In this document: piece by piece, positions 1-64,000 of the stretch
Layout of the letters: each line of letters starts with the position of its first letter
How positions within the stretch are numbered: position 1 is the stretch's first letter
NCBI RefSeq assembly: GCF_037042905.1
Contig: NC_087252.1
Location: 3,288,001-3,352,000, forward strand
Source: Lytechinus pictus
Taxonomy: Eukaryota
DNA length: 64,000 nt
Direction: 5' to 3'
Program-made: the position numbers and the translations under genes
Notes under the pieces: model-generated
What the model saw: the letters and a program-made list of their open reading frames with translations, nothing else
Databases searched by the model: none
What the model was told of the DNA's origin: nothing

Positions 1-1307
1 TTCGGATTAATGAACCTTCGGAACAACGAACCTTATTTCGTTTTCGGATTAACGAACCTTCCGAACAACGATCCTGATTTCGTTTTCGGATTAACGAACC
101 TTTGGAACAACGAACATTATTTCGTTTTGGGATGAACGAACCTTCAAAACAAAGAACCTTATTTCGTTTTCGGATGAACGAACCTTCGGAACAACAAACC
201 TTATTTCGTTTTCGGATTAACGAACCTTTGGAACAACGAACCTTATTTCGTTTTGGGATTATCGAACCTTCGAAACAAGGAACCTTATTTTGTTTTCGGA
301 TTAACGAACCTTCGGAACAACGAACCTTATTTCGTTTTCGGATTAATGAACCTTCGGAACAACGAACCTTATTTCGTTTTCGAATTAACGAACCTTCCGA
401 ACAACGATCCTTATTTCGTTTTTGGATTAATGAACCTTCCGGACAACGATCCTTATTTCGTTTTCGGGTTAACGAACCTTTGGAACAACGAACCTTATTT
501 CGTTTTGGGATCATCGAACCTTCGAAACAAGGAACCTTATTTAGTTTTCGGATTAATGAATCTTCGGAAAAACGAACCTTATTTCGTTTTCGGATGAACG
601 AACCTTCAAAACAACGAACCTTTTTTAGTTTTAGGATTAATGAACCTTCGGAAAAACGAACCTTATTTCGTTTTCGGATTAACGAACCTTCGGAACACTA
701 ACCTTATTTCGTTTTTGGATGAACGAACCTTCGGAACAACAAACCTTATTTCGTTTTCGAATTAACGAACTTTCGGAACAACGAACCTTATTTTGTTTTC
801 GGATTAACAAAACTTTGGAACAACGAACCTTATTTCGTTTTCGGATGAAGGAACCTTAGAAACAACGAACCTTATTTCGTTTTCGGATTAACGAACCTTC
901 GGAACAACGAACCTTATTTCGTTTTCGGATGAACGAACCTTCGGAACAACGAACCTTATTTCGTTTTCGGATTAATGAACCTTCGGAACAACGAACCTTA
1001 TTTCGTTTTCGGATTAACGGACCTTCGGAACAACAAACCTTATTTCGTTTTCGGATTATCGAACCTTCAAAACAACGAACCTTATTTCGTTTTGGGATTA
1101 TCGAACCTTCGGAACAACAAATCTTATTTTGTTTTCGGATTATTGAACCTTCGGAATAACGAACCATCGAAATAACGCCACAAATGGTCGGATTAACGAA
1201 CCCCTTTTCGTTTTCAGATTAACGAACATCGAGGAATAGGCAATTTACATGTTTCGGAATTACGAATCTTCGGAATAAAGAACCTTCGGAATTACGAAGT
1301 TTAACCG
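1..1307. repeat. 42-bp tandem repeat array (~28 visible units), probably the internal array and right end of a repeat-carrying DNA element; truncated by the window start
   Basis: Unit TTCGGATTAACGAACCTTCGGAACAACGAACCTTATTTCGTT repeats from 1 to ~1160, then degenerates to ...GAATTACGAAGTTTAACCG at 1307. Because 42 is a multiple of 3, the repetitive ORFs 102-701, 253-597 etc. follow automatically. Confidence 0.9.
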
Positions 1308-1649
1308 GGGATTCATGGTACTGGAATGCATGTTAATGACATTAATTTTCTCACTTAATTGAGTGCTATGCATTCTGATATAACCTGAGAACACTCAAAT
1401 TCATTATCTCAAATTAAGTTTGTGAACTGTTTGTGAAGTATTTATAAGTGTGGTGTGCCATATTTTCTTGGAAATATGAAAACAAATGTGCATGTAAATA
1501 TAAACTAAAATTATTGACCCCCTAAATAGAAAAAAAATAACAGCAACAACAAACACAAAAACAGATAAAATAAGCACTTCATACAGAAAAATACGATTGA
1601 TTACATTTTGTTTGCAGAAGAATGCTTTATAATTGTTCATCATTACACA

Positions 1650-1948
1650 CACTGTTAAAAAACCTGATTTTATAGAAAAAAACTAAATTTTGCAGAAAGC
1701 AATAACAGAATCATTCTGTAAATTCATAAAACGGGAATTTTTCTACAATTTAACAGAACAGGTCTGCTTAAAAAAGGGAAAATGGTGTTTTATTTAAGGA
1801 ACTTTGTAAGGTTCCATACATCTAATACAATTTCCTGTAATTTTACATGATATAATGTAAGATTACGCAATCTGGTAAGATTACAGGTGTTCTCGAGACT
1901 CTGCTGCAGGAACTTATTTGATTTATAAGGATAAATTTTCTAACAGTG
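1650..1948. mobile_element. ~300-bp CACTG-type (EnSpm/CACTA) MITE, inserted before the duplication
   Basis: Termini CACTGTTA...TAACAGTG with 2-bp TSD CA (1648-1649 / 1949-1950). The same element sits at the same site in copy B (31876-32177). Confidence 0.75.
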
Positions 1949-2075
1949 CATAATGTTAGCTTCCTATTAATGCTCTTAAATGTGGAGTAGTATCAGTTTT
2001 GATAATATGTGTGAGCTTACAATTATACCGATGCCTAAGTGTGAAATTGATATACGTTGATATATTACAATACAT

Positions 2076-3811
2076 TCAACTCAATTCATTTCAATTCATT
2101 TTTCATTCTTCAACATAATATAAGATAGATTGATTCAATTTGAATAAAATCTTGAACAAAATTCAATATTGAAAAAAAGATAAACATATTCGATAAGTGA
2201 TTTAAATATAAATTAACATACATGTCAAGTTTAAATCAATATAATCAATATCATTAAATATAAATAAATAAATACAATTATATATCATAAGAAGAAACGA
2301 GGAGTCCACTAAAAAGCAAAGCTTGTAGAATGTGGACCCCTCAAAAAATAGATACTAGGAATATTGAAATATAAGTAAAGGAATACATGAAGATAACGAA
2401 AAGGGCAAAAAATAATAATACTAATAGATATAAACACGAAACAACACAACACAGGAACATAAGGTTGACAATAGTACGATGACAACTGCCTAGAATATAG
2501 AAAGAAAATAGAGATAGGGAGAGGGAAGCAAAGCTAATCTGCTGCATATATATTATGTCTACACATACATACACACTCAATGCACATATACATATATACA
2601 CACACACATATATATATATATACACATATACTCATATTTAAGCACATACATACATTTATATATATATACACATGCACACACACACACACATGTAAACACA
2701 CCCTAATACACCCTAACACACGCACTCATTCACACACACACACTCGGACATACACACATACAATATAAAAGGTACAATATAATGTATAGACAAGCTATAA
2801 CTTTTACATTTCAAATCTTATGTGTAACTGGAAAAAATAAGGCTTTTATGTTCTGTTTAAACATAGATAATAGATTAGCAAAAAAGCATACAAATATTAG
2901 TTTAAATATTAAATATAATTCATTAAGGTTTTAGGAGCATAAATTTTAGTTTGTTTTTAAAGGACAGTAAAGAACGGGCATTTTTAATCTCATCGTCAAG
3001 GGAATTCCAAAATCTTGGACCTCTATATAAGTAAGTATTTTGTGCTAGATGCGTTCTGAGGAGGGGCAAGTGATATTCATTTGACTGCCTGGTGGGATAG
3101 TTATGGAGGGATTGGTTTTGGTGAAACATAGAATCAAATATGCGTGGCAACGAATTATTTTTGTATTTATACATGAATTGACCTAATTGAAATAAATATA
3201 ATTTTTGGTATTTTCATGATTTTATGTTCCAGGAACAATTGATCTGTATAAGAACGAACTGGTGCATTACATATAATTCGGAGTGTTTTCTTTTGTAAAA
3301 ATGATATTTTGTCCAATAAAGAATTATGGGTATTTCCCCATGCTAATATTCCATAATTAAGGTAAGGTAAAATCAAAGAGGCGTATAACATGAGTAATGT
3401 GACCGAAGAAAAATAGTGTTTTAACTTATTAATTACACCAATATTACGAGATAATATTTTGCTCACATTAAGAACGTGGGGTTTCCAAGAAAGCTTATTA
3501 TCAACTATAATTCCTAAAAAAAAAATGTTGGGAAACACATTGTAAAGGTGTATCATCAAAGATAATGTCAGAAGGTAAAGATTCAATAGAATTACTAAAT
3601 ATCATATATTTTGGGAAACACATTGTAAAGGTGTATCATCAAAGATAGTGTCAGAAGGTAAAGATTCAATAGAATTACTAAATATCATATATTTGGTTTG
3701 TTTAAATTAAGAGATAGTTTATTGGCGCATATCCATTGAGTAATATTTAGCAGTTCCAAATCCATGATCTGAACTAGGGTGTGAGGGTTTCTGTGAGCAA
3801 AAAATACATTT
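2076..3811 (-). mobile_element. 5'-truncated, frameshifted non-LTR retrotransposon (L2/Crack/Daphne-like), 3' end of RT plus 3' UTR
   Basis: Minus-strand peptides FLGIIVDNKLSWKPHV, LYASLILPYLNYGILAWG and GPRFWNSL. Truncated just after the expected YADD motif (reads NVFFAHRNP). TTGAA-like tail near 2076-2110; TSD ATACAT (2070-2075 / 3812-3817). Empty site in copy B (~32300). Contains an 83-bp tandem duplication (~3528-3693) and a CA/TA microsatellite (2560-2760). Confidence 0.85.
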
Positions 3812-4452
3812 ATACATGTATGTACATTGATCGTGAATTTACCTAGCCCTACATTATATACATAAATGACTATATCATTGTCAAGCCTGGCCCGTTCACC
3901 GATGAGAGTAGGTTACATCTGGTACTGATTAATAGATTAATCTTTCTTTCTCATGAGTATCTCAAAACTGTTCCACGCTTAAATTGTAAGTTGTCCCTCG
4001 AATGCATTGTAAAGTCGTGGAAAATGCAATATATTAAAATATTAAACGCATTTACAATTTCTAAAGCTTTCTATTCATTCTTTATCATCTAGAGACAGTT
4101 TTAAGAAGACAAATGGATTTCATGACCAGGAGTCAATCTTGATATCTAAAAAAGGATTTGAAAAAATATATAATATATATTTATTTTGTCAAGTCAACGT
4201 TGATTATGTAATAAATCTAGATTACATTAAATAGATTACCAATTTCTATATTAAATTTGTCTTACGTCATCAGATATATTTTTATTTTTGTAAGTGTTTG
4301 TTCCGAAACAATACTAATTTGTTCATTTGTTGATATGTCTATTCTAACTATTTTAACCGCAAGCCAGTCATTTTTCTAGCTATGGAATATGGCAACCTTT
4401 CAATTCAATCATTGCATGGGAAATAACTCATAAATATGTGGTGATCACCGAA

Positions 4453-4752
4453 TCAATACTCTCTGTTGCAATTCCTCTCTGGGGAAATGTTAAAGGAACT
4501 GTGCAAAATATGTGCAAACTTTTGTTGAAGTATGGCATCTGAAGTTGAACCCCCTTGCAGTGATGAAGCACATGCTGACTGTATAGGATTCGGAGAAGAA
4601 AAGTTACCAGGTGGACTGGTTTGATGATTGGGTGGAATACCTGGGTGAGCTATTGCCTTCATTTCCATGTATTCTTGGGAATCCTGGATGGTTTCCTTAG
4701 GAACCACATTACTTCGGGAAACAGCGGGATCTCCACCAACAGCAGGTTTGGA
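4453..4752 (-). CDS. Paralog A last coding exon (cytoplasmic tail with EYMEM; frameshifted C-terminus relative to B)
   Basis: Acceptor tttcctaactgtag|TCC at 4752, phase 0 matching the upstream exon; 300 nt to TGA. Confidence 0.75.
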   Translation of the reverse strand, partial: SKPAVGGDPAVSRSNVVPKETIQDSQEYMEMKAIAHPGIPPNHQTSPPGNFSSPNPIQSACASSLQGGSTSDAILQQKFAHILHSSFNISPERNCNREY

Positions 4753-7700
4753 CTACAGTTAGGAAAAATGTATGAAATGGAAAATTTAATGAGTAACACC
4801 TTTAAGAGTTGACCTGGAATTCAAAACATAAATTTCTTATACCATAAGTTGTTCGCGTGGCTGGAGATAAACTAATGGCCTTCTTATCGCCAATGAGTTT
4901 CGATTTACATCAATTTTATCGTTGTAGATGCACAATGTATAAAATAATGTCATGAGGGGATAAGATTTTAATATATCTATACTATTATATACTAGTATAT
5001 CTAAAATGTATAATTCGTTGCATGTATATTAAAAATGGCGTCGAAAATTGAGCATGATGATGATCAGCATATGTATATTATATAAATAATGAATGTTTAT
5101 GAGTGCGATGGAGAGAATACTTCATGAGGTAAAAGATGAAAAGATCCATTCAACGAGGCGTAGCCAAGTTGAATGGATCATTCATTTCATCTTTCACCGA
5201 ATGAAGTAATCTGTCCATTGCACGAATGAAGGAACATTCATTATTTGGTTAATATGACACTTTTTTTTCATAGAAAATTTATCAGTTACGATGCAAAATA
5301 TGATCATGCAGTGCGAGCTCGGTCTGTTGATTGTCGTGTTTGTCGCGTACAATGCCAGCGTGCAATGGACAAAATCGTATGGATCCAAAATTGCACGATG
5401 AAAGGACCCTAAATTGCACGGTCGATGACGTCATTGTAAAATGGTCCGAAAGGTCAAACAACCAATCAAATGCCAAGGATCTATCTAGGTGTCATATAAA
5501 TATTGTTATTATAAGTGTTGCCTTTTCTCGTCAACAATATCACACGAAATAGTATTCTCGAACTGGATCTATTGAAATATATATTCAGCTTTACTTAAAA
5601 ATTCGGTTTTAAAAAATTGAACAAGATTGGATTGGTATTGCCAATTATATTTACCATGATGGAATTCACATAAAGAGGCTCGTGGTTCGAGTTTTTCTGG
5701 TGCATTGCGGTCACTGGCACTCCATCAGCCATGTCTTCGTCCCCTGCTACAAAAGCAAATTTGAAAATGAAAGACATTTAAGGAGATTTCATTCTGTCTG
5801 TTTTGATTACGTGTATATGTATTGTCCGCGAATAAATGGGTAATCAACGCGAGAAGATAATTGGAAAGAGAGACACTGACATTATGCTTAGATATCGAAC
5901 ACTATATCGAATTGTTATTAATTAATTACTATTATTTTATTTTGGCAATAAAAAGTATACTAAATTGGTGAAATGAAGCATAAAACATAATGAATAGAGT
6001 ATGGATTGAGCACCCACTGGACTGCCTGGGTCAAATAAAGTTAAGTGATGTATTAACGGATAGTGAAATAATAAATCTAGATAACGGTAACGCTGAAAAT
6101 CACCAAAAGATCGCCAACAAAGAAAAAAAATTCAACATTGACAGTTAAAAAATAAATCGTTTCATTGGGAGCATGCAATGGCAAATTACTAATTTCAAAG
6201 CCATCTGGCGCATATTCTACAAATAAAACCAGTTTTATTCCCTTCTAATCTCTCATTGTAAATTCCGTTAAAAGTGCACATGATGTGCATGTTGAGCTTA
6301 TCATGCTTATTAACGTTGAATATGAGTCCAAACTGACTCAGTTTTGGTTGAATTGGCCAAAAATTGAAATGACATTTCCTGTAAATACATTAATAAAACA
6401 GTTGCGATGAACTATATAAATATCTTTGTTATGGTTATAGCTATAATTATAATAGCCTTGTAATCACCATGCACTCTAGAAACACTGAGTAGAATTTTAC
6501 CCAATATTTGGTATTTAGGGAACATGCATGTTTGCTGAGTATGTTTTTTTTTTTTTTTTTACATATTTCAACGCAACATTGCGTAAAATCTTTTTTACTC
6601 AACCAACATGCATGTTCCAATTTTACCCAGTATTGCACTGTAAAAAATTGCTGTAATTTGTACGGTAAATTGATGTAAATTTTAACAGTAAGATACTGTA
6701 ATGATGATTTTACAGTAATTTGCCGTATTATTCAGGCGGTACACGGTAATTTACAGCAATCATTCGAGTTCTTTTTTTGGGAGATCAACTTTACAGTAAT
6801 TTACTGTAATTGAGCACGCGAAATGCATTCTGGGATACAACACGTCACACGCGCATGCGCCTCTTACTCGGCGCGGAGCATAAATTCTTGCAAAATTTCG
6901 AGTGTCAGATCGATAAGAAGTGCCGTCGGAACTGCTGTTGTTTTAAATTCAACTTTACGTCTCCGGTCAAGTACACATTCCCTGGTAAGTAGTGATATTT
7001 TCATCCTGTAGATCCTTCACATGTAGAAATGTTTTGTTGAACTGTTTTACATATAATGTAATCTTTCATGGAACTCTGACATTCACCATCCTCACTTTTC
7101 GCGCTCTCTCTCTCTGTTGTCTATGAAGATGTATGTGTTAATGTGTGTTGTGCGGATGTTGTCTACGGAAGATGTGTACTGTGTAGATTTAGACTTAGAG
7201 TTGTGCGGGGTGTTGACTCAAATTTTGACTGTTTTTAACTTGCTAAAAAATAGTAAAGACCTATGCATAGAAATTTGGTATGTGTTGAAATTATCATTAA
7301 AATGCCTCTTAGCAATTCCATCATATCGACTAAATTTCATTACGCTACTTTTTGCTAGATCAGCTAGATAGATTGCATCGGATTCCGATGTCTGCACGCA
7401 GTTTAGCCATGCAACCCTGGCCATACTCGTACAGTACAGTCATGCAGCGCAGCATGCAGTGCTAGTGCAGTGCTGTATGGTGCGAGCTAGCTAGCCAGCG
7501 CATGCATGCAGCGCGCGCTAGCGCTAGCGATATGGCAAGGAGTTCCGGCCGACCGTGGGCAATCGTCTGTTACAGTCTGGTCTTTTGCATTGTGACGTCA
7601 TCACTGTTTGAAAGCGTGCGCGTGCATATAATTAGCCAAGGATGGGGAAGGGGGATACTCCCATGAATTCATTTGTGTCTTTTTCACAATGTAACACATA

Positions 7701-10700
7701 TATATTTCCTTTGCTATTGCAGTTTTTACACTTTGATAATGGTAAACTTTTCTTGAAAATATAGACTTATCCATTTGTAAATATTTTTAAAGTTGATCAC
7801 AAATAACACACAAACAATTTTTTTTTCCAACTCTATATTTCTACTTCTCGGTTCTCCACTTTTTTGTTTTGTCCTTTTCTTCCCGCTGCTTCTAATTATT
7901 CACCTCCTTTGTCTTCTTTCTTCACCAATTTCTTCTCCTTTGCCTTCCTTCTTGCCACCTCCCCTTTCCTTTTTTTTTTTTTTTATTTCCTCTTTTAATA
8001 TTCTAATTAATTCTTATCTCTTCTTTTGGCTTCTCCTACTTCTCATATCTCTTCCATCTTGTCAAACTCTTTCTCATTTTGCTTCTTACTCATTCCATGT
8101 CTATCTTCTTGTCCCCTATCTCCCTCCCCTCCTGCCCAGGACCCTACTCATTCAACTTATTATTTTTTTCTATTTTTTCCCTCTCTCTCTTCCTCCAGTA
8201 CTTCTCGTGGAAGCTGCGGCTGCAAAAGATGATGCAAACCTGCATGATGTAGCATCTGGTGTGCTGAGAGGGTTGCAGAGCCTGTTTAAAGAAGGGAATG
8301 ACTCCCTTTTCCTCATCCGTGATGTAAGATTTAATAATTACTCTCCTGAAAAATGTTTTGCGCTATTAGTCCTGAGTGAAAAAGTTAGTATTTAATAATT
8401 GCTTTTGTATCGATGACTCTGGACTTTTCAAGACCCTTTGTGGAACCTTTCCTTAGATCTGTTTTTTTTTTCTTTTTTTTTCTTCAATTTTTAATTTTTT
8501 GTTGTGGGGGGGGGGGGGTGTTTTGTTGCTAAGGCACGCCCCCATTTGAAAAAAGAAATGAGAGAGATCACTTGCCCTTCCCCCTTCGAGGTGGTACATA
8601 ATTGAAAATTAATTGATGATTATTTCTAGATTGTATTGGACCTTCACTCTTGGGGACTGCATGCTGTATGAAAATTAAAATCAATTAAATGACACTGAAG
8701 AGTTGAATCTTGTGTGTAATGGTAATGGAAACATGGGATTATCATATATTTTCAGGTTACAGATACTGCTGAGGACATGGAGAAAGAGGGAGATGCATCT
8801 GATTCACCCAAACTCATAATCCAAGGTGCATGACAACTTCCAGTGTTTTTAATCAAACCTCTTAGAATAATATAATACAGACATTTAAAACATTCTCAGA
8901 TTTAGGTCTAGACTAAATCTGTACAGACATGTACGTTTATTTTGTGTCAATTTTCTTAAACAGACTTGTATTTCATATGTACATCTTTCACTTTCAGCAT
9001 TTCAGATTTGCCATGCTTGTAATTATATGCAGTCATTAACAAAAGAGACATGTGAATACTGCATGATCCCAGCCTTTAAAACTGGGCAAAAAACATAAAT
9101 TATAGTTTTTCACTTTGTAACGCGTCCATAAGGGGGGGGGGGGGGGAATCAGGACAATTGGAAATAAATAACTGAATTTTACTCTAGTGAATTTGTACCA
9201 GAGATTTTCCCATCAGCTAGTGTTATAAAACAAATTATAGAAAATGAAGCTCATAACGATTAAATCTTAACATTATTTTGTTTGATAGGAGATCCATTTG
9301 ACTCGGCCAAGTCCCAGTGGATGGTCATGGTTGAAAGCAGAGTTATTGGCCATTCATCATCAACAACTGAAGGCTTTCTTTGTGGGGTGGCATACCTTTT
9401 TGCCACCTATTACAACCTCAATTTGGAATATCCAAGCACGGCTGCAGCAACACTGGAGTTCATTCAGAGGTACAATATGGCATGCAAAATATCGGACCAT
9501 TTTCTGGAACTGACATAAGTCCAATTTCATGGACATCCTAGCTAAATGGAATTTCAGTCTGAAAAATAACTTGATTTAAAAAAATGTGGAAAAATAAAGA
9601 AAAATATTGGTGAAGGTTTGAAGAAAATCCGTCAAAATTTTTTGTTAGAGTTGTGAATATTTCAAGTTATGATGTTGTGACGTCACATCCGAGCAGCTCA
9701 TAAATTTAAGCATTTTGATTCTAGAACATACTTTCTTATCTGATAAATAGGCTTTTTATTAATGTGCTACTGCTTTGCGACTTGATGGAGCGAGCAACAT
9801 CCGACTGTTGCCTTGCCTTAGAAAACAAAGACATTCTTCACAGTACTTCTGCATTTATTTGGGAGCCAAATATGATTTCCATTGCAAGTGTCACGTTTTG
9901 AAAGCAAGAAAGCTCCTTGTTGAAAGTAAGCAAACCCAGCAGTACTGTGGGGAACTCCAAAATTTCAAGAACTTATTAGCGACTAGCACACTAACATCTG
10001 GTGTATTTTGGTGCAGGTTAATGATTACGTACTTGAGTAGAGAAGAGTGTGTCTCTGTACTAACAATAGAAAAAAGTGATTTAAAAAGTATTCTTTTTTA
10101 AGTAAAGCTGGCTTGATGGAGCCATCTATAATTACTGTTTGATAAATTTCATTTTAGGTTTGTCAATTTATTTTGACTCCCTCAGTTTTCATTTGATTGT
10201 TTTTATTTATTTTTTTTCTGTAATATCTTTTTCTCCCTGTCTCTCAGATGTCTCCTCGGAATAAGCCCTGATGGGTCGAAGTGCCATGCGTCGAAGAGTC
10301 ACTGCAACGCGAAAGTAGTGTCATTTGTGCGTCGGTTTGCTGATTTCCAGTGGCTTTAATTTCCTGATTTGTACATTTTACCCCATCATCTAAAAACATG
10401 TGATTTTATATATCACCCAATAATACTATGTTCGCTTGGTCACCATCCTCTTGAATAATTGGTTGAGCTTTGTCTGACCAAGCAACTACAGAGTTTATGC
10501 CCAATATTGCATAACATGAGAAACTTGCTGAAATAGATTGTCGACATGCTAGTTATGAGAGAACATTCATTTGAATATGCTATTAAGTTGACATTGCCCA
10601 CAACTTTATTTTAGCCGTTTCTCAAATCCAGGTCAAGTAAGAGTGGGGGAGGGGTAAAATTCATATAGAAATTGTAAATGTAAAGGGGTTTCATACTTGG

Positions 10701-13700
10701 AAAAATAAAGTTAAGAATATCTCCTTACAACCGAATTTGAACCATACAAAAACATAGATATATGGCACTACACACTGTTTGTATGCCTCCGCCCACCAAA
10801 GGTGGTGTCGGAGGTATTATGTTTTTGTGTTGTCCGTCGGTCCGTCTGTCCCACTTTCGTTCTCGCGATAACTTAAAAACCGGTCAACAGGTCAACTTCA
10901 TACTTTTTGACTTGAGGATACATATCTGGGCGACAATGAGCTGATAAGTGTTTGGGTCCAAAGGTCAAAGGTCATAGAATTCACTAAAATACATAAGAAA
11001 TAGACCATTCTTACAATAACTCCAAAACCCTTTGATAGATCAACTTCAAACTTGTCTCGTGTGTATATGTTAAAGTAACAATGATCTGTTCAGATTTTGG
11101 GGTCTCAAGGTCAAAAGTCAAGGTCATTGAATACAATAAAGTACATATAACATATACCGTTCTCGCAATAACTCCAAACCATTTGACGAATCAACTTCAA
11201 ACTTCGCTCATTTGTGCATATACAAGTGACAATGATCTATTAAGATTTTGGGTCTGAAAGTCAAATCTCAAGCTCTCTGGATTCAATCAAATGCATATAT
11301 TTGCTTTTTTGAGAAACAGTTATCTGACTAGATTTTGAAGTCACAAGATCAAAGGTCTTGAGGGTTTTTTTTTTCTTTATGGAAATAAAAACTAGGAAAT
11401 ATATTTCTGGTATGGCAGTAGCGGAGGCATCTATTTCCAACATTCGTGGTCGAAAATTCATCTTTAGTTAGGATTAACATTGCTGTAAATCAATTTCGAT
11501 TTCAACATTGTGGTACATTATATATATATGTATATATATATACTGCGTAGTAAGCGCTTGGTCATCAAGATGTTGACAAATATTGCAATAAGCTGTTTAC
11601 TGAGAACGATGTAAACTTCTGTAATGTATGTGGCTTTAACACAGCCTACCAAGGTGGAGTGAGATTATTATTATATTATTATTACATGAATGACACAGTG
11701 ATCTCCATTATTGCATATCATGCATGGCTGACTGTTAGCCATTTTTGTAAAGAGGACCAAATTATATCAAGAAATTCAGGAAATCTTAAGGTGATGTAGC
11801 AATTTTTTGTTTTCTTATAGTCAGAAAAGGATATTAAATGTATCAGAAATTCCTCAAATGAAAAAGCATGTGACATTTTGATTACATTTCAAGAGTTTCT
11901 CAAAATAGCAGATTTGCATGATGTAGTACAGAAAAATTTGAAAATTGTAGATACTTCTCACAGATTGACATTTTTCTTCATTATGATTACTGAGGATTTA
12001 CTACATTGTATTTTGTTGTTCACAGAATTATAACATTTTCATACTTTCACTTTCGCAGCTGTTCAAGTGTCACAGTACAAACATTACTTTGGCAAAATTG
12101 GAGGTCATATTTGTACATGTTTGTTCGTCAAATATTCATGTAAATATTAAGTATTTGCAATGGTAGCAATACTCTCATTCGGGTTCTTTCTTGCCAGTTT
12201 CAATATCAAATTGATAGTACTGTTATAAGAAACTTTATTTGTGAGGAATATTGTATGCAATGTAATATTATTGTCACAATTTAATGTATTCATGGCAGTT
12301 AATGTATTTGTATGCTTGTAATATAAATTATTGGTTCAGTGTGTGTTTAGGACTATTCATTATTTTGATATAGGATTGAATAAGGTTTTCTGTCTTAATA
12401 AGATTTTTGGGAATATGTATATATAAGAAGTTGACATACACTTAATTTTTTATCAATTAATAGTATACATGTAAAATTACTCATAAGTGAGAAGTTTCAC
12501 TTAAAAATTCAGTTTTCTTCTGGTAGAAGCATTGTCGTCAGGTTACCATGGAGTAAGCATTTTGCGTGTTACTACGGATATGTGGATGTAAGAGATAGAG
12601 AGTCTGTGTGTGTGCGTGTGTGCGTGTGTATGTTCATCCAGTGTTCATCCAAGGTCAGCTGAGACAAGCCCTCCTAGAAGGAAGTTCACTTTAGTCAGAT
12701 TTGTTTTCTTAAAGAAATTGAAAGTTTGCCATTATTTCAGGCAGTAGTTGCATAAGTGAAAAATTGCTTTCACTTGTAATTGATTCTAATGGGTTATGAC
12801 TGAATATTTGAATGATTATGGTACCCTTCATGTAAATGGATTGCTTTAAAACACACCTGTTCATTAATGTACTCTCATTTAATATACAGTGGCCTGAAAG
12901 TTTGTGTAAGGTTAGCAATTACAACTACTTTAATGCATGCAAGGTGAATTTTACTTGTTGAATAGATTTATTTACAAAATGTTTAAGTCAACTGAATTGC
13001 AAACAGCAGATAAAGTAACACCAACCAAATTTTATGGTTGTTCTTACAACCTTTGTTGCTTGCTCTGACAGGTCCAACAAATACATAAAGAGTTTATGCA
13101 TGCAAAAAGGATGCCACTTATTGTAATACCATTCAGTACATGGTAATTACCTATTACCAAATCCAGAGGAACAAAGTATTCATGAAATTTGACTACATTA
13201 GTGAACAGGTCTGTAATGAACATCAGCATTCTTAGGACATTTCTGTGTACATAGTTTCTGTATAATTGTCATCTTTGAAATTTGATTATGCAACACATTC
13301 TACTTGCCAGCATTTTTCCCATGATCCTTACAAAAATTGTACTGTTTGTGAAATATGGCATTGTCAGTTCTACTGCATGTTAATGCAATAAAGACTTTTC
13401 AAAGTTTCATTCAAAAGTTTTACTCAAGTGTATTTTTGTCATTGGAAGTTGTGCCAATTACAGTAAAACATACTGTAAATGGGGTCAATTTACAGTAAAT
13501 TACTGTAGGGAGTGTACAGTACTGGGGGTAAATTGGGAAGGTGTACAGCATTTTACTGTAGGAAGTGTACAGTACCTCACTGTAATGCAAGGGAAATTTA
13601 CAGTAGTTTACTGTAATTTAACCAAATTTACAGTAGCAACAATTCTAAAATTTGGTAAATTTTACAGTAAGCTACAGCACTTTTCACGGTATTTTCCTGT

Positions 13701-16700
13701 AGCTAGTTCAAATTTACAGTAATTTACTGTAGGACGAAACTACAGTAGCTTACTGTAAAATAAAAATTACAGTAAATTACCGTGCAGCAGAGTTGCCAGT
13801 AATTTACTGTAAAATCTACAGTAAACTTTTTACAGTGTGGGTAAACCTTTTTTTAAGAGTGTGTTCATATACAATTCACATAGACATGATAGACTACAGC
13901 AAATATCACCATCGTCTGGTCCTTAGAAGACTAATTTACATATTTTCATAGATATCAGATTTAAATTTTCTGTGTCATTAACAATTAAACAACTTCAACG
14001 AATTTAATATTATATTGATATTTCTTGATTAAATTATTGAACAGAAACAAAATCACCTCTATCCGTGTCATGTTGTAAGCACTTGTGAGAAACCGTTACT
14101 GCAACTAGGCCCAGAATCATTGCACCTAATGACCCTCCCAAGATGTATAAAACTATATGAAGCAGAGCACAGTTGTCTAGAGTCAAAACATACAATTACA
14201 TGTTATTTCTTCTGACAATTATGAATATTAAGTCTTCCCTAAATTGCAAGCGAGTCAAGCCAAATATATATGTCTTACCATTTCACCTCTTTGAATAATG
14301 ATATAGTTCAAACGATGTGAAAATACAACCAGAATAGTTTAAGTGTCAATATAGATGTTGACTGTATAGGATATCAGCATTGAAATTCAAATTTAACAAA
14401 ACAGATAACTCTTAAGACACATTGCTTATTAGATAGCATTTACGGGAACATTCATGAAAATCTATGAGCGATTCATAAAATAATTAATATATATTCATCT
14501 TTCTTTAGAATGCCAGAAAGCATCAAAGGTTATTCTGGGAACGTATTCTTATCTTGTATTCATTTGCGAGTACTCTAAACGTGCAATGTCATTAGATAAT
14601 TTCCTCAATCATTATTGATCCGTAAATCAAAATCGGTATCAAAGTAATTAATACATTGCGCATTTTCTTATCAAAATCATTCGAACACCAAACTTATAAT
14701 GTAATAATAACCATTATGAATTAGTTAGGATTATTACAGCTATCGTGTTTAATAATAGTCAACTGTTTTATAATATTAATGTTCGGTCGAAACTGTGAAT
14801 TGAATATTATTGTCTGATCTCATGTCAAATCTCAGCTAAGATCATGTTATAAAGTCATTTATATCAACAGTAGGGAAAAAAGGTACAAAATGTAATCACA
14901 AAATTAAACTATTGAGGCAATAAAAGAATAAATACGGCTAAATGAACATGGGACTGGCACGTGATGCCAACAATGAAATAATGAGCAATGGAATAGTAAT
15001 AATAATAATAATAATAATGACAATAATAGTGATAATACCAATTACAATAACGGATGAATATGAATATGCTTACAATGAAACCTTGAAATAAAATGCCTTG
15101 TGCTTTAAATCTACCGTTTGAAAACTGATATCATATAGTCCGCTCTGATCCGCTGCCAAATACCAAACAAAACGGAAAAAAGTATCGTTATTCAATATAT
15201 GGGACGACAAGTACAATTTCAAACATACAATAATCATGTTCATCTCATAAATGAAAAAAAAAATTACACTGTGGTCTGCAGCCAATGACTGACCTCCATC
15301 TACTCATGCGCAATCTGTGATTACGAAATGGCGCATTTAGTCATATTTTGCAAAGGAAATAAAATACAGACAATATCAACCTTGTAGTTCTTCATCACTT
15401 GACAGACTTGGATTACTTTCCTCAGAAGTTGTCGCAAGATGTTTGGTTTGGGGAGTTGCTCCTACATATTTTGGGAAATAAAACGAGTGCATAATATTAA
15501 CATTCAAACTAGTATCAACTGTCTTAAAATAAAACCCTTGATTACATTCGTCATGTTACGTCATTAATTGTGTCAAGGATCCCTTAATAATCAGGAGGAA
15601 CTTTTTTTTTTCCTCTATTGAAAATCGAATAAAATAGATAATACAAAAAAGTCTAATAAAATCATATCCTGACCTAGGTATTGTTATTCATTATATGGGA
15701 TGACAAGTACAGTTTCACTCAACGTATCAATAATCATGTTAATCTCATAAATAAATATAAAAAAATAATGCGATCTGCAGCCAATGACTGACCTCCATTT
15801 ACTCATGCGCAATCTGTGATTACGAAATGGCACATTCAGTCATATTTGGCAAAGGAAATAAAAGAAAAACAATATTAATCCATTATTTCTCCATCACTAA
15901 TTGTCAGACTTGGATTGCTTTCCTCGGGAGTTGTCGCAAGATGTTTGATTGGGGGAGTTGCTCCTACATATTTTGGGAAATAAAACGAGTGCATAATATT
16001 AACATTCAAACTAGTATCAACTATATTAAAAGAATACACTTGATTGCATTCGTCATGTTACGTCATTACTTGTGCCCAGGATCCCTTAATAATCGGGGGG
16101 GGGGGGACTTTTATTGCTCTATTGAAAATCGAATGACATAAATGATACAAACAATTAAAATAAAAATGATATCCTGACCTAAGATCGGGATGGATTTGTT
16201 ACCATTTGAATTTCATTGACATGATACAAATTTCACTCTACAAAGTGACTTGAGCACATTAATTTCCATATTTATTTACCTTAATAGAAACAATTTAAGA
16301 ATTTGTTATGTTGGAACTTATCATCATGAAACATTTATCTCTAGACAAATATTTCGAGAACGAAGCACGAGCGGATTTTTTTTTTTTAATTTATACCTGA
16401 AAATGAGACGTCCGCCATTACTAGCGCGTATGAACTAAATGCCATAAATGCAAGCGTATATTTTGTATACACTGACCAGAAAAATGAAGTTTTAGCGATT
16501 GTTTGTAAGAATTCATAAAAATACTATTAATACACTCGTAAAACAAATAATACTGGTGCAATAGGTGTTAATTCCTTTATCAATCCCTGTCGATTGTGTA
16601 CAAGGTAATATAAAAAGGAGAAACACTGGGAATGGTTCGAGGAAAAAAAGACAGGAAACAAGAGAAAGAAAAAAAAAAGAAGATATTTTCATACTAGCAA

Positions 16701-19700
16701 AAGGGACAAATAGAACAAATTTGCATCTCTTCTTTGAAATAGTATATAGAAATGAAATCACTTTAAATACGTGTGGCTTTCATGTGATGAAGGAAAAATA
16801 ACTGGGAGAAACCAAATCAACAAAATATTCACTTGTGGCAAATGGCATTACCAAAATATAGCAGTAGACTTTCGATATTTGTGTCAAAATAAAGTGGAAA
16901 AAAATAATGCTGTTAATCTTCATTGAATTCCACAGTGATTATGTAGAATGAAATAAATACACGTTTTCTCTTTAATACAGTGTACAATCTAATTTTCATG
17001 CCAAGGCTGAAAACAAATTTTCACACTTTGCTTTGAAAAAAGGGTCATCAAATTAAACTTATTAACATATTACCTTCATTTCTTATGATGACTGATGTTG
17101 TTATGTTACGATACGATGTGTTCGCCACCCTACACACTACCCCAAGCTCATCAGTACCGTTGTATACTGGTGTGAAGACGATAGTTCGTGTAGGCACTGT
17201 TAGTCGTCCATCATGGGGAACATTTTCATTCTCTTGTAAATCATCATATATGATTATTTCTTCTGAAACATGAAATTCCAAATTCACTGGTGGTTTCACC
17301 GATCCATTAGTTTTGCAGACTAGTGTCCTATTTTCCCCTTCTGCAACCGTAAGCGTTTCTTGCTTATGTAGAGTGACATTGTCATTTCCGTCTACAAAAA
17401 CCAACCCGGCCGGCGGAACTGAAATCATTGAAATAAAATATGTCGCTGTTGATTTTATTTCAATAGTTTGCTAATATGAAAAGTATACCGATTAAAAGAA
17501 TAAGGTGTTTATCGTTATATGATCAGGACATGACACGTGAGGTCTGTTTTATTGTGTTAACTTTGCCAATAGAGTAATTGCCATAGACATCTTCATCATG
17601 ATTTGCTGTTGAGCTCTTATATCAGGATAGAAAAATAACACGGGTGAAGTGTCCGAACACCTCACCCCATCCTATAATATAGCCTTATGTATATGTTTTG
17701 ATTACTGAAGTTTTAATTTATTTGACCTAGGCCTGAATGAGAAATGTTCAGTAATTTTATCACTTATATCAGTGATAATTATCCATGTGCTCACAAGTCA
17801 AGAAACATTGCAAAAGGTTAATGGCAGCCATATTTACATTCAGTGTGGCAGCAACAAGTGAATGATCGTATGACAGCAATGATTTGACTGAGGTTTAATT
17901 TACAAACATAATTATGGCCACTATTTCAACTGAATTTCATAGCTCACGATCGAGATCAAGGACAAAACTTATTTCAAGATGGCGGTAATATTGAAATTCA
18001 AGATGGCAGCAAAGCTTTTAACGAGTTGTAAGAAAATTTGTGATTGAATTTCCATATTTTAAGGATTTTCATTGGTGACAAGTCATAATAGTGGACAAAA
18101 CCTATTTCTAGATGGCGGCCATATTGAATTTAAAGATAGTTGCCACTGTGAAATTCAAGACGGCTGCCAAGCTTATAATGAGCTGGAAAAAAAATGTGAT
18201 CTATTACTTTTCTGGTTCTACAAACATCGGCATTTTAACCATTTATCAGGATTTTAATGGCTTAAAAGATAAAGATAAATGACGAAGAATATTTGAAGAT
18301 GGCGGCCATGTTGAAATTCAAGATGGCGGCCTAATCTGACGAATTGAAATAAAATTAATGATTCAAATGATATCATTAGTATTTCAAACATGGGAATTGT
18401 CACCATTTTCAATCGTTTTTTTTATAGCTCACAAGTCAAGATATAAGACAAAATGCATTTCTAAACGGCGGCCATTTCGAATTTCAAAATGGCGGCTGAA
18501 GACCTGCTCGAAAAAAAAATGGTAATCCAATTTATTTTTAAATCGGCACCCCCAAATCGACAACATTAGCTAATAAAATCCATTTTGGCAAGCAAATCTT
18601 GCTGGAAAGCATAGTCTATACTATGTGTACATCTATACTATGTGTATATTTTCATGTAAAAATTATTATTTCGGAAAATGTTACTTCTTCTTTGATAAAG
18701 AGTATAATGTTTACCATTTACTGTCAGGTTGATGGTGCACCGATGGAAGAGTTTCCTAGACTGCATGTTAACAGTATATATCCCCTCGTTAGTAAGTGAA
18801 ACATTGTTCCTTTTCAAACTGCTGACCACCCCATGATTAAATTCAAATGTGTGCACCGTCGTATTTATTTGACTGTCCTGCGAAGTCCATTTGAATAACA
18901 CTAAGTCACCTCTCTCCCAAGAAATTAGTATCACTTGTGATGCGGTTACGTTGGTCCATATGCACTTGAGTTGTACATTATCCCCAGTGTTTACTTGCCT
19001 GATTTTATCTAGAAAGCAAAAATTATTAAAAAAGAGATAAAAAATAATGTATGTGTGTCCCATTACTTTTAATTTCTACTAATTGTGAGCTTTATCAAAC
19101 AGTTGTCCCAAGGCCATGACAGCAAAAAAATATGTATGTATTATGTTTTAAATATCATGGTAATGACACGGGAGAGGGCCAAGCGTAAAGAATTAGATGG
19201 TTTTAAGCATTTACGTTCACACAAATACGACGCAAGAAAAATATTTATCTGTCAATTAAACTTTCCCTGTTTAGGGCATGTGTAGAAACTATCCTTCTGT
19301 ATGGTGCACAAACATGGACAATCCAGAAGTCCTTAAAATACGGACTAAATGGCACATATACTCAACTTTTAATGAGAGTACAAATCATTAGTTGGAGAGA
19401 TCACAACGCAAAAGATGAAAATTATGGAGATCTTCCGCCTATCTCCACCACGATAATTAAACGTAATATGATATTTGCTGTTCACTGTGTCCGTAGTGAG
19501 AATGAAATTATTTCTCATGTAATTTCGTTGCACTTCCCTCACAAAACGAGAGGACGGAGATTTTAAATTTGTTGATTATATACGTAGGGATACAAGTAGC
19601 TTGTTACATTAAATAACCAACTCTCATGTCAGATCAAGAAGCCTGGCGTATTGTTGATTAATTTTCGGATGCGTCCGATTTGTAGTGTAGTAGTGTAATG

Positions 19701-19877
19701 AAAGTAATGAAACCTGTAGTAATAGCAGTTGACTATCATGACGAGGGTTCATAATTACAATTGAAATGATATGGGAAATAGAAAAATTAGTTATTAAAAC
19801 GATTTAGGTATAAGTATCTTACCGTTAGAAGAAAACACCGATCCAATGGTGATAAGTATAATAAACAAATGCCACAT
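4453..19877 (-). CDS. Paralog A: Ig-superfamily type I membrane receptor (signal peptide, Ig-V-like, Ig-C2-like, TM, Tyr-motif tail); possibly a degenerating copy
   Basis: GT-AG exons with compatible phases: 19823-19877 (MWHLFIILITIGSVFSSN), 18715-19008 (Ig1), 17074-17418 (Ig2), [broken stalk exons 15875-15963 and 15381-15460], 14057-14176 (TM IVLYILGGSLGAMILGLVAVTV), 13910-13921 (12 nt), 5655-5746 (PLYVNSI), 4453-4752 (EYMEM). Every exon is conserved in paralog B. Confidence 0.8.
5081..5500. mobile_element. ~420-bp unclassified interspersed repeat in an intron of paralog A
   Basis: Absent from the equivalent site in copy B (~33655). A related copy lies in the opposite orientation at ~34226-34625. 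Contains the inverted repeat ATCCATTCAAC...GTTGAATGGAT. Confidence 0.6.
5655..5746 (-). CDS. Paralog A cytoplasmic exon (AGDEDMADGVPVTAMHQKNSNHEPLYVNSIM)
   Basis: ttttgtag|CAG acceptor, ATG|gtaaat donor, 92 nt, phase 1 to 0. Paralog at 33813-33904. Confidence 0.75.
8199..10359 (+). CDS. Spliced C-terminal part of an EnSpm-associated accessory ORF (SAMD3 C-terminal-like), within CACTG copy 1
   Basis: Phase-compatible GT-AG exons 8199-8323, 8756-8825, 9289-9469 and 10248-10359. They encode ...GVAYLFATYYNLNLEYPSTAAATLEFIQRCLLGISP...FADFQWL*, which resembles the LFAxYYxLNLxYP...TLEFIQR motif of SAMD3-like proteins. Family assignment is from memory, not a search. Confidence 0.65.
10780..11469 (+). 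mobile_element. Helentron-associated (HINE/DINE-1-like) non-autonomous element nested in CACTG copy 1
   Basis: Subterminal inverted repeats ATGCCTCCGC / GCGGAGGCAT, 5' hairpin CCACCAAAGGTGG, GTCC-type microsatellite, three ~150-bp internal repeats (10860, 11008, 11160), and a 3' stem-loop followed by TTTAGTT. Confidence 0.6.
13910..13921 (-). CDS. Paralog A 12-nt microexon (GPDD)
   Basis: ttctaag|GACCAGACGATG|gtgata, phase 1-1. Conserved in B (35166-35177, GPED). Confidence 0.5.
14057..14176 (-). CDS. Paralog A transmembrane exon
   Basis: ctctag|AC...AGAG|gtgatt, 120 nt, DNCALLHIVLYILGGSLGAMILGLVAVTVSHKCLQHDTDR. Confidence 0.8.
15182..16161. repeat. ~495-bp tandem duplication containing the stalk exon of paralog A
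   Basis: Two diverged units (~15182-15676 and ~15677-16161), each ending ATATCCTGACCTA. Copy B has a single unit (~36195-36718). Confidence 0.8.
17074..17418 (-). CDS. Paralog A Ig domain 2 exon (C2/CD80-like)
   Basis: 345 nt, phase 1-1; LTVAEGENRTLVC...KPPVNLEF...VVCRVAN, with the canonical Cys pair and several N-glycosylation sequons. Confidence 0.85.
17780..18610. repeat. Degenerate repeat rich in CAAGATGGCGGC motifs (transposon remnant) in intron 2 of paralog A
   Basis: Repeated (TT)CAAGATGGC(G)GC motifs between ~17975 and 18495. Not present in intron 2 of B. Ends not defined. Confidence 0.45.
18715..19008 (-). CDS. Paralog A Ig domain 1 exon (V-like)
   Basis: 294 nt, phase 1-1; GDNVQLKC...ISW...NVSLTNEGIYT...CTINLTVN. 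Confidence 0.85.
19823..19877 (-). CDS. Paralog A first coding exon (signal peptide)
   Basis: ATG at 19877, hydrophobic MWHLFIILITIGSVFSSN, donor G|gtaaga. Equivalent 55-nt exon in B. Confidence 0.8.
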
Positions 19878-20090
19878 TATTAGAACTAGAATTCATACAT
19901 TATGAGAAGATGAAGACGAAGTTATGAAGCAGGTATGTGTCACTGCCCAAAGGTTATCTCTTTAACCACAACGAAGCAGATGAATGAGCATTTAAGGTGG
20001 CGCTATTAACCCTTCCGGTGCGGCAGGCCCATGTATGGCCTGTTACAACCGATAATAGCCACCTTTCGCAAACCTCACGGACGGTAATAT

Positions 20091-20225
20091 TAGGGTCCCC
20101 TAACACAAAAGTTAACGCTTAATCACAAACTTGATTTTTTAAGATTGATTGTACATTATAGTAAATAGAATCAAACGTAGAAAACTGCTCTACAATCATT
20201 GCTAAGCTTTGTGTTACAGGCCCTA
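20091..20225. mobile_element. ~135-bp MITE; second (window-truncated) copy at 63921-64000
   Basis: Imperfect TIR TAGGGTCCCCTAACACAAAAG / CTTTGTGTTACAGGCCCTA. The same start sequence recurs at 63921. Confidence 0.5.
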
Positions 20226-20751
20226 CAGATCTGCTTTTCGTGTGCAAAATTCTTTCCCGCGACACCCGCACCATACATGCATGTACATTAGACTGATGGT
20301 CATCATCGTATATTCTCCCTGAGCCGGCGGCGAGCCTCTTCTATGACAGCTGGCTGGAGGTATTCGAAATGCAGGGCCTACAATAGATTATGACATGGAT
20401 AAGAAAGTGGTTTTTTAAACAAATCGAGTACATATTGAGTGAGGAAAAGGTTAATAAAATAAGGCTTAGATATAGATCATTACAGTCCATCGAATCGATA
20501 TTGCCTTTAATGTGGATTATTGGTAGATCACTGGCAATCGATTCCATGGGTCAGATCACCTCTCCAGCCAAAACCATTTCGCATGCGTTGATTATGTACA
20601 CCGACAGCATGTATACGTCTGAACGCGTACCAGCCGAGTTTGCGGGGTTTTTTTCAGTTGTTTACTCCTACACAAACGACATGCCTCTAGCACACAATGT
20701 AATGGGCATTATGTTTTACTTTCCCCAGATATTGGGGATTAGATTCAAATT

Positions 20752-21060
20752 CCCGGGGGGACCACTTCCATTGATGAGTGGATACCAGGCACGACTATGC
20801 GGTTTCGAAAAGCGCCCTAGACAAGAGAAGCAAAGCTTTTCCAGATTATGAAAATGCATCTCTTAACAAGTATTTGGCTTGTGAAACCCTACAAGTATTG
20901 GAAATATATCACTTTCTTCAATATTTTAAACATCATTTTTGGCACCCTTATAACGTTACAAAGGCCTATACGTAACGTACTTGCCAACTCTGTCCCCTTT
21001 TACGCGTGGTCGCGCCTGGTATCCACTCGTCAATGGAAGTGCCCCCCCCCCCCCCCCGGG
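20752..21060. mobile_element. ~310-bp MITE with CCCGGG termini
   Basis: ~45-bp TIR CCCGGGGGG.CCACTTCCATTGA.GAGTGGATACCAGGC vs its reverse complement at 21005-21060. No TSD recognisable. Confidence 0.65.
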
Positions 21061-24000
21061 CGGCCTCTCGAGCTCTTGGAGGAACCAAATGTGGCTCTGG
21101 AAAGTCGTTCTAAATCGGATATGTCGCTGTTACCATAGTAACAACCAGAATTTTGCACACGTAATGCATATTGAATGTTTCCATTGCAGATGCGAAACGA
21201 AAAAAATCTCATGTCACACAATTTGCATTGCAGGACAGAGTTTTACGACCATGACGACGACGGGCCCAAAGGTCTCTTCCAAAATCAACTACCGTCGTAA
21301 ATAAGCGTTCGCGTTCTCCAACGAAAGGTCGGGAATGTCGCAGCGACGCATAATGTCGCAATTGCGACATTATGCGTTGACTGTGACATTATGCGTTGGA
21401 TGATTTTGGCATAATGTCACAATCAACGCAAAATGTCGTAGCTTAAACTACTAACGCATAACGTCGCAATTCTTAACGCATAATGTCGCAGCGGTATTTT
21501 CTTCAGGAATCGAGTTGCAGATAAGATATATAAAAAAAGATATATGAAAAAAAATAACCGGGCATTACAATATTTTACAAGCATTGACAATCTGTTTCGT
21601 TTCTCTTCTAAATAACGAGAGCCCCTGAGCAGTGGCGGCACCAGGATTTAAAAACTGGTGAATGGCAAAGAAGGAGGGATAGAGGGGGACTACATTTATT
21701 TTGCATGTTTCACAAAATGGAGTGTGAAGCGCGACTAAGGCGTTTGATCCAACACTGTAAAAAGTTTACTGTAGATTTTACAGTAAATTACTGGCAACTC
21801 TGCTGCACGGTAATTTACTGTAATTTTTATTTTACAGTAAGCTACTGTAGTTTCGTCCTACAGTAAATTACTGTAAATTTGAACTAGCTACAGGAAAATA
21901 CCGTGAAAAGTGCTGTAGCTTACTGTAAAATTTACCAAATTTTAGAATTGTTGCTACTGTAAATTTGGTTAAATTACAGTAAACTACTGTAAATTTCCCT
22001 TGCATTACAGTGAGGTACTGTACACTTCCTACAGTAAAATGCTGTACACCTTCCCAATTTACCCCCAGTACTGTACACTCCCTACAGTAATTTACTGTAA
22101 ATTGACCCCATTTACAGTATGTTTTACTGTAATTGGCACAACTTCCAATGACAAAAATACACTTGAGTAAAACTTTTGAATGAAACTTTGAAAAGTCTTT
22201 ATTGCATTAACATGCAGTAGAACTGACAATGCCATATTTCACAAACAGTACAATTTTTGTAAGGATCATGGGCAAAATGCTGGCAAGTAGAATGTGTTGC
22301 ATAATCAAATTTCAAAGATGACAATTATACAGAAACTATGTACACAGAAATGTCCTAAGAATGCTGATGTTCATTACAGACCTGTTCACTAATGTAGTCA
22401 AATTTCATGAATACTTTGTTCCTCTGGATTTGGTAATAGGTAATTACCATGTACTGAATGGTATTACAATAAGTGGCATCCTTTTTGCATGCATAAACTC
22501 TTTATGTATTTGTTGGACCTGTCAGAGCAAGCAACAAAGGTTGTAAGAACAACCATAAAATTTGGTTGGTGTTACTTTATCTGCTGTTTGCAATTCAGTT
22601 GACTTAAACATTTTGTAAATAAATCTATTCAACAAGTAAAATTCACCTTGCATGCATTAAAGTAGTTGTAATTGCTAACCTTACACAAACTTTCAGGCCA
22701 CTGTATATTAAATGAGAGTACATTAATGAACAGGTGTGTTTTAAAGCAATCCATTTACATGAAGGGTACCATAATCATTCAAATATTCAGTCATAACCCA
22801 TTAGAATCAATTACAAGTGAAAGCAATTTTTCACTTATGCAACTACTGCCTGAAATAATGGCAAACTTTCAATTTCTTTAAGAAAACAAATCTGACTAAA
22901 GTGAACTTCCTTCTAGGAGGGCTTGTCTCAGCTGACCTTGGATGAACACTGGATGAACATACACACGCACACACGCACACACACACACACGCACACACAC
23001 AGACTCTCTATCTCTTACATCCACATATCCGTAGTAACACGCAAAATGCTTACTCCATGGTAACCTGACGACAATGCTTCTACCAGAAGAAAACTGAATT
23101 TTTAAGTGAAACTTCTCACTTATGAGTAATTTTACATGTATACTATTAATTGATAAAAAATTAAGTGTATGTCAACTTCTTATATATACATATTCCCAAA
23201 AATCTTATTAAGACAGAAAACCTTATTCAATCCTATATCAAAATAATGAATAGTCCTAAACACACACTGAACCAATAATTTATATTACAAGCATACAAAT
23301 ACATTAACTGCCATGAATACATTAAATTGTGACAATAATATTACATTGCATACAATATTCCTCACAAATAAAGTTTCTTATAACAGTACTATCAATTTGA
23401 TATTGAAACTGGCAAGAAAGAACCCGAATGAGAGTATTGCTACCATTGCAAATACTTAATATTTACATGAATATTTGACGAACAAACATGTACAAATATG
23501 ACCTCCAATTTTGCCAAAGTAATGTTTGTACTGTGACACTTGAACAGCTGCGAAAGTGAAAGTATGAAAATGTTATAATTCTGTGAACAACAAAATACAA
23601 TGTAGTAAATCCTCAGTAATCATAATGAAGAAAAATGTCAATCTGTGAGAAGTATCTACAATTTTCAAATTTTTCTGTACTACATCATGCAAATCTGCTA
23701 TTTTGAGAAACTCTTGAAATGTAATCAAAATGTCACATGCTTTTTCATTTGAGGAATTTCTGATACATTTAATATCCTTTTCTGACTATAAGAAAACAAA
23801 AAATTGCTACATCACCTTAAGATTTCCTGAATTTCTTGATATAATTTGGTCCTCTTTACAAAAATGGCTAACAGTCAGCCATGCATGATATGCAATAATG
23901 GAGATCACTGTGTCATTCATGTAATAATAATATAATAATAATCTCACTCCACCTTGGTAGGCTGTGTTAAAGCCACATACATTACAGAAGTTTACATCGT

Positions 24001-24136
24001 TCTCAGTAAACAGCTTATTGCAATATTTGTCAACATCTTGATGACCAAGCGCTTACTACGCAGTATATATATATACATATATATATAATGTAGCACAATG
24101 TTGAAATCGAAATTGATTTACAGCAATGTTAATCCT

Positions 24137-24826
24137 AACTAAAGATGAATTTTCGACCACGAATGTTGGAAATAGATGCCTCCGCTACTGCCATACCAGA
24201 AATATATTTCCTAGTTTTTATTTCCATAAAGAAAAAAAAAACCCTCAAGACCTTTGATCTTGTGACTTCAAAATCTAGTCAGATAACTGTTTCTCAAAAA
24301 AGCAAATATATGCATTTGATTGAATCCAGAGAGCTTGAGATTTGACTTTCAGACCCAAAATCTTAATAGATCATTGTCACTTGTATATGCACAAATGAGC
24401 GAAGTTTGAAGTTGATTCGTCAAATGGTTTGGAGTTATTGCGAGAACGGTATATGTTATATGTACTTTATTGTATTCAATGACCTTGACTTTTGACCTTG
24501 AGACCCCAAAATCTGAACAGATCATTGTTACTTTAACATATACACACGAGACAAGTTTGAAGTTGATCTATCAAAGGGTTTTGGAGTTATTGTAAGAATG
24601 GTCTATTTCTTATGTATTTTAGTGAATTCTATGACCTTTGACCTTTGGACCCAAACACTTATCAGCTCATTGTCGCCCAGATATGTATCCTCAAGTCAAA
24701 AAGTATGAAGTTGACCTGTTGACCGGTTTTTAAGTTATCGCGAGAACGAAAGTGGGACAGACGGACCGACGGACAACACAAAAACATAATGCCTCCGACA
24801 CCACCTTTGGTGGGCGGAGGCATACA
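24137..24826 (-). mobile_element. HINE/DINE-1-like element nested in CACTG copy 2
   Basis: Reverse complement of 10780-11469. Confidence 0.6.
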
Positions 24827-25246
24827 AACAGTGTGTAGTGCCATATATCTATGTTTTTGTATGGTTCAAATTCGGTTGTAAGGAGATATTCTTAACTTTA
24901 TTTTTCCAAGTATGAAACCCCTTTACATTTACAATTTCTATATGAATTTTACCCCTCCCCCACTCTTACTTGACCTGGATTTGAGAAACGGCTAAAATAA
25001 AGTTGTGGGCAATGTCAACTTAATAGCATATTCAAATGAATGTTCTCTCATAACTAGCATGTCGACAATCTATTTCAGCAAGTTTCTCATGTTATGCAAT
25101 ATTGGGCATAAACTCTGTAGTTGCTTGGTCAGACAAAGCTCAACCAATTATTCAAGAGGATGGTGACCAAGCGAACATAGTATTATTGGGTGATATATAA
25201 AATCACATGTTTTTAGATGATGGGGTAAAATGTACAAATCAGGAAA

Positions 25247-27382
25247 TTAAAGCCACTGGAAATCAGCAAACCGACGCACAAATGACACTACTTTCGCGTT
25301 GCAGTGACTCTTCGACGCATGGCACTTCGACCCATCAGGGCTTATTCCGAGGAGACATCTGAGAGACAGGGAGAAAAAGATATTACAGAAAAAAATAAAA
25401 TAAAAACAATCAAATGAAAACTGAGGGAGTCAAAATAAATTGACAAACCTAAAATGAAATTTATCAAACAGTAATTATAGATGGCTCCATCAAGCCAGCT
25501 TTACTTAAAAAAGAATACTTTTTAAATCACTTTTTTCTATTGTTAGTACAGAGACACACTCTTCTCTACTCAAGTACGTAATCATTAACCTGCACCAAAA
25601 TACACCAGATGTTAGTGTGCTAGTCGCTAATAAGTTCTTGAAATTTTGGAGTTCCCCACAGTACTGCTGGGTTTGCTTACTTTCAAAACGTGACACTTGC
25701 AATGGAAATCATATTTGGCTCCCAAATAAATGCAGAAGTACTGTGAAGAATGTCTTTGTTTTCTAAGGCAAGGCAACAGTCGGATGTTGCTCGCTCCATC
25801 AAGTCGCAAAGCAGTAGCACATTAATAAAAAGCCTATTTATCAGATAAGAAAGTATGTTCTAGAATCAAAATGCTTAAATTTATGAGCTGCTCGGATGTG
25901 ACGTCACAACATCATAACTTGAAATATTCACAACTCTAACAAAAAATTTTGACGGATTTTCTTCAAACCTTCACCAATATTTTTCTTTATTTTTCCACAT
26001 TTTTTAAAATCAAGTTATTTTTCAGACTGAAATTCCATTTAGCTAGGATGTCCATGAAATTGGACTTATGTCAGTTCCAGAAAATGGTCCGATATTTTGC
26101 ATGCCATATTGTACCTCTGAATGAACTCCAGTGTTGCTGCAGCCGTGCTTGGATATTCCAAATTGAGGTTGTAATAGGTGGCAAAAAGGTATGCCACCCC
26201 ACAAAGAAAGCCTTCAGTTGTTGATGATGAATGGCCAATAACTCTGCTTTCAACCATGACCATCCACTGGGACTTGGCCGAGTCAAATGGGTCTCCTATC
26301 AAACAAAATAATGTTAAGATTTAATCGTTATGAGCTTCATTTTCTATAATTTGTTTTAACACTAGCTGATGGGAAAATCTCTGGTACAAATTCACTAGAG
26401 TAAAATTCAGTTATTTATTTCCAATTGTCCTGATTCCCCCCCCCCCCCCCCTTATGGACGCGTTACAAAGTGAAAAACTATAATTTATGTTTTTTGCCCA
26501 GTTTTAAAGGCTGGGATCATGCAGTATTCACATGTCTCTTTTGTTAATGACTGCATATAATTACAAGCATGGCAAATCTGAAATGCTGAAAGTGAAAGAT
26601 GTACATATGAAATACAAGTCTGTTTAAGAAAATTGACACAAAATAAACGTACATGTCTGTACAGATTTAGTCTAAACCTAAATCTGAGAATGTTTTAAAT
26701 GTCTGTATTATATTATTCTAAGAGGTTTGATTAAAAACACTGGAAGTTGTCATGCACCTTGGATTATGAGTTTGGGTGAATCAGATGCATCTCCCTCTTT
26801 CTCCATGTCCTCAGCAGTATCTGTAACCTGAAAAGATATGATAATCCCATGTTTCCATTACCATTACACACAAGATTCAACTCTTCAGTGTCATTTAATT
26901 GATTTTAATTTTCATACAGCATGCAGTCCCCAAGAGTGAAGGTCCAATACAATCTAGAAATAATCATCAATTAATTTTCAATTATGTACCACCTCGAAGG
27001 GGGAAGGGCAAGTGATCTCTCTCATTTCTTTTTTCAAATGGGGGCATGCCTTAGCAACAAAACACCCCCCCCCCCCACAACAAAAAATTAAAAATTGAAG
27101 AAAAAAAAAGAAAAAAAAACAGATCTAAGGAAAGGTTCCACAAAGGGTCTTGAAAAGTCCAGAGTCATCGATACAAAAGCAATTATTAAATACTAACTTT
27201 TTCACTCAGGACTAATAGCGCAAAACATTTTTCAGGAGAGTAATTATTAAATCTTACATCACGGATGAGGAAAAGGGAGTCATTCCCTTCTTTAAACAGG
27301 CTCTGCAACCCTCTCAGCACACCAGATGCTACATCATGCAGGTTTGCATCATCTTTTGCAGCCGCAGCTTCCACGAGAAGTA
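25247..27382 (-). CDS. SAMD3 C-terminal-like spliced ORF fragment in CACTG copy 2
   Basis: Exons 27258-27382, 26758-26827, 26115-26295 and 25247-25358. Splice sites and frame preserved as in copy 1. Confidence 0.65.
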
Positions 27383-27444
27383 CTGGAGGAAGAGAGAGAG
27401 GGAAAAAATAGAAAAAAATAATAAGTTGAATGAGTAGGGTCCTG

Positions 27445-29525
27445 GGGTGGTATTCTGAAAACGTTCTTATCTTTGTTCTTATCTTTTATCTTATCTCATT
27501 GAGATAAGAAGACGCTAAAATCATTGCAAATCGGTATTCTGAAAATCTTCTTAACGCGTTCTTATCTTTGTAAGGACTGCCTCCTTCTTATCTTCAACAC
27601 GCCCATTTTTAGGATATTACCAATCAAAATGCGCTTTATATTGGCAGTTTAACCAATAGAAGCGTTCCTTATGTCAAGAGAATATCATGGGCTCTGTGCG
27701 TACACTGTTTCTGGCGCATTGCGCGAAATAGGCATTTTATACGCAATGACTGATTATTATTTCGAGACACGTGCACAAAATGAAGAAAGAAAAAAAGTAA
27801 ATAAAGCAGGTACGAATAAAGAATAAAATATGAAGAAAGACAGTAAGTAGACAGGAAGGTGTCAGAATGAAGCAGAAATTAAAAAAAAAAGATGAAAGGA
27901 ACAAAGCAGAAAATAATGAAAGAAATAAAGAGTAAACGAAAGTAAGCAATCAAAAAGGACTTAAGAAAAAAAAATAATAAAAATAAGGAAAAAGAAATAG
28001 AACGATTATCAATGATAAAGTGAGGAAGAAAAAATAAAGACAGAAAAGAAAGAAACTTAAAGGAAAAAATGAAAAAGATTAAAAAAGGATAAAATGAAGT
28101 AATGAAGAAGCGAAAAAGAAAAAAATTTGAAAAAAAAGACAGTGTGAAAGAAAGAGAAAACGAAAGAATAAAAAAATTTAAAAAGTGAAGGAAGAGAGGA
28201 AAAGGAAAATGAAACAAAGAAATAACGATGAGAGAGAAAAATGAAAGGAAAATTAAAGCAAAAATAAAGATTACAGAAAGATAAAAAGAAAGAAAGGTAA
28301 ATTCAAATAAAGAAAAGGAACGAAAAGGGAAAATAAAAAGTCAAGAAAAGTGAAGAATGAATAAAAAAAGAAAACAAAAAACATTAATGGAAAGAATAAA
28401 GAAAAAGATTTTTTTTAATTGATAGAAGAAAGACACAGAGAGGAAAGTAAAGAAAGAGAGTAAATAAAGAATGAACGAAAAAGAATGAGCGATTAAAGAA
28501 TAAAACACAAAAAAGAAAGTAAATAAGACACAAGAGTGTCGGGAAGCAGAAATTGAAAAAAAAATGAAAGAAAGAACAAACGAATGAACGAAAAAAGAAA
28601 AAAAAAAACCAAAAATAAAAGTAAAAAAAAGAAAAGAAAAAAGAAATAAGGGGAAAAAATAATATTAAGGGAAGGAAAAAAGAAAGAAAAAGGGGAAAAA
28701 GGAAAAGCACATATAAAGACGAAAGAATGAAAGAAAAAAATAAGGAAGAAATAAAAAGATTACAAAAATGTGACGGAAGAAAGAAAAATGAAAAGAAAAA
28801 AAAGGAAAGGAAGAGAGAAAGGGGAAAGAATAATAGCAGAAATAAAGACTTATTCAAGAAAAGAAAGAAAGGGATAAAATGAAAAGGGAAAATAAAAAAG
28901 GAAGAACGATGAAGAATAAATGAAACAAAGCAAAAGAAAAGTAAAGAAATTAAAAGATTCAAAAGAATAAAACAAAAAATATAAAAGAAGAATGAACTTA
29001 AAGAAAGGAAGAAAGACAGACACTTAGAAAGGAAGAAAGACAGACAGATAGAAAGGAAGAAAAAGAGAAAATAAATGAAGAAAGAAAGAAAGAAAAAAGG
29101 GATAGAAAAAAGAGACGGGAAAATAAAGGGTGAATGAAAGAAAGGGTGGGAGGAATACTTGTGGGTACTTGTTACTACTAGTGGCCATCGATTTTAAGCA
29201 AGAAAGAACGCGGACATCGTGAGATGTGATAACCCTCTAGCTATCTTAAATATTATCATAAATATCGTGAAAGATAAGAAAGAGAAAAGATAAGAACGTT
29301 TTCAGAATACCACTTATCTTTATTTTGTTCTTATCTTTTAGCGCGCTTTTGTATTATATGCGCGAGTTATAAATTTACGCGCTCAGCATAGGAGGGAAAG
29401 CAAGATAAGAAGAAAGATAAGAACAAAAGATAAGAAAAAGATAAGAACGTTTTCAGAATACCAATTTGAGAACATGACGTAGATAAGAACAAAATTAAGA
29501 TAAGAACGTTTTCAGAATACCGCCC
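27445..29525. mobile_element. 2.1-kb non-autonomous PIF/Harbinger-like element
   Basis: TIR GGGTGGTATTCTGAAAACGTTCTTATC / GATAAGAACGTTTTCAGAATACCGCCC with 3-bp TSD CTG. Empty site in copy 1 (~8135-8140). The TIR core repeats subterminally; a purine-rich low-complexity core spans ~27780-29150. Confidence 0.85.
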
Positions 29526-31875
29526 CTGGGCAGGAGGGGAGGGAGATAGGGGACAAGAAGATAGACATGGAATGAGTAAGAAGCAAAATGAGAAAGAGTT
29601 TGACAAGATGGAAGAGATATGAGAAGTAGGAGAAGCCAAAAGAAGAGATAAGAATTAATTAGAATATTAAAAGAGGAAATGAAAAAAAAAGAAAAGGAAA
29701 GGGGAGGTGGCAAGAAGGAAGGCAAAGGAGAAGAAATTGGTGAAGAAAGAAGACAAAGGAGGTGAATAATTAGAAGCAGCGGGAAGAAAAGGACAAAACA
29801 AAAAAGTGGAGAACCGAGAAGTAGAAATATAGAGTTGGAAAAAAAAATTGTTTGTGTGTTATTTGTGATCAACTTTAAAAATATTTACAAATGGATAAGT
29901 CATTATTTTCAAGAAAAGTTTACCATTATCAAAGTGTAAAAACTGCAATAGCAAAGGAAATATAAATGTGTTACATTGTGAAAAAGACACAAATGAATTC
30001 ATGGGAGTATCCCCCTTCCCCATCCTTGGCTAATTATATGCACGCGCACGCTTTCAAACAGTGATGACGTCACAATGCAAAAGACCAGACTGTAACAGAC
30101 GATTGCCCACGGTCGGCGCGGCCGGAACTCCGCGCGCTGCATGCATGCGCTGGCTAGCTAGCTCGCACCGTACCATACAGCACTGCACTAGCACTGAATG
30201 CTGCGCTGCATGACTGTACTGTACGAGTATGGCCAGGGTTGCATGGCTAAACTGCGTGCAGACATCGGAATCCGATGCAATCTATCTAGCTGATCTAGCA
30301 AAAAGTAGCGTAATGAAATTTAGTCGATATGATGGAATTGCTAAGAGGCATTTTAATGATAATTTCAACACATACCAAATTTCTATGCATAGGTCTTTAC
30401 TATTTTTTAGCAAGTTAAAAACAGTCAAAATTTGAGTCAACACCCCGCACAACTCTAAGTCTAAATCTACACAGTACACATCTTCCGTAGACAACATCCG
30501 CACAACACACATTAACACATACATCTTCATAGACAACAGAGAGAGAGCGCGAAAAGTGAGGATGGTGAATGTCAGAGTTCCATGAAAGATTACATTATAT
30601 GTAAAACAGTTCAACAAAACATTTCTACATGTGAAGGATCTACAGGATGAAAATATCACTACTTACCAGGGAATGTGTACTTGACCGGAGACGTAAAGTT
30701 GAATTCAAAACAACAGCAGTTCCGACGGCACTTCTTATCGATCTGACACTCGAAATTTTGCAAGAATTTATGCTCCGCGCCGAGTAAGAGGCGCATGCGC
30801 GTGTGACGTGTTGTATCCCAGAATGCATTTCGCGTGCTCAATTACAGTAAATTACTGTAAAGTTGATCTCCCAAAAAAAGAACTCGAATGATTGCTGTAA
30901 ATTACCGTGAACCGCCTGAATAATACGGCAAATTACTGTAAAATCATCATTACAGTATCTTACTGTTAAAATTTACATCAATTTACCGTACAAATTACAG
31001 CAATTTTTTACAGTGAACTTTTGGATTCCTGTTGGAGTCTAGGGTCAGAGCACGTACGTACTTGTTTCTAATGCAGTATATAAAGCGGGATTTTGCCAAA
31101 AGGGGGTGGGGCGCAGAATGTTTTCATCCACGTTTCCCCGATGGGCCGCTAAAAGCCAATTTTTGCTGTTGGTTTATAGAGGAGCAGTCCCAACTAAAGA
31201 CTAAAGTTTCAAGTGCATTTAATCAGCTTTATTCTTACAAACAAGATAGGCTATCTCACATTGCCTAAATCGATGAGCGCGCGAAGCGCGAGCTCTACTT
31301 TTTGGATAACTGATGCATTTAGACTAAAGCAATGAACATTCTTAGCAGTTTTTGCCAGTATATGCGAGCGCGAATCGCGCGCTGAATTTTTAATATATTG
31401 ATGGTACATTCCGAGTAACAATACAAATATGATTTTTTTATTAAAATGTCATGAACAACAATGAAGTGTAACTAAATTTGTATTTAAATTTCAGCTAGAT
31501 GACTTTACCCTCCTGCAAAATAAGTTGAATTGCATGTATAGTGATATGCACAGATGAATGGTATTGGAATGCATGTTAAGTTACCTTAATCATGCACTCT
31601 GAAATAACCTGAGAACACTAAGATTCATTACCTCAAATCAAGTTTGTGAACTGTTTGGGAAGTATTTATAAGAGTGGTGTGCCATATTTTCTTAGAAATG
31701 TGAAAAAAAAATTGTGCATGTAAATGTATACTAAAATTATTGACCCCCTAAATAGAAAAAATTAACAACAACAACAAACACAAAAACAGAATAAAATTAG
31801 CACTTCATACGGAGAAATACGATTGATTCCATTTTGTTTGCATAAGACTGCATTATAATTGTTCATCATTACACA

Positions 31876-32177
31876 CACTGTAAAAAAAACCCCGATTTTA
31901 CAGAAAAAACTAGATTTTGCAGGAAGCAATAACACAATCATTCTATAAATTCATAAAACGGGAATTTTGCTACAATTTAACAGAACAGGTCTGTTTAAAA
32001 AGGGGAAAATTGTGTTTTATTTAAGGAAATTTGTAAGGTTCCAAACACCTAATACCAATTTCCTGTAATTTTACATGATATAATGTAAGAATCCGCAATC
32101 TGGTAAGATTACAGGTGTTCTCGAGACTTTGCTGCAGGAACTTCTTTTATTTTTCAAGGATAAATTTTCTAACAGTG
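31876..32177. mobile_element. CACTG-type MITE (paralog of 1650-1948)
   Basis: CACTGT...ACAGTG termini, TSD CA. Confidence 0.75.
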
Positions 32178-32948
32178 CATAATATTAGCTACGTACTTAT
32201 GCTTTTAAATGTGGAGTGGTATCAGTTTTGTTAATATGTGTGAGTCTTACAATTATACCGATGCCTAATAGTGAAATTGATATACCTTGATATATTACAA
32301 TACATGTATGTACATTGATCGTGGATTCGACTAGCCCTACATTATATACATACATCACAATATCATTGTCACGCCTGACCCGTTCACCGATGAGAGTATG
32401 TTACATCTGGTACTGATTAATAGATTAATCTTTCTTTCTCAGGAAATATATTAAATCATGCATTTCTTTTCCGAAGTATCTCAAAACTATTCCACGCTTA
32501 AATTGTAAGTTGTCCCTCGAATGCATTGTAAAGGCGTGTAAAATGCAATAATTTATATGCATAAATATTAAACGCATTTACTATTAAAGCTTTTTATTCA
32601 TTTTTCTTCAATCATCTAGAGACAGTTTTAAGAAGACAAATGGATTTCATGACCAGGAGTCAATCTTGATATCTAAAAAAGGATTAAAAAAAATATATAA
32701 TATGTATTTATTTCGTCAAGTCAACGTTGATTATGTAATAAATTTAGATTACAAATAGATTACCAATTTCTATATAAAATTACGTCAACAGATATATTTT
32801 TATTTCTTTAAATGTTTCTTCCGAAACATAACTAATTCGCTCATTTGGTGATATGTTTACGGTCTATTCTAATTATTTAAACCGCAAACCAGTCATTTTT
32901 CTAGCTATGGAATATGGCAACCTTTCAATTCAATCATTGAGAAATAAC

Positions 32949-33290
32949 TCATAAATATGTGGTGATTACCGAATCAATACTCTCTGACGCAATTCCTCTA
33001 TTGGGAAATGTTGTAGGACCTGAACAGGATAAGTATCCCCCGTCACAGGAATTCAACATTTGTTGAAGTATGGCATCTGAAGTTGAACCCCCTTGCAGTG
33101 ATGAAGTACATGCTGACTGTGTAGGATTCAGAGAAGAAAAGTTACCAGGTTCACTGGTTTGATGATTGGGTGGAATACCTGGGTGAGCTATTGGCTTCAT
33201 CTCCATGTATTCGTGGGAATCATGGGTGGTTTGCTTAGGAACCACGTCACTTCGGGAAACAGCGGGATCTCCACCAACACCAGGTTGGGA
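32949..33290 (-). CDS. Paralog B last coding exon (cytoplasmic tail)
   Basis: aactgtag|TCC acceptor, 342 nt to TGA; EYMEM, GGYLSC, ITTYL*. Confidence 0.8.
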   Translation of the reverse strand, partial: SQPGVGGDPAVSRSDVVPKQTTHDSHEYMEMKPIAHPGIPPNHQTSEPGNFSSLNPTQSACTSSLQGGSTSDAILQQMLNSCDGGYLSCSGPTTFPNRGIASESIDSVITTYL

Positions 33291-36200
33291 CTACAGTTAG
33301 CATGGTTAGGGAAAATGTATGAGATAGGAAAATTTACTCAGTAACACCTTTAAAAGTTGACCTGCAATTCAAAACATAATTTTTTTATACCATAACCAAT
33401 ATGCTCTTGCCAATAATTAAGAAACAATCAAGTTGTTCGCGTGGCTGGAGATAATCTAATGGCCCTCTTATCGCCAATAAGTTTCGATTTACATCAATTT
33501 AATCGTTGTAAATGCACAATGTATAAAATAATGCCATAAGGTGATAAGATTTTTAATATATCTATACTATTATATCTATTTTAAATGTATAATTCGTTGC
33601 ATGTATATTAAAAAATGGCGTCGAAAATTGAGCATGATGATGATCAGCATGTGTATATATATTTTTATTATAAGTGTTGCTTTTTCTCGTCAACAATATC
33701 ACACGAAATAGTATTTTCGAACGGGATCTATTGAAATATATATTCAGTTTTACTTAAGAATTCGGTTTAAAAAATTGAACAAGATTGGATTGGTATTGCC
33801 AATTATATTTACCATGGTGGAATTCGCATAAAGGGGCTCGTTGTTCGAGTCCTTCTGGTGCATTGCGGTCACTGCTACTCCATCTGCCGTGTCTGCGTCC
33901 CCTGCTACAAAAGCAAATTTGAAAATGAAAGAAATTTAGGGAGATTTCATATAAAAAACGGATATTGTATAGTCTGTTTTGATTACGTGTGCATGTATTG
34001 TCCGTGAAGAAATGGGTAATCAACGCAAGAAAATAATTGGAATTAAAGGCACTTTGAAATTCTGACATTATGGTTAGATATTGAACACTATAGCGAATTA
34101 TTAGTTATTATTATTATTTTATTTCAGCAAGGAAAAGTATATTGAATTGGTACAATGTAAGGAAAACATAACGAATATAACATGGATCGAGCACCCATTT
34201 GACTGCCAGGGTCAAATAAAATTAATTATATGACACCTACATGTAGATAGATCATTGTGATTTGATTAGTTGTTTGTTAACGTTCATTCAGCCCATTTTG
34301 CAATGACATCATCAACCGTGCAATTTTGAATCCATTCATCGTGCAATTTTGGATCCATACGATTTTGTCCATTGCACGCGCACAACGAGACTGCAGCTGC
34401 AGGCACAAGCAGTGCGCATGTTGTAATGACGTAACAATCAACAGACCGAACTCGCACTGCATGAGCTTGTTTTGCATCGAAATTCATTAATTTCATATGA
34501 AAAAAATAAGTGTCATATAAAGCAAATAATGATTTTTTTTCATTCGTGCAATGGACAGAATATTTCATTCGGTGAATGGATCATTTCATCTTTCACCTCA
34601 TGAAGTATTGTGTCCAAATAATAAAAAAGTCGGTCTCGCGGGCTTTTGGCCTTGTTGGCCTTTGGTCAAGGGGTCGGACCCCGTTGAAAAAAAAATCGTT
34701 TCAATGGGAGCATGCAATGGCAAATTACTACTTGCTAATTTCAAAATCATCTGGCGCATATTCTATTTTTTTGTTCCCTTCTAATCTCTCATTGCAAATT
34801 GCGTTAAACAGGGGCCGCGGAACCTCCCACTTTTTTCCAAAACCGTGTACAAAAAACGTAAAAATGACCATATAATTGTGATTTTTAGCATGGTCAGCCC
34901 CCCCCCCCTCCACTTTGAAAACCGTTCCGCGGCCCCTGTTAAAAGTGCACATGATGTGCATGTTGAGCTTATCATGCTTATTAACGTTGAATATGAGTCC
35001 AAACTGACTCAGTCTTGGTTGAATTGGCCAAAAATTCAAATGACATTAAACAGTTGCGATGAATTATATAAATATCTTGGTTATGGTTATAGCTATATAA
35101 TAGCCTTGTAATCACCATGTTCATATACAATTTACATATATATGATAGACTACAGCAAATATCACCATCTTCTGGTCCTTAGAAAAGACCAATGTATACA
35201 TATTTTCATAGACGTCAGATTTAATTTTTATGTGTCATTAATAATCAAACAACTTTAACGAATTCGATATTATATTGATATTTCTTGATAAAATTATTGA
35301 AGAGAAAAAAAAATCACCTCTATCTGTGTTATGTCGTAAGCACTTGTGAGAAACCGTTACTGCAACCAGGCCCAGAATCATTGCACCTAATGATCCTCCC
35401 AAGATGTATATAACTATACGAAGCAGAGCACAGTTGTCTAGAGTCAAAACATAAAATTACATGTTATTTCTTCTGACAATTATGAATATTAAGTCTTCCT
35501 CAAATTGCAAGCGAGCCAAGCCAAATGTATATATGTCTTACCATTTCACCTCTTTCAGTAATAATATAGTTCAAACGATGCGACAATACAACCAGAATAG
35601 TTAGGTGATCAAAAATAATTGTAAAACAACCTATGTCAATTTAGATGTTGTCTGTATTGGATATTAGCACTGAAATTCAAATTAACAAAACAGATAACTC
35701 TTAAGACACATTGCTTATTAGGTAGCATTTACGGGAGCATTCATGTAAATGAAATATTGTAAATTAAACTCTATGAGCCATTCATTAAAGAATTGATATA
35801 TATATATTAATCTTCCTTTAGAATGCCTGAAAGTATTAAAGGTTATTCTGGGAACGTATTCTTGTATTCATTTGCGAGTACTCTAAACGAGCAATGTCAT
35901 GAGATTTTTGTTATGGCATATAATCTCCTCAATCATTATTGATCCGTAAATTAAAATCGGTACCAAAGCACGTGATGCCAACAATGAAATAATGATCAAT
36001 GGAATAATAATAGTAATAATAAAATGACAATTATGGTGATAATACAAATAACAATAACGAATGAATATAAATATGCTAAGAATGAAACCTTTAACGAAAC
36101 AAAATGCCCTGTACTGTAAATTTACCGTTTGAAAACTGATATTAAATAGTCAGCTTTGACCCATTGGCAAATACCAAACATGACGGAACAATTTATTGTT

Positions 36201-39200
36201 ATTCATTATATGGGATGGCAAGTAAAATTTCAAACAACGTATCAATAATCATGTTAATCTCATAAATAAAAAAAATAATAATACTGCGGTCTACAGCCAA
36301 TGACCTCCATCTACTCATGCGCAATCTGTAATTACGAAATGGCACATTCAGTAATATTTAGCAAAGGAAATAAAATAAAAACAATAATAACCTTGTGCTT
36401 TTTCATCACTTGCCAGACTTGGATTACTTTTCTCAGGAGTTGTCGCAAGATATCTGATTGGGTGAGTTGTTCCTACATATTTTGGGGGAGTTGTTCCTAT
36501 ATATTTTGGGAAACAAAAAGAGTGCTTAATGTTAACATTCAAACTATTATCAACTGTATTAAAAAATACACTTGACTGCATTCGTCATGTTACGTCATTA
36601 CTTGTGTACAGGATCCCTTAATAATCAAGGGGAACCTATGCATTGCTACATGTATATTGAAAATCGAATAACATAGATATTGCAAAAAATGTCTAATAAA
36701 ATTAAATCCTGACCTAAGATGGAACAGATTGTTTACCATTTGAATTTCGCACTCGTTTTAAGAACATAATGTTGGAATTCATTATCATGAAACATATCTC
36801 TCTAGACAAATATTTCGAGAGCGAATCACTAGCGGATATTTGATTTTACGCATTTATACCTGTAAATGAGACATCCGCAATTACCAGCTCGTATCAACTA
36901 AATGCCATAAACGCAGGCGTATATTTTGTATAAACTGACCCCCAAAATAAATGCAATTTTAGCGATCGTTTGTAACAATTCATAAAAAATACTATTCATA
37001 CACTTGTAAAACAAATAATACTGGTGCAATATGAATAATGCAAATTCCTGTATCAATCTCTGTCGCTTGTTTACATAATTATAAACAGGAGAAAAACTGG
37101 GAATGATTCGAGGAAAAAAAGGAAACAAACGAAAAAATAAAATATTTTCATATTAGCAAAGGCGACAATTAGAACAGAATTACCTGTTTACTGTACATCT
37201 CTTCTGTGAAATATATGATAGAAGGGAAATTACTGTAAAATACATGTAGCTTTCATGTGACCAAGGAAAAAGAATTGGGAGAAAGAAGGGAACAAAATAT
37301 TCACTTGTGGCAAATGACGGTACAAAATTACAGCAGTAGAATTTCGATATTTGTATTAAATTAAAAGTGGAACAAAAAATAATGTTGTTAATATTCATTG
37401 AATTCCAAAATGATAATGTAGAATGAAATAAATACACGTAATCTCTTTAATACAGGGTACAATCTAATTGTCATGCCATGGCTAAAAACGAATTTTCACA
37501 CTTCTTTGAAAAAAAAATAATTGAATGATTACCTTCATTTCTTATGATGACTGATGTTGTTATATGATGAAACGATGCATTCGCCACCCTACACATGACC
37601 ACAAGCTCCTCAGTACCGTTGTATGATAATGGCGTAAAGAAGATAGTTCGCGAAGGCACACTTAGTCGTCCATCATGGGCAACATTTTTATTCTCTTGTA
37701 AATAGTCATAAAAGATTATTCCGACTGAAATATTCCATTCCAAATACACTGGTGGTTTCACTGATCGATTGGTTTTGCAGACTAGTGTCATATTCTCCCC
37801 TTCTCCAACCGTAAGCGTTTCTTGCTTGTGTAGAGTAGCATTATCCATCCCGTCTATTAAGATCAACCCCTCCGGTGGAACTGAAATCATTCAAATAAAA
37901 TGATTGTTTTATTTTTCACCATGCATAACAAGAATGAATTGATAATGATAAAAATTATAATAATAACAATAGCTAGTTTTTTTATACAGCGCTATTCACA
38001 TAGCGGCGCAAAGCGCATTTCAACACATTATTACATACGTATGCATAGCAACGAAGCGTAAACTTTTTTTCTTTTTGAAGCGCAGGATCCCTTGACCATA
38101 TCTAAACCGGGGTGCTCGGAGCCCTTTTCCCTCTAGGATTCGCGTAATATTTTCACCGCGCGAAATATACTGACCGTGCCGTTGGAGGACTTTATACTTT
38201 CAAGTCTTGCACATCTTTTGGGACCAAATTTTTGACACCCGGGTACGCGGTTCTGAAATTACACTACATTTTGTATAAACTGCATGTCACACCAAAAATT
38301 GCTCAAAAACATGATTCCGTGTACAATATCAATGCAAAGTGTGTTTACAACAGAAAATCATAAATTTATGATTATTTTTAGTTTTCCTGGTCTAAATGTA
38401 TATATTCTATGCTGTCTATGATTTCAAGAGTCCCCGGCAAAGATCATCGAAAAAAAAAGAAATACATAAGTAATTACAAAAAAATTATATAAATTTGATG
38501 AGAATACCACCATGACCACAACGAGTTTGTACACCACACAATATAACATTTGGAGCTTTATTTGGGGAGATAGAGAAAAACGTATAATTTTGCACACTAA
38601 TTACGCATAGATTAGCATAATCAATAAATAGCAAGTTGCATGAAATAAATAAAAATAGAATTTTGTAGATCATATCCTAAACAAGTTGCGTGCCAATTTT
38701 TGGCACGTTTGCGAGGTCGGCGGCCGAGATCTCAAGGGGGCTTGCTAGGCACCCTCCGCCCCTGCCACATGATAATAATCCGGCCTAGATAGGGTTAAAA
38801 AAAACATCACAGGTAAGTAATTCGTTTGAACTAAAACTAGAATGTGCCGATTTTGAATTCATTGTTTGCTAATATTTAAAGTATAATGATGGAAAGAATA
38901 AAATTTTGCGTGTGTGGTGAGGTCTGTTCCCTTTTGTTATCTTTCTCAATATGTTAACTACTATGAGCAACGTATTTATTTATTTATTTATTTATAAGTC
39001 TTTTAGTAGGGTGACTCCATCAGTAATTGATAAACTGTTGTCCTTGGAGGCCCTACAACAAAAATAGAAACATAACAAACATGGGTATAAATAGTTTACA
39101 ATGTAAGTTGAGACAAACAAACTGTAAAGAAAAGAACAACACAAAGGGCCAGTTTATAAATCAAGACTGGGACCTTAATTGTGATTAGTTATAAAGCTCC

Positions 39201-40627
39201 TACATGTATAACATAATATAAATTTACCATGGGGGAGTGTTTCATGACACAGGTCCCTGTTTATTCATATTTTCTTTATGATATGTAATTGAAGTATCCA
39301 CTTTTCAATTCAATTCAAGTTTATTTCCACATCTGATTAAAAACACAAGTACAAATTCATATGCAAGTAGATATATACAATAAGAAAACATTAAAATGAA
39401 ACATATTCAGTTCATAATCATAATGTGGTGGGAATTGACAAAGGCCTATTAGGGTTATTCATATAGGTAATAAAATTTACATAAAATGTTTCTTAAATAT
39501 ATATAAAATATAACACAAAACAATAGAAAAATTATAGACACACATGGAATTCAAAAATATAAGTGTAAATGAAATAACAGAAGACAACCAGACATTCTGG
39601 AGCCCACCCCCAGGCAATATTTTGTTAACTATTCTAGGATTCATTTTCAACTAGGTATTTTTTAAGATTTCTTTTAAACATATTCGAAGTAGGGCATATT
39701 TTGATTTCTTGTGGTAAATTGTTCCACTTTCACCGTTGAATTCAAATAAAACCTATTGTTTTTTTTTCGTTGTTTGTGTTTTTCAAAGTATGTATGACTG
39801 CTATAGAATTCTACTAATTCGTTTGAAAGGAAAATACTGATCTTGATTTATGAGTGTTCACTTTTTGTTACTAGGAACTTAGAATGTATATATTTATGTA
39901 ATGCATGTATTATGTAATGTATTATGTATGTATTTATGTAATGCATGTATTTATGTAATAAACGAATATGCTACTTCTTAAAAAAATGTATAACGTCTAC
40001 CATTCACTGTCAGGTTGATTCTGCACTCACTGCGGTAGTTGTTAGACAGCATGACAGCAGTGTATATACCCTCGTTGTCAAGTGAGATATTGTTCATTGT
40101 CAAAATGCTGACCGGTTGATGATTAACTTCAAGTGTGTGCATCGTTGTATTTATTTGACCGTCATTCTGCGTAGTCCATCTGAATAACACTGAGCCGTCA
40201 CTCACCCAGGAAATAAATTTTAATTGTTCGGTTACGGTGGTTAATATGCACTGGAGACGTACGTCGTCCCCAAAATTTGCTTCCTTATTTATATCTAAAA
40301 AGTAGAAATTATTAAAGAGAAAGACAAAAAATATGTAAGCGATTATATGAGTTTATTATGTACACAACCACTATTGTGAGCATTTATTAATAGCTGCTCC
40401 ATGACGGCCAAAAAAACGTAAACATAATGTTACTGAATATCGATGTAATGAACCGTGCAAGAATAGACATTTGTCAATCATGATACAATAATTTACAGGA
40501 TTATTGTGATATGACACAAAATGGGAATCTGTCATTGAAACGGCGACTCAATCTATTTATTCCAATGCTTACCTTGAGAACAAAATACCGATCCGATGGT
40601 GATAACCAAAATAAATAAATGCCACAT
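32949..40627 (-). CDS. Paralog B: apparently intact Ig-superfamily type I membrane receptor, ~447-455 aa
   Basis: Exons 40573-40627 (MWHLFILVITIGSVFCSQ), 40001-40294 (Ig1), 37533-37880 (Ig2), 36392-36496 or -36472 (T/P/S stalk), 35318-35437 (TM), 35166-35177, 33813-33904 (PLYANST), 32949-33290 (EYMEM...SVITTYL*). All GT-AG, phases compatible, no internal stops seen. Confidence 0.85.
33813..33904 (-). CDS. Paralog B cytoplasmic exon (AGDADTADGVAVTAMHQKDSNNEPLYANSTM)
   Basis: 92 nt, same splice sites as 5655-5746. Confidence 0.75.
34226..34625. mobile_element. Interspersed repeat related to 5081-5500, opposite orientation
   Basis: Shared segments such as GGACAAAATCGTATGGATCCAAAATTGCACGATG on opposite strands. 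Absent from the equivalent site in A. Confidence 0.6.
34809..34938. mobile_element. 130-bp MITE with 15-bp perfect TIR and 5-bp TSD
   Basis: CAGGGGCCGCGGAAC...GTTCCGCGGCCCCTG flanked by TTAAA. Empty site CCGTTAAAAGTG in A (~6265). Confidence 0.8.
35318..35437 (-). CDS. Paralog B transmembrane exon
   Basis: 120 nt, phase 1-1; DNCALLRIVIYILGGSLGAMILGLVAVTVSHKCLRHNTDR. Confidence 0.8.
36392..36496 (-). CDS. Paralog B putative stalk exon (two in-frame acceptors 24 nt apart)
   Basis: (GTTPPKYV)GTTHPIRYLATTPEKSNPSLASDEKAQ, 105 or 81 nt, phase 1-1. The donor CAAG|gttatt is weak. Confidence 0.5.
37533..37880 (-). CDS. Paralog B Ig domain 2 exon
   Basis: 348 nt, phase 1-1; TLVC...LEW...VMCRVAN. Confidence 0.85.
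38096..38794. mobile_element. piggyBac-like MITE (degenerate) in intron 2 of paralog B
   Basis: Right end CCGGCCTAGATAGGG|TTAA; left end TTGA|CCATATCTAAACCGG (imperfect TIR, mutated TTAA). Confidence 0.5.
39304..39790 (-). mobile_element. LINE 3'-end fragment
   Basis: Minus strand reads WNNLPQEIKICPTSNMFKRNLKKYL, followed by a 3' UTR ending in AATAAA and a (TTGAA)n tail. Confidence 0.6.
40001..40294 (-). CDS. Paralog B Ig domain 1 exon (V-like)
   Basis: 294 nt, phase 1-1; GDDVRLQC...ISW...NISLDNEGIYT...CRINLTVN. Confidence 0.85.
40573..40627 (-). CDS. Paralog B first coding exon (signal peptide)
   Basis: ATG at 40627, donor CAAG|gtaagc. Confidence 0.8.
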
Positions 40628-40890
40628 TTTTAGGAAAATATTTCATACAATTCAAGTGATGAAGACGAAATTATGAAGCAGTGTGAATATTTGTCACTGC
40701 CAAAACAACATCCAATTAACTACAGGGAAGCAGATAAATAAGCGTTGATTAGAGGTGGCGCTATTAAGTTATTTTATCGTGATAAGAATTTGTTTGTGAG
40801 AAGAAGAACAAACAACAGTAGAGTGAATTTGAAGAAATCAAATACGTTTTAACATAAGAAACATAAACAAACTCAAGGAATGGACAACAG

Positions 40891-43800
40891 TGGGGCGTTT
40901 CATCAAACAATTAGTCGGTGGTTTTCTCCGACTAATTGTGATTTTCACCGACTAATTTCATTTTCACCGACAATTTTGCCATCACCGACTAAATTCCATT
41001 TCATGAAAATTTGTCGGTGATTTTCTCCGACAAATTATTGGAAACCACCGACTAATTTTGTCGGTGGCCTTCACCTACCGACAAAACTTATTTTCACCGA
41101 CTAATCAGCCTTTTATGGACTTTAGCAGCTAAAATCGATCAATTTCAGTTGATTTTGAGTATAACATTTTAATAAATTGCTTATTTTTCATTTCATTAAG
41201 AAAATTCAAAGAAAATGTATTTATTTTTAGTCAATGACAAATAAAAAGTAGACATTTCAAGCATCATATTTTTATCTTTAAAACTATATTTTCATAAATT
41301 AATCGATACAATTTGAAAGGAAACACCTTCAAATGTACACATTTTTTCAAACATTCATGTTATTTTCTTCAACCCGAATAAATCATTGTGCATTTTTAAT
41401 CAATAATGTCTGAAAACTGTGACCTCATTGACTTTTGTACAAGTTTTTCAATATTCATTAGTGTTGTTGGTGTTGCTGCTGCTGTTGTCATCGTGGTTGC
41501 TGGAATTTCTGTTGTTTTTGCTGCTGCTCTTGTTGTTGTGGGTGTGGTTGTTGCATCTCTTACTGCAGTTGTGGTTTCGGCTGCTGATGATGTTGTTGCT
41601 CCTGCTGCTGTTCATGTTTATTGAAGTAACTGAAATGGAATTGATTTAAAGAGCATGTGATATTTTACTAATAAACATATTAATTTACATCATTATTTAT
41701 ATCAAAGTCATTAATTCCTAATCTAATTGTCATTGTTAAAACTTACATTTTTGTTATGTTTCAAATAATAACTTTAAATTCTAAATGGTTAAAGTATCGT
41801 CACCAAAGCCTTATTAAACAACGAAAACAAAAAAGTTAAACAAAGAAATGCATAAGAAAATGATTAAAATGTACATGTATACACAATTGATTTTAATGAC
41901 TTGGGTTTTTCTCATTGGTTTACCAAAGAAAGGGAGTCAAAATCCAAAATAATCACATTTGGTCTTTATTTCTTGATTTAGAGCAAAATGCTGATTTCAT
42001 GCAAGAGTCATGTTATCATAAAAAAAAAAACCAACATCAGGAGCAGCAGCATACCTGCTGATTTCTGAAGTGAGTGCACAATCAACAGGCAAGATCATGA
42101 GGCACGCCCCCCCCCCCCCATACCAAGATCATTTGAATTAGTGAGGTTTAATGACTGCTTCTGTAGTCATTACATTTATCTGATTTATACAGGCCTACAA
42201 GAGATATAAAAGAAATTGTGTTCTTTTTGGGGTAATCTTCCGGTATTCCTCCCTGACAAAGCAGATGGTGATGGTGTGTGTGGGGGGGGGGGTCTAATAT
42301 GAATGCAGAACAATGGAACATTATTTTACTACTTCGGCAATAGAAAGCAAGTCACACAATCTAGCATTGATTGATATTGTTGTTTTACAACTGTCCAAGA
42401 AATATCACAATTAATAATTTAAGCATCTAAGCACTTTATAGATGTCATTTTTTTCTTCAAATATTGACTGGTAGAAGACCAAATAATAAAGAGAACAGTA
42501 CCGGTAATTTTTTTTTTAATGTGACTTTACTTTCTTCGCCAAAATGAGGCAGTAATAATTAAGAGTGTTTTACCTTACAAGTGACATCACATTTCCTGCC
42601 TTCTTGTCTGGCTCTCCTAAACCTTCAACCATTTATACTTGGGTAACTTTGTATCTCATGTCTGTCTGAAAAGTTTGGGTGAAGCCTCCACCTGAATGAA
42701 AAATAGTATTGAAATAACTAATTAGAATATTTGCCATAATCTTGTATTTCTTCTCACATTTATATGTACATGTCTAAAAACAGGAAATAAAACATCTTTT
42801 GATAACCATACAGGTTTCATATAGAAGGGGGTAAATAAAGGGTTCAAGTTTTTATTATGTTAATCAAAAATACAAACAATAATAAATGACATGCTCTGGC
42901 TGAGAAACGTAAATAGAGAAATTATTCATCACAATGTAGCTTGTATGTACATACACATGAGAAAGTTGTGATAAATGGATTGAGGGGTGAGAGCAGGGGC
43001 TGCGGAAACGGGGGGGGGGGGGGAGGTGGTGCATGTTAGCTGCAGGGTCAGCGGAACAGTTTCTAAAGTGAGCGAGCTCACCATGCAAAACATCATATTT
43101 AAACCAAATGGTCATTTTACATTTTTCAGCCCCCGCATTGTTTTCCAAAACCATGTACACAAATTTAAAATTGACCATCTGCTAATGATTTTTGCATGGT
43201 CAGTCCCCCCCCCCCCCACTTTCGGCTCAGCCCCCTCACTTTCAAAACCACTCCGCTGACCCTGCAGCTAACATGCAAAACATATTGATTCTTTTATATG
43301 TCTTTCATGTTTATGTAATATTTGCATTACAAACTGACTTTGATTAGAAAATCTGGTCAAAGTCTGATTTCATTGTCATTGATGTGGGTTTTAATGATTC
43401 AACATTCTGCAACCCCAAAAATATCCTTCATTATTTTGTAATCATTATCGCATTTTACTAGTCTACATGTTACCTGTGGTTGCATTTCAATCTCAGTATT
43501 TCTTCACCCATTGCCAAATCTTCTGCCACATGTTCATCAGATTGGCCGCTGGCATATTCCTTGCTGTAGTAGACCAGTCAGAGCCTAGCTTTCTAGTTCC
43601 AGACCCGTCTTCTTCTGCATATTGTTAAAATGTCCATAGTCTGAAATTAAAATATTAATAATATCACATTGATATACATGTAGCAAATAAAATATGTAGA
43701 TTTACACAGTGATCATTGAAAAATACTGCACTTTCAATGAATATTGTTGACATTTCATAAAGGGGGATGATCAAATATACCAATAATTGTTCTTCTTTTA

Positions 43801-45660
43801 TTATCCTGAAATTTATAGAATTTACCAACAAACGGTCAACAATTTATCCTTGTTAATTCATATAATTTTCAATTGATTATAAACAAGACGGTCATTAACA
43901 CATTAACCATACAAATAGTAAAACAGTTTTTTCAATAATTTTTTTTAATTCAAATATAATTTTTTTTTTTCCTAACCCAATAGCGCTTGGATACCTTGCC
44001 GGTTAAAAGCCACAATCAAATTAATGAAAAAATATGAATAGGCTCCTAATTCATAACTGCAGCAAATTGCATCCCCATCAAACTGTCAACTATTTCTGGA
44101 CTGTGACCTTTGTTCAATGGAACTTTAATGAGATTCAAGACAGAAAAATACTTGGGATTGATGAGATCCATTACATATTCTCCTATAAAAAAATGTTCTA
44201 GTGAAGAGACCTTTAACCTTTACATGCTATTCAAGGTTAGGTGTGACTAGACTCTTAACTTTATGTGGTAGGACAATATTTTTCAAAAAATAGATTAAGA
44301 GACATTATCAACAATAGTTTAATTTATTTACCCCAATAACACTGATGCTATTGCAGATTCAGTGTCAAAATTTATAGGATGCTAAATAGTAATTTGTTTT
44401 AAAAAATGACTAAGAAAAATAAAAGCAAAACAAACTTCATAATCGCACACAAATGAGGAGCATTATTTCGTCTCCACCCAATTTGGACAATCAATCTTTT
44501 TTAAAAGGGAGCTATGCAATGGCTCATTTCACGTGGGTGCGCAAAGTCAAAGATAATTTAAGATAGATCTAGGTCTATATGGGCTATACCAGTTAGTATA
44601 CTAATACTAACCTCGCAATACGTGTGAGTGTACCAGTAAGGCCACGGGCCGGGTGCACCATTTAAAACATGGATCTAAATTCTAATTTTATTTAAATTCT
44701 TATTGGGTGTGAATGCACCTCTGCCACAATCGCATCACCCCCCCCCCCTGAATACTTGCCAGCCGTCAAGAGCCTTCACTTTATTCGACTTGTGACTTGC
44801 TAAGCCTATATGCTAAATAAGTTGAGAACATTCAATTTACCAAATTACCACTCAAACTATTACCATGTGATCTAGCTCCTGTTCAATTCCAATATCTGTA
44901 ACACAGAATTAGGATGGCCCCATTGGATATGTGTACATTAACAATTACACAGGCTGGTTTGCCTGGTGATCGAGGATATCTACGACCACACCGAGCAACA
45001 CAATCAATCCAAAACCAAAGGAAATGAAAAATTATGAGATGTAACATAGAATGACATAAAGGTAGAACAATACAAAGTATTCTCTTTGCAAAATTTATAA
45101 AATTGCAGCCATGTGCGGATCATAAAAACGTGTATGGACAGCCGTGTCGTTAGTTTGGACCTGAGATAGTTCTACAGACACAGAAACACGGGTATGGGAC
45201 TAGACTGGATTATGTGCTGTCAAGTTTATCGATCGTATCGACAGGGGTCCTGCCAGAAGATTCTCTTTTCTTGTAATTCGTTTGATAATTACGCACAACG
45301 AATAATTCAATCACCTTACATACAATATGAACGACATTTTGAAGGGTTTTACTTACGGTAAAATCCTCATTCACCTCTCCTGGAACCTTCGCTTCTTCTT
45401 ATTTCTTCGTTTCACTTCGCATCGTCGCGTCGAAAACATCAACCAATTTTAAATCTTCTTCACGACTTTGGGAGTGGGCGTGGCCTAATTAGTCAGCGAA
45501 CCTCGTTCAAGACGATTTATAAAATAAAAATTCTCTGACAATAGTCAGTGGAGCTCCGAGAGTTTCATGAAATGCAATTTTTGTCAGCGCTGACTAAATT
45601 GTCAGCACTGACAATTCAGCGTTGACAGTTGTCGCGCGACAATATTAATGAAACACCCTC
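40891..45660 (-). mobile_element. ~4.8-kb old PIF/Harbinger-like element with degenerate internal exons
   Basis: Imperfect TIR GGGGCGTTTCAT / ATGAAACACCC, CAG on both flanks (40888-40890 / 45661-45663), and subterminal CACCGACTAA and CTGAC repeats. Exon-like blocks on the minus strand (~43474-43640, ~42574-42690, ~41400-41630) contain stops. Confidence 0.6.
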
Positions 45661-46539
45661 CAGTTCTCCATTATTCCAAATCTGTTCTGTTTGTATAAGT
45701 ACATTAAAATCCAAAGCATATGCCAAAGAGGAGAAATGATATTGGAACCTGAAAATACGAATGTAAAAGCGTGATGCTTGACAGACATGGACTAATTGTT
45801 TGGACCTGTTTCATAAAATTCACAAAATAACCAGTCGAAAGAAAAAATAAAAACTCGTTCAATAATCAGTAGAGCTTACATAATCTGTACGCCAGCTTAC
45901 ACAGGAACACGTTGATTTACTGTGTTCTCAGCTGCATAGGCTGTCACGTTAGAATTAGAGCAGAATGGACGTGATTTTATCATCGAATACATTAATAAGC
46001 TGGATTTCACCGGTAGGAGAAGAAAAGTGATTTTTTTTACGAATAAATTTATAAGCTGTGCATCGCCAGTTGTAACAGAAGGATCTTTTTGACGAGTGAG
46101 TTTATGAGCTGGATTTTTTCTGGCATGAGAAGAAACGTTTTTTTTTTTTACTAATGAATTTATACGCTGTTTTTCTATCCAGCAGTTGGTCGCTTAGGAT
46201 GTCCTTCATGAATAAAAATAGTTTCTTTTTAGGACAAAAAGGAGTCTGGATATGGGATTGATTAAACTTAACGTAGCTAAATGAATTGTGAATTCAGATA
46301 TATTATTTTGCAAGGGTGCATGCAAGCGAAAAGAAAATGTAATTTGAAACTAAGGTAAAAGATTCAATTTGAGAGTACATGTCAACATTAATGGAATACC
46401 GCACGATATGAATTGTAGGCTTGGAACTATTTGTGGTGAAAAAATGGGGGGGGGTCCCATGCAAGCAGTTGAATTGAAATGATATTTTTATATGTATATT
46501 TGTATATAAACCCCTAAAAAAAGTTTGGAAAACTGTGTT

Positions 46540-46870
46540 TGGCCATATTATACATCGTTCAAAAGATAGTTTAATTCTTTTTAAAATGATACCATACTTG
46601 TTATGATCATGCCATCAGGAAAAGAGGAGGATTTAAAAGTGTTGGATGAGGTTTGAATTGAAAAGCTGCAAAACGAGCAAAAAAGTTTGGAAATCTGAGT
46701 TTAGCCATTAATTTTTCCCAACTCCCAACTTTACACAATGCATATTTGATATCATTCAAAAGATCATTAAACCTCTTTAAAATGATACCATGCTTGTTAT
46801 GATCATGCCATCACAAAAAGAGCATTAAAAAAAGAGATTCAAAAGTGTTGGATGAGGTCTTTATTAAATG
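46540..46870. repeat. ~196-bp imperfect tandem duplication
   Basis: AAAATGATACCAT.CTTGTTATGATCATGCCATCA...AAAAGTGTTGGATGAGGT at ~46583 and ~46779. Confidence 0.6.
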
Positions 46871-48505
46871 TTGACCTTGCCCCAGATTTCAAGGCACTGC
46901 ATCTCCATGTGAACAATAATCACATCATGTAGGGCAGCCATTCTCATTTACTTTTTTTGAAGCTCCACATTTCTTGTTGAGAATCTGTAATGCGCCACTA
47001 TCCATTACGCAAACCAGCAAAGTATTGCGGAGGGGGTCCAGAGGCACCTGTTTGGGGTCGAGGGGGCAGAGCCCCCAGAAGTTTTGGAGTTATGACGACT
47101 TTTAAATTGTCCAGAGGGGATCTAATTAATATCAAGAGAAGAAATACAAATGCTAACAAACTACACAATATTTATTAAAATTGAAATTAGTGACTTTTTC
47201 ACAACATACCAATGTTAACACTAGTTCAGAGCAGTGGCGTAACAGGGGTCGGTGGCCAGGGGGGGCAAGAGCCAAAAATTTCCCGGTCATATCATGGTAT
47301 GAACAGGCGTATGGTGTAATGAGGCGACGATTTTGAGATGGCCATATGTTCTGAATCAGGCAGAATTTATCTTTTTAAAAAAATTGTGAGCGAGCGAAGC
47401 GAACGAGCAAATTTTTTTACATTTTTAATACAAAAATCCAATTTTGAGATCGATTTTGACACGATATCCAGAGAATAATATAATTCACCCTTCTCTCTTT
47501 CCATTCCCTTTTTGTGGTCTGTATATGCCACTGTGAACAGGATTCTTTGCAGCAGTAGCGTGAAGAGTTAAAAAACGAAAGGCGCAGTATGGCGCAAGTG
47601 CTAAAAAGCTGCTTAATATATGTCCCGAGCGAGCGAATCGAGCGAGAATAAGAAATCACATTTTCATGAGAATTTAACTTTGAGATATTTTGTTACATTA
47701 TATTCAGTAAATAAAATCATATCCTACACTTTTATTTAGCTTTTCTTTCCTCCTTTTTTTCTTGGTTGTAGAACTTTTGGGGGCCATGGCCCAACCCTTC
47801 CTTATTCATATCCGGCAGTGCTTTGCGGTTGGGGTCCGTCTGAAACCCCCGGAACTTCTTGATATCAAAGCCTTTTATACCTCGCAGATTGCCGCTATTT
47901 TTAATCAAATCACGAGTATATACAGAATATAGCTTTTACACAACACATTTATTCAACCCAGTTGAACCAAATATTTCAAGGGGGCAAAACATAGCAATGT
48001 GGGAAAATTTGTAAAAAGGCGCTGGAAAAAAATGCCTATTGAAATTAAATTTTAATTATGTGATAACACATTTCATTGTTTCCATTCATTTCATTACACG
48101 TTGTCTCCTATAATTTCTTTTATTTCCTCTTGAGTGTGGAACCAAGACCCCCCCCCCCCCCCGCTTGTACGCCAGTGATTGAACGTAAAGCTTAATGTAG
48201 GAAGGGTCCCTACAGGGGGGCGTTATAGAGCCATTTGAAGGTTATACACTACTCAAAAAAAAGTTAAGGACCACTTTTTAAAACGTACATAAAGATTTTA
48301 TACAAGGTGTTTTATTTCTGGAAATACCTCAGTACAACTGTCCTAAATGTCCTTAAACACGCTGTAATCAATTTCACGCATGGGTGGTTTCAGTTGTTGC
48401 ACAATGTCTCTCGCATCACTGCACATCCTGAAAAGTGGGCCCCGAGGGGTATCAGCTACCGACATGAAGTGGTAAAAACGAATGTCTGAGTGTCTTTCAG
48501 GCAGT

Positions 48506-49549
48506 TCAGTAACGAGTGTGACCACCTCCTGCAGCAATAACGGCTTCACAGCGCTGTCTCATGGAGCTGATGAGGCGATTGATGTCTCTGACGTCCAGTG
48601 CATCCCATGCAGCCTCCAGAGCCACACCCAGCTGCTGCAGTCCAAGTGGATGGGCTTCGAGCTGCTCGAGACTCCTCCCCATCATGTCCCAGACGTGCTC
48701 TATCGGGTTTAAGTCCGGGGACCTCGCTGGCCACTCCATACGCTCAATCCCCTGGCCCTCAAGGAACTCGGTCACCACCCTAGCTCGGTGGGCACGGGCA
48801 TTTTCATCCATGAAAATGATGTTTTGTCCCACATTTTCTGCAAATGGCACCACTATAGGTTCAAGGACCTCATCCCTGTACCTCACTCCTGTCATTGCTC
48901 CCCCTGGGACCACGTAGAGACGAGTACGGTTGGCGTAGGTGATGCCTCCCCACACCATGACGCTGCCTCCCCCATAACGGTCATGTTCTGCAATACAGGG
49001 GTCTGCAAATCTCTCTCCTGGTCGCCTCCAGACTCTCGAACGTCCATCATTGTGGTCAAGGGAAAATCTGCTCTCATCTGTGAACAGAACTCTACGCCAT
49101 TGCTGTCTGGTCCATCTGTTATGCTCCCGGGCCCAGTTGAGACGAATTCTTCTGTGAGCAGGGGTGAGTGGGACACACTGAGCTGGCCGTCTGGCATGCA
49201 TATTGGCTCTGTGAAGTCGGTTACAGATTGTTTGAGTGGAAACAATCACTCCAGTTGCTGCAGCGAAGTCATTGTTGAGGCGGCGTGCACTGTGAAAGCG
49301 GTTGCGGAGGCTGAGATTCGTCAAGTAGCGATCATCTCTAGGGGTTGTCGAAACTGGTCGGCCACTGCGGGGTCTCTCGGAGTATAGCCCTGTCTCTCGG
49401 TGTCTTTGATTTGCTCTGCTAATGACACTGTGTGACACGCCCATCATTCTGGCTACTCTTCGCTGACTGAGGCCAGCTTCCAGCATCCCTAGGGCTCTGG
49501 CTACATCTGTTTCACTTAGGTGGTGTCTTGGCATTGCTGTTGTAGGCAA
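48506..49549 (-). CDS. Tc1-family transposase, full length (likely ATG at 49533, MPRHHLSETD)
   Basis: Paired HTH region, RSGRP AT-hook, WRRVLFTDESRF, GGGSVMVWG, FMDENARAH, WPARSPDLNPIEHVW, C-terminal GGHTRY. Confidence 0.93.
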   Translation of the reverse strand: MPTTAMPRHHLSETDVARALGMLEAGLSQRRVARMMGVSHSVISRANQRHRETGLYSERPRSGRPVSTTPRDDRYLTNLSLRNRFHSARRLNNDFAAATGVIVSTQTICNRLHRANMHARRPAQCVPLTPAHRRIRLNWAREHNRWTRQQWRRVLFTDESRFSLDHNDGRSRVWRRPGERFADPCIAEHDRYGGGSVMVWGGITYANRTRLYVVPGGAMTGVRYRDEVLEPIVVPFAENVGQNIIFMDENARAHRARVVTEFLEGQGIERMEWPARSPDLNPIEHVWDMMGRSLEQLEAHPLGLQQLGVALEAAWDALDVRDINRLISSMRQRCEAVIAAGGGHTRY

Positions 49550-49925
49550 GTTGTTGATTGTACAGACTAAAGACGGAAAATGCTTTGGAAGACACTTGTC
49601 TTATGGCCCACTGCAATGATGCCAGAGACATCATGAAAGAACTGCATGTGTGAAATGATGTCATTGTGTTTGATGGCATTCTGGACAGCTGTATCTTGGC
49701 ATTGCTATTGTCAGCAAGTTGTTGATTGTAGAGACTAAAGACAGAAAATGCTTTGGAAGCCACTTTTGTACGGGCACATGGCAATGATGCAAGAGACATG
49801 AAAGAACTGCATGTGTGAAATTGATTTCATTGTGTTTGATGGCATCCTGGACAGCTGTATCTTGGCATTGCTGTTGTCAGCAATTTGTTGATTGTAGAGA
49901 CTAAAGACAGAAAATGCATTTGAAT
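49527..49925. repeat. ~165-168-bp tandem repeat (~2.4 units) in the spacer of the Tc1 palindrome
   Basis: TCTTGGCATTGCT.TTGT...GACTAAAGAC.GAAAATGC at 49527, 49695 and 49860. Each unit includes the transposase start-codon context. Confidence 0.8.
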
Positions 49926-49939
49926 CCACAGCCCTAGGG

Positions 49940-50920
49940 ATGCTGGAAGCTGGCCTCAGTCAGCGAAGAGTAGCCAGAATGATGGGCGTGTCACACAGTG
50001 TCATTAGCAGAGCAAATCAAAGACACCGAGAGACAGGGCTATACTCCGAGAGACCCCGCAGTGGCCGACCAGTTTCGACAACCCCTAGAGATGATCGCTA
50101 CTTGACGAATCTCAGCCTCCGCAACCGCTTTCACAGTGCACGCCGCCTCAACAATGACTTCGCTGCAGCAACTGGAGTGATTGTTTCCACTCAAACAATC
50201 CGTAACCGACTTCACAGAGCCAATATGCATGCAAGACGGCCAGCTCAGTGTGTCCCACTCACCCCTGCTCACAGAAGAATTCGTCTCAACTGGGCCCGGG
50301 AGCATGTCAGATGGACCAGACAGCAATGGCGTAGAGTTCTGTTCACAGATGAGAGCAGATTTTCCCTTGACCACAATGATGGACGTTCGAGAGTCTGGAG
50401 GCGACCAGGAGAGAGATTTGCAGACCCCTGTATTGCAGAACATGACCGTTATGGGGGAGGCAGCGTCATGGTGTGGGGAGGCATCACCTACGCCAACCGT
50501 ACTCGTCTCTACGTGGTCCCAGGGGGAGCAATGACAGGAGTGAGGTACAGGGATGAGGTCCTTGAACCTATAGTGGTGCCATTTGCAGAAAATGTGGGAC
50601 AAAACATCATTTTCATGGATGAAAATGCCCGTGCCCACCGAGCTAGGGTGGTGACCGAGTTCCTTGAGGGCCAGGGGATTGAGCGTATGGAGTGGCCAGC
50701 GAGGTCCCCGGACTTAAACCCGATAGAGCACGTCTGGGACATGATGGGGAGGAGTCTCGAGCAGCTCGAAGCCCATCCACTTGGACTGCAGCAGCTGGGT
50801 GTGGCTCTGGAGGCTGCATGGGATGCACTGGACGTCAGAGACATCAATCGCCTCATCAGCTCCATGAGACAGCGCTGTGAAGCCGTTATTGCTGCAGGAG
50901 GTGGTCACACTCGTTACTGA
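49940..50920 (+). CDS. Tc1-family transposase, N-terminally truncated second copy (lacks ~16 aa)
   Basis: Same protein from MLEAGLSQ onward, with two amino-acid differences (C/R, N/V). Confidence 0.88.
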   Translation: MLEAGLSQRRVARMMGVSHSVISRANQRHRETGLYSERPRSGRPVSTTPRDDRYLTNLSLRNRFHSARRLNNDFAAATGVIVSTQTIRNRLHRANMHARRPAQCVPLTPAHRRIRLNWAREHVRWTRQQWRRVLFTDESRFSLDHNDGRSRVWRRPGERFADPCIAEHDRYGGGSVMVWGGITYANRTRLYVVPGGAMTGVRYRDEVLEPIVVPFAENVGQNIIFMDENARAHRARVVTEFLEGQGIERMEWPARSPDLNPIEHVWDMMGRSLEQLEAHPLGLQQLGVALEAAWDALDVRDINRLISSMRQRCEAVIAAGGGHTRY

Positions 50921-52052
50921 ACTGCCTGAAAGACACTCAGACATTCGTTTTTACCACTTCATGTCGGTAGCTGATACCCCTCGGGGCACACTTTTCAGGA
51001 TGTGCAGTGATGCGAGAGACATTGTGCAACAACTGAAACCACCCATGCGTGAAATTGATTACAGCGTGTTTAAGGACATTTAGGACAGTTGTACTGAGGT
51101 ATTTCCAGAAATAAAACACCTTGTATAAAATCTTTATGTACGTTTTAAAAAGTGGTCCTTAACTTTTTTTGAGTAGTGTAGATGAAGAGCCCTTACTGCG
51201 TGGGGTCCGGGAGCTTATTTGCATAAAATTGAGCAAGCTTATAGTTATAGCACAATGTTGTATATGCAGTCCATCTTTCTTCCCGCTCTTTATTTTCTAT
51301 CCTCGGCAGTGCCCGGTCATGTTATTGAGTTTTTTTCTTGTCCCTTTTCTTTGTTTTCCAATTTAGCTTTTCACTAATTCCATTCTACCTTCATTTCCCG
51401 CTATTGTTTGGCATTTTGTCATCTTTTCATTTATTTCCCATCACGCTATTGCATTACATAGGCCTATTTCGGAATGATTTGTTCTTTCTCAAATATTGTT
51501 TCGTTCCTTTCCCGCTTTCCTTCCTTTTCCATTAAAAATATTGTTTTCTTTTCACTTTTCCCTTTCCTTTTCCCCTTTCCTTCTTCTTTCCCTTTCTTTC
51601 TCCCTCCCTTTTCTTTTTTTCCCGTTTTTTTTATTTTCCCGCTGAAATCCGCCAGGGGGGGGGCAACTTGCCCCCCCTGCCCCCCCCCCCCGCCTGTTAC
51701 GCCACTGGTTCAGAGTGACGTAATGAGTAAAAAAAATGAGGGGCTAGATATAGCAGCTGGAGCAAAAATTTTGATCTTTTCAATAACAAACCCTATATTT
51801 TGACATAATATGAAGAAAATAATACAATATTCCACTCTTTCCCTTTCCTTTTCTTCTTTTTTTTTCTTGGCCGTAAAACAGTTGGGGGCCCCCAATCGCC
51901 ACCCCCATCTGTACGCCAGTGGCTGAAGTTTACATTCCCCGATTTTGCAAGGGCTGAAAATCAGGCGTTGAACTGCACTAACGCCCCAAACTGCCCCTAT
52001 CTCTCTACTAGACTAGACCCATTCTGGAAAAAGAGGCCTGTATAAACTTTAA

Positions 52053-55000
52053 GAAGCATTTTGGGGTAAAAGTTGGAAACCGGACTATTTCACACAATTC
52101 AAATATGTTGAATCTGATAAGATCGGTTCCCAAGCTAATTTCTCATGTTTTGACCACCTAATTTGCATAAACAAAATTGCTGCCAAATTGACAATTCAGA
52201 ATATTATTTCGACAATGTTCTTTAATTATATTCGCTTTCACAGACATGAATACTGCAAAATCCTGCATACATACGTGTACCTTTCGGGAAAACCTGTTAT
52301 TTTTGTTTGCGGCTAATTAATTATGCAAATTTATGCATATTTTGGATCATTATGCTATAATTTGATAATTTCAGCTCAAATGTTTTTATTTCTGGTACAA
52401 ATAGCATTTACATCATTATGAATAATTGAACGATCCTTAGAATATAATATCACAGTGAATAATAATGTATTTTATTGTTTTTGAATTTCTTATGTATTTC
52501 TTTCTATTTTGTACCTTTTGTTTTGTACATGTTTTGTTATGGGATCCGTCAAATTATTGATTATCAGTGGAAGAAAATAATTAGCTTTAATGATTTAATT
52601 ATGTAATCACATTTTTATTCTAATATATCCATGGTCATAAACAGATGCACCCACTCCCACACCCACATCTGCATACAAAGGTAAACTCCTGCACGGAGGG
52701 CCTTCCCATTTAAAAGCACACTGGTGGAGATTCAACGAATTTCACGAACCTATCTGTATTCAAGCGAATGTCACTATTAATTGCTTATATTTTTATCATA
52801 AAATGTTATCTTGAGTTATGATATCAATCAATTCATTCATATTTACAATTTTGGATGATGAATTGTTAAATTTGAATCATAACAGTACTGTAATTCTCAA
52901 CTCCTAATAGTCAATCAGTTGCATTTAATATCCTTTGGAGTAGTTATGTTCCCGACCAACAGAATCTGATCACACATACATGTATTTATATTTAGTGTGT
53001 TTTTCTTCAGCAAAATGAAGTGAAAACCGTCTGCTGAAAATGAGATGTCCTGTGTTTTTCTCCATTACGCTCGTCAAATTGTCCTAATATTGAAAAAGAA
53101 ATTCTCAGAACTGAATCCACATAATTATAATCCATTTAATTTCTCATTTTGCCTATCATTTATACCGTTTTCCGTGTTTTAAAAGCCAGACTGTGATGTT
53201 CTAAAGTTTCACAACGAATAAGTCACTGCATATCCCTTTAGTAACAATTTTTTTTAATTGGACTTCATTAACGGATTACATGTGCATCTCCATAATATAT
53301 ATTTTCCAATGCAGTACTGCACCTGTCCTATCAAGGATTGCCACTTCATCCAACTTAGAGGCATCCAGCTTCCCCCAGCTTGATATACACCTTTATTTTT
53401 GGGGTGTTGAATGATCAATGTCAGTCATCATCGATTTGGTGTTCCATTGGATGGCTTGATTGATAGGGCAGCCTCATATTATAAAAGTCATCTCTAATTG
53501 TTGAAATCAAACCAATTTAGTACAAGTATTCTGCGGAGGCAGTTCGTATCGAAGTCATCGTGTTTGTGTTCTTGAGATATGTCTGATTCTCATGTCACAG
53601 ATCCATAGAGAAACCTAAACTTTTGTCTTGAGAGAGAATCTGCTGTCTAACCGGATCTTGTTTCAGGTGTTAAAATGCTCGGAGTGCACATTTTCAATAC
53701 CGCAGTGAATTGTGTAATGTCTTCTAGGCCATTTATCGAACTACTAATATTCACACATCTTCATATCTTCATAAGATAGACTATTTCAAATTGATAACGA
53801 AGACATCTTTCTGAGGATGGTCGGTTCCTGGCATGTTTGGCGCTCCTGTAGGTGATTATTAATCCACTTATTTTGATCGGTATTAAACCCAACAGCATCC
53901 AATAGCTTACCCAGTTCTGATAGGCTGCATGCTAGTCTGAGATAACACCATCAAAGTCTAGGTCGAGAATTTCTTCGATTGTAGAGCCAGGATTTCTCTT
54001 TCTATGAGGAAAGCAGTTGCCTAAGTTATGTTTGACTTGTCAACCGGTTTTGATACCAGTGAACATGTCATTCTCTTGGGAGACTGACAGTCTGTTTTGG
54101 AATTGATGATTCTGCACTCCAATGGCAGGTTTCCTCTTACCTTGCCAATAGAGCTGTATGAAGCTGTATTCATCACTGGCATGCAGTCTCCTGTGACTAC
54201 CCTTTGATATAGAGTTCCTTTGGAGTCTGTCCTTGTCCCTTGTTCTTCAAGCTGTACATCACTCCTCTTGGCTCTGTAATGTGGCGACATGGTCTTGGTA
54301 TACACTTCTATGCTGACGACATCCAGCTGTATACCTCACTTTTGATCCAAAAGGTAAATATACAGAGGTTTGAGCAGCTGCCGTTGTTGGTGCTGCAATT
54401 GAGGATTCGATGTCGGATGAAGGTCAACTTCCTGGAGCTTAACAATAAAAAGCGAAGTATCTTGTTCTGTCATCTCCATATATGCGTAATTATTATGACT
54501 ACAACTCCAGTCTTAATAGGCAAGGAAACTATATATCTCCAGTATGCAAGTCTAGATCTCTTGGCGTAGTCTTTGATAAAACAATGAGCATGAAGAAACA
54601 CACATCACATGTCTGCCAGAATTGCTGAGATCAGACATTGTCTTACATGAGGTGGTGCAGAAAATATCATCCATGACCGGATAACCTCTAGACTGGACTT
54701 CTGCAACTGTCTCCATGCTGGTTTACCTTCAACAGGCATCTCTAGCACTTTTTAACCATAGGACACACTGTGAAAATTTGTTCTGCATTGGGTAGTGACT
54801 GGGCTGGATACCTTGTTCTGCCCATGTTTTAACCATGGAGCTAATCTGTGTTTAGCCCCATGTTTTTATCATTTCCTCTTCTGTATTCAGTATCGTTCGT
54901 CAAAGAATCTTCCAAGGCAGGGACTAAATAAAAGCTATGGTTTTCAGTTATCATTTTGATGGTTGACTTGGGGGAAATGTATCGTTGCCAAATAAATAAA

Positions 55001-56041
55001 TAAATCGGTAATGACCAAAAAAACTAGTAAGTGATCCAGTAATACAGACCCTTTGCATTTATTACAAATTGTTATTTGGTTAACTGCCATGATTGCAGTT
55101 CTGATGGAGCTGAATCAAAGACATAATTTTGCTACAAGGATAATAACAATGTACTGATACTTATATCCGATTGATAAACTACACTGCGTAAATTATACGT
55201 TTAATTGATTATTTGATCTGTTATAAAACATTTTAATATATCTATTTCAAGAAATTTAAGTTCAGCATGATTACAGGTTTTCCAACTTCTAAATTCTTCT
55301 TTTCTTTAATACGGGTTCATTGAATTTGGTAATTGTCTTGATTATAGGATCAGCATCAATGTTTTTATATTGGGCATGTCTACTATACCTTGCAAGTATA
55401 TTACTTTCTATGTACAGGTGTGCATGTGGGAGCATGTGTGTGTATTTGTTGCTGAGTACAATTAACAGTTGTGGCAAAAGAAGTTTATCAAAAGATTCAA
55501 TCATTGAAGCTTGATATTTGTCTGCCATTGATATTAGTTTTTTAAAGATCTCATATCAAACATATACAAAGCAAATGGCAGAAAATACAAGAACACAAAA
55601 GAAATATCAAAGAACAAGAAAATACATATAAAAATTGACTTAAGAATTATATTTAAGGGCCAAAAAATTATCATAATGATACAAATGGTATTTGTACCCA
55701 AAATAATAAACATTTTAGGTGTAGTTATTAAATTATAGCATAATATTGCAAAATATGCATAAATTTGCATAATTAATTTGCCGCAAACAGAAATAACAAG
55801 TTTTCCCAAATGGTACATGTTAAGTATGCAGGATTTTGCAGTATCCATATCAGTGAAAGCGAATATTATAAAAGAATATTGTAAAAATAAGATTATAAAT
55901 TGTCAATTTGGCAGCTATTTTGTTTATGCAAATTAGGTGGTCAAAACATGAAAAATTGGTTTGGAAACCGGTCTTATCAGATTCAGCACATTCAAATTAG
56001 GTGAAATAGACCGGTTCCCAACTTTTACCCCAAAATGCTCC
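52053..56041. mobile_element. Kolobok-like non-autonomous element with ~550-bp imperfect TIRs
   Basis: TTAA|GAAGCATTTTGGGGTAAAAGTTGG... and ...CCAACTTTTACCCCAAAATGCTCC|TTAA. Inverted similarity extends over ~52053-52600 vs ~55495-56041. Confidence 0.7.
54000..54760 (+). pseudogene. Degenerate L2/CR1-type reverse transcriptase fragment
   Basis: [30 protein letters not shown] and RLDFCNCL motifs across frameshifts and stops. Confidence 0.8.
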
Positions 56042-56825
56042 TTAAACTCAAGACCATATTGGTCTTGTCTATACAACTCTCGTGCAGTATCATTCATTCA
56101 GTTCGTGTTAAGCAAGAGTGCATGCAGGCAATCACGGCAGGCAACACATCTGAGCATATTTCACTTTTACAACTTCGGATTTTAATCGGCTTCGGAAACA
56201 AAGTTTCTGCTTGTTATATCCAAAATTCATAATATTTTATTGATCAGGATGTTATTTGATTTGATGTATAACTCTTAACCAAACGTTTACTCTGGAAATG
56301 CAAAATTACTCGCCGTAGAAATAGAAATCCTACAAACAAGGCTTTCAAATAACTTGTGTGGCACATAAACTTAGTACAGCTTAAATAAAAATGAGCACAC
56401 CATCGATCCTTCATACTAGGGGTTATTTATCGAGTGCTAAATTGGGCAAAATTTGAAAAGAGAAATCAATTTAAAGTGTCAAGTAAAGAGTTTTTGTCTT
56501 CTCTTTGTATGAAAATGATTAACTAATCCTTATTTCCAGCCCAGGTTACTGGTAGATATATTTTTTTCTTCCCAATTTTTCCTTTTTTAATACTTTTTTT
56601 TTATACCGGCTCCCAAGCGCTACTCCGCAAGGCTTGGTGCGCCACAAGTGGCACGCGCGCCACCATTTGAGAATCCCTGATGTAGGGTATCAGTTTAAAG
56701 AAAATGAAATGCTTTATTCATTAATATTAATTAAACATTGATATTTGCTAAAACCGAGGAGAAATGACCGACCAAAGTCAGATTTCTAAACTGTTTTCGT
56801 GAGGAGTATATATATATATATATAT

Positions 56826-58545
56826 AATAATCACAAAAGGTTTAGTAAATGCCGTAAAAATAAAATCGTAGATTTTAAAAGGAGCATAGCTCTCAAAAAT
56901 GAAAGGTAAAGTCACACTCTTCGTCAGTGCCCATGATGTGACAAAAAAAAAGAGAATTCAAAATCCGTTTCTGAAACAGTCGTGAAAAACACGTCTATTC
57001 ATGAGCATACGGATTGTGAAACTCACCTTTCAAAGAAATCAATGCGCTGAAGATGGAGGAAGCGCACTGTAAAAGACGCATCTAAAGACGCGTTACCATG
57101 ACTGCAAGATGACAATGGCGAATCTCCGGCTCCAAAACAGGAAAATCTGAAAAGGGCCTCACCGCCAACAGTCGAAGTTTAGCAGTAAAAAGTACCTGAG
57201 TAAAATAGAAATAGTCTGCTTCGGCATAAGGAATAAAATAATCACAAAAGGTTTAGTAAATGCCGTAAAAATAAAATCGTAGATTTTAAAAGGAGCATAG
57301 CTCTCAAAAATGAAAGGTAAAGTCACACTCTTCGTCAGTGCCCATGATGTGACAAAAAAAAAGAGAATTCAAAATCCGTTTCTGAAACAGTCGTGAAAAA
57401 CACGTCTATTCATGAGCATACGGATTGTGAAACTCACCTTTCAAAGAAATCAATGCGCTGAAGATGGAGGAAGCGCACTGTAAAAGACGCATCTAAAGAC
57501 GCGTTACCATGACTGCAAGATGACAATGGCGAATCTCCGGCTCCAAAACAGGAAAATCTGAAAAGGGCCTCACCGCCAACAGTCGAAGTTTAGCAGTAAA
57601 AAGTACCTGAGTAAAATAGAAATAGTCTGCTTCGGCATAAGGAATAAAATAATCACAAAAGGTTTAGTAAATGCCGTAAAAATAAAATCGTAGATTTTAA
57701 AAGGAGCATAGCTCTCAAAAATGAAAGGTAAAGTCACACTCTTCGTCAGTGCCCATGATGTGACAAAAAAAAAGAGAATTCAAAATCCGTTTCTGAAACA
57801 GTCGTGAAAAACACGTCTATTCATGAGCATACGGATTGTGAAACTCACCTTTCAAAGAAATCAATGCGCTGAAGATGGAGGAAGCGCACTGTAAAAGACG
57901 CATCTAAAGACGCGTTACCATGACTGCAAGATGACAATGGCGAATCTCCGGCTCCAAAACAGGAAAATCTGAAAAGGGCCTCACCGCCAACAGTCGAAGT
58001 TTAGCAGTAAAAAGTACCTGAGTAAAATAGAAATAGTCTGCTTCGGCATAAGGAATAAAATAATCACAAAAGGTTTAGTAAATGCCGTAAAAATAAAATC
58101 GTAGATTTTAAAAGGAGCATAGCTCTCAAAAATGAAAGGTACTCAGGTACTTTTTACTGCTAAACTTCGACTGTTGGCGGTGAGGCCCTTTTCAGATTTT
58201 CCTGTTTTGGAGCCGGAGATTCGCCATTGTCATCTTGCAGTCATGGTAACGCGTCTTTAGATGCGTCTTTTACAGTGCGCTTCCTCCATCTTCAGCGCAT
58301 TGATTTCTTTGAAAGGTGAGTTTCACAATCCGTATGCTCATGAATAGACGTGTTTTTCACGACTGTTTCAGAAACGGATTTTGAATTCTCTTTTTTTTTT
58401 TCACATCATGGGCACTGACGAAGAGTGTGACTTTACCTTTCATTTTTGAGAGCTATGCTCCTTTTAAAATCTACGATTTTATTTTTACGGCATTTACTAA
58501 ACCTTTTGTGATTATTTTATTCCTTATGCCGAAGCAGACTATTTC

Positions 58546-58552
<7 letters not shown>
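56826..58552. mobile_element. Penelope-like/retrozyme-like array: 3.2 tandem 411-bp units plus one inverted unit, within (TA)n
   Basis: Units start at 56826, 57237, 57648 and 58059 (partial, to 58141); inverted full unit at 58140-58552. (TA)n on both flanks. Each full unit has a degenerate hammerhead motif. Confidence 0.7.
58410..58460 (+). ncRNA. Degenerate minimal type I hammerhead ribozyme motif (also on the minus strand at 56882-56932 and +411, +822)
   Basis: GGGCA-CTGACGA-A-GAGTG...CATTTTT-GAGA-GC-TA-TGCTC. Stem I, stem II and the palindromic stem III are present, but the core GAAA reads GAGA. Confidence 0.5.
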
Positions 58553-58590
<38 letters not shown>

Positions 58591-58605
58591 TGCACGCACA
58601 CGCGC

Positions 58606-58661
<56 letters not shown>

Positions 58662-60629
58662 TGTGACGGAATCGCTGGGCGGGGTGGTTGGGTGGTCCGC
58701 CGGCAGCTCGCTCTTGTCAGGATGCCTGCCGCCGGCGGGTGTCTTGCCACGTCGATTTCCAAACTTTTAGTCGCGGATCCGTTTGGCAGAGATATACTGC
58801 CGCAGTTGACACTTGCACAAGCCTCGAACCAGCCAGTTCCACCACCAGGCAACCTCCAGACGGCTACACTCTTTATTTGTCAGCTCCTACAGTTCACCCG
58901 ACCATATGCATCTAGCTTGTGTAGTTAAGCTCCCCGACCATATGCATCTGATTCCTGTAGTTAAGCTCTTACGACCATAGGTATGGGTTCCTCTGTAGTT
59001 AAGCTCCCACGACCATACCCATGGACTCTGCTTTACATGTAACTTCTTCCGTCGTCTGCTCCGTACTGCAACCACGTCTGCATTCAGTACAGCAACCATG
59101 CACGTCTAATTTCGTACTACAACCACGTCTGTTCAGTACCGCAACCACGTCTGTTCAGTACCACGACCACGTCTGAGTCCGTACTGCAACCACTGGCATC
59201 TGTTCAATACCGGAAACTACGTCTGGTTCCTCGACCATATTCAGTGGCGTAACAGGCAAGCTGCCCCCCCCCCCCCCCTCCCTGGCGGAGCTCACCGGGA
59301 AAATAAGAAAAAACGGGAAAAACAAAAAAAAAGGGGGGAAGAAAGGGAAAGGGAAAGGAAAAAAAAAGGGGGAAGTGGAAAGGGAAAAGAAAACTAAGAA
59401 AAAACACAAAAAAGGGAAAACGGAAAGATAACGGGAAAAGCAAGGAAAGAAGAACAAGTGAGAAAGAACAATTCTCCCCGATATACAAATACATTAGCAT
59501 GATTAGTAAGACAGGGAAATAAATTAAAGATGAAAAAAAAGCAAACAAAAGCGGGAAATAAAGGCAGAATGGAATTAGCCAAAATCTAAATTGGAAAATA
59601 AAGAATAGGGACAAGATAACGTACACTACCGGGCTGCCGAGGATTGAGATAACGAGCGGGAAGAAAAATGGATGAAATATAGCATAATGTCGTATGAAAG
59701 TCTATCATAATCTTGTTAAATCTCCAAAGGCTCTGTCCAAGAGTCAAGACCCCGTGCAGTGGGGGCTCTTCATCTGTAACCTTTAATGGGTACTATAACG
59801 GGCCCCTATATGGACCCTTCCTGCATTAAGCTTTACGTTGAAGCACTGGCATACCGGGGGGTGGTTCCACAGCCAAGGGGAAATAAAAGAAAATAAAGGA
59901 GGCAGCGAAATGACATGAATGAAAAAAAAATACATGACATGATATTTGCTATAATGATGTAAAAATCGATCACATAATTAGAATTTCATTTTAACAGGCC
60001 ATTTTTTTTCTGGCTCGCTTCGCTCGCTGGCGACTTTTTACAAATTTCCCCATATTTGCTATGGTGTGCCCCTCACAATATTCGGATGATTACGATACAC
60101 AACTGCATTGAATTTATGTGTTGTGTGAAAGCTAAGTAAATATACACGCAATTTGATTAAAATTAGTGGCCATCTGTAAGGTTTAAAATGGCTTTGATAT
60201 CAAGAGGTTCCGGGGCTCTACCCTGGACCCCACCCATAAAGCACTGTTATATGGATGAGTTTGGACCATGGCCCCCAAAAGTTCTACAACCAAACAGAAA
60301 AAATGAGGAAAGAAAGGAAAGTGTATTATATTTTTCTGAATATCACGTTAAAATCTATCTTCATGTTAGATTCTCATGAAAAGGTGATTTTTTATCTCGC
60401 TCGCTTCGCTCGCTCGGGACCTATATTAAGCTACTTCTTGCCACAAGTGCCATACTCGGCCCCCTCGAGCATATAGAGCTTCGCCCTGATGCTCAAAATC
60501 ATAACAAAAAAATGTTCACCGTTATGTAACATTATGTCAAAATCTATCACAAAATTTGATTTTTGCAATAAAAATGTCAAAAAATTTTGCTCGCTCGCTC
60601 GCTTTTATATATATATATATATATATATA

Positions 60630-61464
60630 ATGAGATGAGGCAAGGCCAACTCAACAGATGACGCAGGACACCATTATTTGCTTTAGCTTTCGTCTTTTAA
60701 TTGAGACTTCGTCAGAAGCGTCTGAAAAATATAAGGAGATACAACATCCAAGTTTGTTTTGCACATCAATGAATTATCACCAAGTTGAATATATTCCATA
60801 ATGACAAATTAATGAATGAACAGATAAATAAAGTAATGAATAATACATAATTAATTCAATTAAAATAATAATGATATAAATGAAAAAGACATACCTGTAA
60901 TTACAGACTATTGTGATAGTTAAGTATGACCGTATCCTATCTCGTTCTTTAGGAAAGTGGCAAAAATTGCAAAAAGAAAACATTGGTTGCTAGGTGGTGA
61001 AAGCGCAAAGCGCATTGGTAATGCGCATAAAATTTATGTCACAATGAGTATGAATATTCATGATATTAGATATCGTAAGCTAGCAACCAATGTTTTCTTT
61101 TTGCAATTTTTGCCACTTTCCTAAAGAACGAGATAGGATACGGTCATACTTAACTATCACAATAGTCTGTAATTACAGGTATGTCTTTTTCATTTATATC
61201 ATTATTATTTTAATTGAATTAATTATTTATTATTCATTACTTTATTTATCTGTTCATTCATTAATTTGTCATTATGGAATATATTCAACTTGGTGATAAT
61301 TCATTGATGTGCAAAACAAACTTGGATGTTGTATCTCCTTATATTTTTCAGACGCTTCTGACGAAGTCTCAATTAAAAGACGAAAGCTAAAGCAAATAAT
61401 GGTGTCCTGCGTCATCTGTTGAGTTGGCCTTGCCTAGCGATTGGTAGAAGTAAACTTATCATCA

Positions 61465-61470
<6 letters not shown>
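60630..61470. mobile_element. Penelope-like inverted pseudo-LTR pair in a (TA)n tract
   Basis: 356-bp arms 60638-60993 and 61080-61435 (one mismatch seen), 86-bp spacer, (TA)n flanks, and a hammerhead motif in each arm. Confidence 0.75.
61354..61393 (+). ncRNA. Minimal type I hammerhead ribozyme motif (mirror copy at 60680-60719, minus strand)
   Basis: GCTT-CTGACGA-A-GTCT-caattaaa-AGAC-GAAA-GC-TA-AAGC. Stem I GCUU/AAGC, intact CUGANGA and GAAA cores, stem II GUCU/AGAC, palindromic AGCU stem III. Confidence 0.7.
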
Positions 61471-61503
<33 letters not shown>

Positions 61504-62814
61504 CCCGATACGCCATATCGCCCCCTCAAACTTTTTGCCTTATGACGCCATTATCTGTTCCATGATATATGACCGGGAAATTATTGGCTCTTGCCCCCCC
61601 TGGCAACCGACCCCTGTTACGCCGCTGGTATGGGTCCTTCTGCAGTCAGGCTCTCACGACCACACCCGTTGGCTCTGCTCTACATGTAGTTCCCACCGTT
61701 GTCTGCTCCGGACCTCCGACCGTCTGCTTCAGACCAGCAATCATCCGCTTCAGACCAACCCGTCTGCTCCGGACCACCAGCCGTCTGCTCCAGGCTCCGA
61801 ACCGTCCGCCTCCAGACTACCAAGAGAGCAAGCCCTGGTATAGTCTCTTGCTGGCGTGCAAAAGACCCAACACACAAGGAAATCTAACCACAGTCGTCGC
61901 CTAGGACTAGAGATCCATCCTAGGTTTCCCCGTGGAAAGACATGCGAACGATCAAATAAATCATTTCGATCGCATCCACCAACTTTATTTATTGGATAGC
62001 GAATCCGAATCAATCTGCATACTTTACGTGCAATGCCACCCGTGGGCGCCGTATTTTAACAGATTATTGGCAATGCCACACAAGCACACAATCTTAACGT
62101 ACTTGTGCATTAATTATACATTTTCTGTTAAAGTTAACCTCTGCTACAATCTTAGATTAGCTATAACTTTGCTCTCCGAAATCGGATATGCATGAATGAC
62201 ATATCATATTAAAGCATTTATTTAGATCAAGCTAGTGATAACCACAATAACCAGTTAAACATCTCCAGTAAATTGTTATACAACAAAAACGGTCCAAAAC
62301 ATGCATAACTTTCATGTTGTTATCTACGTCATTATTAGTGTAGAAACATGCATGTAGTATCGCCAGCTACGACAAAATCATTATAAATCAACCAAAAATA
62401 ATTTTCTACACACGAAATAAAACCCATTTCGTGACAATATATATAAATTATGCGTGAGTGTGTCTGAGTACATCATATTCATGATTACAAAGTGTGCTTA
62501 GTACAATAGAGCTTTCTTGGCGAAAAAAAAAGATATTTTCGGCTTGTCAATCGTGCTCGCAATATTTCATGGGTGAGATATGAATTTTATGAGACACTGA
62601 CAAGGGGTACTTTTGCAGGTCACTATATTCATGATATTAACATTTTCAGCTTATATAGATATAAACAATGAACGTGTTTATGTCTACGCAATTGTACCAT
62701 CATGAAAAGTTTAACAAAAGTATATAGCTCGATTACCATACCATTATTTTGGAATGAAATAGATAATTTATAGGTGCAAATTTTCTGGTAACTTAAGGTG
62801 GGCTAAATGCATGG

Positions 62815-63467
62815 AAAGTAGCAATTGCTGGCAATCAATTATTGTTTCAAGCACAAGCAATAGCCAAGCAAAAAATTCATGCCCCATCAATTTGTTTATT
62901 TCATATGCATAACCATTTGCTAATGCTTGAACACCTTTCTTATCTGAAAAAAAAGCAATTGCTAGCGGTTTGTACAAACAAGACTCACAGAAAAGGCAGG
63001 ACTCGAAAGCAAAGATGTGGTGACCAGTACAAATTACCGCTTCTTTCATATAATATCTTTTCCTTAGACGTGGTGTCTAGCAACTTGTTTTCTTTTCAAT
63101 AAAAGTATATGTTTAGTATATGTTTAGCATATACTTTGCACTTACTAAAAAAAAGGTGCTTGTTGGCTACTCTACACCTTGGGGTTCTCTCTCAGGTGCA
63201 TAAACATGATTAAATGCAAACGCCCTCATCGAGCAAACGCTTAAGCTGCTCTGACGGAGCTCGAAAAACCCCAAGCAAGGGCTTAAACGCACAAGCAAAA
63301 TGTTTGCCCAATGCATACGCTTATTAGAAATATATAGATAGCTTAATCGTCAAGGAAGTGCTAGCAGTCAGTTAGTGACTAGCAAAAGCATTTGCTTGCT
63401 CATTTGTATGCATACGGAATCAAGCAAAAGCCAAGGAAAAGCCTAACAAAAGCAATTGCTACCTTTT
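62815..63467. mobile_element. Possible MITE rich in GCAATTGCT/AAGCA motifs
   Basis: AAAGTAGCAATTGCT at 62815 vs AGCAATTGCTACCTTT at ~63451, with recurrent internal AGCA/TGCT motifs. Ends uncertain. Confidence 0.35.
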
Positions 63468-64000
63468 ATACATTTGACACATTATCAAAAATATTAAAAT
63501 ACATAATAACTCTTGATATAACTATGTATCAAAACTGTTACTTGATTTGAAAGGCGTTAGAAGATGCCAGGAAGGGGGTACAAAAAAACAACAAAATGGA
63601 CTCGCAACTTCGCGGCTCACGGGTGATGGTCTTTCTGGTCAGCATAAGTCGTGAAATATGGGATCAAATCAATATTTGCTTGAAATCAACATTTGTTTTC
63701 CTGGGCTTTATGACAGGATGTTCTTAGAAATGGGCCAGGTACATGACTGTCCGATTGAATGATACTTTGCATTTATCTCAAAAGTAACTGTAAATGTCGC
63801 AAATTCACCGGAGAGAGCAGACCTGGAAGCGACATCTGACGAGGCCGAGCAGTACTCGGGACGAAACTGCCTGGTATTTAGCGGTAAGCCTGAATGCAAT
63901 AACCTCAGGAACGGTTAAGTTAGGGTCCCCTATAACACAAAAGTTTACGATAAATCATACACTTGATTTACTGTACATGATAGTCAATAGAATTAAACGT

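What the first reader, a model, noticed from the sequence alone, without database searches (positions are those of the whole stretch)
4453..40627. Tandem pair of V+C2 Ig receptors with a variable distal domain and a conserved Tyr-signalling tail: candidate invertebrate immune or allorecognition receptor family
Seen: two paralogous genes with the same exon layout. By-eye amino-acid identity is about 54/99 in Ig1, 85/116 in Ig2 and 36/40 in the TM exon. The segment between strands F and G of Ig1 is almost wholly different (VNMQSRKLFHRC vs AVMLSNNYRSEC). Established: V+C2 ectodomains with phase-1 exons and Tyr-motif tails typify the CTX/nectin/B7-like and Hydractinia Alr-type receptors, where divergence concentrates in the distal domain. 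Inference: this is part of a diversifying receptor cluster for self/non-self or pathogen recognition. I cannot assign it to a named gene.
Basis: partly seen in the sequence, partly recalled or inferred. Interest (0 to 1): 0.8.

Follow-up and report, generated by a model that had tools for sequence, protein, structure and literature searches.

The report
Sea urchin paired-receptor-like Ig cluster
The two genes belong to a tandem cluster of sea urchin cell-surface immunoglobulin-type receptors in which one member has an inhibitory-type tail, the others have activating-type tails, and one of those has recently copied the inhibitory member's outer domain, the layout known from vertebrate paired immune receptors; function is untested.

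Summary
They are 2 of 9 ectodomain-bearing loci in about 345 kb of Lytechinus pictus contig C8. The interpretation needs two corrections. The tails are alike because they were homogenised recently (A-B dS 0.04-0.09 in last exon and TM versus 0.26-0.27 in the Ig exons; tail dN/dS about 1). Ig1 does evolve faster than Ig2 (pooled dN/dS 0.97 versus 0.54), with a site class above 1. The main result lies outside the window. One member (LOC135154845) has a different, single-copy tail with two canonical ITIMs. A Grb2/PI3K-motif member shares its promoter, leader and Ig1 at about 3% divergence over 3.4 kb, and all 9 amino-acid changes fall in the C-C'' and F-G segments. That is the signature of paired receptors such as the CEACAMs. 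No expression, ligand or signalling data exist here. It is not an Alr, nectin, CTX or B7 member, and allorecognition is unsupported.

The parts
19823..19877 (-). Gene A exon 1, signal peptide
   Evidence: ATG, hydrophobic 18 aa, phase-1 GT donor
18715..19008 (-). Gene A exon 2, Ig1 (V-like; Cys in strands B and G, none in F)
   Evidence: Pfam V-set E 5.8e-6, I-set 4e-5; alignment A1
17074..17418 (-). Gene A exon 3, Ig2 (C2-like)
   Evidence: 74% identical to B Ig2; similar to domain 2 of nephrin-like proteins
15381..15461 (-).
   Evidence: matching exon in NCBI models P0001 and P0002
14057..14176 (-). Gene A exon 5, transmembrane (type A)
   Evidence: 35/39 identical to B; matches P0002 TM
5655..5743 (-). 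Gene A exon 6, first tail exon with YxN motif (PLYVNS)
4453..4752 (-). Gene A exon 7, last tail exon with YMEM; a 17-nt deletion near 4520 shifts the frame and loses the family's C-terminus
6636..13841 (.). 7.2-kb DNA transposon in gene A intron 5, ends CACTGTAAAAA, 2-bp flanking duplication TG (CACTA/EnSpm-like; label recalled)
   Evidence: 97-99% inverted copy at 21749-31015; ends read
21749..31015 (.). Inverted second copy of that transposon between genes A and B, with an inserted purine-rich stretch; flanking duplication AA
40573..40627 (-). Gene B exon 1, signal peptide
40001..40294 (-). Gene B exon 2, Ig1 (V-like; Cys B and Cys G only)
   Evidence: Pfam I-set E 1.2e-5, V-set 7.3e-5; AlphaFold pLDDT 79.8; Foldseek best hits PD-L1, IgLON5, CD96, nectin-1, CAR at 13-20% identity
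37533..37880 (-). Gene B exon 3, Ig2 (C2-like)
36392..36472 (-). Gene B exon 4, stalk (an upstream acceptor at 36496 is also in frame, as in NCBI model P0002 of a paralogue)
35318..35437 (-). Gene B exon 5, transmembrane (type A)
33813..33901 (-). Gene B exon 6, first tail exon with YxN motif (PLYANS)
32949..33290 (-). Gene B exon 7, last tail exon: YMEM, GGYLSC, C-terminal DSVITTYL

Best explanation
Genes A and B are activating-type or decoy members of a Lytechinus cluster that works like vertebrate paired receptors (CEACAM1/CEACAM3 type). Each protein is a single-pass, heavily N-glycosylated V-like + C2-like receptor. Ig1 binds ligand through its C-C'-C''-F-G face. One member (LOC135154845, 52 kb beyond gene B) would recruit SHP-type phosphatases through tandem ITIMs and damp the cell. 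Seven members, including A and B, carry a shared tail with YxxM (PI3K or endocytosis type), in four cases with YxN (Grb2 type), and would trigger uptake or activation. Unequal crossing-over and gene conversion among the head-to-tail copies keep the activating tail uniform, preserve old divergent Ig1 lineages, and now and then refit an activating gene with the inhibitory gene's promoter, leader and Ig1. Shown: gene structures, motifs, mosaic history, rate differences. Inferred: expression on immune cells, ligands, the sign of each signal, pathogen pressure.
For: Cluster: 9 Ig2 exons (1 broken) and 9 YMEM-type last exons, all minus strand, in C8:3.05-3.40 Mb; the last exon matched nowhere else in the genome search. 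Inhibitory-type member: RefSeq isoforms X1-X5; the X1 tail has 2 canonical ITIMs (LDYDLL, SDYDLL) and 3 AEYAxV; 5 of 8 Tyr are Yxx[ILV] (shuffle p 0.005; two ITIMs p 0.04); the two tail exons tested are single-copy. Matched twin: the locus at C8:3.160 Mb has an identical leader exon (0/53 differences), 79/2848 non-coding differences and an Ig1 that is 82/91 identical (dS 0.025), bounded on both sides by 20-30% divergence, yet its TM and tail are type A with YxN and YMEM, about 5% from another activating-type gene. All 9 Ig1 replacements lie in the C-C'' and F-G segments (46 of 91 sites, p 0.0014), the pattern described for Xenopus ceacam pairs (PMC5112662, passages). Rates: pooled dN/dS over four young pairs is Ig1 0.97 and Ig2 0.54. 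M2a vs M1a 2dL 15.0 and M8 vs M8a 14.5 for Ig1, none for Ig2; young pairs only 2dL 9.0, reached by 0 of 70 null simulations. YMEM and DSVITTYL are invariant in 8 of 8 intact last exons while only 45 of 95 columns are.
Against: No expression, ligand or signalling data. A and B tails have no ITAM and the TM has no clear mid-membrane charge (Arg or His only near its outer end). YxxM, YxN and a PDZ-type end also fit adhesion or growth receptors. Ig1 of A and B is only 33-34% identical to the inhibitory gene, so they are not themselves its twins. Mean Ig1 dN/dS does not exceed 1 (A-B 1.29, 2dL 0.64), and the Ig1-Ig2 difference is borderline (2dL 5.5, 2 df). The last tail exon gives a selection signal as strong as Ig1 in the young-pair test (2dL 13.5), so alignment or recombination artefacts may contribute. 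Front-face enrichment holds in 1 of 4 pairs, was noticed before it was tested, and the Ig1 non-synonymous rate in the tract is not significantly above the non-coding rate (p 0.13). Gene A has a frameshifted tail and one locus is broken. In the Xenopus pairs conversion is confined to the exon and the genes face opposite ways; here the tract is 3.4 kb and all genes face one way.
Confidence: 0.55

Rival explanations
1. A lineage-specific family of adhesion or cell-identity receptors derived from nephrin-like proteins, working in neural, epithelial or gamete recognition; the ITIM-type tail is SHP2 docking as in adhesion molecules and the mosaics are a by-product of tandem arrangement.
For: Ig2 resembles domain 2 of sea urchin nephrin-like proteins (E 1.5e-12 to P0152, 7e-9 to P0124), and such a gene lies at C8:3.017-3.027 Mb next to the cluster. 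Closest solved sequences are NCAM and IgLONs. The invariant C-terminus T-Y-L fits a class I PDZ ligand (consensus recalled).
Against: Fast Ig1 turnover, a site class above 1, and an inhibitory/activating pair matched only in promoter, leader and Ig1 are expected of receptors in conflict rather than of conserved adhesion. No full-length relative outside Lytechinus was returned.
Confidence: 0.22
2. The activating-type copies, A and B included, are weakly constrained or decaying duplicates around one functional ITIM receptor; dN/dS near 1 in Ig1 and the tail reflects relaxed selection, and the mosaics are neutral products of unequal crossing-over.
For: Pooled dN/dS is 0.97 in Ig1 and 1.04 in the last exon. 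Gene A is frameshifted; the 3.140 Mb locus has lost half of Ig2 and its TM; an orphan TM + tail module and a broken outlier array exist. No protein model of A or B came back from the homologue searches.
Against: Ig2 shows purifying selection (0.54, 2dL 13.1). 8 of 8 Ig1 exons in the cluster are open although many pairs are saturated at synonymous sites. The L. variegatus protein keeps the Ig1 of the 3.200 Mb gene at 87/98. Tyr motifs are invariant. Three YMEM-tail loci have RefSeq models.
Confidence: 0.13
3. The cluster is an allorecognition (histocompatibility) locus like Hydractinia Alr or Botryllus fester/FcoR, reading self ligands on conspecific cells.
For: L. pictus rejects allografts without memory (PMC3342357 and PMC2248247, passages). 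Alr and FcoR families show the same distal-domain divergence, exon shuffling and ITIM/activating tails. The paired C-terminal AEYAVV motifs lie 32 residues apart, like the FcoR core-2 pairs at 29-33.
Against: Only one haplotype was seen, so allelic polymorphism, the defining property, is untested. No Fn3-like or sushi domain and no sequence link to Alr or FcoR in any search. Sea urchins are solitary.
Confidence: 0.1

Closest known systems
CEACAM paired receptors (human CEACAM1/CEACAM3; Xenopus ceacam pairs, PMC5112662, abstract and passages read)
   Same: One ITIM receptor among many paralogues; partners with YxxL/M-type and Grb2 YxN motifs in their own tails; ligand-binding V exon matched by recent conversion; later replacements on the CC'C''FG face.
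   Different: No sequence homology; no ITAM; the tract here covers promoter, leader and introns (3.4 kb); genes are head-to-tail; no pathogen ligand known.
Botryllus FcoR / fester family (PMC12582321, abstract and section 13 read)
   Same: Invertebrate deuterostome IgSF cluster with ITIM and other Tyr motifs, intergenic recombination, paired C-terminal YxxV motifs about 30 residues apart.
   Different: FcoR has sushi domains and hemITAMs, works with a separate FF partner, and lies in a mapped histocompatibility locus; none of that is seen here.
Hydractinia Alr family (bioRxiv 10.1101/2022.03.04.482883, passages read)
   Same: Clustered single-pass IgSF genes, most divergent in domain 1, exon shuffling, non-canonical Ig cysteines, some ITIM tails.
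   Different: Alr has V + I-set + Fn3-like domains, six invariant Cys and ITAMs, and its tails are more divergent than its ectodomains; here there is no Fn3 and the tails are homogenised.
Sea urchin nephrin-like proteins (P0124 'nephrin-like', Diadema; P0152, L. pictus)
   Same: V domain followed by a C2-set domain with detectable similarity; a Cys pair in the C'-C'' region of the V domain; one such gene borders the cluster.
   Different: They have five or more Ig domains plus Fn3 and the canonical B-F disulfide; the cluster genes have two domains and B/G cysteines.
B7/PD-L1, nectin, CAR/CTX, CD96 V domains
   Same: V-like fold (TM-score 0.64-0.77 by query among the top hits); V + C2 layout.
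   Different: 13-20% identity, which is generic Ig likeness; no F-strand Cys; unrelated tails.

Membership tests
Immunoglobulin superfamily, V/I-set domain (Ig1) | Ig fold and profile match | tested here: met
   Pfam V-set 26.9 bits (cut-off 26) for A; I-set 25.7 (cut-off 23.7) for B; AlphaFold and Foldseek
Immunoglobulin superfamily, V/I-set domain (Ig1) | Canonical B-F disulfide | tested here: not met
   8 of 8 cluster Ig1 lack the F Cys and have an invariant G-strand Cys. A B-G bond is inferred from titin precedent (PMC5766482, passages); distances were not measured.
Paired receptors (works-like category) | Genes clustered at one locus | tested here: met
Paired receptors (works-like category) | A member with ITIMs | tested here: met
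   two [ILVS]xYxx[ILV] in LOC135154845
Paired receptors (works-like category) | A second member with a near-identical ligand-binding domain, matched by conversion | tested here: met
   3.160 Mb gene, Ig1 82/91, dS 0.025, tract bounded on both sides. Genes A and B themselves are not such twins (33-34%).
Paired receptors (works-like category) | Activating module: ITAM, or charged TM residue for an adaptor | tested here: inconclusive
   No ITAM in A or B; YxxM in 9 of 9 last exons and YxN in 4 of 9 first tail exons, motif types listed for activating Xenopus Ceacams; only Arg/His at the outer end of the TM
Paired receptors (works-like category) | Shared ligand, co-expression and opposite signalling | not testable with these tools
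   no expression or binding data obtained
Hydractinia Alr | V + I-set + Fn3-like fold with six invariant Cys | tested here: not met
   Pfam finds only two Ig regions in P0159 and P0001; only a short stalk lies between Ig2 and TM; features
Botryllus FcoR | Ig-like plus sushi domains, hemITAM, cognate FF partner | tested here: not met
   no sushi domain by Pfam; features
Nectin / CTX / B7 | Orthology: clear best match to one family, canonical V Cys pair | tested here: not met
   hits spread over many families at 13-20% identity; F Cys absent
Nephrin-like (echinoid) | Five or more Ig domains plus Fn3 | tested here: not met
   only domain-level similarity
Allorecognition locus | High allelic polymorphism linked to graft outcome | not testable with these tools
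   one assembly only

The most novel reading that the evidence does not exclude
An echinoderm has independently evolved true paired immune receptors: a pathogen-exploited or self-sensing ITIM receptor countered by PI3K/Grb2-type activating receptors that are re-matched to it by conversion of the promoter and ligand-binding exon, with A and B as older activating specificities. This would place conversion-maintained inhibitory/activating pairing outside chordates and offer candidate receptors for coelomocyte self/non-self decisions in a species with known graft rejection.
Probability: 0.35. Interest if true: 0.85.

Novelty: new variant of a known kind. Interest (0 to 1): 0.64.

Why it matters
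Sea urchin immunity is described mostly through expanded pattern receptors and SpTransformer; I found no ITIM receptor or inhibitory/activating Ig pair described for echinoderms in seven literature searches, though the 2006 genome papers could not be read. The cluster names one inhibitory candidate and its matched twin in a laboratory species, so the question whether vertebrate-style paired-receptor logic arose outside chordates becomes directly testable by expression, SH2 binding and knock-out.

Tried and rejected
RNA evidence: no RNA holder listed for gene B (the query included introns); no reads were laid. Soluble TM-less members: suspected, rejected when RefSeq models showed a different TM exon in two loci; only the broken 3.140 Mb locus lacks one. 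F-G hypervariability in the A-B pair alone: not above chance (p 0.57); front-face enrichment absent in 3 of 4 pairs. Tail conserved by purifying selection: rejected except for the motifs. Uncollapsed haplotypes as the cause of the cluster: unlikely, since paralogues differ by 5-23% in uneven blocks, but a local misjoin was not tested with reads. Single-sequence AlphaFold of the ITIM protein gave pLDDT 39.6 and was not used. The ESM Atlas search of its tail gave leads only (0.80-0.81). The metagenome scan with alignment A2 found none among 33 pattern matches. The Ig2 profile against PDB sequences gave only weak generic hits (best E 0.0035). The profile search of Ig1 gave 270 hits; among the 150 listed the family-like ones were P0017 and unnamed single-exon proteins, the rest generic Ig repeats. 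Earlier scan notes: nothing. SHP2, p85 and Grb2 were not searched for in this genome. No complex prediction was run. No supplements were read; those of the Alr preprint and FcoR paper may bear on the motif comparisons.
Full report
OBSERVATION. Self-comparison of the window shows a tandem duplication, about 1.4-20 kb against 31.6-40.8 kb, interrupted in the first copy by a 7.2-kb transposon. Both genes are on the minus strand and have seven exons: signal peptide, Ig1, Ig2, stalk, transmembrane and two tail exons. Joined by coordinate they give open frames of 427 (A) and 442 (B) residues, with AG/GT at 6 of 6 introns each, phases 1,1,1,1,1,0, and 10 and 9 N-glycosylation sequons outside the cell. 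The F-G peptides are real, but 3/12 identity is not unusual for the worst window of this pair (p 0.57).

DOMAINS. Ig1 passes Pfam V-set or I-set cut-offs. An AlphaFold model from 8 paralogues (pLDDT 79.8; the other four models 37-58) matches V domains of PD-L1, IgLON5, CD96, nectin-1 and CAR at 13-20% identity, which is generic. All 8 cluster Ig1 exons lack the F-strand Cys and have an invariant G-strand Cys; A and B have only these two cysteines, so a B-G bond, as in titin I69 (PMC5766482, passages), is the likely staple (inferred, not measured). Ig2 has only weak Pfam hits but resembles domain 2 of sea urchin nephrin-like proteins, one of which borders the cluster at C8:3.017-3.027 Mb; origin from such a gene is a reasonable inference.

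THE CLUSTER. The window is G000:C8:3,288,001-3,352,000. NCBI-named proteins place the contig in Lytechinus pictus and give one relative in L. variegatus, all 'uncharacterized'. Own-genome searches and 540 kb of contiguous sequence around the cluster (fetched stretches plus the window) show 9 Ig2 exons (1 broken), 8 whole Ig1 exons and 9 YMEM-type last exons between 3.054 and 3.397 Mb, all on one strand. I name loci by position in kb: g3396, an orphan TM + tail module at 3372, B, A, g3275, g3200, g3160, g3140 (broken), g3100, g3066. Leader exons of g3200 and g3100 are only candidates. A second site at C8:38.096-38.110 Mb holds four Ig1 copies, mostly broken, and one Ig2, with no TM or tail found in 100 kb. 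Counts are lower bounds, as the tool warns. Unnamed assemblies hold further Ig1 exons of the same type (P0008-P0011, P0013, P0155).

WHY THE TAILS ARE ALIKE. For A versus B, maximum-likelihood dS is 0.27 (Ig1), 0.26 (Ig2), 0.09 (TM), 0.19 (first tail exon, 28 codons) and 0.04 (last exon); dN is 0.35, 0.14, 0.05, 0.13 and 0.09 (Nei-Gojobori values agree in trend, Ig1 dS 0.34, dN 0.30). Raw non-coding divergence falls from 0.22 in the 5'UTR to 0.12 in intron 3 and 0.06-0.09 further 3'; introns 1 and 2 do not align beyond the exon edges. So the duplication is older than the 3' halves look: TM and tail were homogenised later. Over four young pairs the last exon has dN/dS 1.04, with only the motifs fixed: YMEM and DSVITTYL are invariant in 8 of 8 intact last exons (gene A left out), against 45 of 95 columns overall. 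B and g3200 show the same thing sharply: 21-30% difference in the Ig2 exon, 2-4% in the introns just after it.

IS IG1 SELECTED? Ig1 and Ig2 have the same dS in A-B but Ig1 has 2.4 times the dN. Pooled dN/dS is 0.97 against 0.54 (difference 2dL 5.5, 2 df). My own codon site models on 8 sequences give M2a vs M1a 2dL 15.0 and M8 vs M8a 14.5 for Ig1, with 15-18% of sites at dN/dS 3.1-3.6 and top sites 41, 86, 87, 89, 91, 17, 14 (B exon numbering; F-G turn, G strand, end of C', B-C loop); Ig2 gives nothing. Using only the four young pairs, 2dL is 9.0, reached by 0 of 70 null simulations. Caveats: home-made code, branch lengths scaled from M0, recombination, and the last tail exon scores 13.5 in the same test. 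I take Ig1 diversifying selection as likely, not shown.

THE INHIBITORY MEMBER AND ITS TWIN. The Ig1 profile search returned P0017, an isoform of LOC135154845 (g3396). Its exons map exactly to C8:3,396,764-3,380,409. After a different TM exon it has an unrelated tail; isoform X1 holds LDYDLL, AEYAQV, SDYDLL, AEYAVV and AEYAVV, and no YxxM or YxN. Two fit the ITIM consensus given in the Alr paper. Chance by shuffling: 0.04 for two ITIMs, 0.005 for five Yxx[ILV] (the tail is internally repeated, so these are optimistic). The two tail exons tested have no second copy. Five RefSeq isoforms exist, which suggests transcript support (general knowledge of that pipeline; not checked). g3160 shares with g3396 about 1.1 kb upstream, the leader exon (0/53 differences), intron 1, Ig1 and intron 2, at 79/2848 non-coding differences; outside this 3.4-kb tract the two differ by 20-30%. 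Its TM and tail are the A/B type with YxN and YMEM, about 5% from g3100. All 9 replacements in the shared Ig1 lie in the C-C'' or F-G segments, 46 of 91 sites (p 0.0014; seen first, tested after; 1 of 4 pairs). g3275 and g3066 are also hybrids: Ig2, stalk and TM of the g3396 type joined to the YMEM tail, without YxN. The L. variegatus protein pairs a g3200-like ectodomain (Ig1 87/98, Ig2 100/114) with a last exon closer to g3066 (91/113 against 78/113), so Ig1 lineages predate the species split and tails keep moving.

HOW IT MOST LIKELY WORKS. The arrangement matches what PMC5112662 (abstract and passages) describes for CEACAM pairs: an ITIM receptor, partners with YxxL/M and Grb2 YxN motifs, ligand-binding exons re-matched by conversion, and fresh replacements on the CC'C''FG face. 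I therefore read g3396 as an inhibitory receptor, g3160 as its activating twin under the same promoter, and A and B as older activating or decoy specificities, A with a shortened tail. SH2 preferences (YxxM for PI3K p85, ITIM for SHP1/2, T-x-L for PDZ) are established knowledge, partly recalled; none was tested. Confidence 0.55; rivals are adhesion (0.22), decay (0.13) and allorecognition (0.10).

COMPARISON AND NOVELTY. It is not a member of Alr, FcoR, nectin, CTX, B7 or nephrin by the features tested. It works like paired receptors on three of the features I could test; the activating module is inconclusive and function untestable. Invertebrate Ig families with ITIM and activating tails are known in Hydractinia and Botryllus, so the kind is known. 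Seven searches of the held library (listings, plus passages of PMC11999971, PMC3342357, PMC2248247) showed no echinoderm case. The 2006 sea urchin immune-genome papers, which as I recall list V-type Ig genes, were not held and could lower the novelty. Verdict: real, new variant of a known kind, interest 0.64.

Noticed in passing
window 6636-13841 and 21749-31015: Two 97-99% identical copies of a CACTA-like transposon in opposite orientation flank gene A's first five exons; recombination between them would invert the ectodomain and TM away from the tail.
   Followed up: partly
G000:C8:3,372,747-3,371,193: An orphan TM exon plus both YMEM-type tail exons, the most divergent copy, lie 7.6 kb after the ITIM gene's stop; either a relic or an alternative tail for the ITIM gene. 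The four RefSeq isoforms I read do not use it.
   Followed up: partly
G000:C8:3,395,752 (P0017, P0157, P0158): Three of five RefSeq isoforms of the ITIM gene use a donor inside Ig1 that removes strands F and G (23 aa), including the G-strand Cys; other isoforms differ in stalk and tail exons.
   Followed up: partly
G000:C8:38,096,600-38,110,420: Four tandem Ig1 copies (with stops, frameshifts or truncations) upstream of one open Ig2 exon, no TM or tail found: a relic with several V exons before one constant exon.
   Followed up: partly
G000:C8:3,017,390-3,027,400 (+): Nephrin-like V-C2-C2-Ig-Ig-Fn3 gene beside the cluster, about 30-63% identical by exon to Diadema P0124; possible source family of the ectodomain.
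   Followed up: partly
window 48245-49500 and 49926-51180: Two 99.4% identical Tc1/mariner-type transposase copies head to head with open frames of 340-364 codons (Pfam DDE_3, HTH_Tnp_Tc3_2 for the first), separated by 166-bp repeats.
   Followed up: partly
window 1-1165, 56822-58552: 42-bp satellite (27.8 copies) and 411-bp tandem repeat (3.2 copies, 99%) with an inverted arm.
   Followed up: no
alignment A1: Six of eight Ig1 have an extra Cys pair in the C'-C'' region that A and B lack; four of eight lack the C-strand Trp.
   Followed up: no
window 35318-35437: The type A TM has a GxxxG motif, and gene B has Arg where other L. pictus copies have His near its outer end.
   Followed up: no

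What the first reader, a model, noticed from the sequence alone, without database searches (positions are those of the whole stretch)
48247..51178. Palindromic Tc1 element: two divergent transposase genes, two 3' ends, one clean TA insertion
Seen: 1.25-kb inverted arms each run from near the transposase start to the 3' TIR, around a 433-bp spacer, so there is no ordinary 5' end. The related hAT copy shows the empty site (AAGGTTACAGATGAAGAG on the minus strand near 59775, vs AAGGTTA-TA[Tc1]TA-GATGAAGAG). The arms differ at about six positions, which argues against a simple assembly mirror. Inference: a foldback derivative that may transpose as a unit. Read-through would give long hairpin RNA able to silence the whole family, as Mu killer does in maize.
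Basis: partly seen in the sequence, partly recalled or inferred. Interest (0 to 1): 0.7.

Follow-up and report, generated by a model that had tools for sequence, protein, structure and literature searches.

The report
Crippled mirror-image Tc1 transposon copy
This is a real 2.9-kb mirror-image copy of a young jumping gene whose front end was replaced by a reversed copy of its own back part, likely by a DNA-repair accident of a kind already described in insects; both enzyme genes carry the same active-site change and are probably dead, and nothing shows that it has jumped as a unit or silences its family.

Summary
The structure is real as described: 1,250/1,249-bp inverted arms (5 substitutions, 1 indel), a 433-bp spacer, TA on both sides, and flanks that join into an empty site. 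Public runs give the parent: an ordinary ~1.9-kb Tc1 (DD34E) whose own ~213-bp 5' end is what was replaced here. The spacer, with its 166-bp repeats, is the parent's normal 5' region. Both arms carry E at the second catalytic aspartate (D244E), found in 0 of 144 relatives and 0 of 4 runs. So the arms come from one template, and neither gene is likely active; the right one also lacks 16 N-terminal residues. Each arm has since gained its own changes, which argues against an assembly mirror. The junction was seen in 0 of 4 runs, but none is host genomic long-read data, so mobility is neither shown nor excluded. No host exon pair was found spanning the element, and there is no small-RNA evidence. 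Best reading: TIR-to-TIR template switch during gap repair, the model proposed for Goblin; same architecture as Rpmar49/Rpmar17 and Galileo. A new member of a known kind.

The parts
47232..51707 (+). Host repeat: non-autonomous hAT-like element (CAGTGG...CCACTG ends, 8-bp duplication at 47224-31 and 51708-15) into which the Tc1 inserted
   Evidence: the hAT label rests on the 8-bp duplication and end motif (recalled), no transposase found
48245..48246 (.). Left TA of the target-site duplication
48247..49496 (-). Left arm: 3' TIR, 3' UTR and transposase ORF from nucleotide 39 on; the original part of the resident copy (inferred)
48247..48280 (+). Outer ~34-bp TIR, the part that the parent's 5' and 3' ends share; A8 here, A7 at the right end
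   Evidence: (X10 record 11)
48311..48316 (-). AATAAA, the only canonical polyadenylation hexamer on the minus strand of the element
48506..49534 (-). Full-length Tc1 transposase ORF, 342 aa, D153-E244-E279 (D244E), plus private R104C and V139N
48803..48805 (-). D244E codon in the left arm
49497..49929 (-). Spacer: the parent's own 5' subterminal region and first 38 nt of the ORF; 2 differences from the family sequence in the runs (49780; one T missing after 49655)
49523..49929 (-). 2.4 tandem 166-bp units (89% alike), each ending in a copy of the start-codon region and beginning with sequence like the inner 3' TIR; also present in the parent
49926..49930 (+). Rearrangement junction: 1 nt of exact and 4 of 5 nt of imperfect microhomology between the spacer side and the ORF donor
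49930..51178 (+). Right arm: inverted copy of the 3' 1,249 bp, standing where the parent has its ~213-bp 5' end; private changes at 50233 and 50988
49940..50920 (+). 5'-truncated transposase ORF, 326 aa, lacks residues 1-16 (start of the first HTH), D244E
50621..50623 (+). D244E codon in the right arm; all 4 runs read the D codon
51110..51115 (+). AATAAA, the only canonical polyadenylation hexamer on the plus strand of the element
51179..51180 (.). Right TA of the target-site duplication
59245..61627 (-). Diverged paralog of the host repeat (70-74% over the matched parts) that shows the empty site near 59775, with CA in place of TA

Best explanation
It is a rearranged, probably non-autonomous copy of a young ~1.9-kb Tc1 transposon in which the 5' end has been replaced by a 1.25-kb inverted copy of the 3' part, likely made at this site from this one copy by a template switch during DNA repair. 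Shown: the parent's anatomy, the missing ~213-bp 5' end, the TA duplication, D244E in both arms, and private changes in each arm. Inferred order: (1) an ordinary copy inserted at the TA; (2) it acquired D244E; (3) after a break, most simply excision from one chromatid by transposase supplied in trans, the repairing strand copied the outer ~34 bp of the 5' TIR, switched to the identical outer 3' TIR, copied 1.25 kb inward, and rejoined the spacer at a short microhomology; (4) the arms then drifted apart. It would move only with transposase from another copy, and would give a long hairpin RNA only if transcription enters from a flank; neither is shown.
For: Parent anatomy from three contig sets: ordinary joint 49497/49930 in X3, X1, X10; 5'-end joint 49930->50984 in X1, X10, X22. 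D244E in both arms; D in 144 of 144 fetched relatives that cover the site (145 of 148 aligned), in 3 of 3 contig sets and in 19 of 19 raw reads. The position aligns with the catalytic D244 of Sleeping Beauty, where the conservative swap E279D is used as the inactive control (PMC6943129, passages). Private changes in both arms: right 50233, 50988; left 49225, 49119-20. Exact empty site in a contig of X1. Microhomology at the junction. No record crosses the junction in 4 of 4 runs; depth in the junction bin of the three contig sets is fully accounted for by ordinary pieces (40.2, 136.8, 15.6; the X1 sum uses two unlisted pieces inferred from tables 3 and 5). The same mechanism is proposed for Goblin (PMC3814204, passages) and for Galileo TIR extension (PMC3573991, Discussion).
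Against: No host genome or long reads were available, and contigs drop rare variants, so copy number is untested. The single-template argument rests on one shared change, which could also come from a D244E sublineage or from conversion between the arms. The microhomology is weak (1 nt exact). A local head-to-head reinsertion followed by deletion gives the same end product. D244E itself has not been assayed; a search for it found no relevant paper. Unchecked notes from this scan report about 150 right-right Tc1 elements in this genome, some at several sites.
Confidence: 0.6

Rival explanations
1. The mirror-image element formed elsewhere and jumped here as a unit, moved by transposase from intact relatives; other copies with the same junction exist in the host genome.
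For: Clean TA duplication. Both ends keep the outer ~34 bp that the parent's ends share. The family is young, with intact ORFs in relatives. Rpmar49 amplified to 13 independent copies (PMC4678618, section read). Mos1 with two right ends transposes 26 times better than the natural pair (PMC4505599, passages). Unchecked scan notes describe mobile right-right Tc1 elements in this genome.
Against: Junction in 0 of 4 runs and 0 matches in metagenome contigs (a weak test). No other right-right joint of this family in those runs. In-place repair also leaves a clean TA. End preference can go the other way: Mboumar-9 with two right ends is three times weaker than natural, and Sleeping Beauty has an enhancer in its left TIR (PMC8151067, passage). 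The scan notes did not match this family by sequence.
Confidence: 0.22
2. A sister copy reinserted head-to-head at the same TA, giving a perfect ~3.8-kb palindrome that was then stabilised by an off-centre deletion of both 5' ends.
For: Gives the same product, including the shared D244E if the second copy came from the sister chromatid. [quoted passage not shown] Deletion between close copies is the model offered for Rpmar49/Rpmar17.
Against: Needs two rare events rather than one. No TA or 5'-TIR remnant at the junction. Two unrelated family copies are nearly excluded by the shared D244E.
Confidence: 0.13
3. The palindrome is an assembly or library artefact (fold-back read or chimera).
For: No read or contig crossing the junction was obtained; no long reads were available.
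Against: A fold-back read would mirror one flank, but the two flanks are different and join into the true empty site. Each arm has its own changes against the family sequence while both share a change that the runs lack.
Confidence: 0.04

Closest known systems
Rpmar49 and Rpmar17, mariner lineages of Rhodnius prolixus (PMC4678618; passages and second part of section 13 read)
   Same: 5' part replaced by an inverted 3' part that includes transposase sequence; long TIRs; the longest Rpmar17 copy (>1,700 bp) exceeds its 1,319-bp parent.
   Different: Those are mariner, mostly under 1 kb and multi-copy (13 and 227 copies). This is a DD34E Tc1 with 1.25-kb arms holding almost the whole ORF, 2.93 kb long, seen once.
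Goblin MITE from the Tc1/mariner element Ozma, Aedes aegypti (PMC3814204; passages read)
   Same: [quoted passage not shown]
   Different: Goblin is 213 bp, has 15 copies and 6-8 nt of microhomology; here 2.93 kb, one known copy, 1 nt exact (4 of 5 imperfect).
Galileo copies with extended TIRs, Drosophila mojavensis (PMC3573991; passages and Discussion read); Dromar7/11/28/36 (PMC4161770; passages)
   Same: TIRs lengthened by copying from the opposite end past the TIR.
   Different: Galileo is P superfamily; the Dromar cases replace the 3' part with the 5' part, the reverse of this.
Mu killer of maize (PMC3440606; passages read)
   Same: Both TIRs from one end; about 1.3 kb of transposase gene in inverted duplication.
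   Different: Mu killer duplicates the 5' (promoter) end, lies between two host genes and silences genetically; that paper also disputes the read-through hairpin model. Here the 3' end is duplicated, no flanking transcription is shown and no silencing is shown.
Sleeping Beauty-type Tc1 DD34E transposase (PDB 5cr4)
   Same: Catalytic domain aligns (E 4e-28); triad at positions 153, 244, 279 with 34 residues between the last two.
   Different: Position 244 is E instead of D in both arms.

Membership tests
Tc1 (IS630-Tc1-mariner, DD34E) | Transposase with paired-like HTH domains and a DDE_3 catalytic domain | tested here: met
   PF13936, PF01498, PF13358 above cut-off for the left ORF; best solved match Sleeping Beauty
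Tc1 (IS630-Tc1-mariner, DD34E) | TA target-site duplication | tested here: met
Tc1 (IS630-Tc1-mariner, DD34E) | Terminal inverted repeats; 34 residues between second and third catalytic positions | tested here: met
Autonomous Tc1 element | Intact D-D-E triad in a full-length ORF | tested here: not met
   D244E in both arms; right ORF lacks residues 1-16
Autonomous Tc1 element | One 5' and one 3' end | tested here: not met
   The parent's ~213-bp 5' end, seen in X1, X10 and X22, is absent here
End-replacement derivatives of Tc1/mariner (Rpmar49/Rpmar17, Goblin type) | One end replaced by an inverted copy of the other end and adjoining internal sequence of an identifiable parent | tested here: met
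End-replacement derivatives of Tc1/mariner (Rpmar49/Rpmar17, Goblin type) | Amplified as a lineage: same junction at two or more independent sites | tested here: inconclusive
   0 of 4 runs and 0 metagenome matches, but no host genome and contigs drop rare variants
MITE | Short (under about 1 kb), no coding capacity | tested here: not met
   2,932 bp with 342- and 326-aa ORFs
Mu killer-type silencing locus | Long inverted duplication of transposase sequence able to fold back | tested here: met
   perfect stretches of 680, 270 and 174 bp
Mu killer-type silencing locus | Transcription through both arms or antisense transcripts from the locus | tested here: inconclusive
   No host exon pair spanning it was found; no junction-crossing RNA record; a long intron or non-coding transcript is not excluded
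Mu killer-type silencing locus | Small RNAs from the arms and heritable silencing of the family in trans | not testable with these tools
   No run labelled as small-RNA among the 24 listed

The most novel reading that the evidence does not exclude
A right-right Tc1 unit that is copied around the genome by intact relatives and acts as a two-way brake on its own family: whenever it lands in a transcription unit it yields a 1.2-kb hairpin RNA that meets no canonical poly(A) hexamer until the far arm, and its full-length D244E transposase binds ends but cannot cut. It would be a mobile, animal counterpart of Mu killer.
Probability: 0.04. Interest if true: 0.65.

Novelty: new member of a known kind. 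Interest (0 to 1): 0.24.

Why it matters
As found, it is a clear, recent example of how long-TIR and fold-back derivatives arise from ordinary Tc1 elements: parent, empty site, junction and the order of mutations can all be read. That supports a published but little-tested template-switch model. It would matter more if host data showed the junction at many sites or small RNAs from the arms, since that would give a natural route to family-wide transposon silencing in an animal.

Tried and rejected
No host genome is held, so copy number could not be counted. Junction motif in metagenome contigs: 0 matches; host DNA is not expected there, so this is weak. Transposase search of metagenome contigs: 13 loci, all distant (28-44% identity); none is a right-right element, though L003 has a short inverted ORF fragment beside it and L007/L008 an internal 356-bp palindrome. 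Viral contigs: none. Prokaryotic genomes: 6 weak HTH matches, ignored. Of 24 runs listed only 4 were laid, and only on 49497-51500; the shares of the other 20 are not used as evidence. Run X22 has reads on both strands about equally, but it carries a diverged, mostly internally deleted form, has no reads on the flank beyond 51238, and its strandedness is unknown, so it says nothing about a hairpin. The bacterial promoter scan is irrelevant to this host. Rejected: two unrelated family copies (shared D244E); the spacer repeats as a product of the rearrangement (they are in the parent); the window's paralog as proof of the target TA on its own (it reads CA). Scan look-ups by sequence and by nearby place found nothing. 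Paper searches; none showed a Tc1 with both arms covering nearly the whole ORF, but only listings and selected passages were read and subscription journals are not covered, so absence from print is not claimed. No supplements were opened; those of PMC4678618 may list longer rearranged copies.
Full report
Observation. The element runs from 48247 to 51178 (2,932 bp). The arms 48247-49496 and 49930-51178 are 99.4% complementary and differ by five substitutions and one base in an A-run of the TIR. The spacer is 433 bp. TA stands on both sides. With the element and one TA taken out, the flanks align without a gap to a 70-74% identical paralog on the minus strand near 59775, which has CA at the site. 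A contig of run X1 carries 28 bases identical to the left flank joined straight to the right-hand TA, which is the exact empty site, from this locus or a very close paralog. The host repeat (47232-51707) has an 8-bp duplication; calling it hAT-like is from recall of that pattern.

The parent. No host genome is held. I laid 4 of the 24 listed runs on the spacer, right arm and right flank. Contigs of X3, X1 and X10 join 49930 to 49497 on opposite strands, which is the ordinary gene running on into its 5' region. X1, X10 and X22 continue past 49930 with 18 further bases and then a 5' TIR that resembles the 3' TIR in its outer ~34 bp and, less exactly, at 50984-51057. Adding these pieces gives a parent of about 1.9 kb. 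So the spacer, including its 2.4 tandem 166-bp units, is the parent's own 5' region, and the rearrangement swapped about 213 bp of 5' end for 1,249 bp of 3' end. The junction has one exact shared base and four of five bases alike.

The genes. The left ORF (48506-49534, 342 aa) and the right ORF (49940-50920, 326 aa) are Tc1 transposases. The right one lacks residues 1-16. Both have E at position 244, which aligns with the second catalytic aspartate of Sleeping Beauty (PMC6943129, passages). All 144 fetched relatives that cover this site have D (145 of 148 aligned), as do 3 of 3 contig sets and 19 of 19 raw reads. D244E itself has not been assayed as far as one search shows; a similarly conservative swap, E279D, is the inactive control for Sleeping Beauty. 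I infer that neither gene is active. The left ORF also has private R104C and V139N.

Order of events. Against the sequence in the runs, one change is shared by both arms (50623/48803), two are private to the right arm (50233, 50988), two events are private to the left (49225; 49119-20), and the spacer has two (about one expected at the same rate). The shared change points to one template; the private ones show that the arms have existed separately for a while and are not a mirrored read. The numbers are small, and conversion between arms or a D244E sublineage could also explain the shared change.

Mechanism (inferred). A strand repairing a break copied the outer 5' TIR, switched to the identical outer 3' TIR, ran 1.25 kb inward and rejoined the spacer. 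This one event keeps the TA duplication in place. It is the model drawn for Goblin (PMC3814204, passages) and for Galileo TIR extension (PMC3573991, Discussion). The same architecture, 5' part replaced by 3' part, defines Rpmar49 and Rpmar17, for which deletion between two close copies was proposed instead (PMC4678618). That alternative, as a head-to-head reinsertion at the same TA followed by an off-centre deletion, gives the same product and stays open (PMC5932611, passage).

Mobility. A clean TA does not show movement as a unit, since repair in place leaves the same. No record crosses the junction in any of 4 runs; for the three contig sets the depth in the junction bin is fully explained by ordinary pieces (for X1 two unlisted pieces were inferred from other tables). 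The motif is absent from metagenome contigs. These are weak negatives: none is host long-read DNA and contigs drop rare variants. Movement in trans is plausible. Two identical ends can help (Mos1 right-right, 26-fold) or hurt (Mboumar-9 right-right, three-fold lower; PMC4505599, passages). Four unchecked notes from this scan describe other right-right Tc1 elements in the same genome, two of them citing about 150. They did not match this family by sequence and I could not test them; they raised my odds for mobility from about 0.12 to 0.22 and lower the novelty.

Silencing. A transcript crossing the element would fold: the central 1,034 nt give a 300-bp stem at -776.5 kcal/mol, perfect stretches reach 680 bp, and on either strand the only canonical poly(A) hexamer lies in the far arm. 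But outward transcription from the spacer yields sense RNA only. The recognisable host exons lie on the minus strand at or below about 45.4 kb and point away (exon calls by eye, untested), and none was found to the right. No run was labelled small-RNA. Mu killer differs in duplicating the promoter end between two genes, and its read-through model is itself disputed (PMC3440606, passages). The silencing idea is unsupported, not refuted.

Verdict. Real, well resolved, and of a described kind: a Tc1 end-replacement derivative, longer than the published examples I read and probably catalytically dead. Interest 0.24.

Noticed in passing
window 49930-51174 against runs X1, X3, X10, X22; protein P0121: Contigs of three differently labelled organisms (A, B, C) differ from the right arm at the same three positions only, so their family sequences are identical over about 1,245 bp; C has no match to the host repeat at 90%. 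A protein named from the sea spider Nymphon striatum is 89% identical. This suggests recent horizontal spread, but the organism names are coded and relatedness is unknown.
   Followed up: partly
window 49719-49914: Contig depth over one 166-bp unit is about 60% of that of the rest of the element in X3 and X10 (34.8/59.4; 6.69/10.3), hinting that family copies vary in unit number; the tool warns that depth is no copy number.
   Followed up: no
window 50438 in run X22: Most RNA reads of organism F come from an internally deleted form that joins 5'-TIR sequence to position 50438, on both strands and running into varied flanks.
   Followed up: no
window 6636-13841 and 21749-31015: Two opposite copies of a ~7.2-kb element, 97.5-99% identical, with CACTG...CAGTG ends and 2-bp duplications (TG; TT): a young CACTA/EnSpm-like transposon (label recalled); the second copy has a ~2.1-kb insert.
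   Followed up: partly
window 56822-58552: 3.2 tandem 411-bp units (99% alike) followed by one inverted 413-bp unit, between (TA)n runs: another young fold-back structure.
   Followed up: no
window 60638-61435 and 52048-56046: 356-bp perfect arms around an 86-bp spacer between (TA)n runs inside the host-repeat paralog; and a ~4-kb element with ~550-bp arms at 82% that holds a decayed reverse-transcriptase-like stretch near 54213-54566.
   Followed up: no
window 13862-20009 and 35118-40767: Tandem paralogs (76-84%) of a minus-strand gene with immunoglobulin-like exons (one weak V-set match, below cut-off) and a signal-peptide-like first coding exon near 19.9 and 40.6 kb.
   Followed up: partly
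window 41399-45430 (minus strand): Candidate spliced transcript with a donor near 45358 and a Thr/Ala-rich frame at 41399-41611; read by eye, untested.
   Followed up: no
L003:3499-3659; L008:3356-3711: Distant Tc1 copies with an inverted ORF fragment just outside one end (L003) or a 356-bp palindrome inside the 5' region (L008, also L007).
   Followed up: partly

What the first reader, a model, noticed from the sequence alone, without database searches (positions are those of the whole stretch)
56807..58660. 411-bp tandem-plus-inverted array with a hammerhead motif per unit: candidate retrozyme or Penelope pLTR multimer
Seen: three apparently identical 411-bp units and a partial fourth, then a switch at a TA microhomology (58140-58141) to one inverted unit, all embedded in (TA)n with no coding capacity. 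Each unit has a minimal type I hammerhead layout with a palindromic stem III, but GAGA for GAAA. Established: Penelope-like elements have tandem/inverted pLTRs with minimal hammerheads, and metazoan non-LTR retrozymes are tandem few-hundred-nt hammerhead repeats that yield circular RNA. Inference: a recent rolling-circle-type reverse transcription product of a small (circular) RNA.
Basis: partly seen in the sequence, partly recalled or inferred. Interest (0 to 1): 0.7.

Follow-up and report, generated by a model that had tools for sequence, protein, structure and literature searches.

The report
Penelope-type tandem repeat, broken hammerhead ribozyme
A 411-base non-coding unit sits as identical head-to-tail copies plus one inverted copy inside a TA repeat, the pattern that Penelope-like jumping genes leave; its family carries a core change that likely disables the built-in self-cutting ribozyme, so it likely spreads without self-cleavage.

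Summary
In detail: 3.2 identical 411-bp units (56826-58141), a TA microhomology, one inverted unit (58140-58550, one mismatch), (TA)n on both sides, no ORF, and a minimal hammerhead layout beyond chance (0 of 3000 shuffles). New here: one end has a 34-nt tail that the other lacks, the signature of Penelope-like elements (PLEs). In public runs the unit is a multi-copy family with the same two 3' ends into (TA)n, the same head-to-tail joint and other inversion joints. The core change GAGA is A14G, the standard inactivating mutation, and it is family-wide (under 5% GAAA in the deep DNA run). Stem II is also weak. So this is a short non-autonomous PLE, laid out like a retrozyme, with a likely dead ribozyme. 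Copies most likely arose by repeated reverse transcription of one unit with priming from both target strands. No autonomous partner, cleavage or unit-length RNA was shown. The scan earlier noted similar ribozyme-free tandem families on other pieces of this genome (unchecked). Known kind, modest twist.

The parts
56807..56826 (.). Left (TA)10 target microsatellite, abutting the tail-less 3' end (site A)
56826..57202 (-). Terminal unit of the tandem arm, 377 nt, lacking the 34-nt tail; hammerhead core begins at 56927
57203..57613 (-). Full 411-nt unit (377 nt plus 34-nt tail); hammerhead core begins at 57338
57614..58024 (-). Full 411-nt unit, identical; hammerhead core begins at 57749
58025..58141 (-). 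5'-truncated fragment, unit positions 295-411 (3' half of the hammerhead plus tail), 117 nt
58140..58141 (.). TA microhomology at the head-to-head inversion joint
58140..58550 (+). Inverted arm: exactly one full unit, positions 1-411 with tail; one mismatch at 58400
58410..58460 (+). Minimal type I hammerhead layout: stem I 58410-58414 with 58456-58460, CUGACGA 58415-58421, unpaired A 58422, weak stem II 58423-58447, GAGA 58448-58451 (A14G at 58450), palindromic AGCU stem III 58451-58454, site after 58455
   Evidence: A14G inactivating
58517..58550 (+). 34-nt tail between the two inferred RT start sites, A (58516) and B (58550)
   Evidence: loose ends into TA behind 58515 (10 contigs) and 58548 (8 contigs) in run X3
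58551..58660 (.). Right microsatellite: (TA)15, CA-rich tract, (TA)11

Best explanation
This is one young insertion of a short, ORF-less repeat family with PLE-type ends, likely copied into a (TA)n tract by the reverse transcriptase and endonuclease of an autonomous Penelope-like element, and likely without help from its hammerhead, which carries the A14G change across the family. Inferred steps: the endonuclease nicks both strands of (TA)n. One nick primes at site A (unit position 377), the other at site B (position 411), which leaves the 34-nt tail on one end only. The B-primed copy runs exactly one unit, to position 1. The A-primed copy runs 377 nt, then repeats the same unit twice more and part of a third time, most likely by jumping from position 1 back to site B over a TA overlap. 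The two cDNA ends anneal at TA and are filled in, giving the head-to-head joint. My odds: PLE-mobilised non-autonomous element about 0.8; ribozyme dead in cis about 0.8. For the multimer, given the first: reiterative jumping on a linear unit 0.45, copying of a read-through transcript of a donor array 0.35, a circle 0.2.
For: Shown: anatomy, 34-nt one-sided tail and TA joint; no ORF. Family level (4 of 24 listed runs laid on 445 nt): 794 contigs in DNA run X3; head-to-tail joint 58550 to 58140 in X1 (1 contig), X3 (3) and X15 (4); two discrete 3' ends running into TA; 4 opposite-strand joints among the 15 of 24 joints shown, at varied places; 5 contigs whose loose letters before position 1 end like the tail (agreement 0.59). 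GAAA under 5% in X3 and absent from the X1 contig. All copies that cover them carry the T at 58345 and 58485, where X3 has C in 99% and 96% of depth and X1 has C, so the array came from one unit recently. Stem II is marginal (about 0 kcal/mol in two registers) and the hammerhead helices have near-zero probability in a folded dimer segment. Literature: tail, inverted copy and microsatellite bias define PLE insertions, non-autonomous head-to-tail PLEs exist (MRC1), and ribozyme-free clades proliferate (PMC8557442). A PLE protein nicks and extends both strands, starts at two sites that bound the tail, and does not need ribozyme cleavage in vitro (PMC11167929). A14G abolishes cleavage (PMC4889925, PMC3505972).
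Against: No autonomous partner was found: no genome is held, and two metagenome scans gave 0 and 8 loci, the 8 unrelated. None of the 4 runs covers 58112-58126, so this locus's inversion joint and its copy number are not confirmed independently. A14G was tested in other hammerheads, not this one; PLE hammerheads can be protein-assisted and some natural core variants cleave. RNA runs X24 and X15 have 13 and 5 G>A places, not all shown (61 of 101 rows hidden), so a GAAA relative there is not excluded. Stem I of the intact-core neighbour is also improbable in the fold (0.006), so the folding argument is weak. The exact one-unit inverted arm is a single case: none of the 4 other inversion joints shown lies at position 1, and one round on a circle would also explain it.
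Confidence: 0.65

Rival explanations
1. A working retrozyme. Tandem transcripts are cleaved to monomers, either because A14G is rescued by protein or because an intact GAAA core from a related element cleaves the unit in trans through the palindromic stem III dimer. The monomers circularise and are rolling-circle reverse transcribed by a PLE.
For: The substrate half (palindromic AGCU, CUA site, 5-bp stem I) is intact. Unit size and 39% GC fit retrozymes. The unit folds better than shuffles (z -4.2; circular z -3.9 to -4.5). Identical copies and an exactly one-unit arm fit a circle. The tandem joint is in 4 contigs of X15, which may be RNA.
Against: A14G in over 95% of X3 depth; weak stem II; no place where many molecules begin or end; in raw RNA run X24 only 175 of 12.9 million reads laid, 0 of them 99% alike, 89% running on into unlike sequence, none with the tandem joint (a cDNA library can miss small circles). 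3 of 21 control windows also reach z -4 or lower. The window's intact-core element has a different stem I and an unrelated sequence.
Confidence: 0.15
2. These are terminal repeats of a longer autonomous PLE. A truncated head-to-head pair inserted, and the tandem grew afterwards at DNA level by local duplication and unequal crossing-over.
For: Li et al. discuss this satellite route. Most PLE insertions are 5'-truncated. X3 depth is highest around the 3' half. The neighbouring element at 60606-61499 is such a truncated pair.
Against: The same tail-to-position-1 joint recurs in 3 of 4 runs and in several sequence variants in X3; independent local duplications would have varied break points. The loose letters shown before position 1 are tail-like, not an ORF body (18 of 248 loose ends shown). 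The array ends exactly at site A on one side and site B on the other.
Confidence: 0.12
3. The unit is real but the copy number or the inversion at this locus is an assembly artefact.
For: Tandem units are identical; no laid run holds the inversion joint; PLE ends are known to trouble short-read assemblies.
Against: The head-to-tail joint exists in 3 of 4 runs. The ends fall on the two family-wide 3' sites. The inverted arm differs by one base. The geometry matches the published PLE pattern and is repeated by an unrelated family 2 kb away.
Confidence: 0.07

Closest known systems
EN+ Penelope-like elements, pLTR structures (Craig et al. 2021, PMC8557442, passages; Arkhipova et al. 2013, PMC3846280, passages)
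   Same: Partial tandem, adjacent inverted copy head-to-head, 30-40-nt tail on one end only, microsatellite target, minimal hammerhead near the 3' end.
   Different: No RT/GIY-YIG ORF; the whole repeating unit is 411 nt; the hammerhead core is mutated family-wide.
Non-autonomous PLEs with multicopy head-to-tail insertions, e.g. Chlamydomonas MRC1 (PMC8557442, passage)
   Same: Short, ORF-less, head-to-tail multimers with PLE-type ends.
   Different: Animal host, and a relic hammerhead; similarity to an autonomous partner's 3' end could not be tested.
Animal non-LTR retrozymes (Cervera and de la Pena 2020, PMC7229834, parts 2-4 of 6; Li, Clavereau and Pollet 2026, 10.64898/2026.07.22.740005, parts 1-3 of 5)
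   Same: Tandem units of 150-450 bp, under 50% GC, type I hammerhead layout in each unit, proposed to be PLE-derived; 8 of 9 Xenopus dimers tested did not cleave.
   Different: Core is A14G and of the minimal PLE type; no abundant unit RNA seen; the insertion shows PLE tail and inversion.
Minimal hammerheads of metazoan PLEs (Cervera and de la Pena 2014, PMC4209133, parts 1-2 of 4)
   Same: 4-5-bp stem I, unpaired base between 9 and 10.1, G at 10.1, palindromic 15.2-16.2, copies on opposite strands a few hundred bases apart.
   Different: G10.1-U11.1 instead of G-C, a G.U-rich stem II, and GAGA for GAAA.

Membership tests
Autonomous EN+ Penelope-like element | ORF with RT and GIY-YIG endonuclease | tested here: not met
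   Longest stop-free stretch 69 codons; 0 Pfam families in 6 frames
Autonomous EN+ Penelope-like element | Partial tandem plus adjacent inverted copy | tested here: met
   other inversion joints in X3
Autonomous EN+ Penelope-like element | 30-40-nt tail at one end only | tested here: met
   34 nt; two 3' ends into TA in X3
Autonomous EN+ Penelope-like element | Insertion bias to microsatellites (Neptune, Naiad, Chlamys) | tested here: met
   Both ends in (TA)n; TA loose ends in 10 and 8 contigs of X3
Non-autonomous PLE (MRC1 type) | ORF-less short unit in multicopy head-to-tail insertions with PLE ends | tested here: met
Non-autonomous PLE (MRC1 type) | 3'-end similarity to an autonomous family of the same genome | not testable with these tools
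   No genome held; metagenome scans blank or chance
Minimal PLE hammerhead | Stem I of 4-5 bp, unpaired base after A9, palindromic stem III | tested here: met
   0 of 3000 shuffles
Minimal PLE hammerhead | Intact core CUGANGA...GAAA and G10.1-C11.1 | tested here: not met
   GAGA and G-U; G>A at 58450 under 5% in X3
Animal non-LTR retrozyme | Tandem units of 150-450 bp, GC under 50%, no ORF | tested here: met
   411 bp, GC 0.389
Animal non-LTR retrozyme | Complete hammerhead motif in at least two consecutive units (Li et al. criterion) | tested here: not met
   A14G in all 4 complete copies
Animal non-LTR retrozyme | Abundant unit-length linear and circular RNA | tested here: inconclusive
   175 of 12.9 million reads, no end pile-up, no tandem joint in X24; tandem joint in X15, whose RNA status is a guess. 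Library type can miss circles.
Animal non-LTR retrozyme | Highly self-paired monomer | tested here: inconclusive
   z about -4, but 3 of 21 control windows do as well
Animal non-LTR retrozyme | Self-cleavage in vitro | not testable with these tools
   Needs a bench assay
tRNA-bearing tandem units noted elsewhere in this genome | tRNA gene or Pol III boxes in the unit | tested here: not met
   ARAGORN 0 genes in the window; 0 box matches to recalled patterns; no tRNA family in Rfam

The most novel reading that the evidence does not exclude
A natural knock-out: a still-spreading family of hundreds or more copies, fixed for the textbook dead-hammerhead mutation, whose multimers are written by a Penelope-like RT that repeatedly jumps from the 5' end of a linear 411-nt RNA back to its own start site over a TA overlap. 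PLE tandems and 'retrozyme' arrays would then need neither self-cleavage nor circular RNA, and position 1 would be the RNA's 5' end.
Probability: 0.3. Interest if true: 0.62.

Novelty: new variant of a known kind. Interest (0 to 1): 0.37.

Why it matters
How PLE tandem and inverted insertions form, and whether the hammerhead and a circular RNA are needed, is stated as open (PMC8557442). Retrozyme arrays are usually explained by ribozyme cleavage, circularisation and rolling-circle copying (PMC7229834). A young, internally identical array from a family fixed for A14G, with both PLE start sites visible, is a natural test of that model. The architecture itself would not surprise a PLE specialist, and ribozyme-free PLE clades and non-cleaving retrozyme dimers are already reported.

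Tried and rejected
Own genome: not held, so no census and no partner search. Rfam: no hammerhead or tRNA match; the hits are microsatellite or chance matches below gathering score. Metagenome contigs: 0 loci for an exact 22-mer; 8 loci for a degenerate hammerhead pattern, all 8 without similarity to the unit beyond the pattern (best E 0.49) and without TA runs, rejected as chance. The look-up of sequencing runs: no RNA holder listed on record; 20 of 24 rows hold part of the stretch, none half of its words. Coding remnant: 0 Pfam families in 12 frames, 6 of this unit and 6 of the neighbour. tRNA or Pol III module: none. A 56-nt GT-AG intron candidate at 58316-58371: no such joint among the 15 of 24 shown, dropped. 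Relatedness to the neighbouring hammerhead element: no blastn hit, and the alignment does not pair the cores. Strong folding as a sign of a circular RNA: not specific. A private GAGA mutation: rejected. Earlier scan notes: 0 look-alikes by sequence, 0 near, 0 by words. Literature searches for a family-wide A14G or inactive-hammerhead retrozyme, or for template jumping as the source of PLE tandems, found no such report; the library lacks most subscription papers, and Lunse et al. on PLE hammerhead variants was not held and may list position-14 variants. The supplements of the Li preprint were not seen.

Full report
Observation. The window has exact period-411 identity from 56826 to 58141, 3.2 units, then one inverted unit at 58140-58550 with a single mismatch at 58400. 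The arms overlap by the TA at 58140-58141. Left is (TA)10; right is (TA)15, a CA-rich tract and (TA)11. There is no coding capacity: at most 69 stop-free codons and 0 Pfam families in the unit's 6 frames. A minimal type I hammerhead layout is complete in 4 copies. My descriptor found it in 0 of 3000 shuffles with a relaxed GANA core (1 of 3000 with GAAA), and elsewhere in the window only in one other element. Rfam did not detect it.

Anatomy in the hammerhead strand. The tandem arm (minus strand) reads: positions 295-411, two full units, then positions 1-377 into (TA)n. The inverted arm (plus strand) reads positions 1-411 into (TA)n. Both 3' ends point outward, and one has a 34-nt tail that the other lacks. 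Craig et al. (PMC8557442, passages) give partial tandems, an adjacent inverted copy and a 30-40-bp tail at one end as the marks of PLE insertions. Arkhipova et al. (PMC3846280, passages) show the same with a 31-bp tail, and that pLTR sequences alone suffice for mobilisation in trans. Frangieh et al. (PMC11167929, main text) show that a purified PLE protein nicks and extends both strands of AT-rich DNA, starts at two sites that bound the tail, and inserts equally well with dead-hammerhead RNA.

Family evidence. No genome is held. A run search listed 24 runs, 20 holding part of the stretch; I laid 4 of them on 58112-58556 at 85% likeness. In DNA run X3, 794 contigs lie on the unit, with summed depth of about 1,000-50,000 against 13-38 for the 8 contigs listed. 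That suggests hundreds to thousands of copies; the tool warns that this is no copy number. The head-to-tail joint (back 411) is in X1 (one self-closing 440-nt contig), X3 (3 contigs and variants) and X15 (4 contigs), not in X24. Loose ends run into TA behind 58515 (10 contigs) and 58548 (8), the two sites seen in the window. Four opposite-strand joints at other places are among the 15 of 24 joints shown. One X3 contig goes back from 58512 to 58152 with unknown letters between, which is compatible with a tail-less 377-nt joint but is weak. No run covers 58112-58126, so this locus's own inversion is unconfirmed. I do not know whether organism A or B is the window's species.

The ribozyme. GAGA at 58448-58451 is G12-A13-G14-A15.1, that is A14G (numbering as). 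A14G 'completely abolished' cleavage in PMC4889925 and is the inactive control in PMC3505972 (passages). X3 has exactly one G>A place at 5% or more, and it is 58508, so A at 58450 is under 5% of depth among contigs at least 85% alike; the X1 contig has no G>A change. The other change counts for X3 agree with that threshold. Of 7 T>C places in X3, 6 are shown and none lies in the stem II arm. Stem II is marginal, +0.2 and -0.4 kcal/mol in two registers, against -2.8 for the neighbour's. Against this reading: 61 of 101 difference rows are hidden, so a GAAA relative in the RNA runs is possible; natural core variants sometimes cleave (PMC3088659, passages); PLE hammerheads can be protein-assisted; and the substrate half is intact, so an intact core could in principle cleave it in trans as a dimer (inference).

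RNA. Raw RNA run X24 gave 175 laid reads of 12.9 million read; none was 99% alike, 89% ran on into unlike sequence, and no place had a pile-up of ends. These look like old copies inside host transcripts. X15 holds the tandem joint but is only guessed to be RNA. Neither result tests for small circles. The unit folds better than its shuffles (z about -4), but so do 3 of 21 control windows.

Mechanism. Shown: the geometry, the two family-wide 3' ends, the single unit boundary, the family-wide core change, and that every copy covering them shares T at 58345 and 58485, which are 1% and 4% of X3 depth and absent from X1. The array therefore passed through one unit recently. Inferred: a PLE protein primes at site A on one strand and site B on the other; the B copy stops at position 1; the A copy repeats the unit; the two ends anneal at TA. 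Because the joint between units is site B followed by position 1, and the inverted arm ends at position 1, the simplest account is that position 1 is the RNA's 5' end and the enzyme jumps back to its start site, where TA gives a 2-base overlap. A read-through transcript of a donor array fits almost as well, but only moves the single-unit step back a generation. A circle also explains the one-unit arm, but lacks an evident way to be made. Which clade supplies the enzyme is unknown; (TA)n bias is described for Naiad and microsatellite bias for Neptune.

Comparison and novelty. It works like a non-autonomous PLE and is laid out like an animal non-LTR retrozyme, which Li et al. (preprint, parts 1-3 of 5) derive from PLE terminal repeats. 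It fails the retrozyme criterion of complete hammerheads and the PLE criterion of an ORF, and meets the tested criteria of MRC1-type non-autonomous PLEs. Ribozyme-free proliferation is known for Naiad and Chlamys, and 8 of 9 Xenopus dimers did not cleave. Searches found no report of a family fixed for A14G, within a library that lacks most subscription papers. Earlier scan notes (unchecked) call the genome a sea urchin's and describe other 334-407-bp tandem families with PLE-type ends and no ribozyme; this unit has no look-alike among them and no tRNA module. Verdict: real, a new variant of a known kind, interest 0.37.

Noticed in passing
window 60606-61499: A second, unrelated PLE-type remnant between (TA)12 and (TA)16: 356-nt inverted arms with one mismatch, a CTAG palindrome at the arm ends, a 32-nt tail on the right arm only, and an intact GAAA minimal hammerhead in each arm (61358 plus, 60715 minus). 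A 173-nt GT-AG intron candidate (61179-61351) ends just before stem I, as described for D. virilis Penelope.
   Followed up: partly
run X1 laid on window 58140-58550: A run with a different organism label holds only one 440-nt self-closing contig, 99% identical, with alleles at 58247 and 58338 that the window shares but that are 1-2% of depth in X3. It could be a related species, a mixed sample or a recent transfer; not resolved.
   Followed up: no
window 6627-13841 and 21749-31024: A large inverted duplication in several blocks at 96-100% identity, e.g. 9920-12629 with 22977-25686. Recent segmental inversion-duplication or assembly effect.
   Followed up: no
window 48256-51170: Two 1250-nt arms, 99% complementary, each with a long stop-free frame (364 and 340 codons) that looks like a Tc1/mariner transposase (recalled motifs, not searched), around a 166-bp tandem.
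   Followed up: no
window 17048-19075 and 37471-40352: Two paralogous pairs of exon-like frames that look like Ig domains (recalled, not searched), about 20.5-21 kb apart.
   Followed up: no
window 1-1165: A 42-bp tandem array of 27.8 copies that is stop-free in one frame for 207 codons.
   Followed up: no
window 58662-59250 and 61500-61840: GC-richer stretches with short tandem repeats (36-38 and 22 bp; 21 bp) begin directly after each right-hand (TA)n tract; possibly other TA-targeting mobile elements.
   Followed up: no
window 58316-58371 (and the matching place in each unit): A strong splice-donor match and a nearby acceptor would give a 56-nt intron in the unit; no such joint among those shown.
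   Followed up: partly
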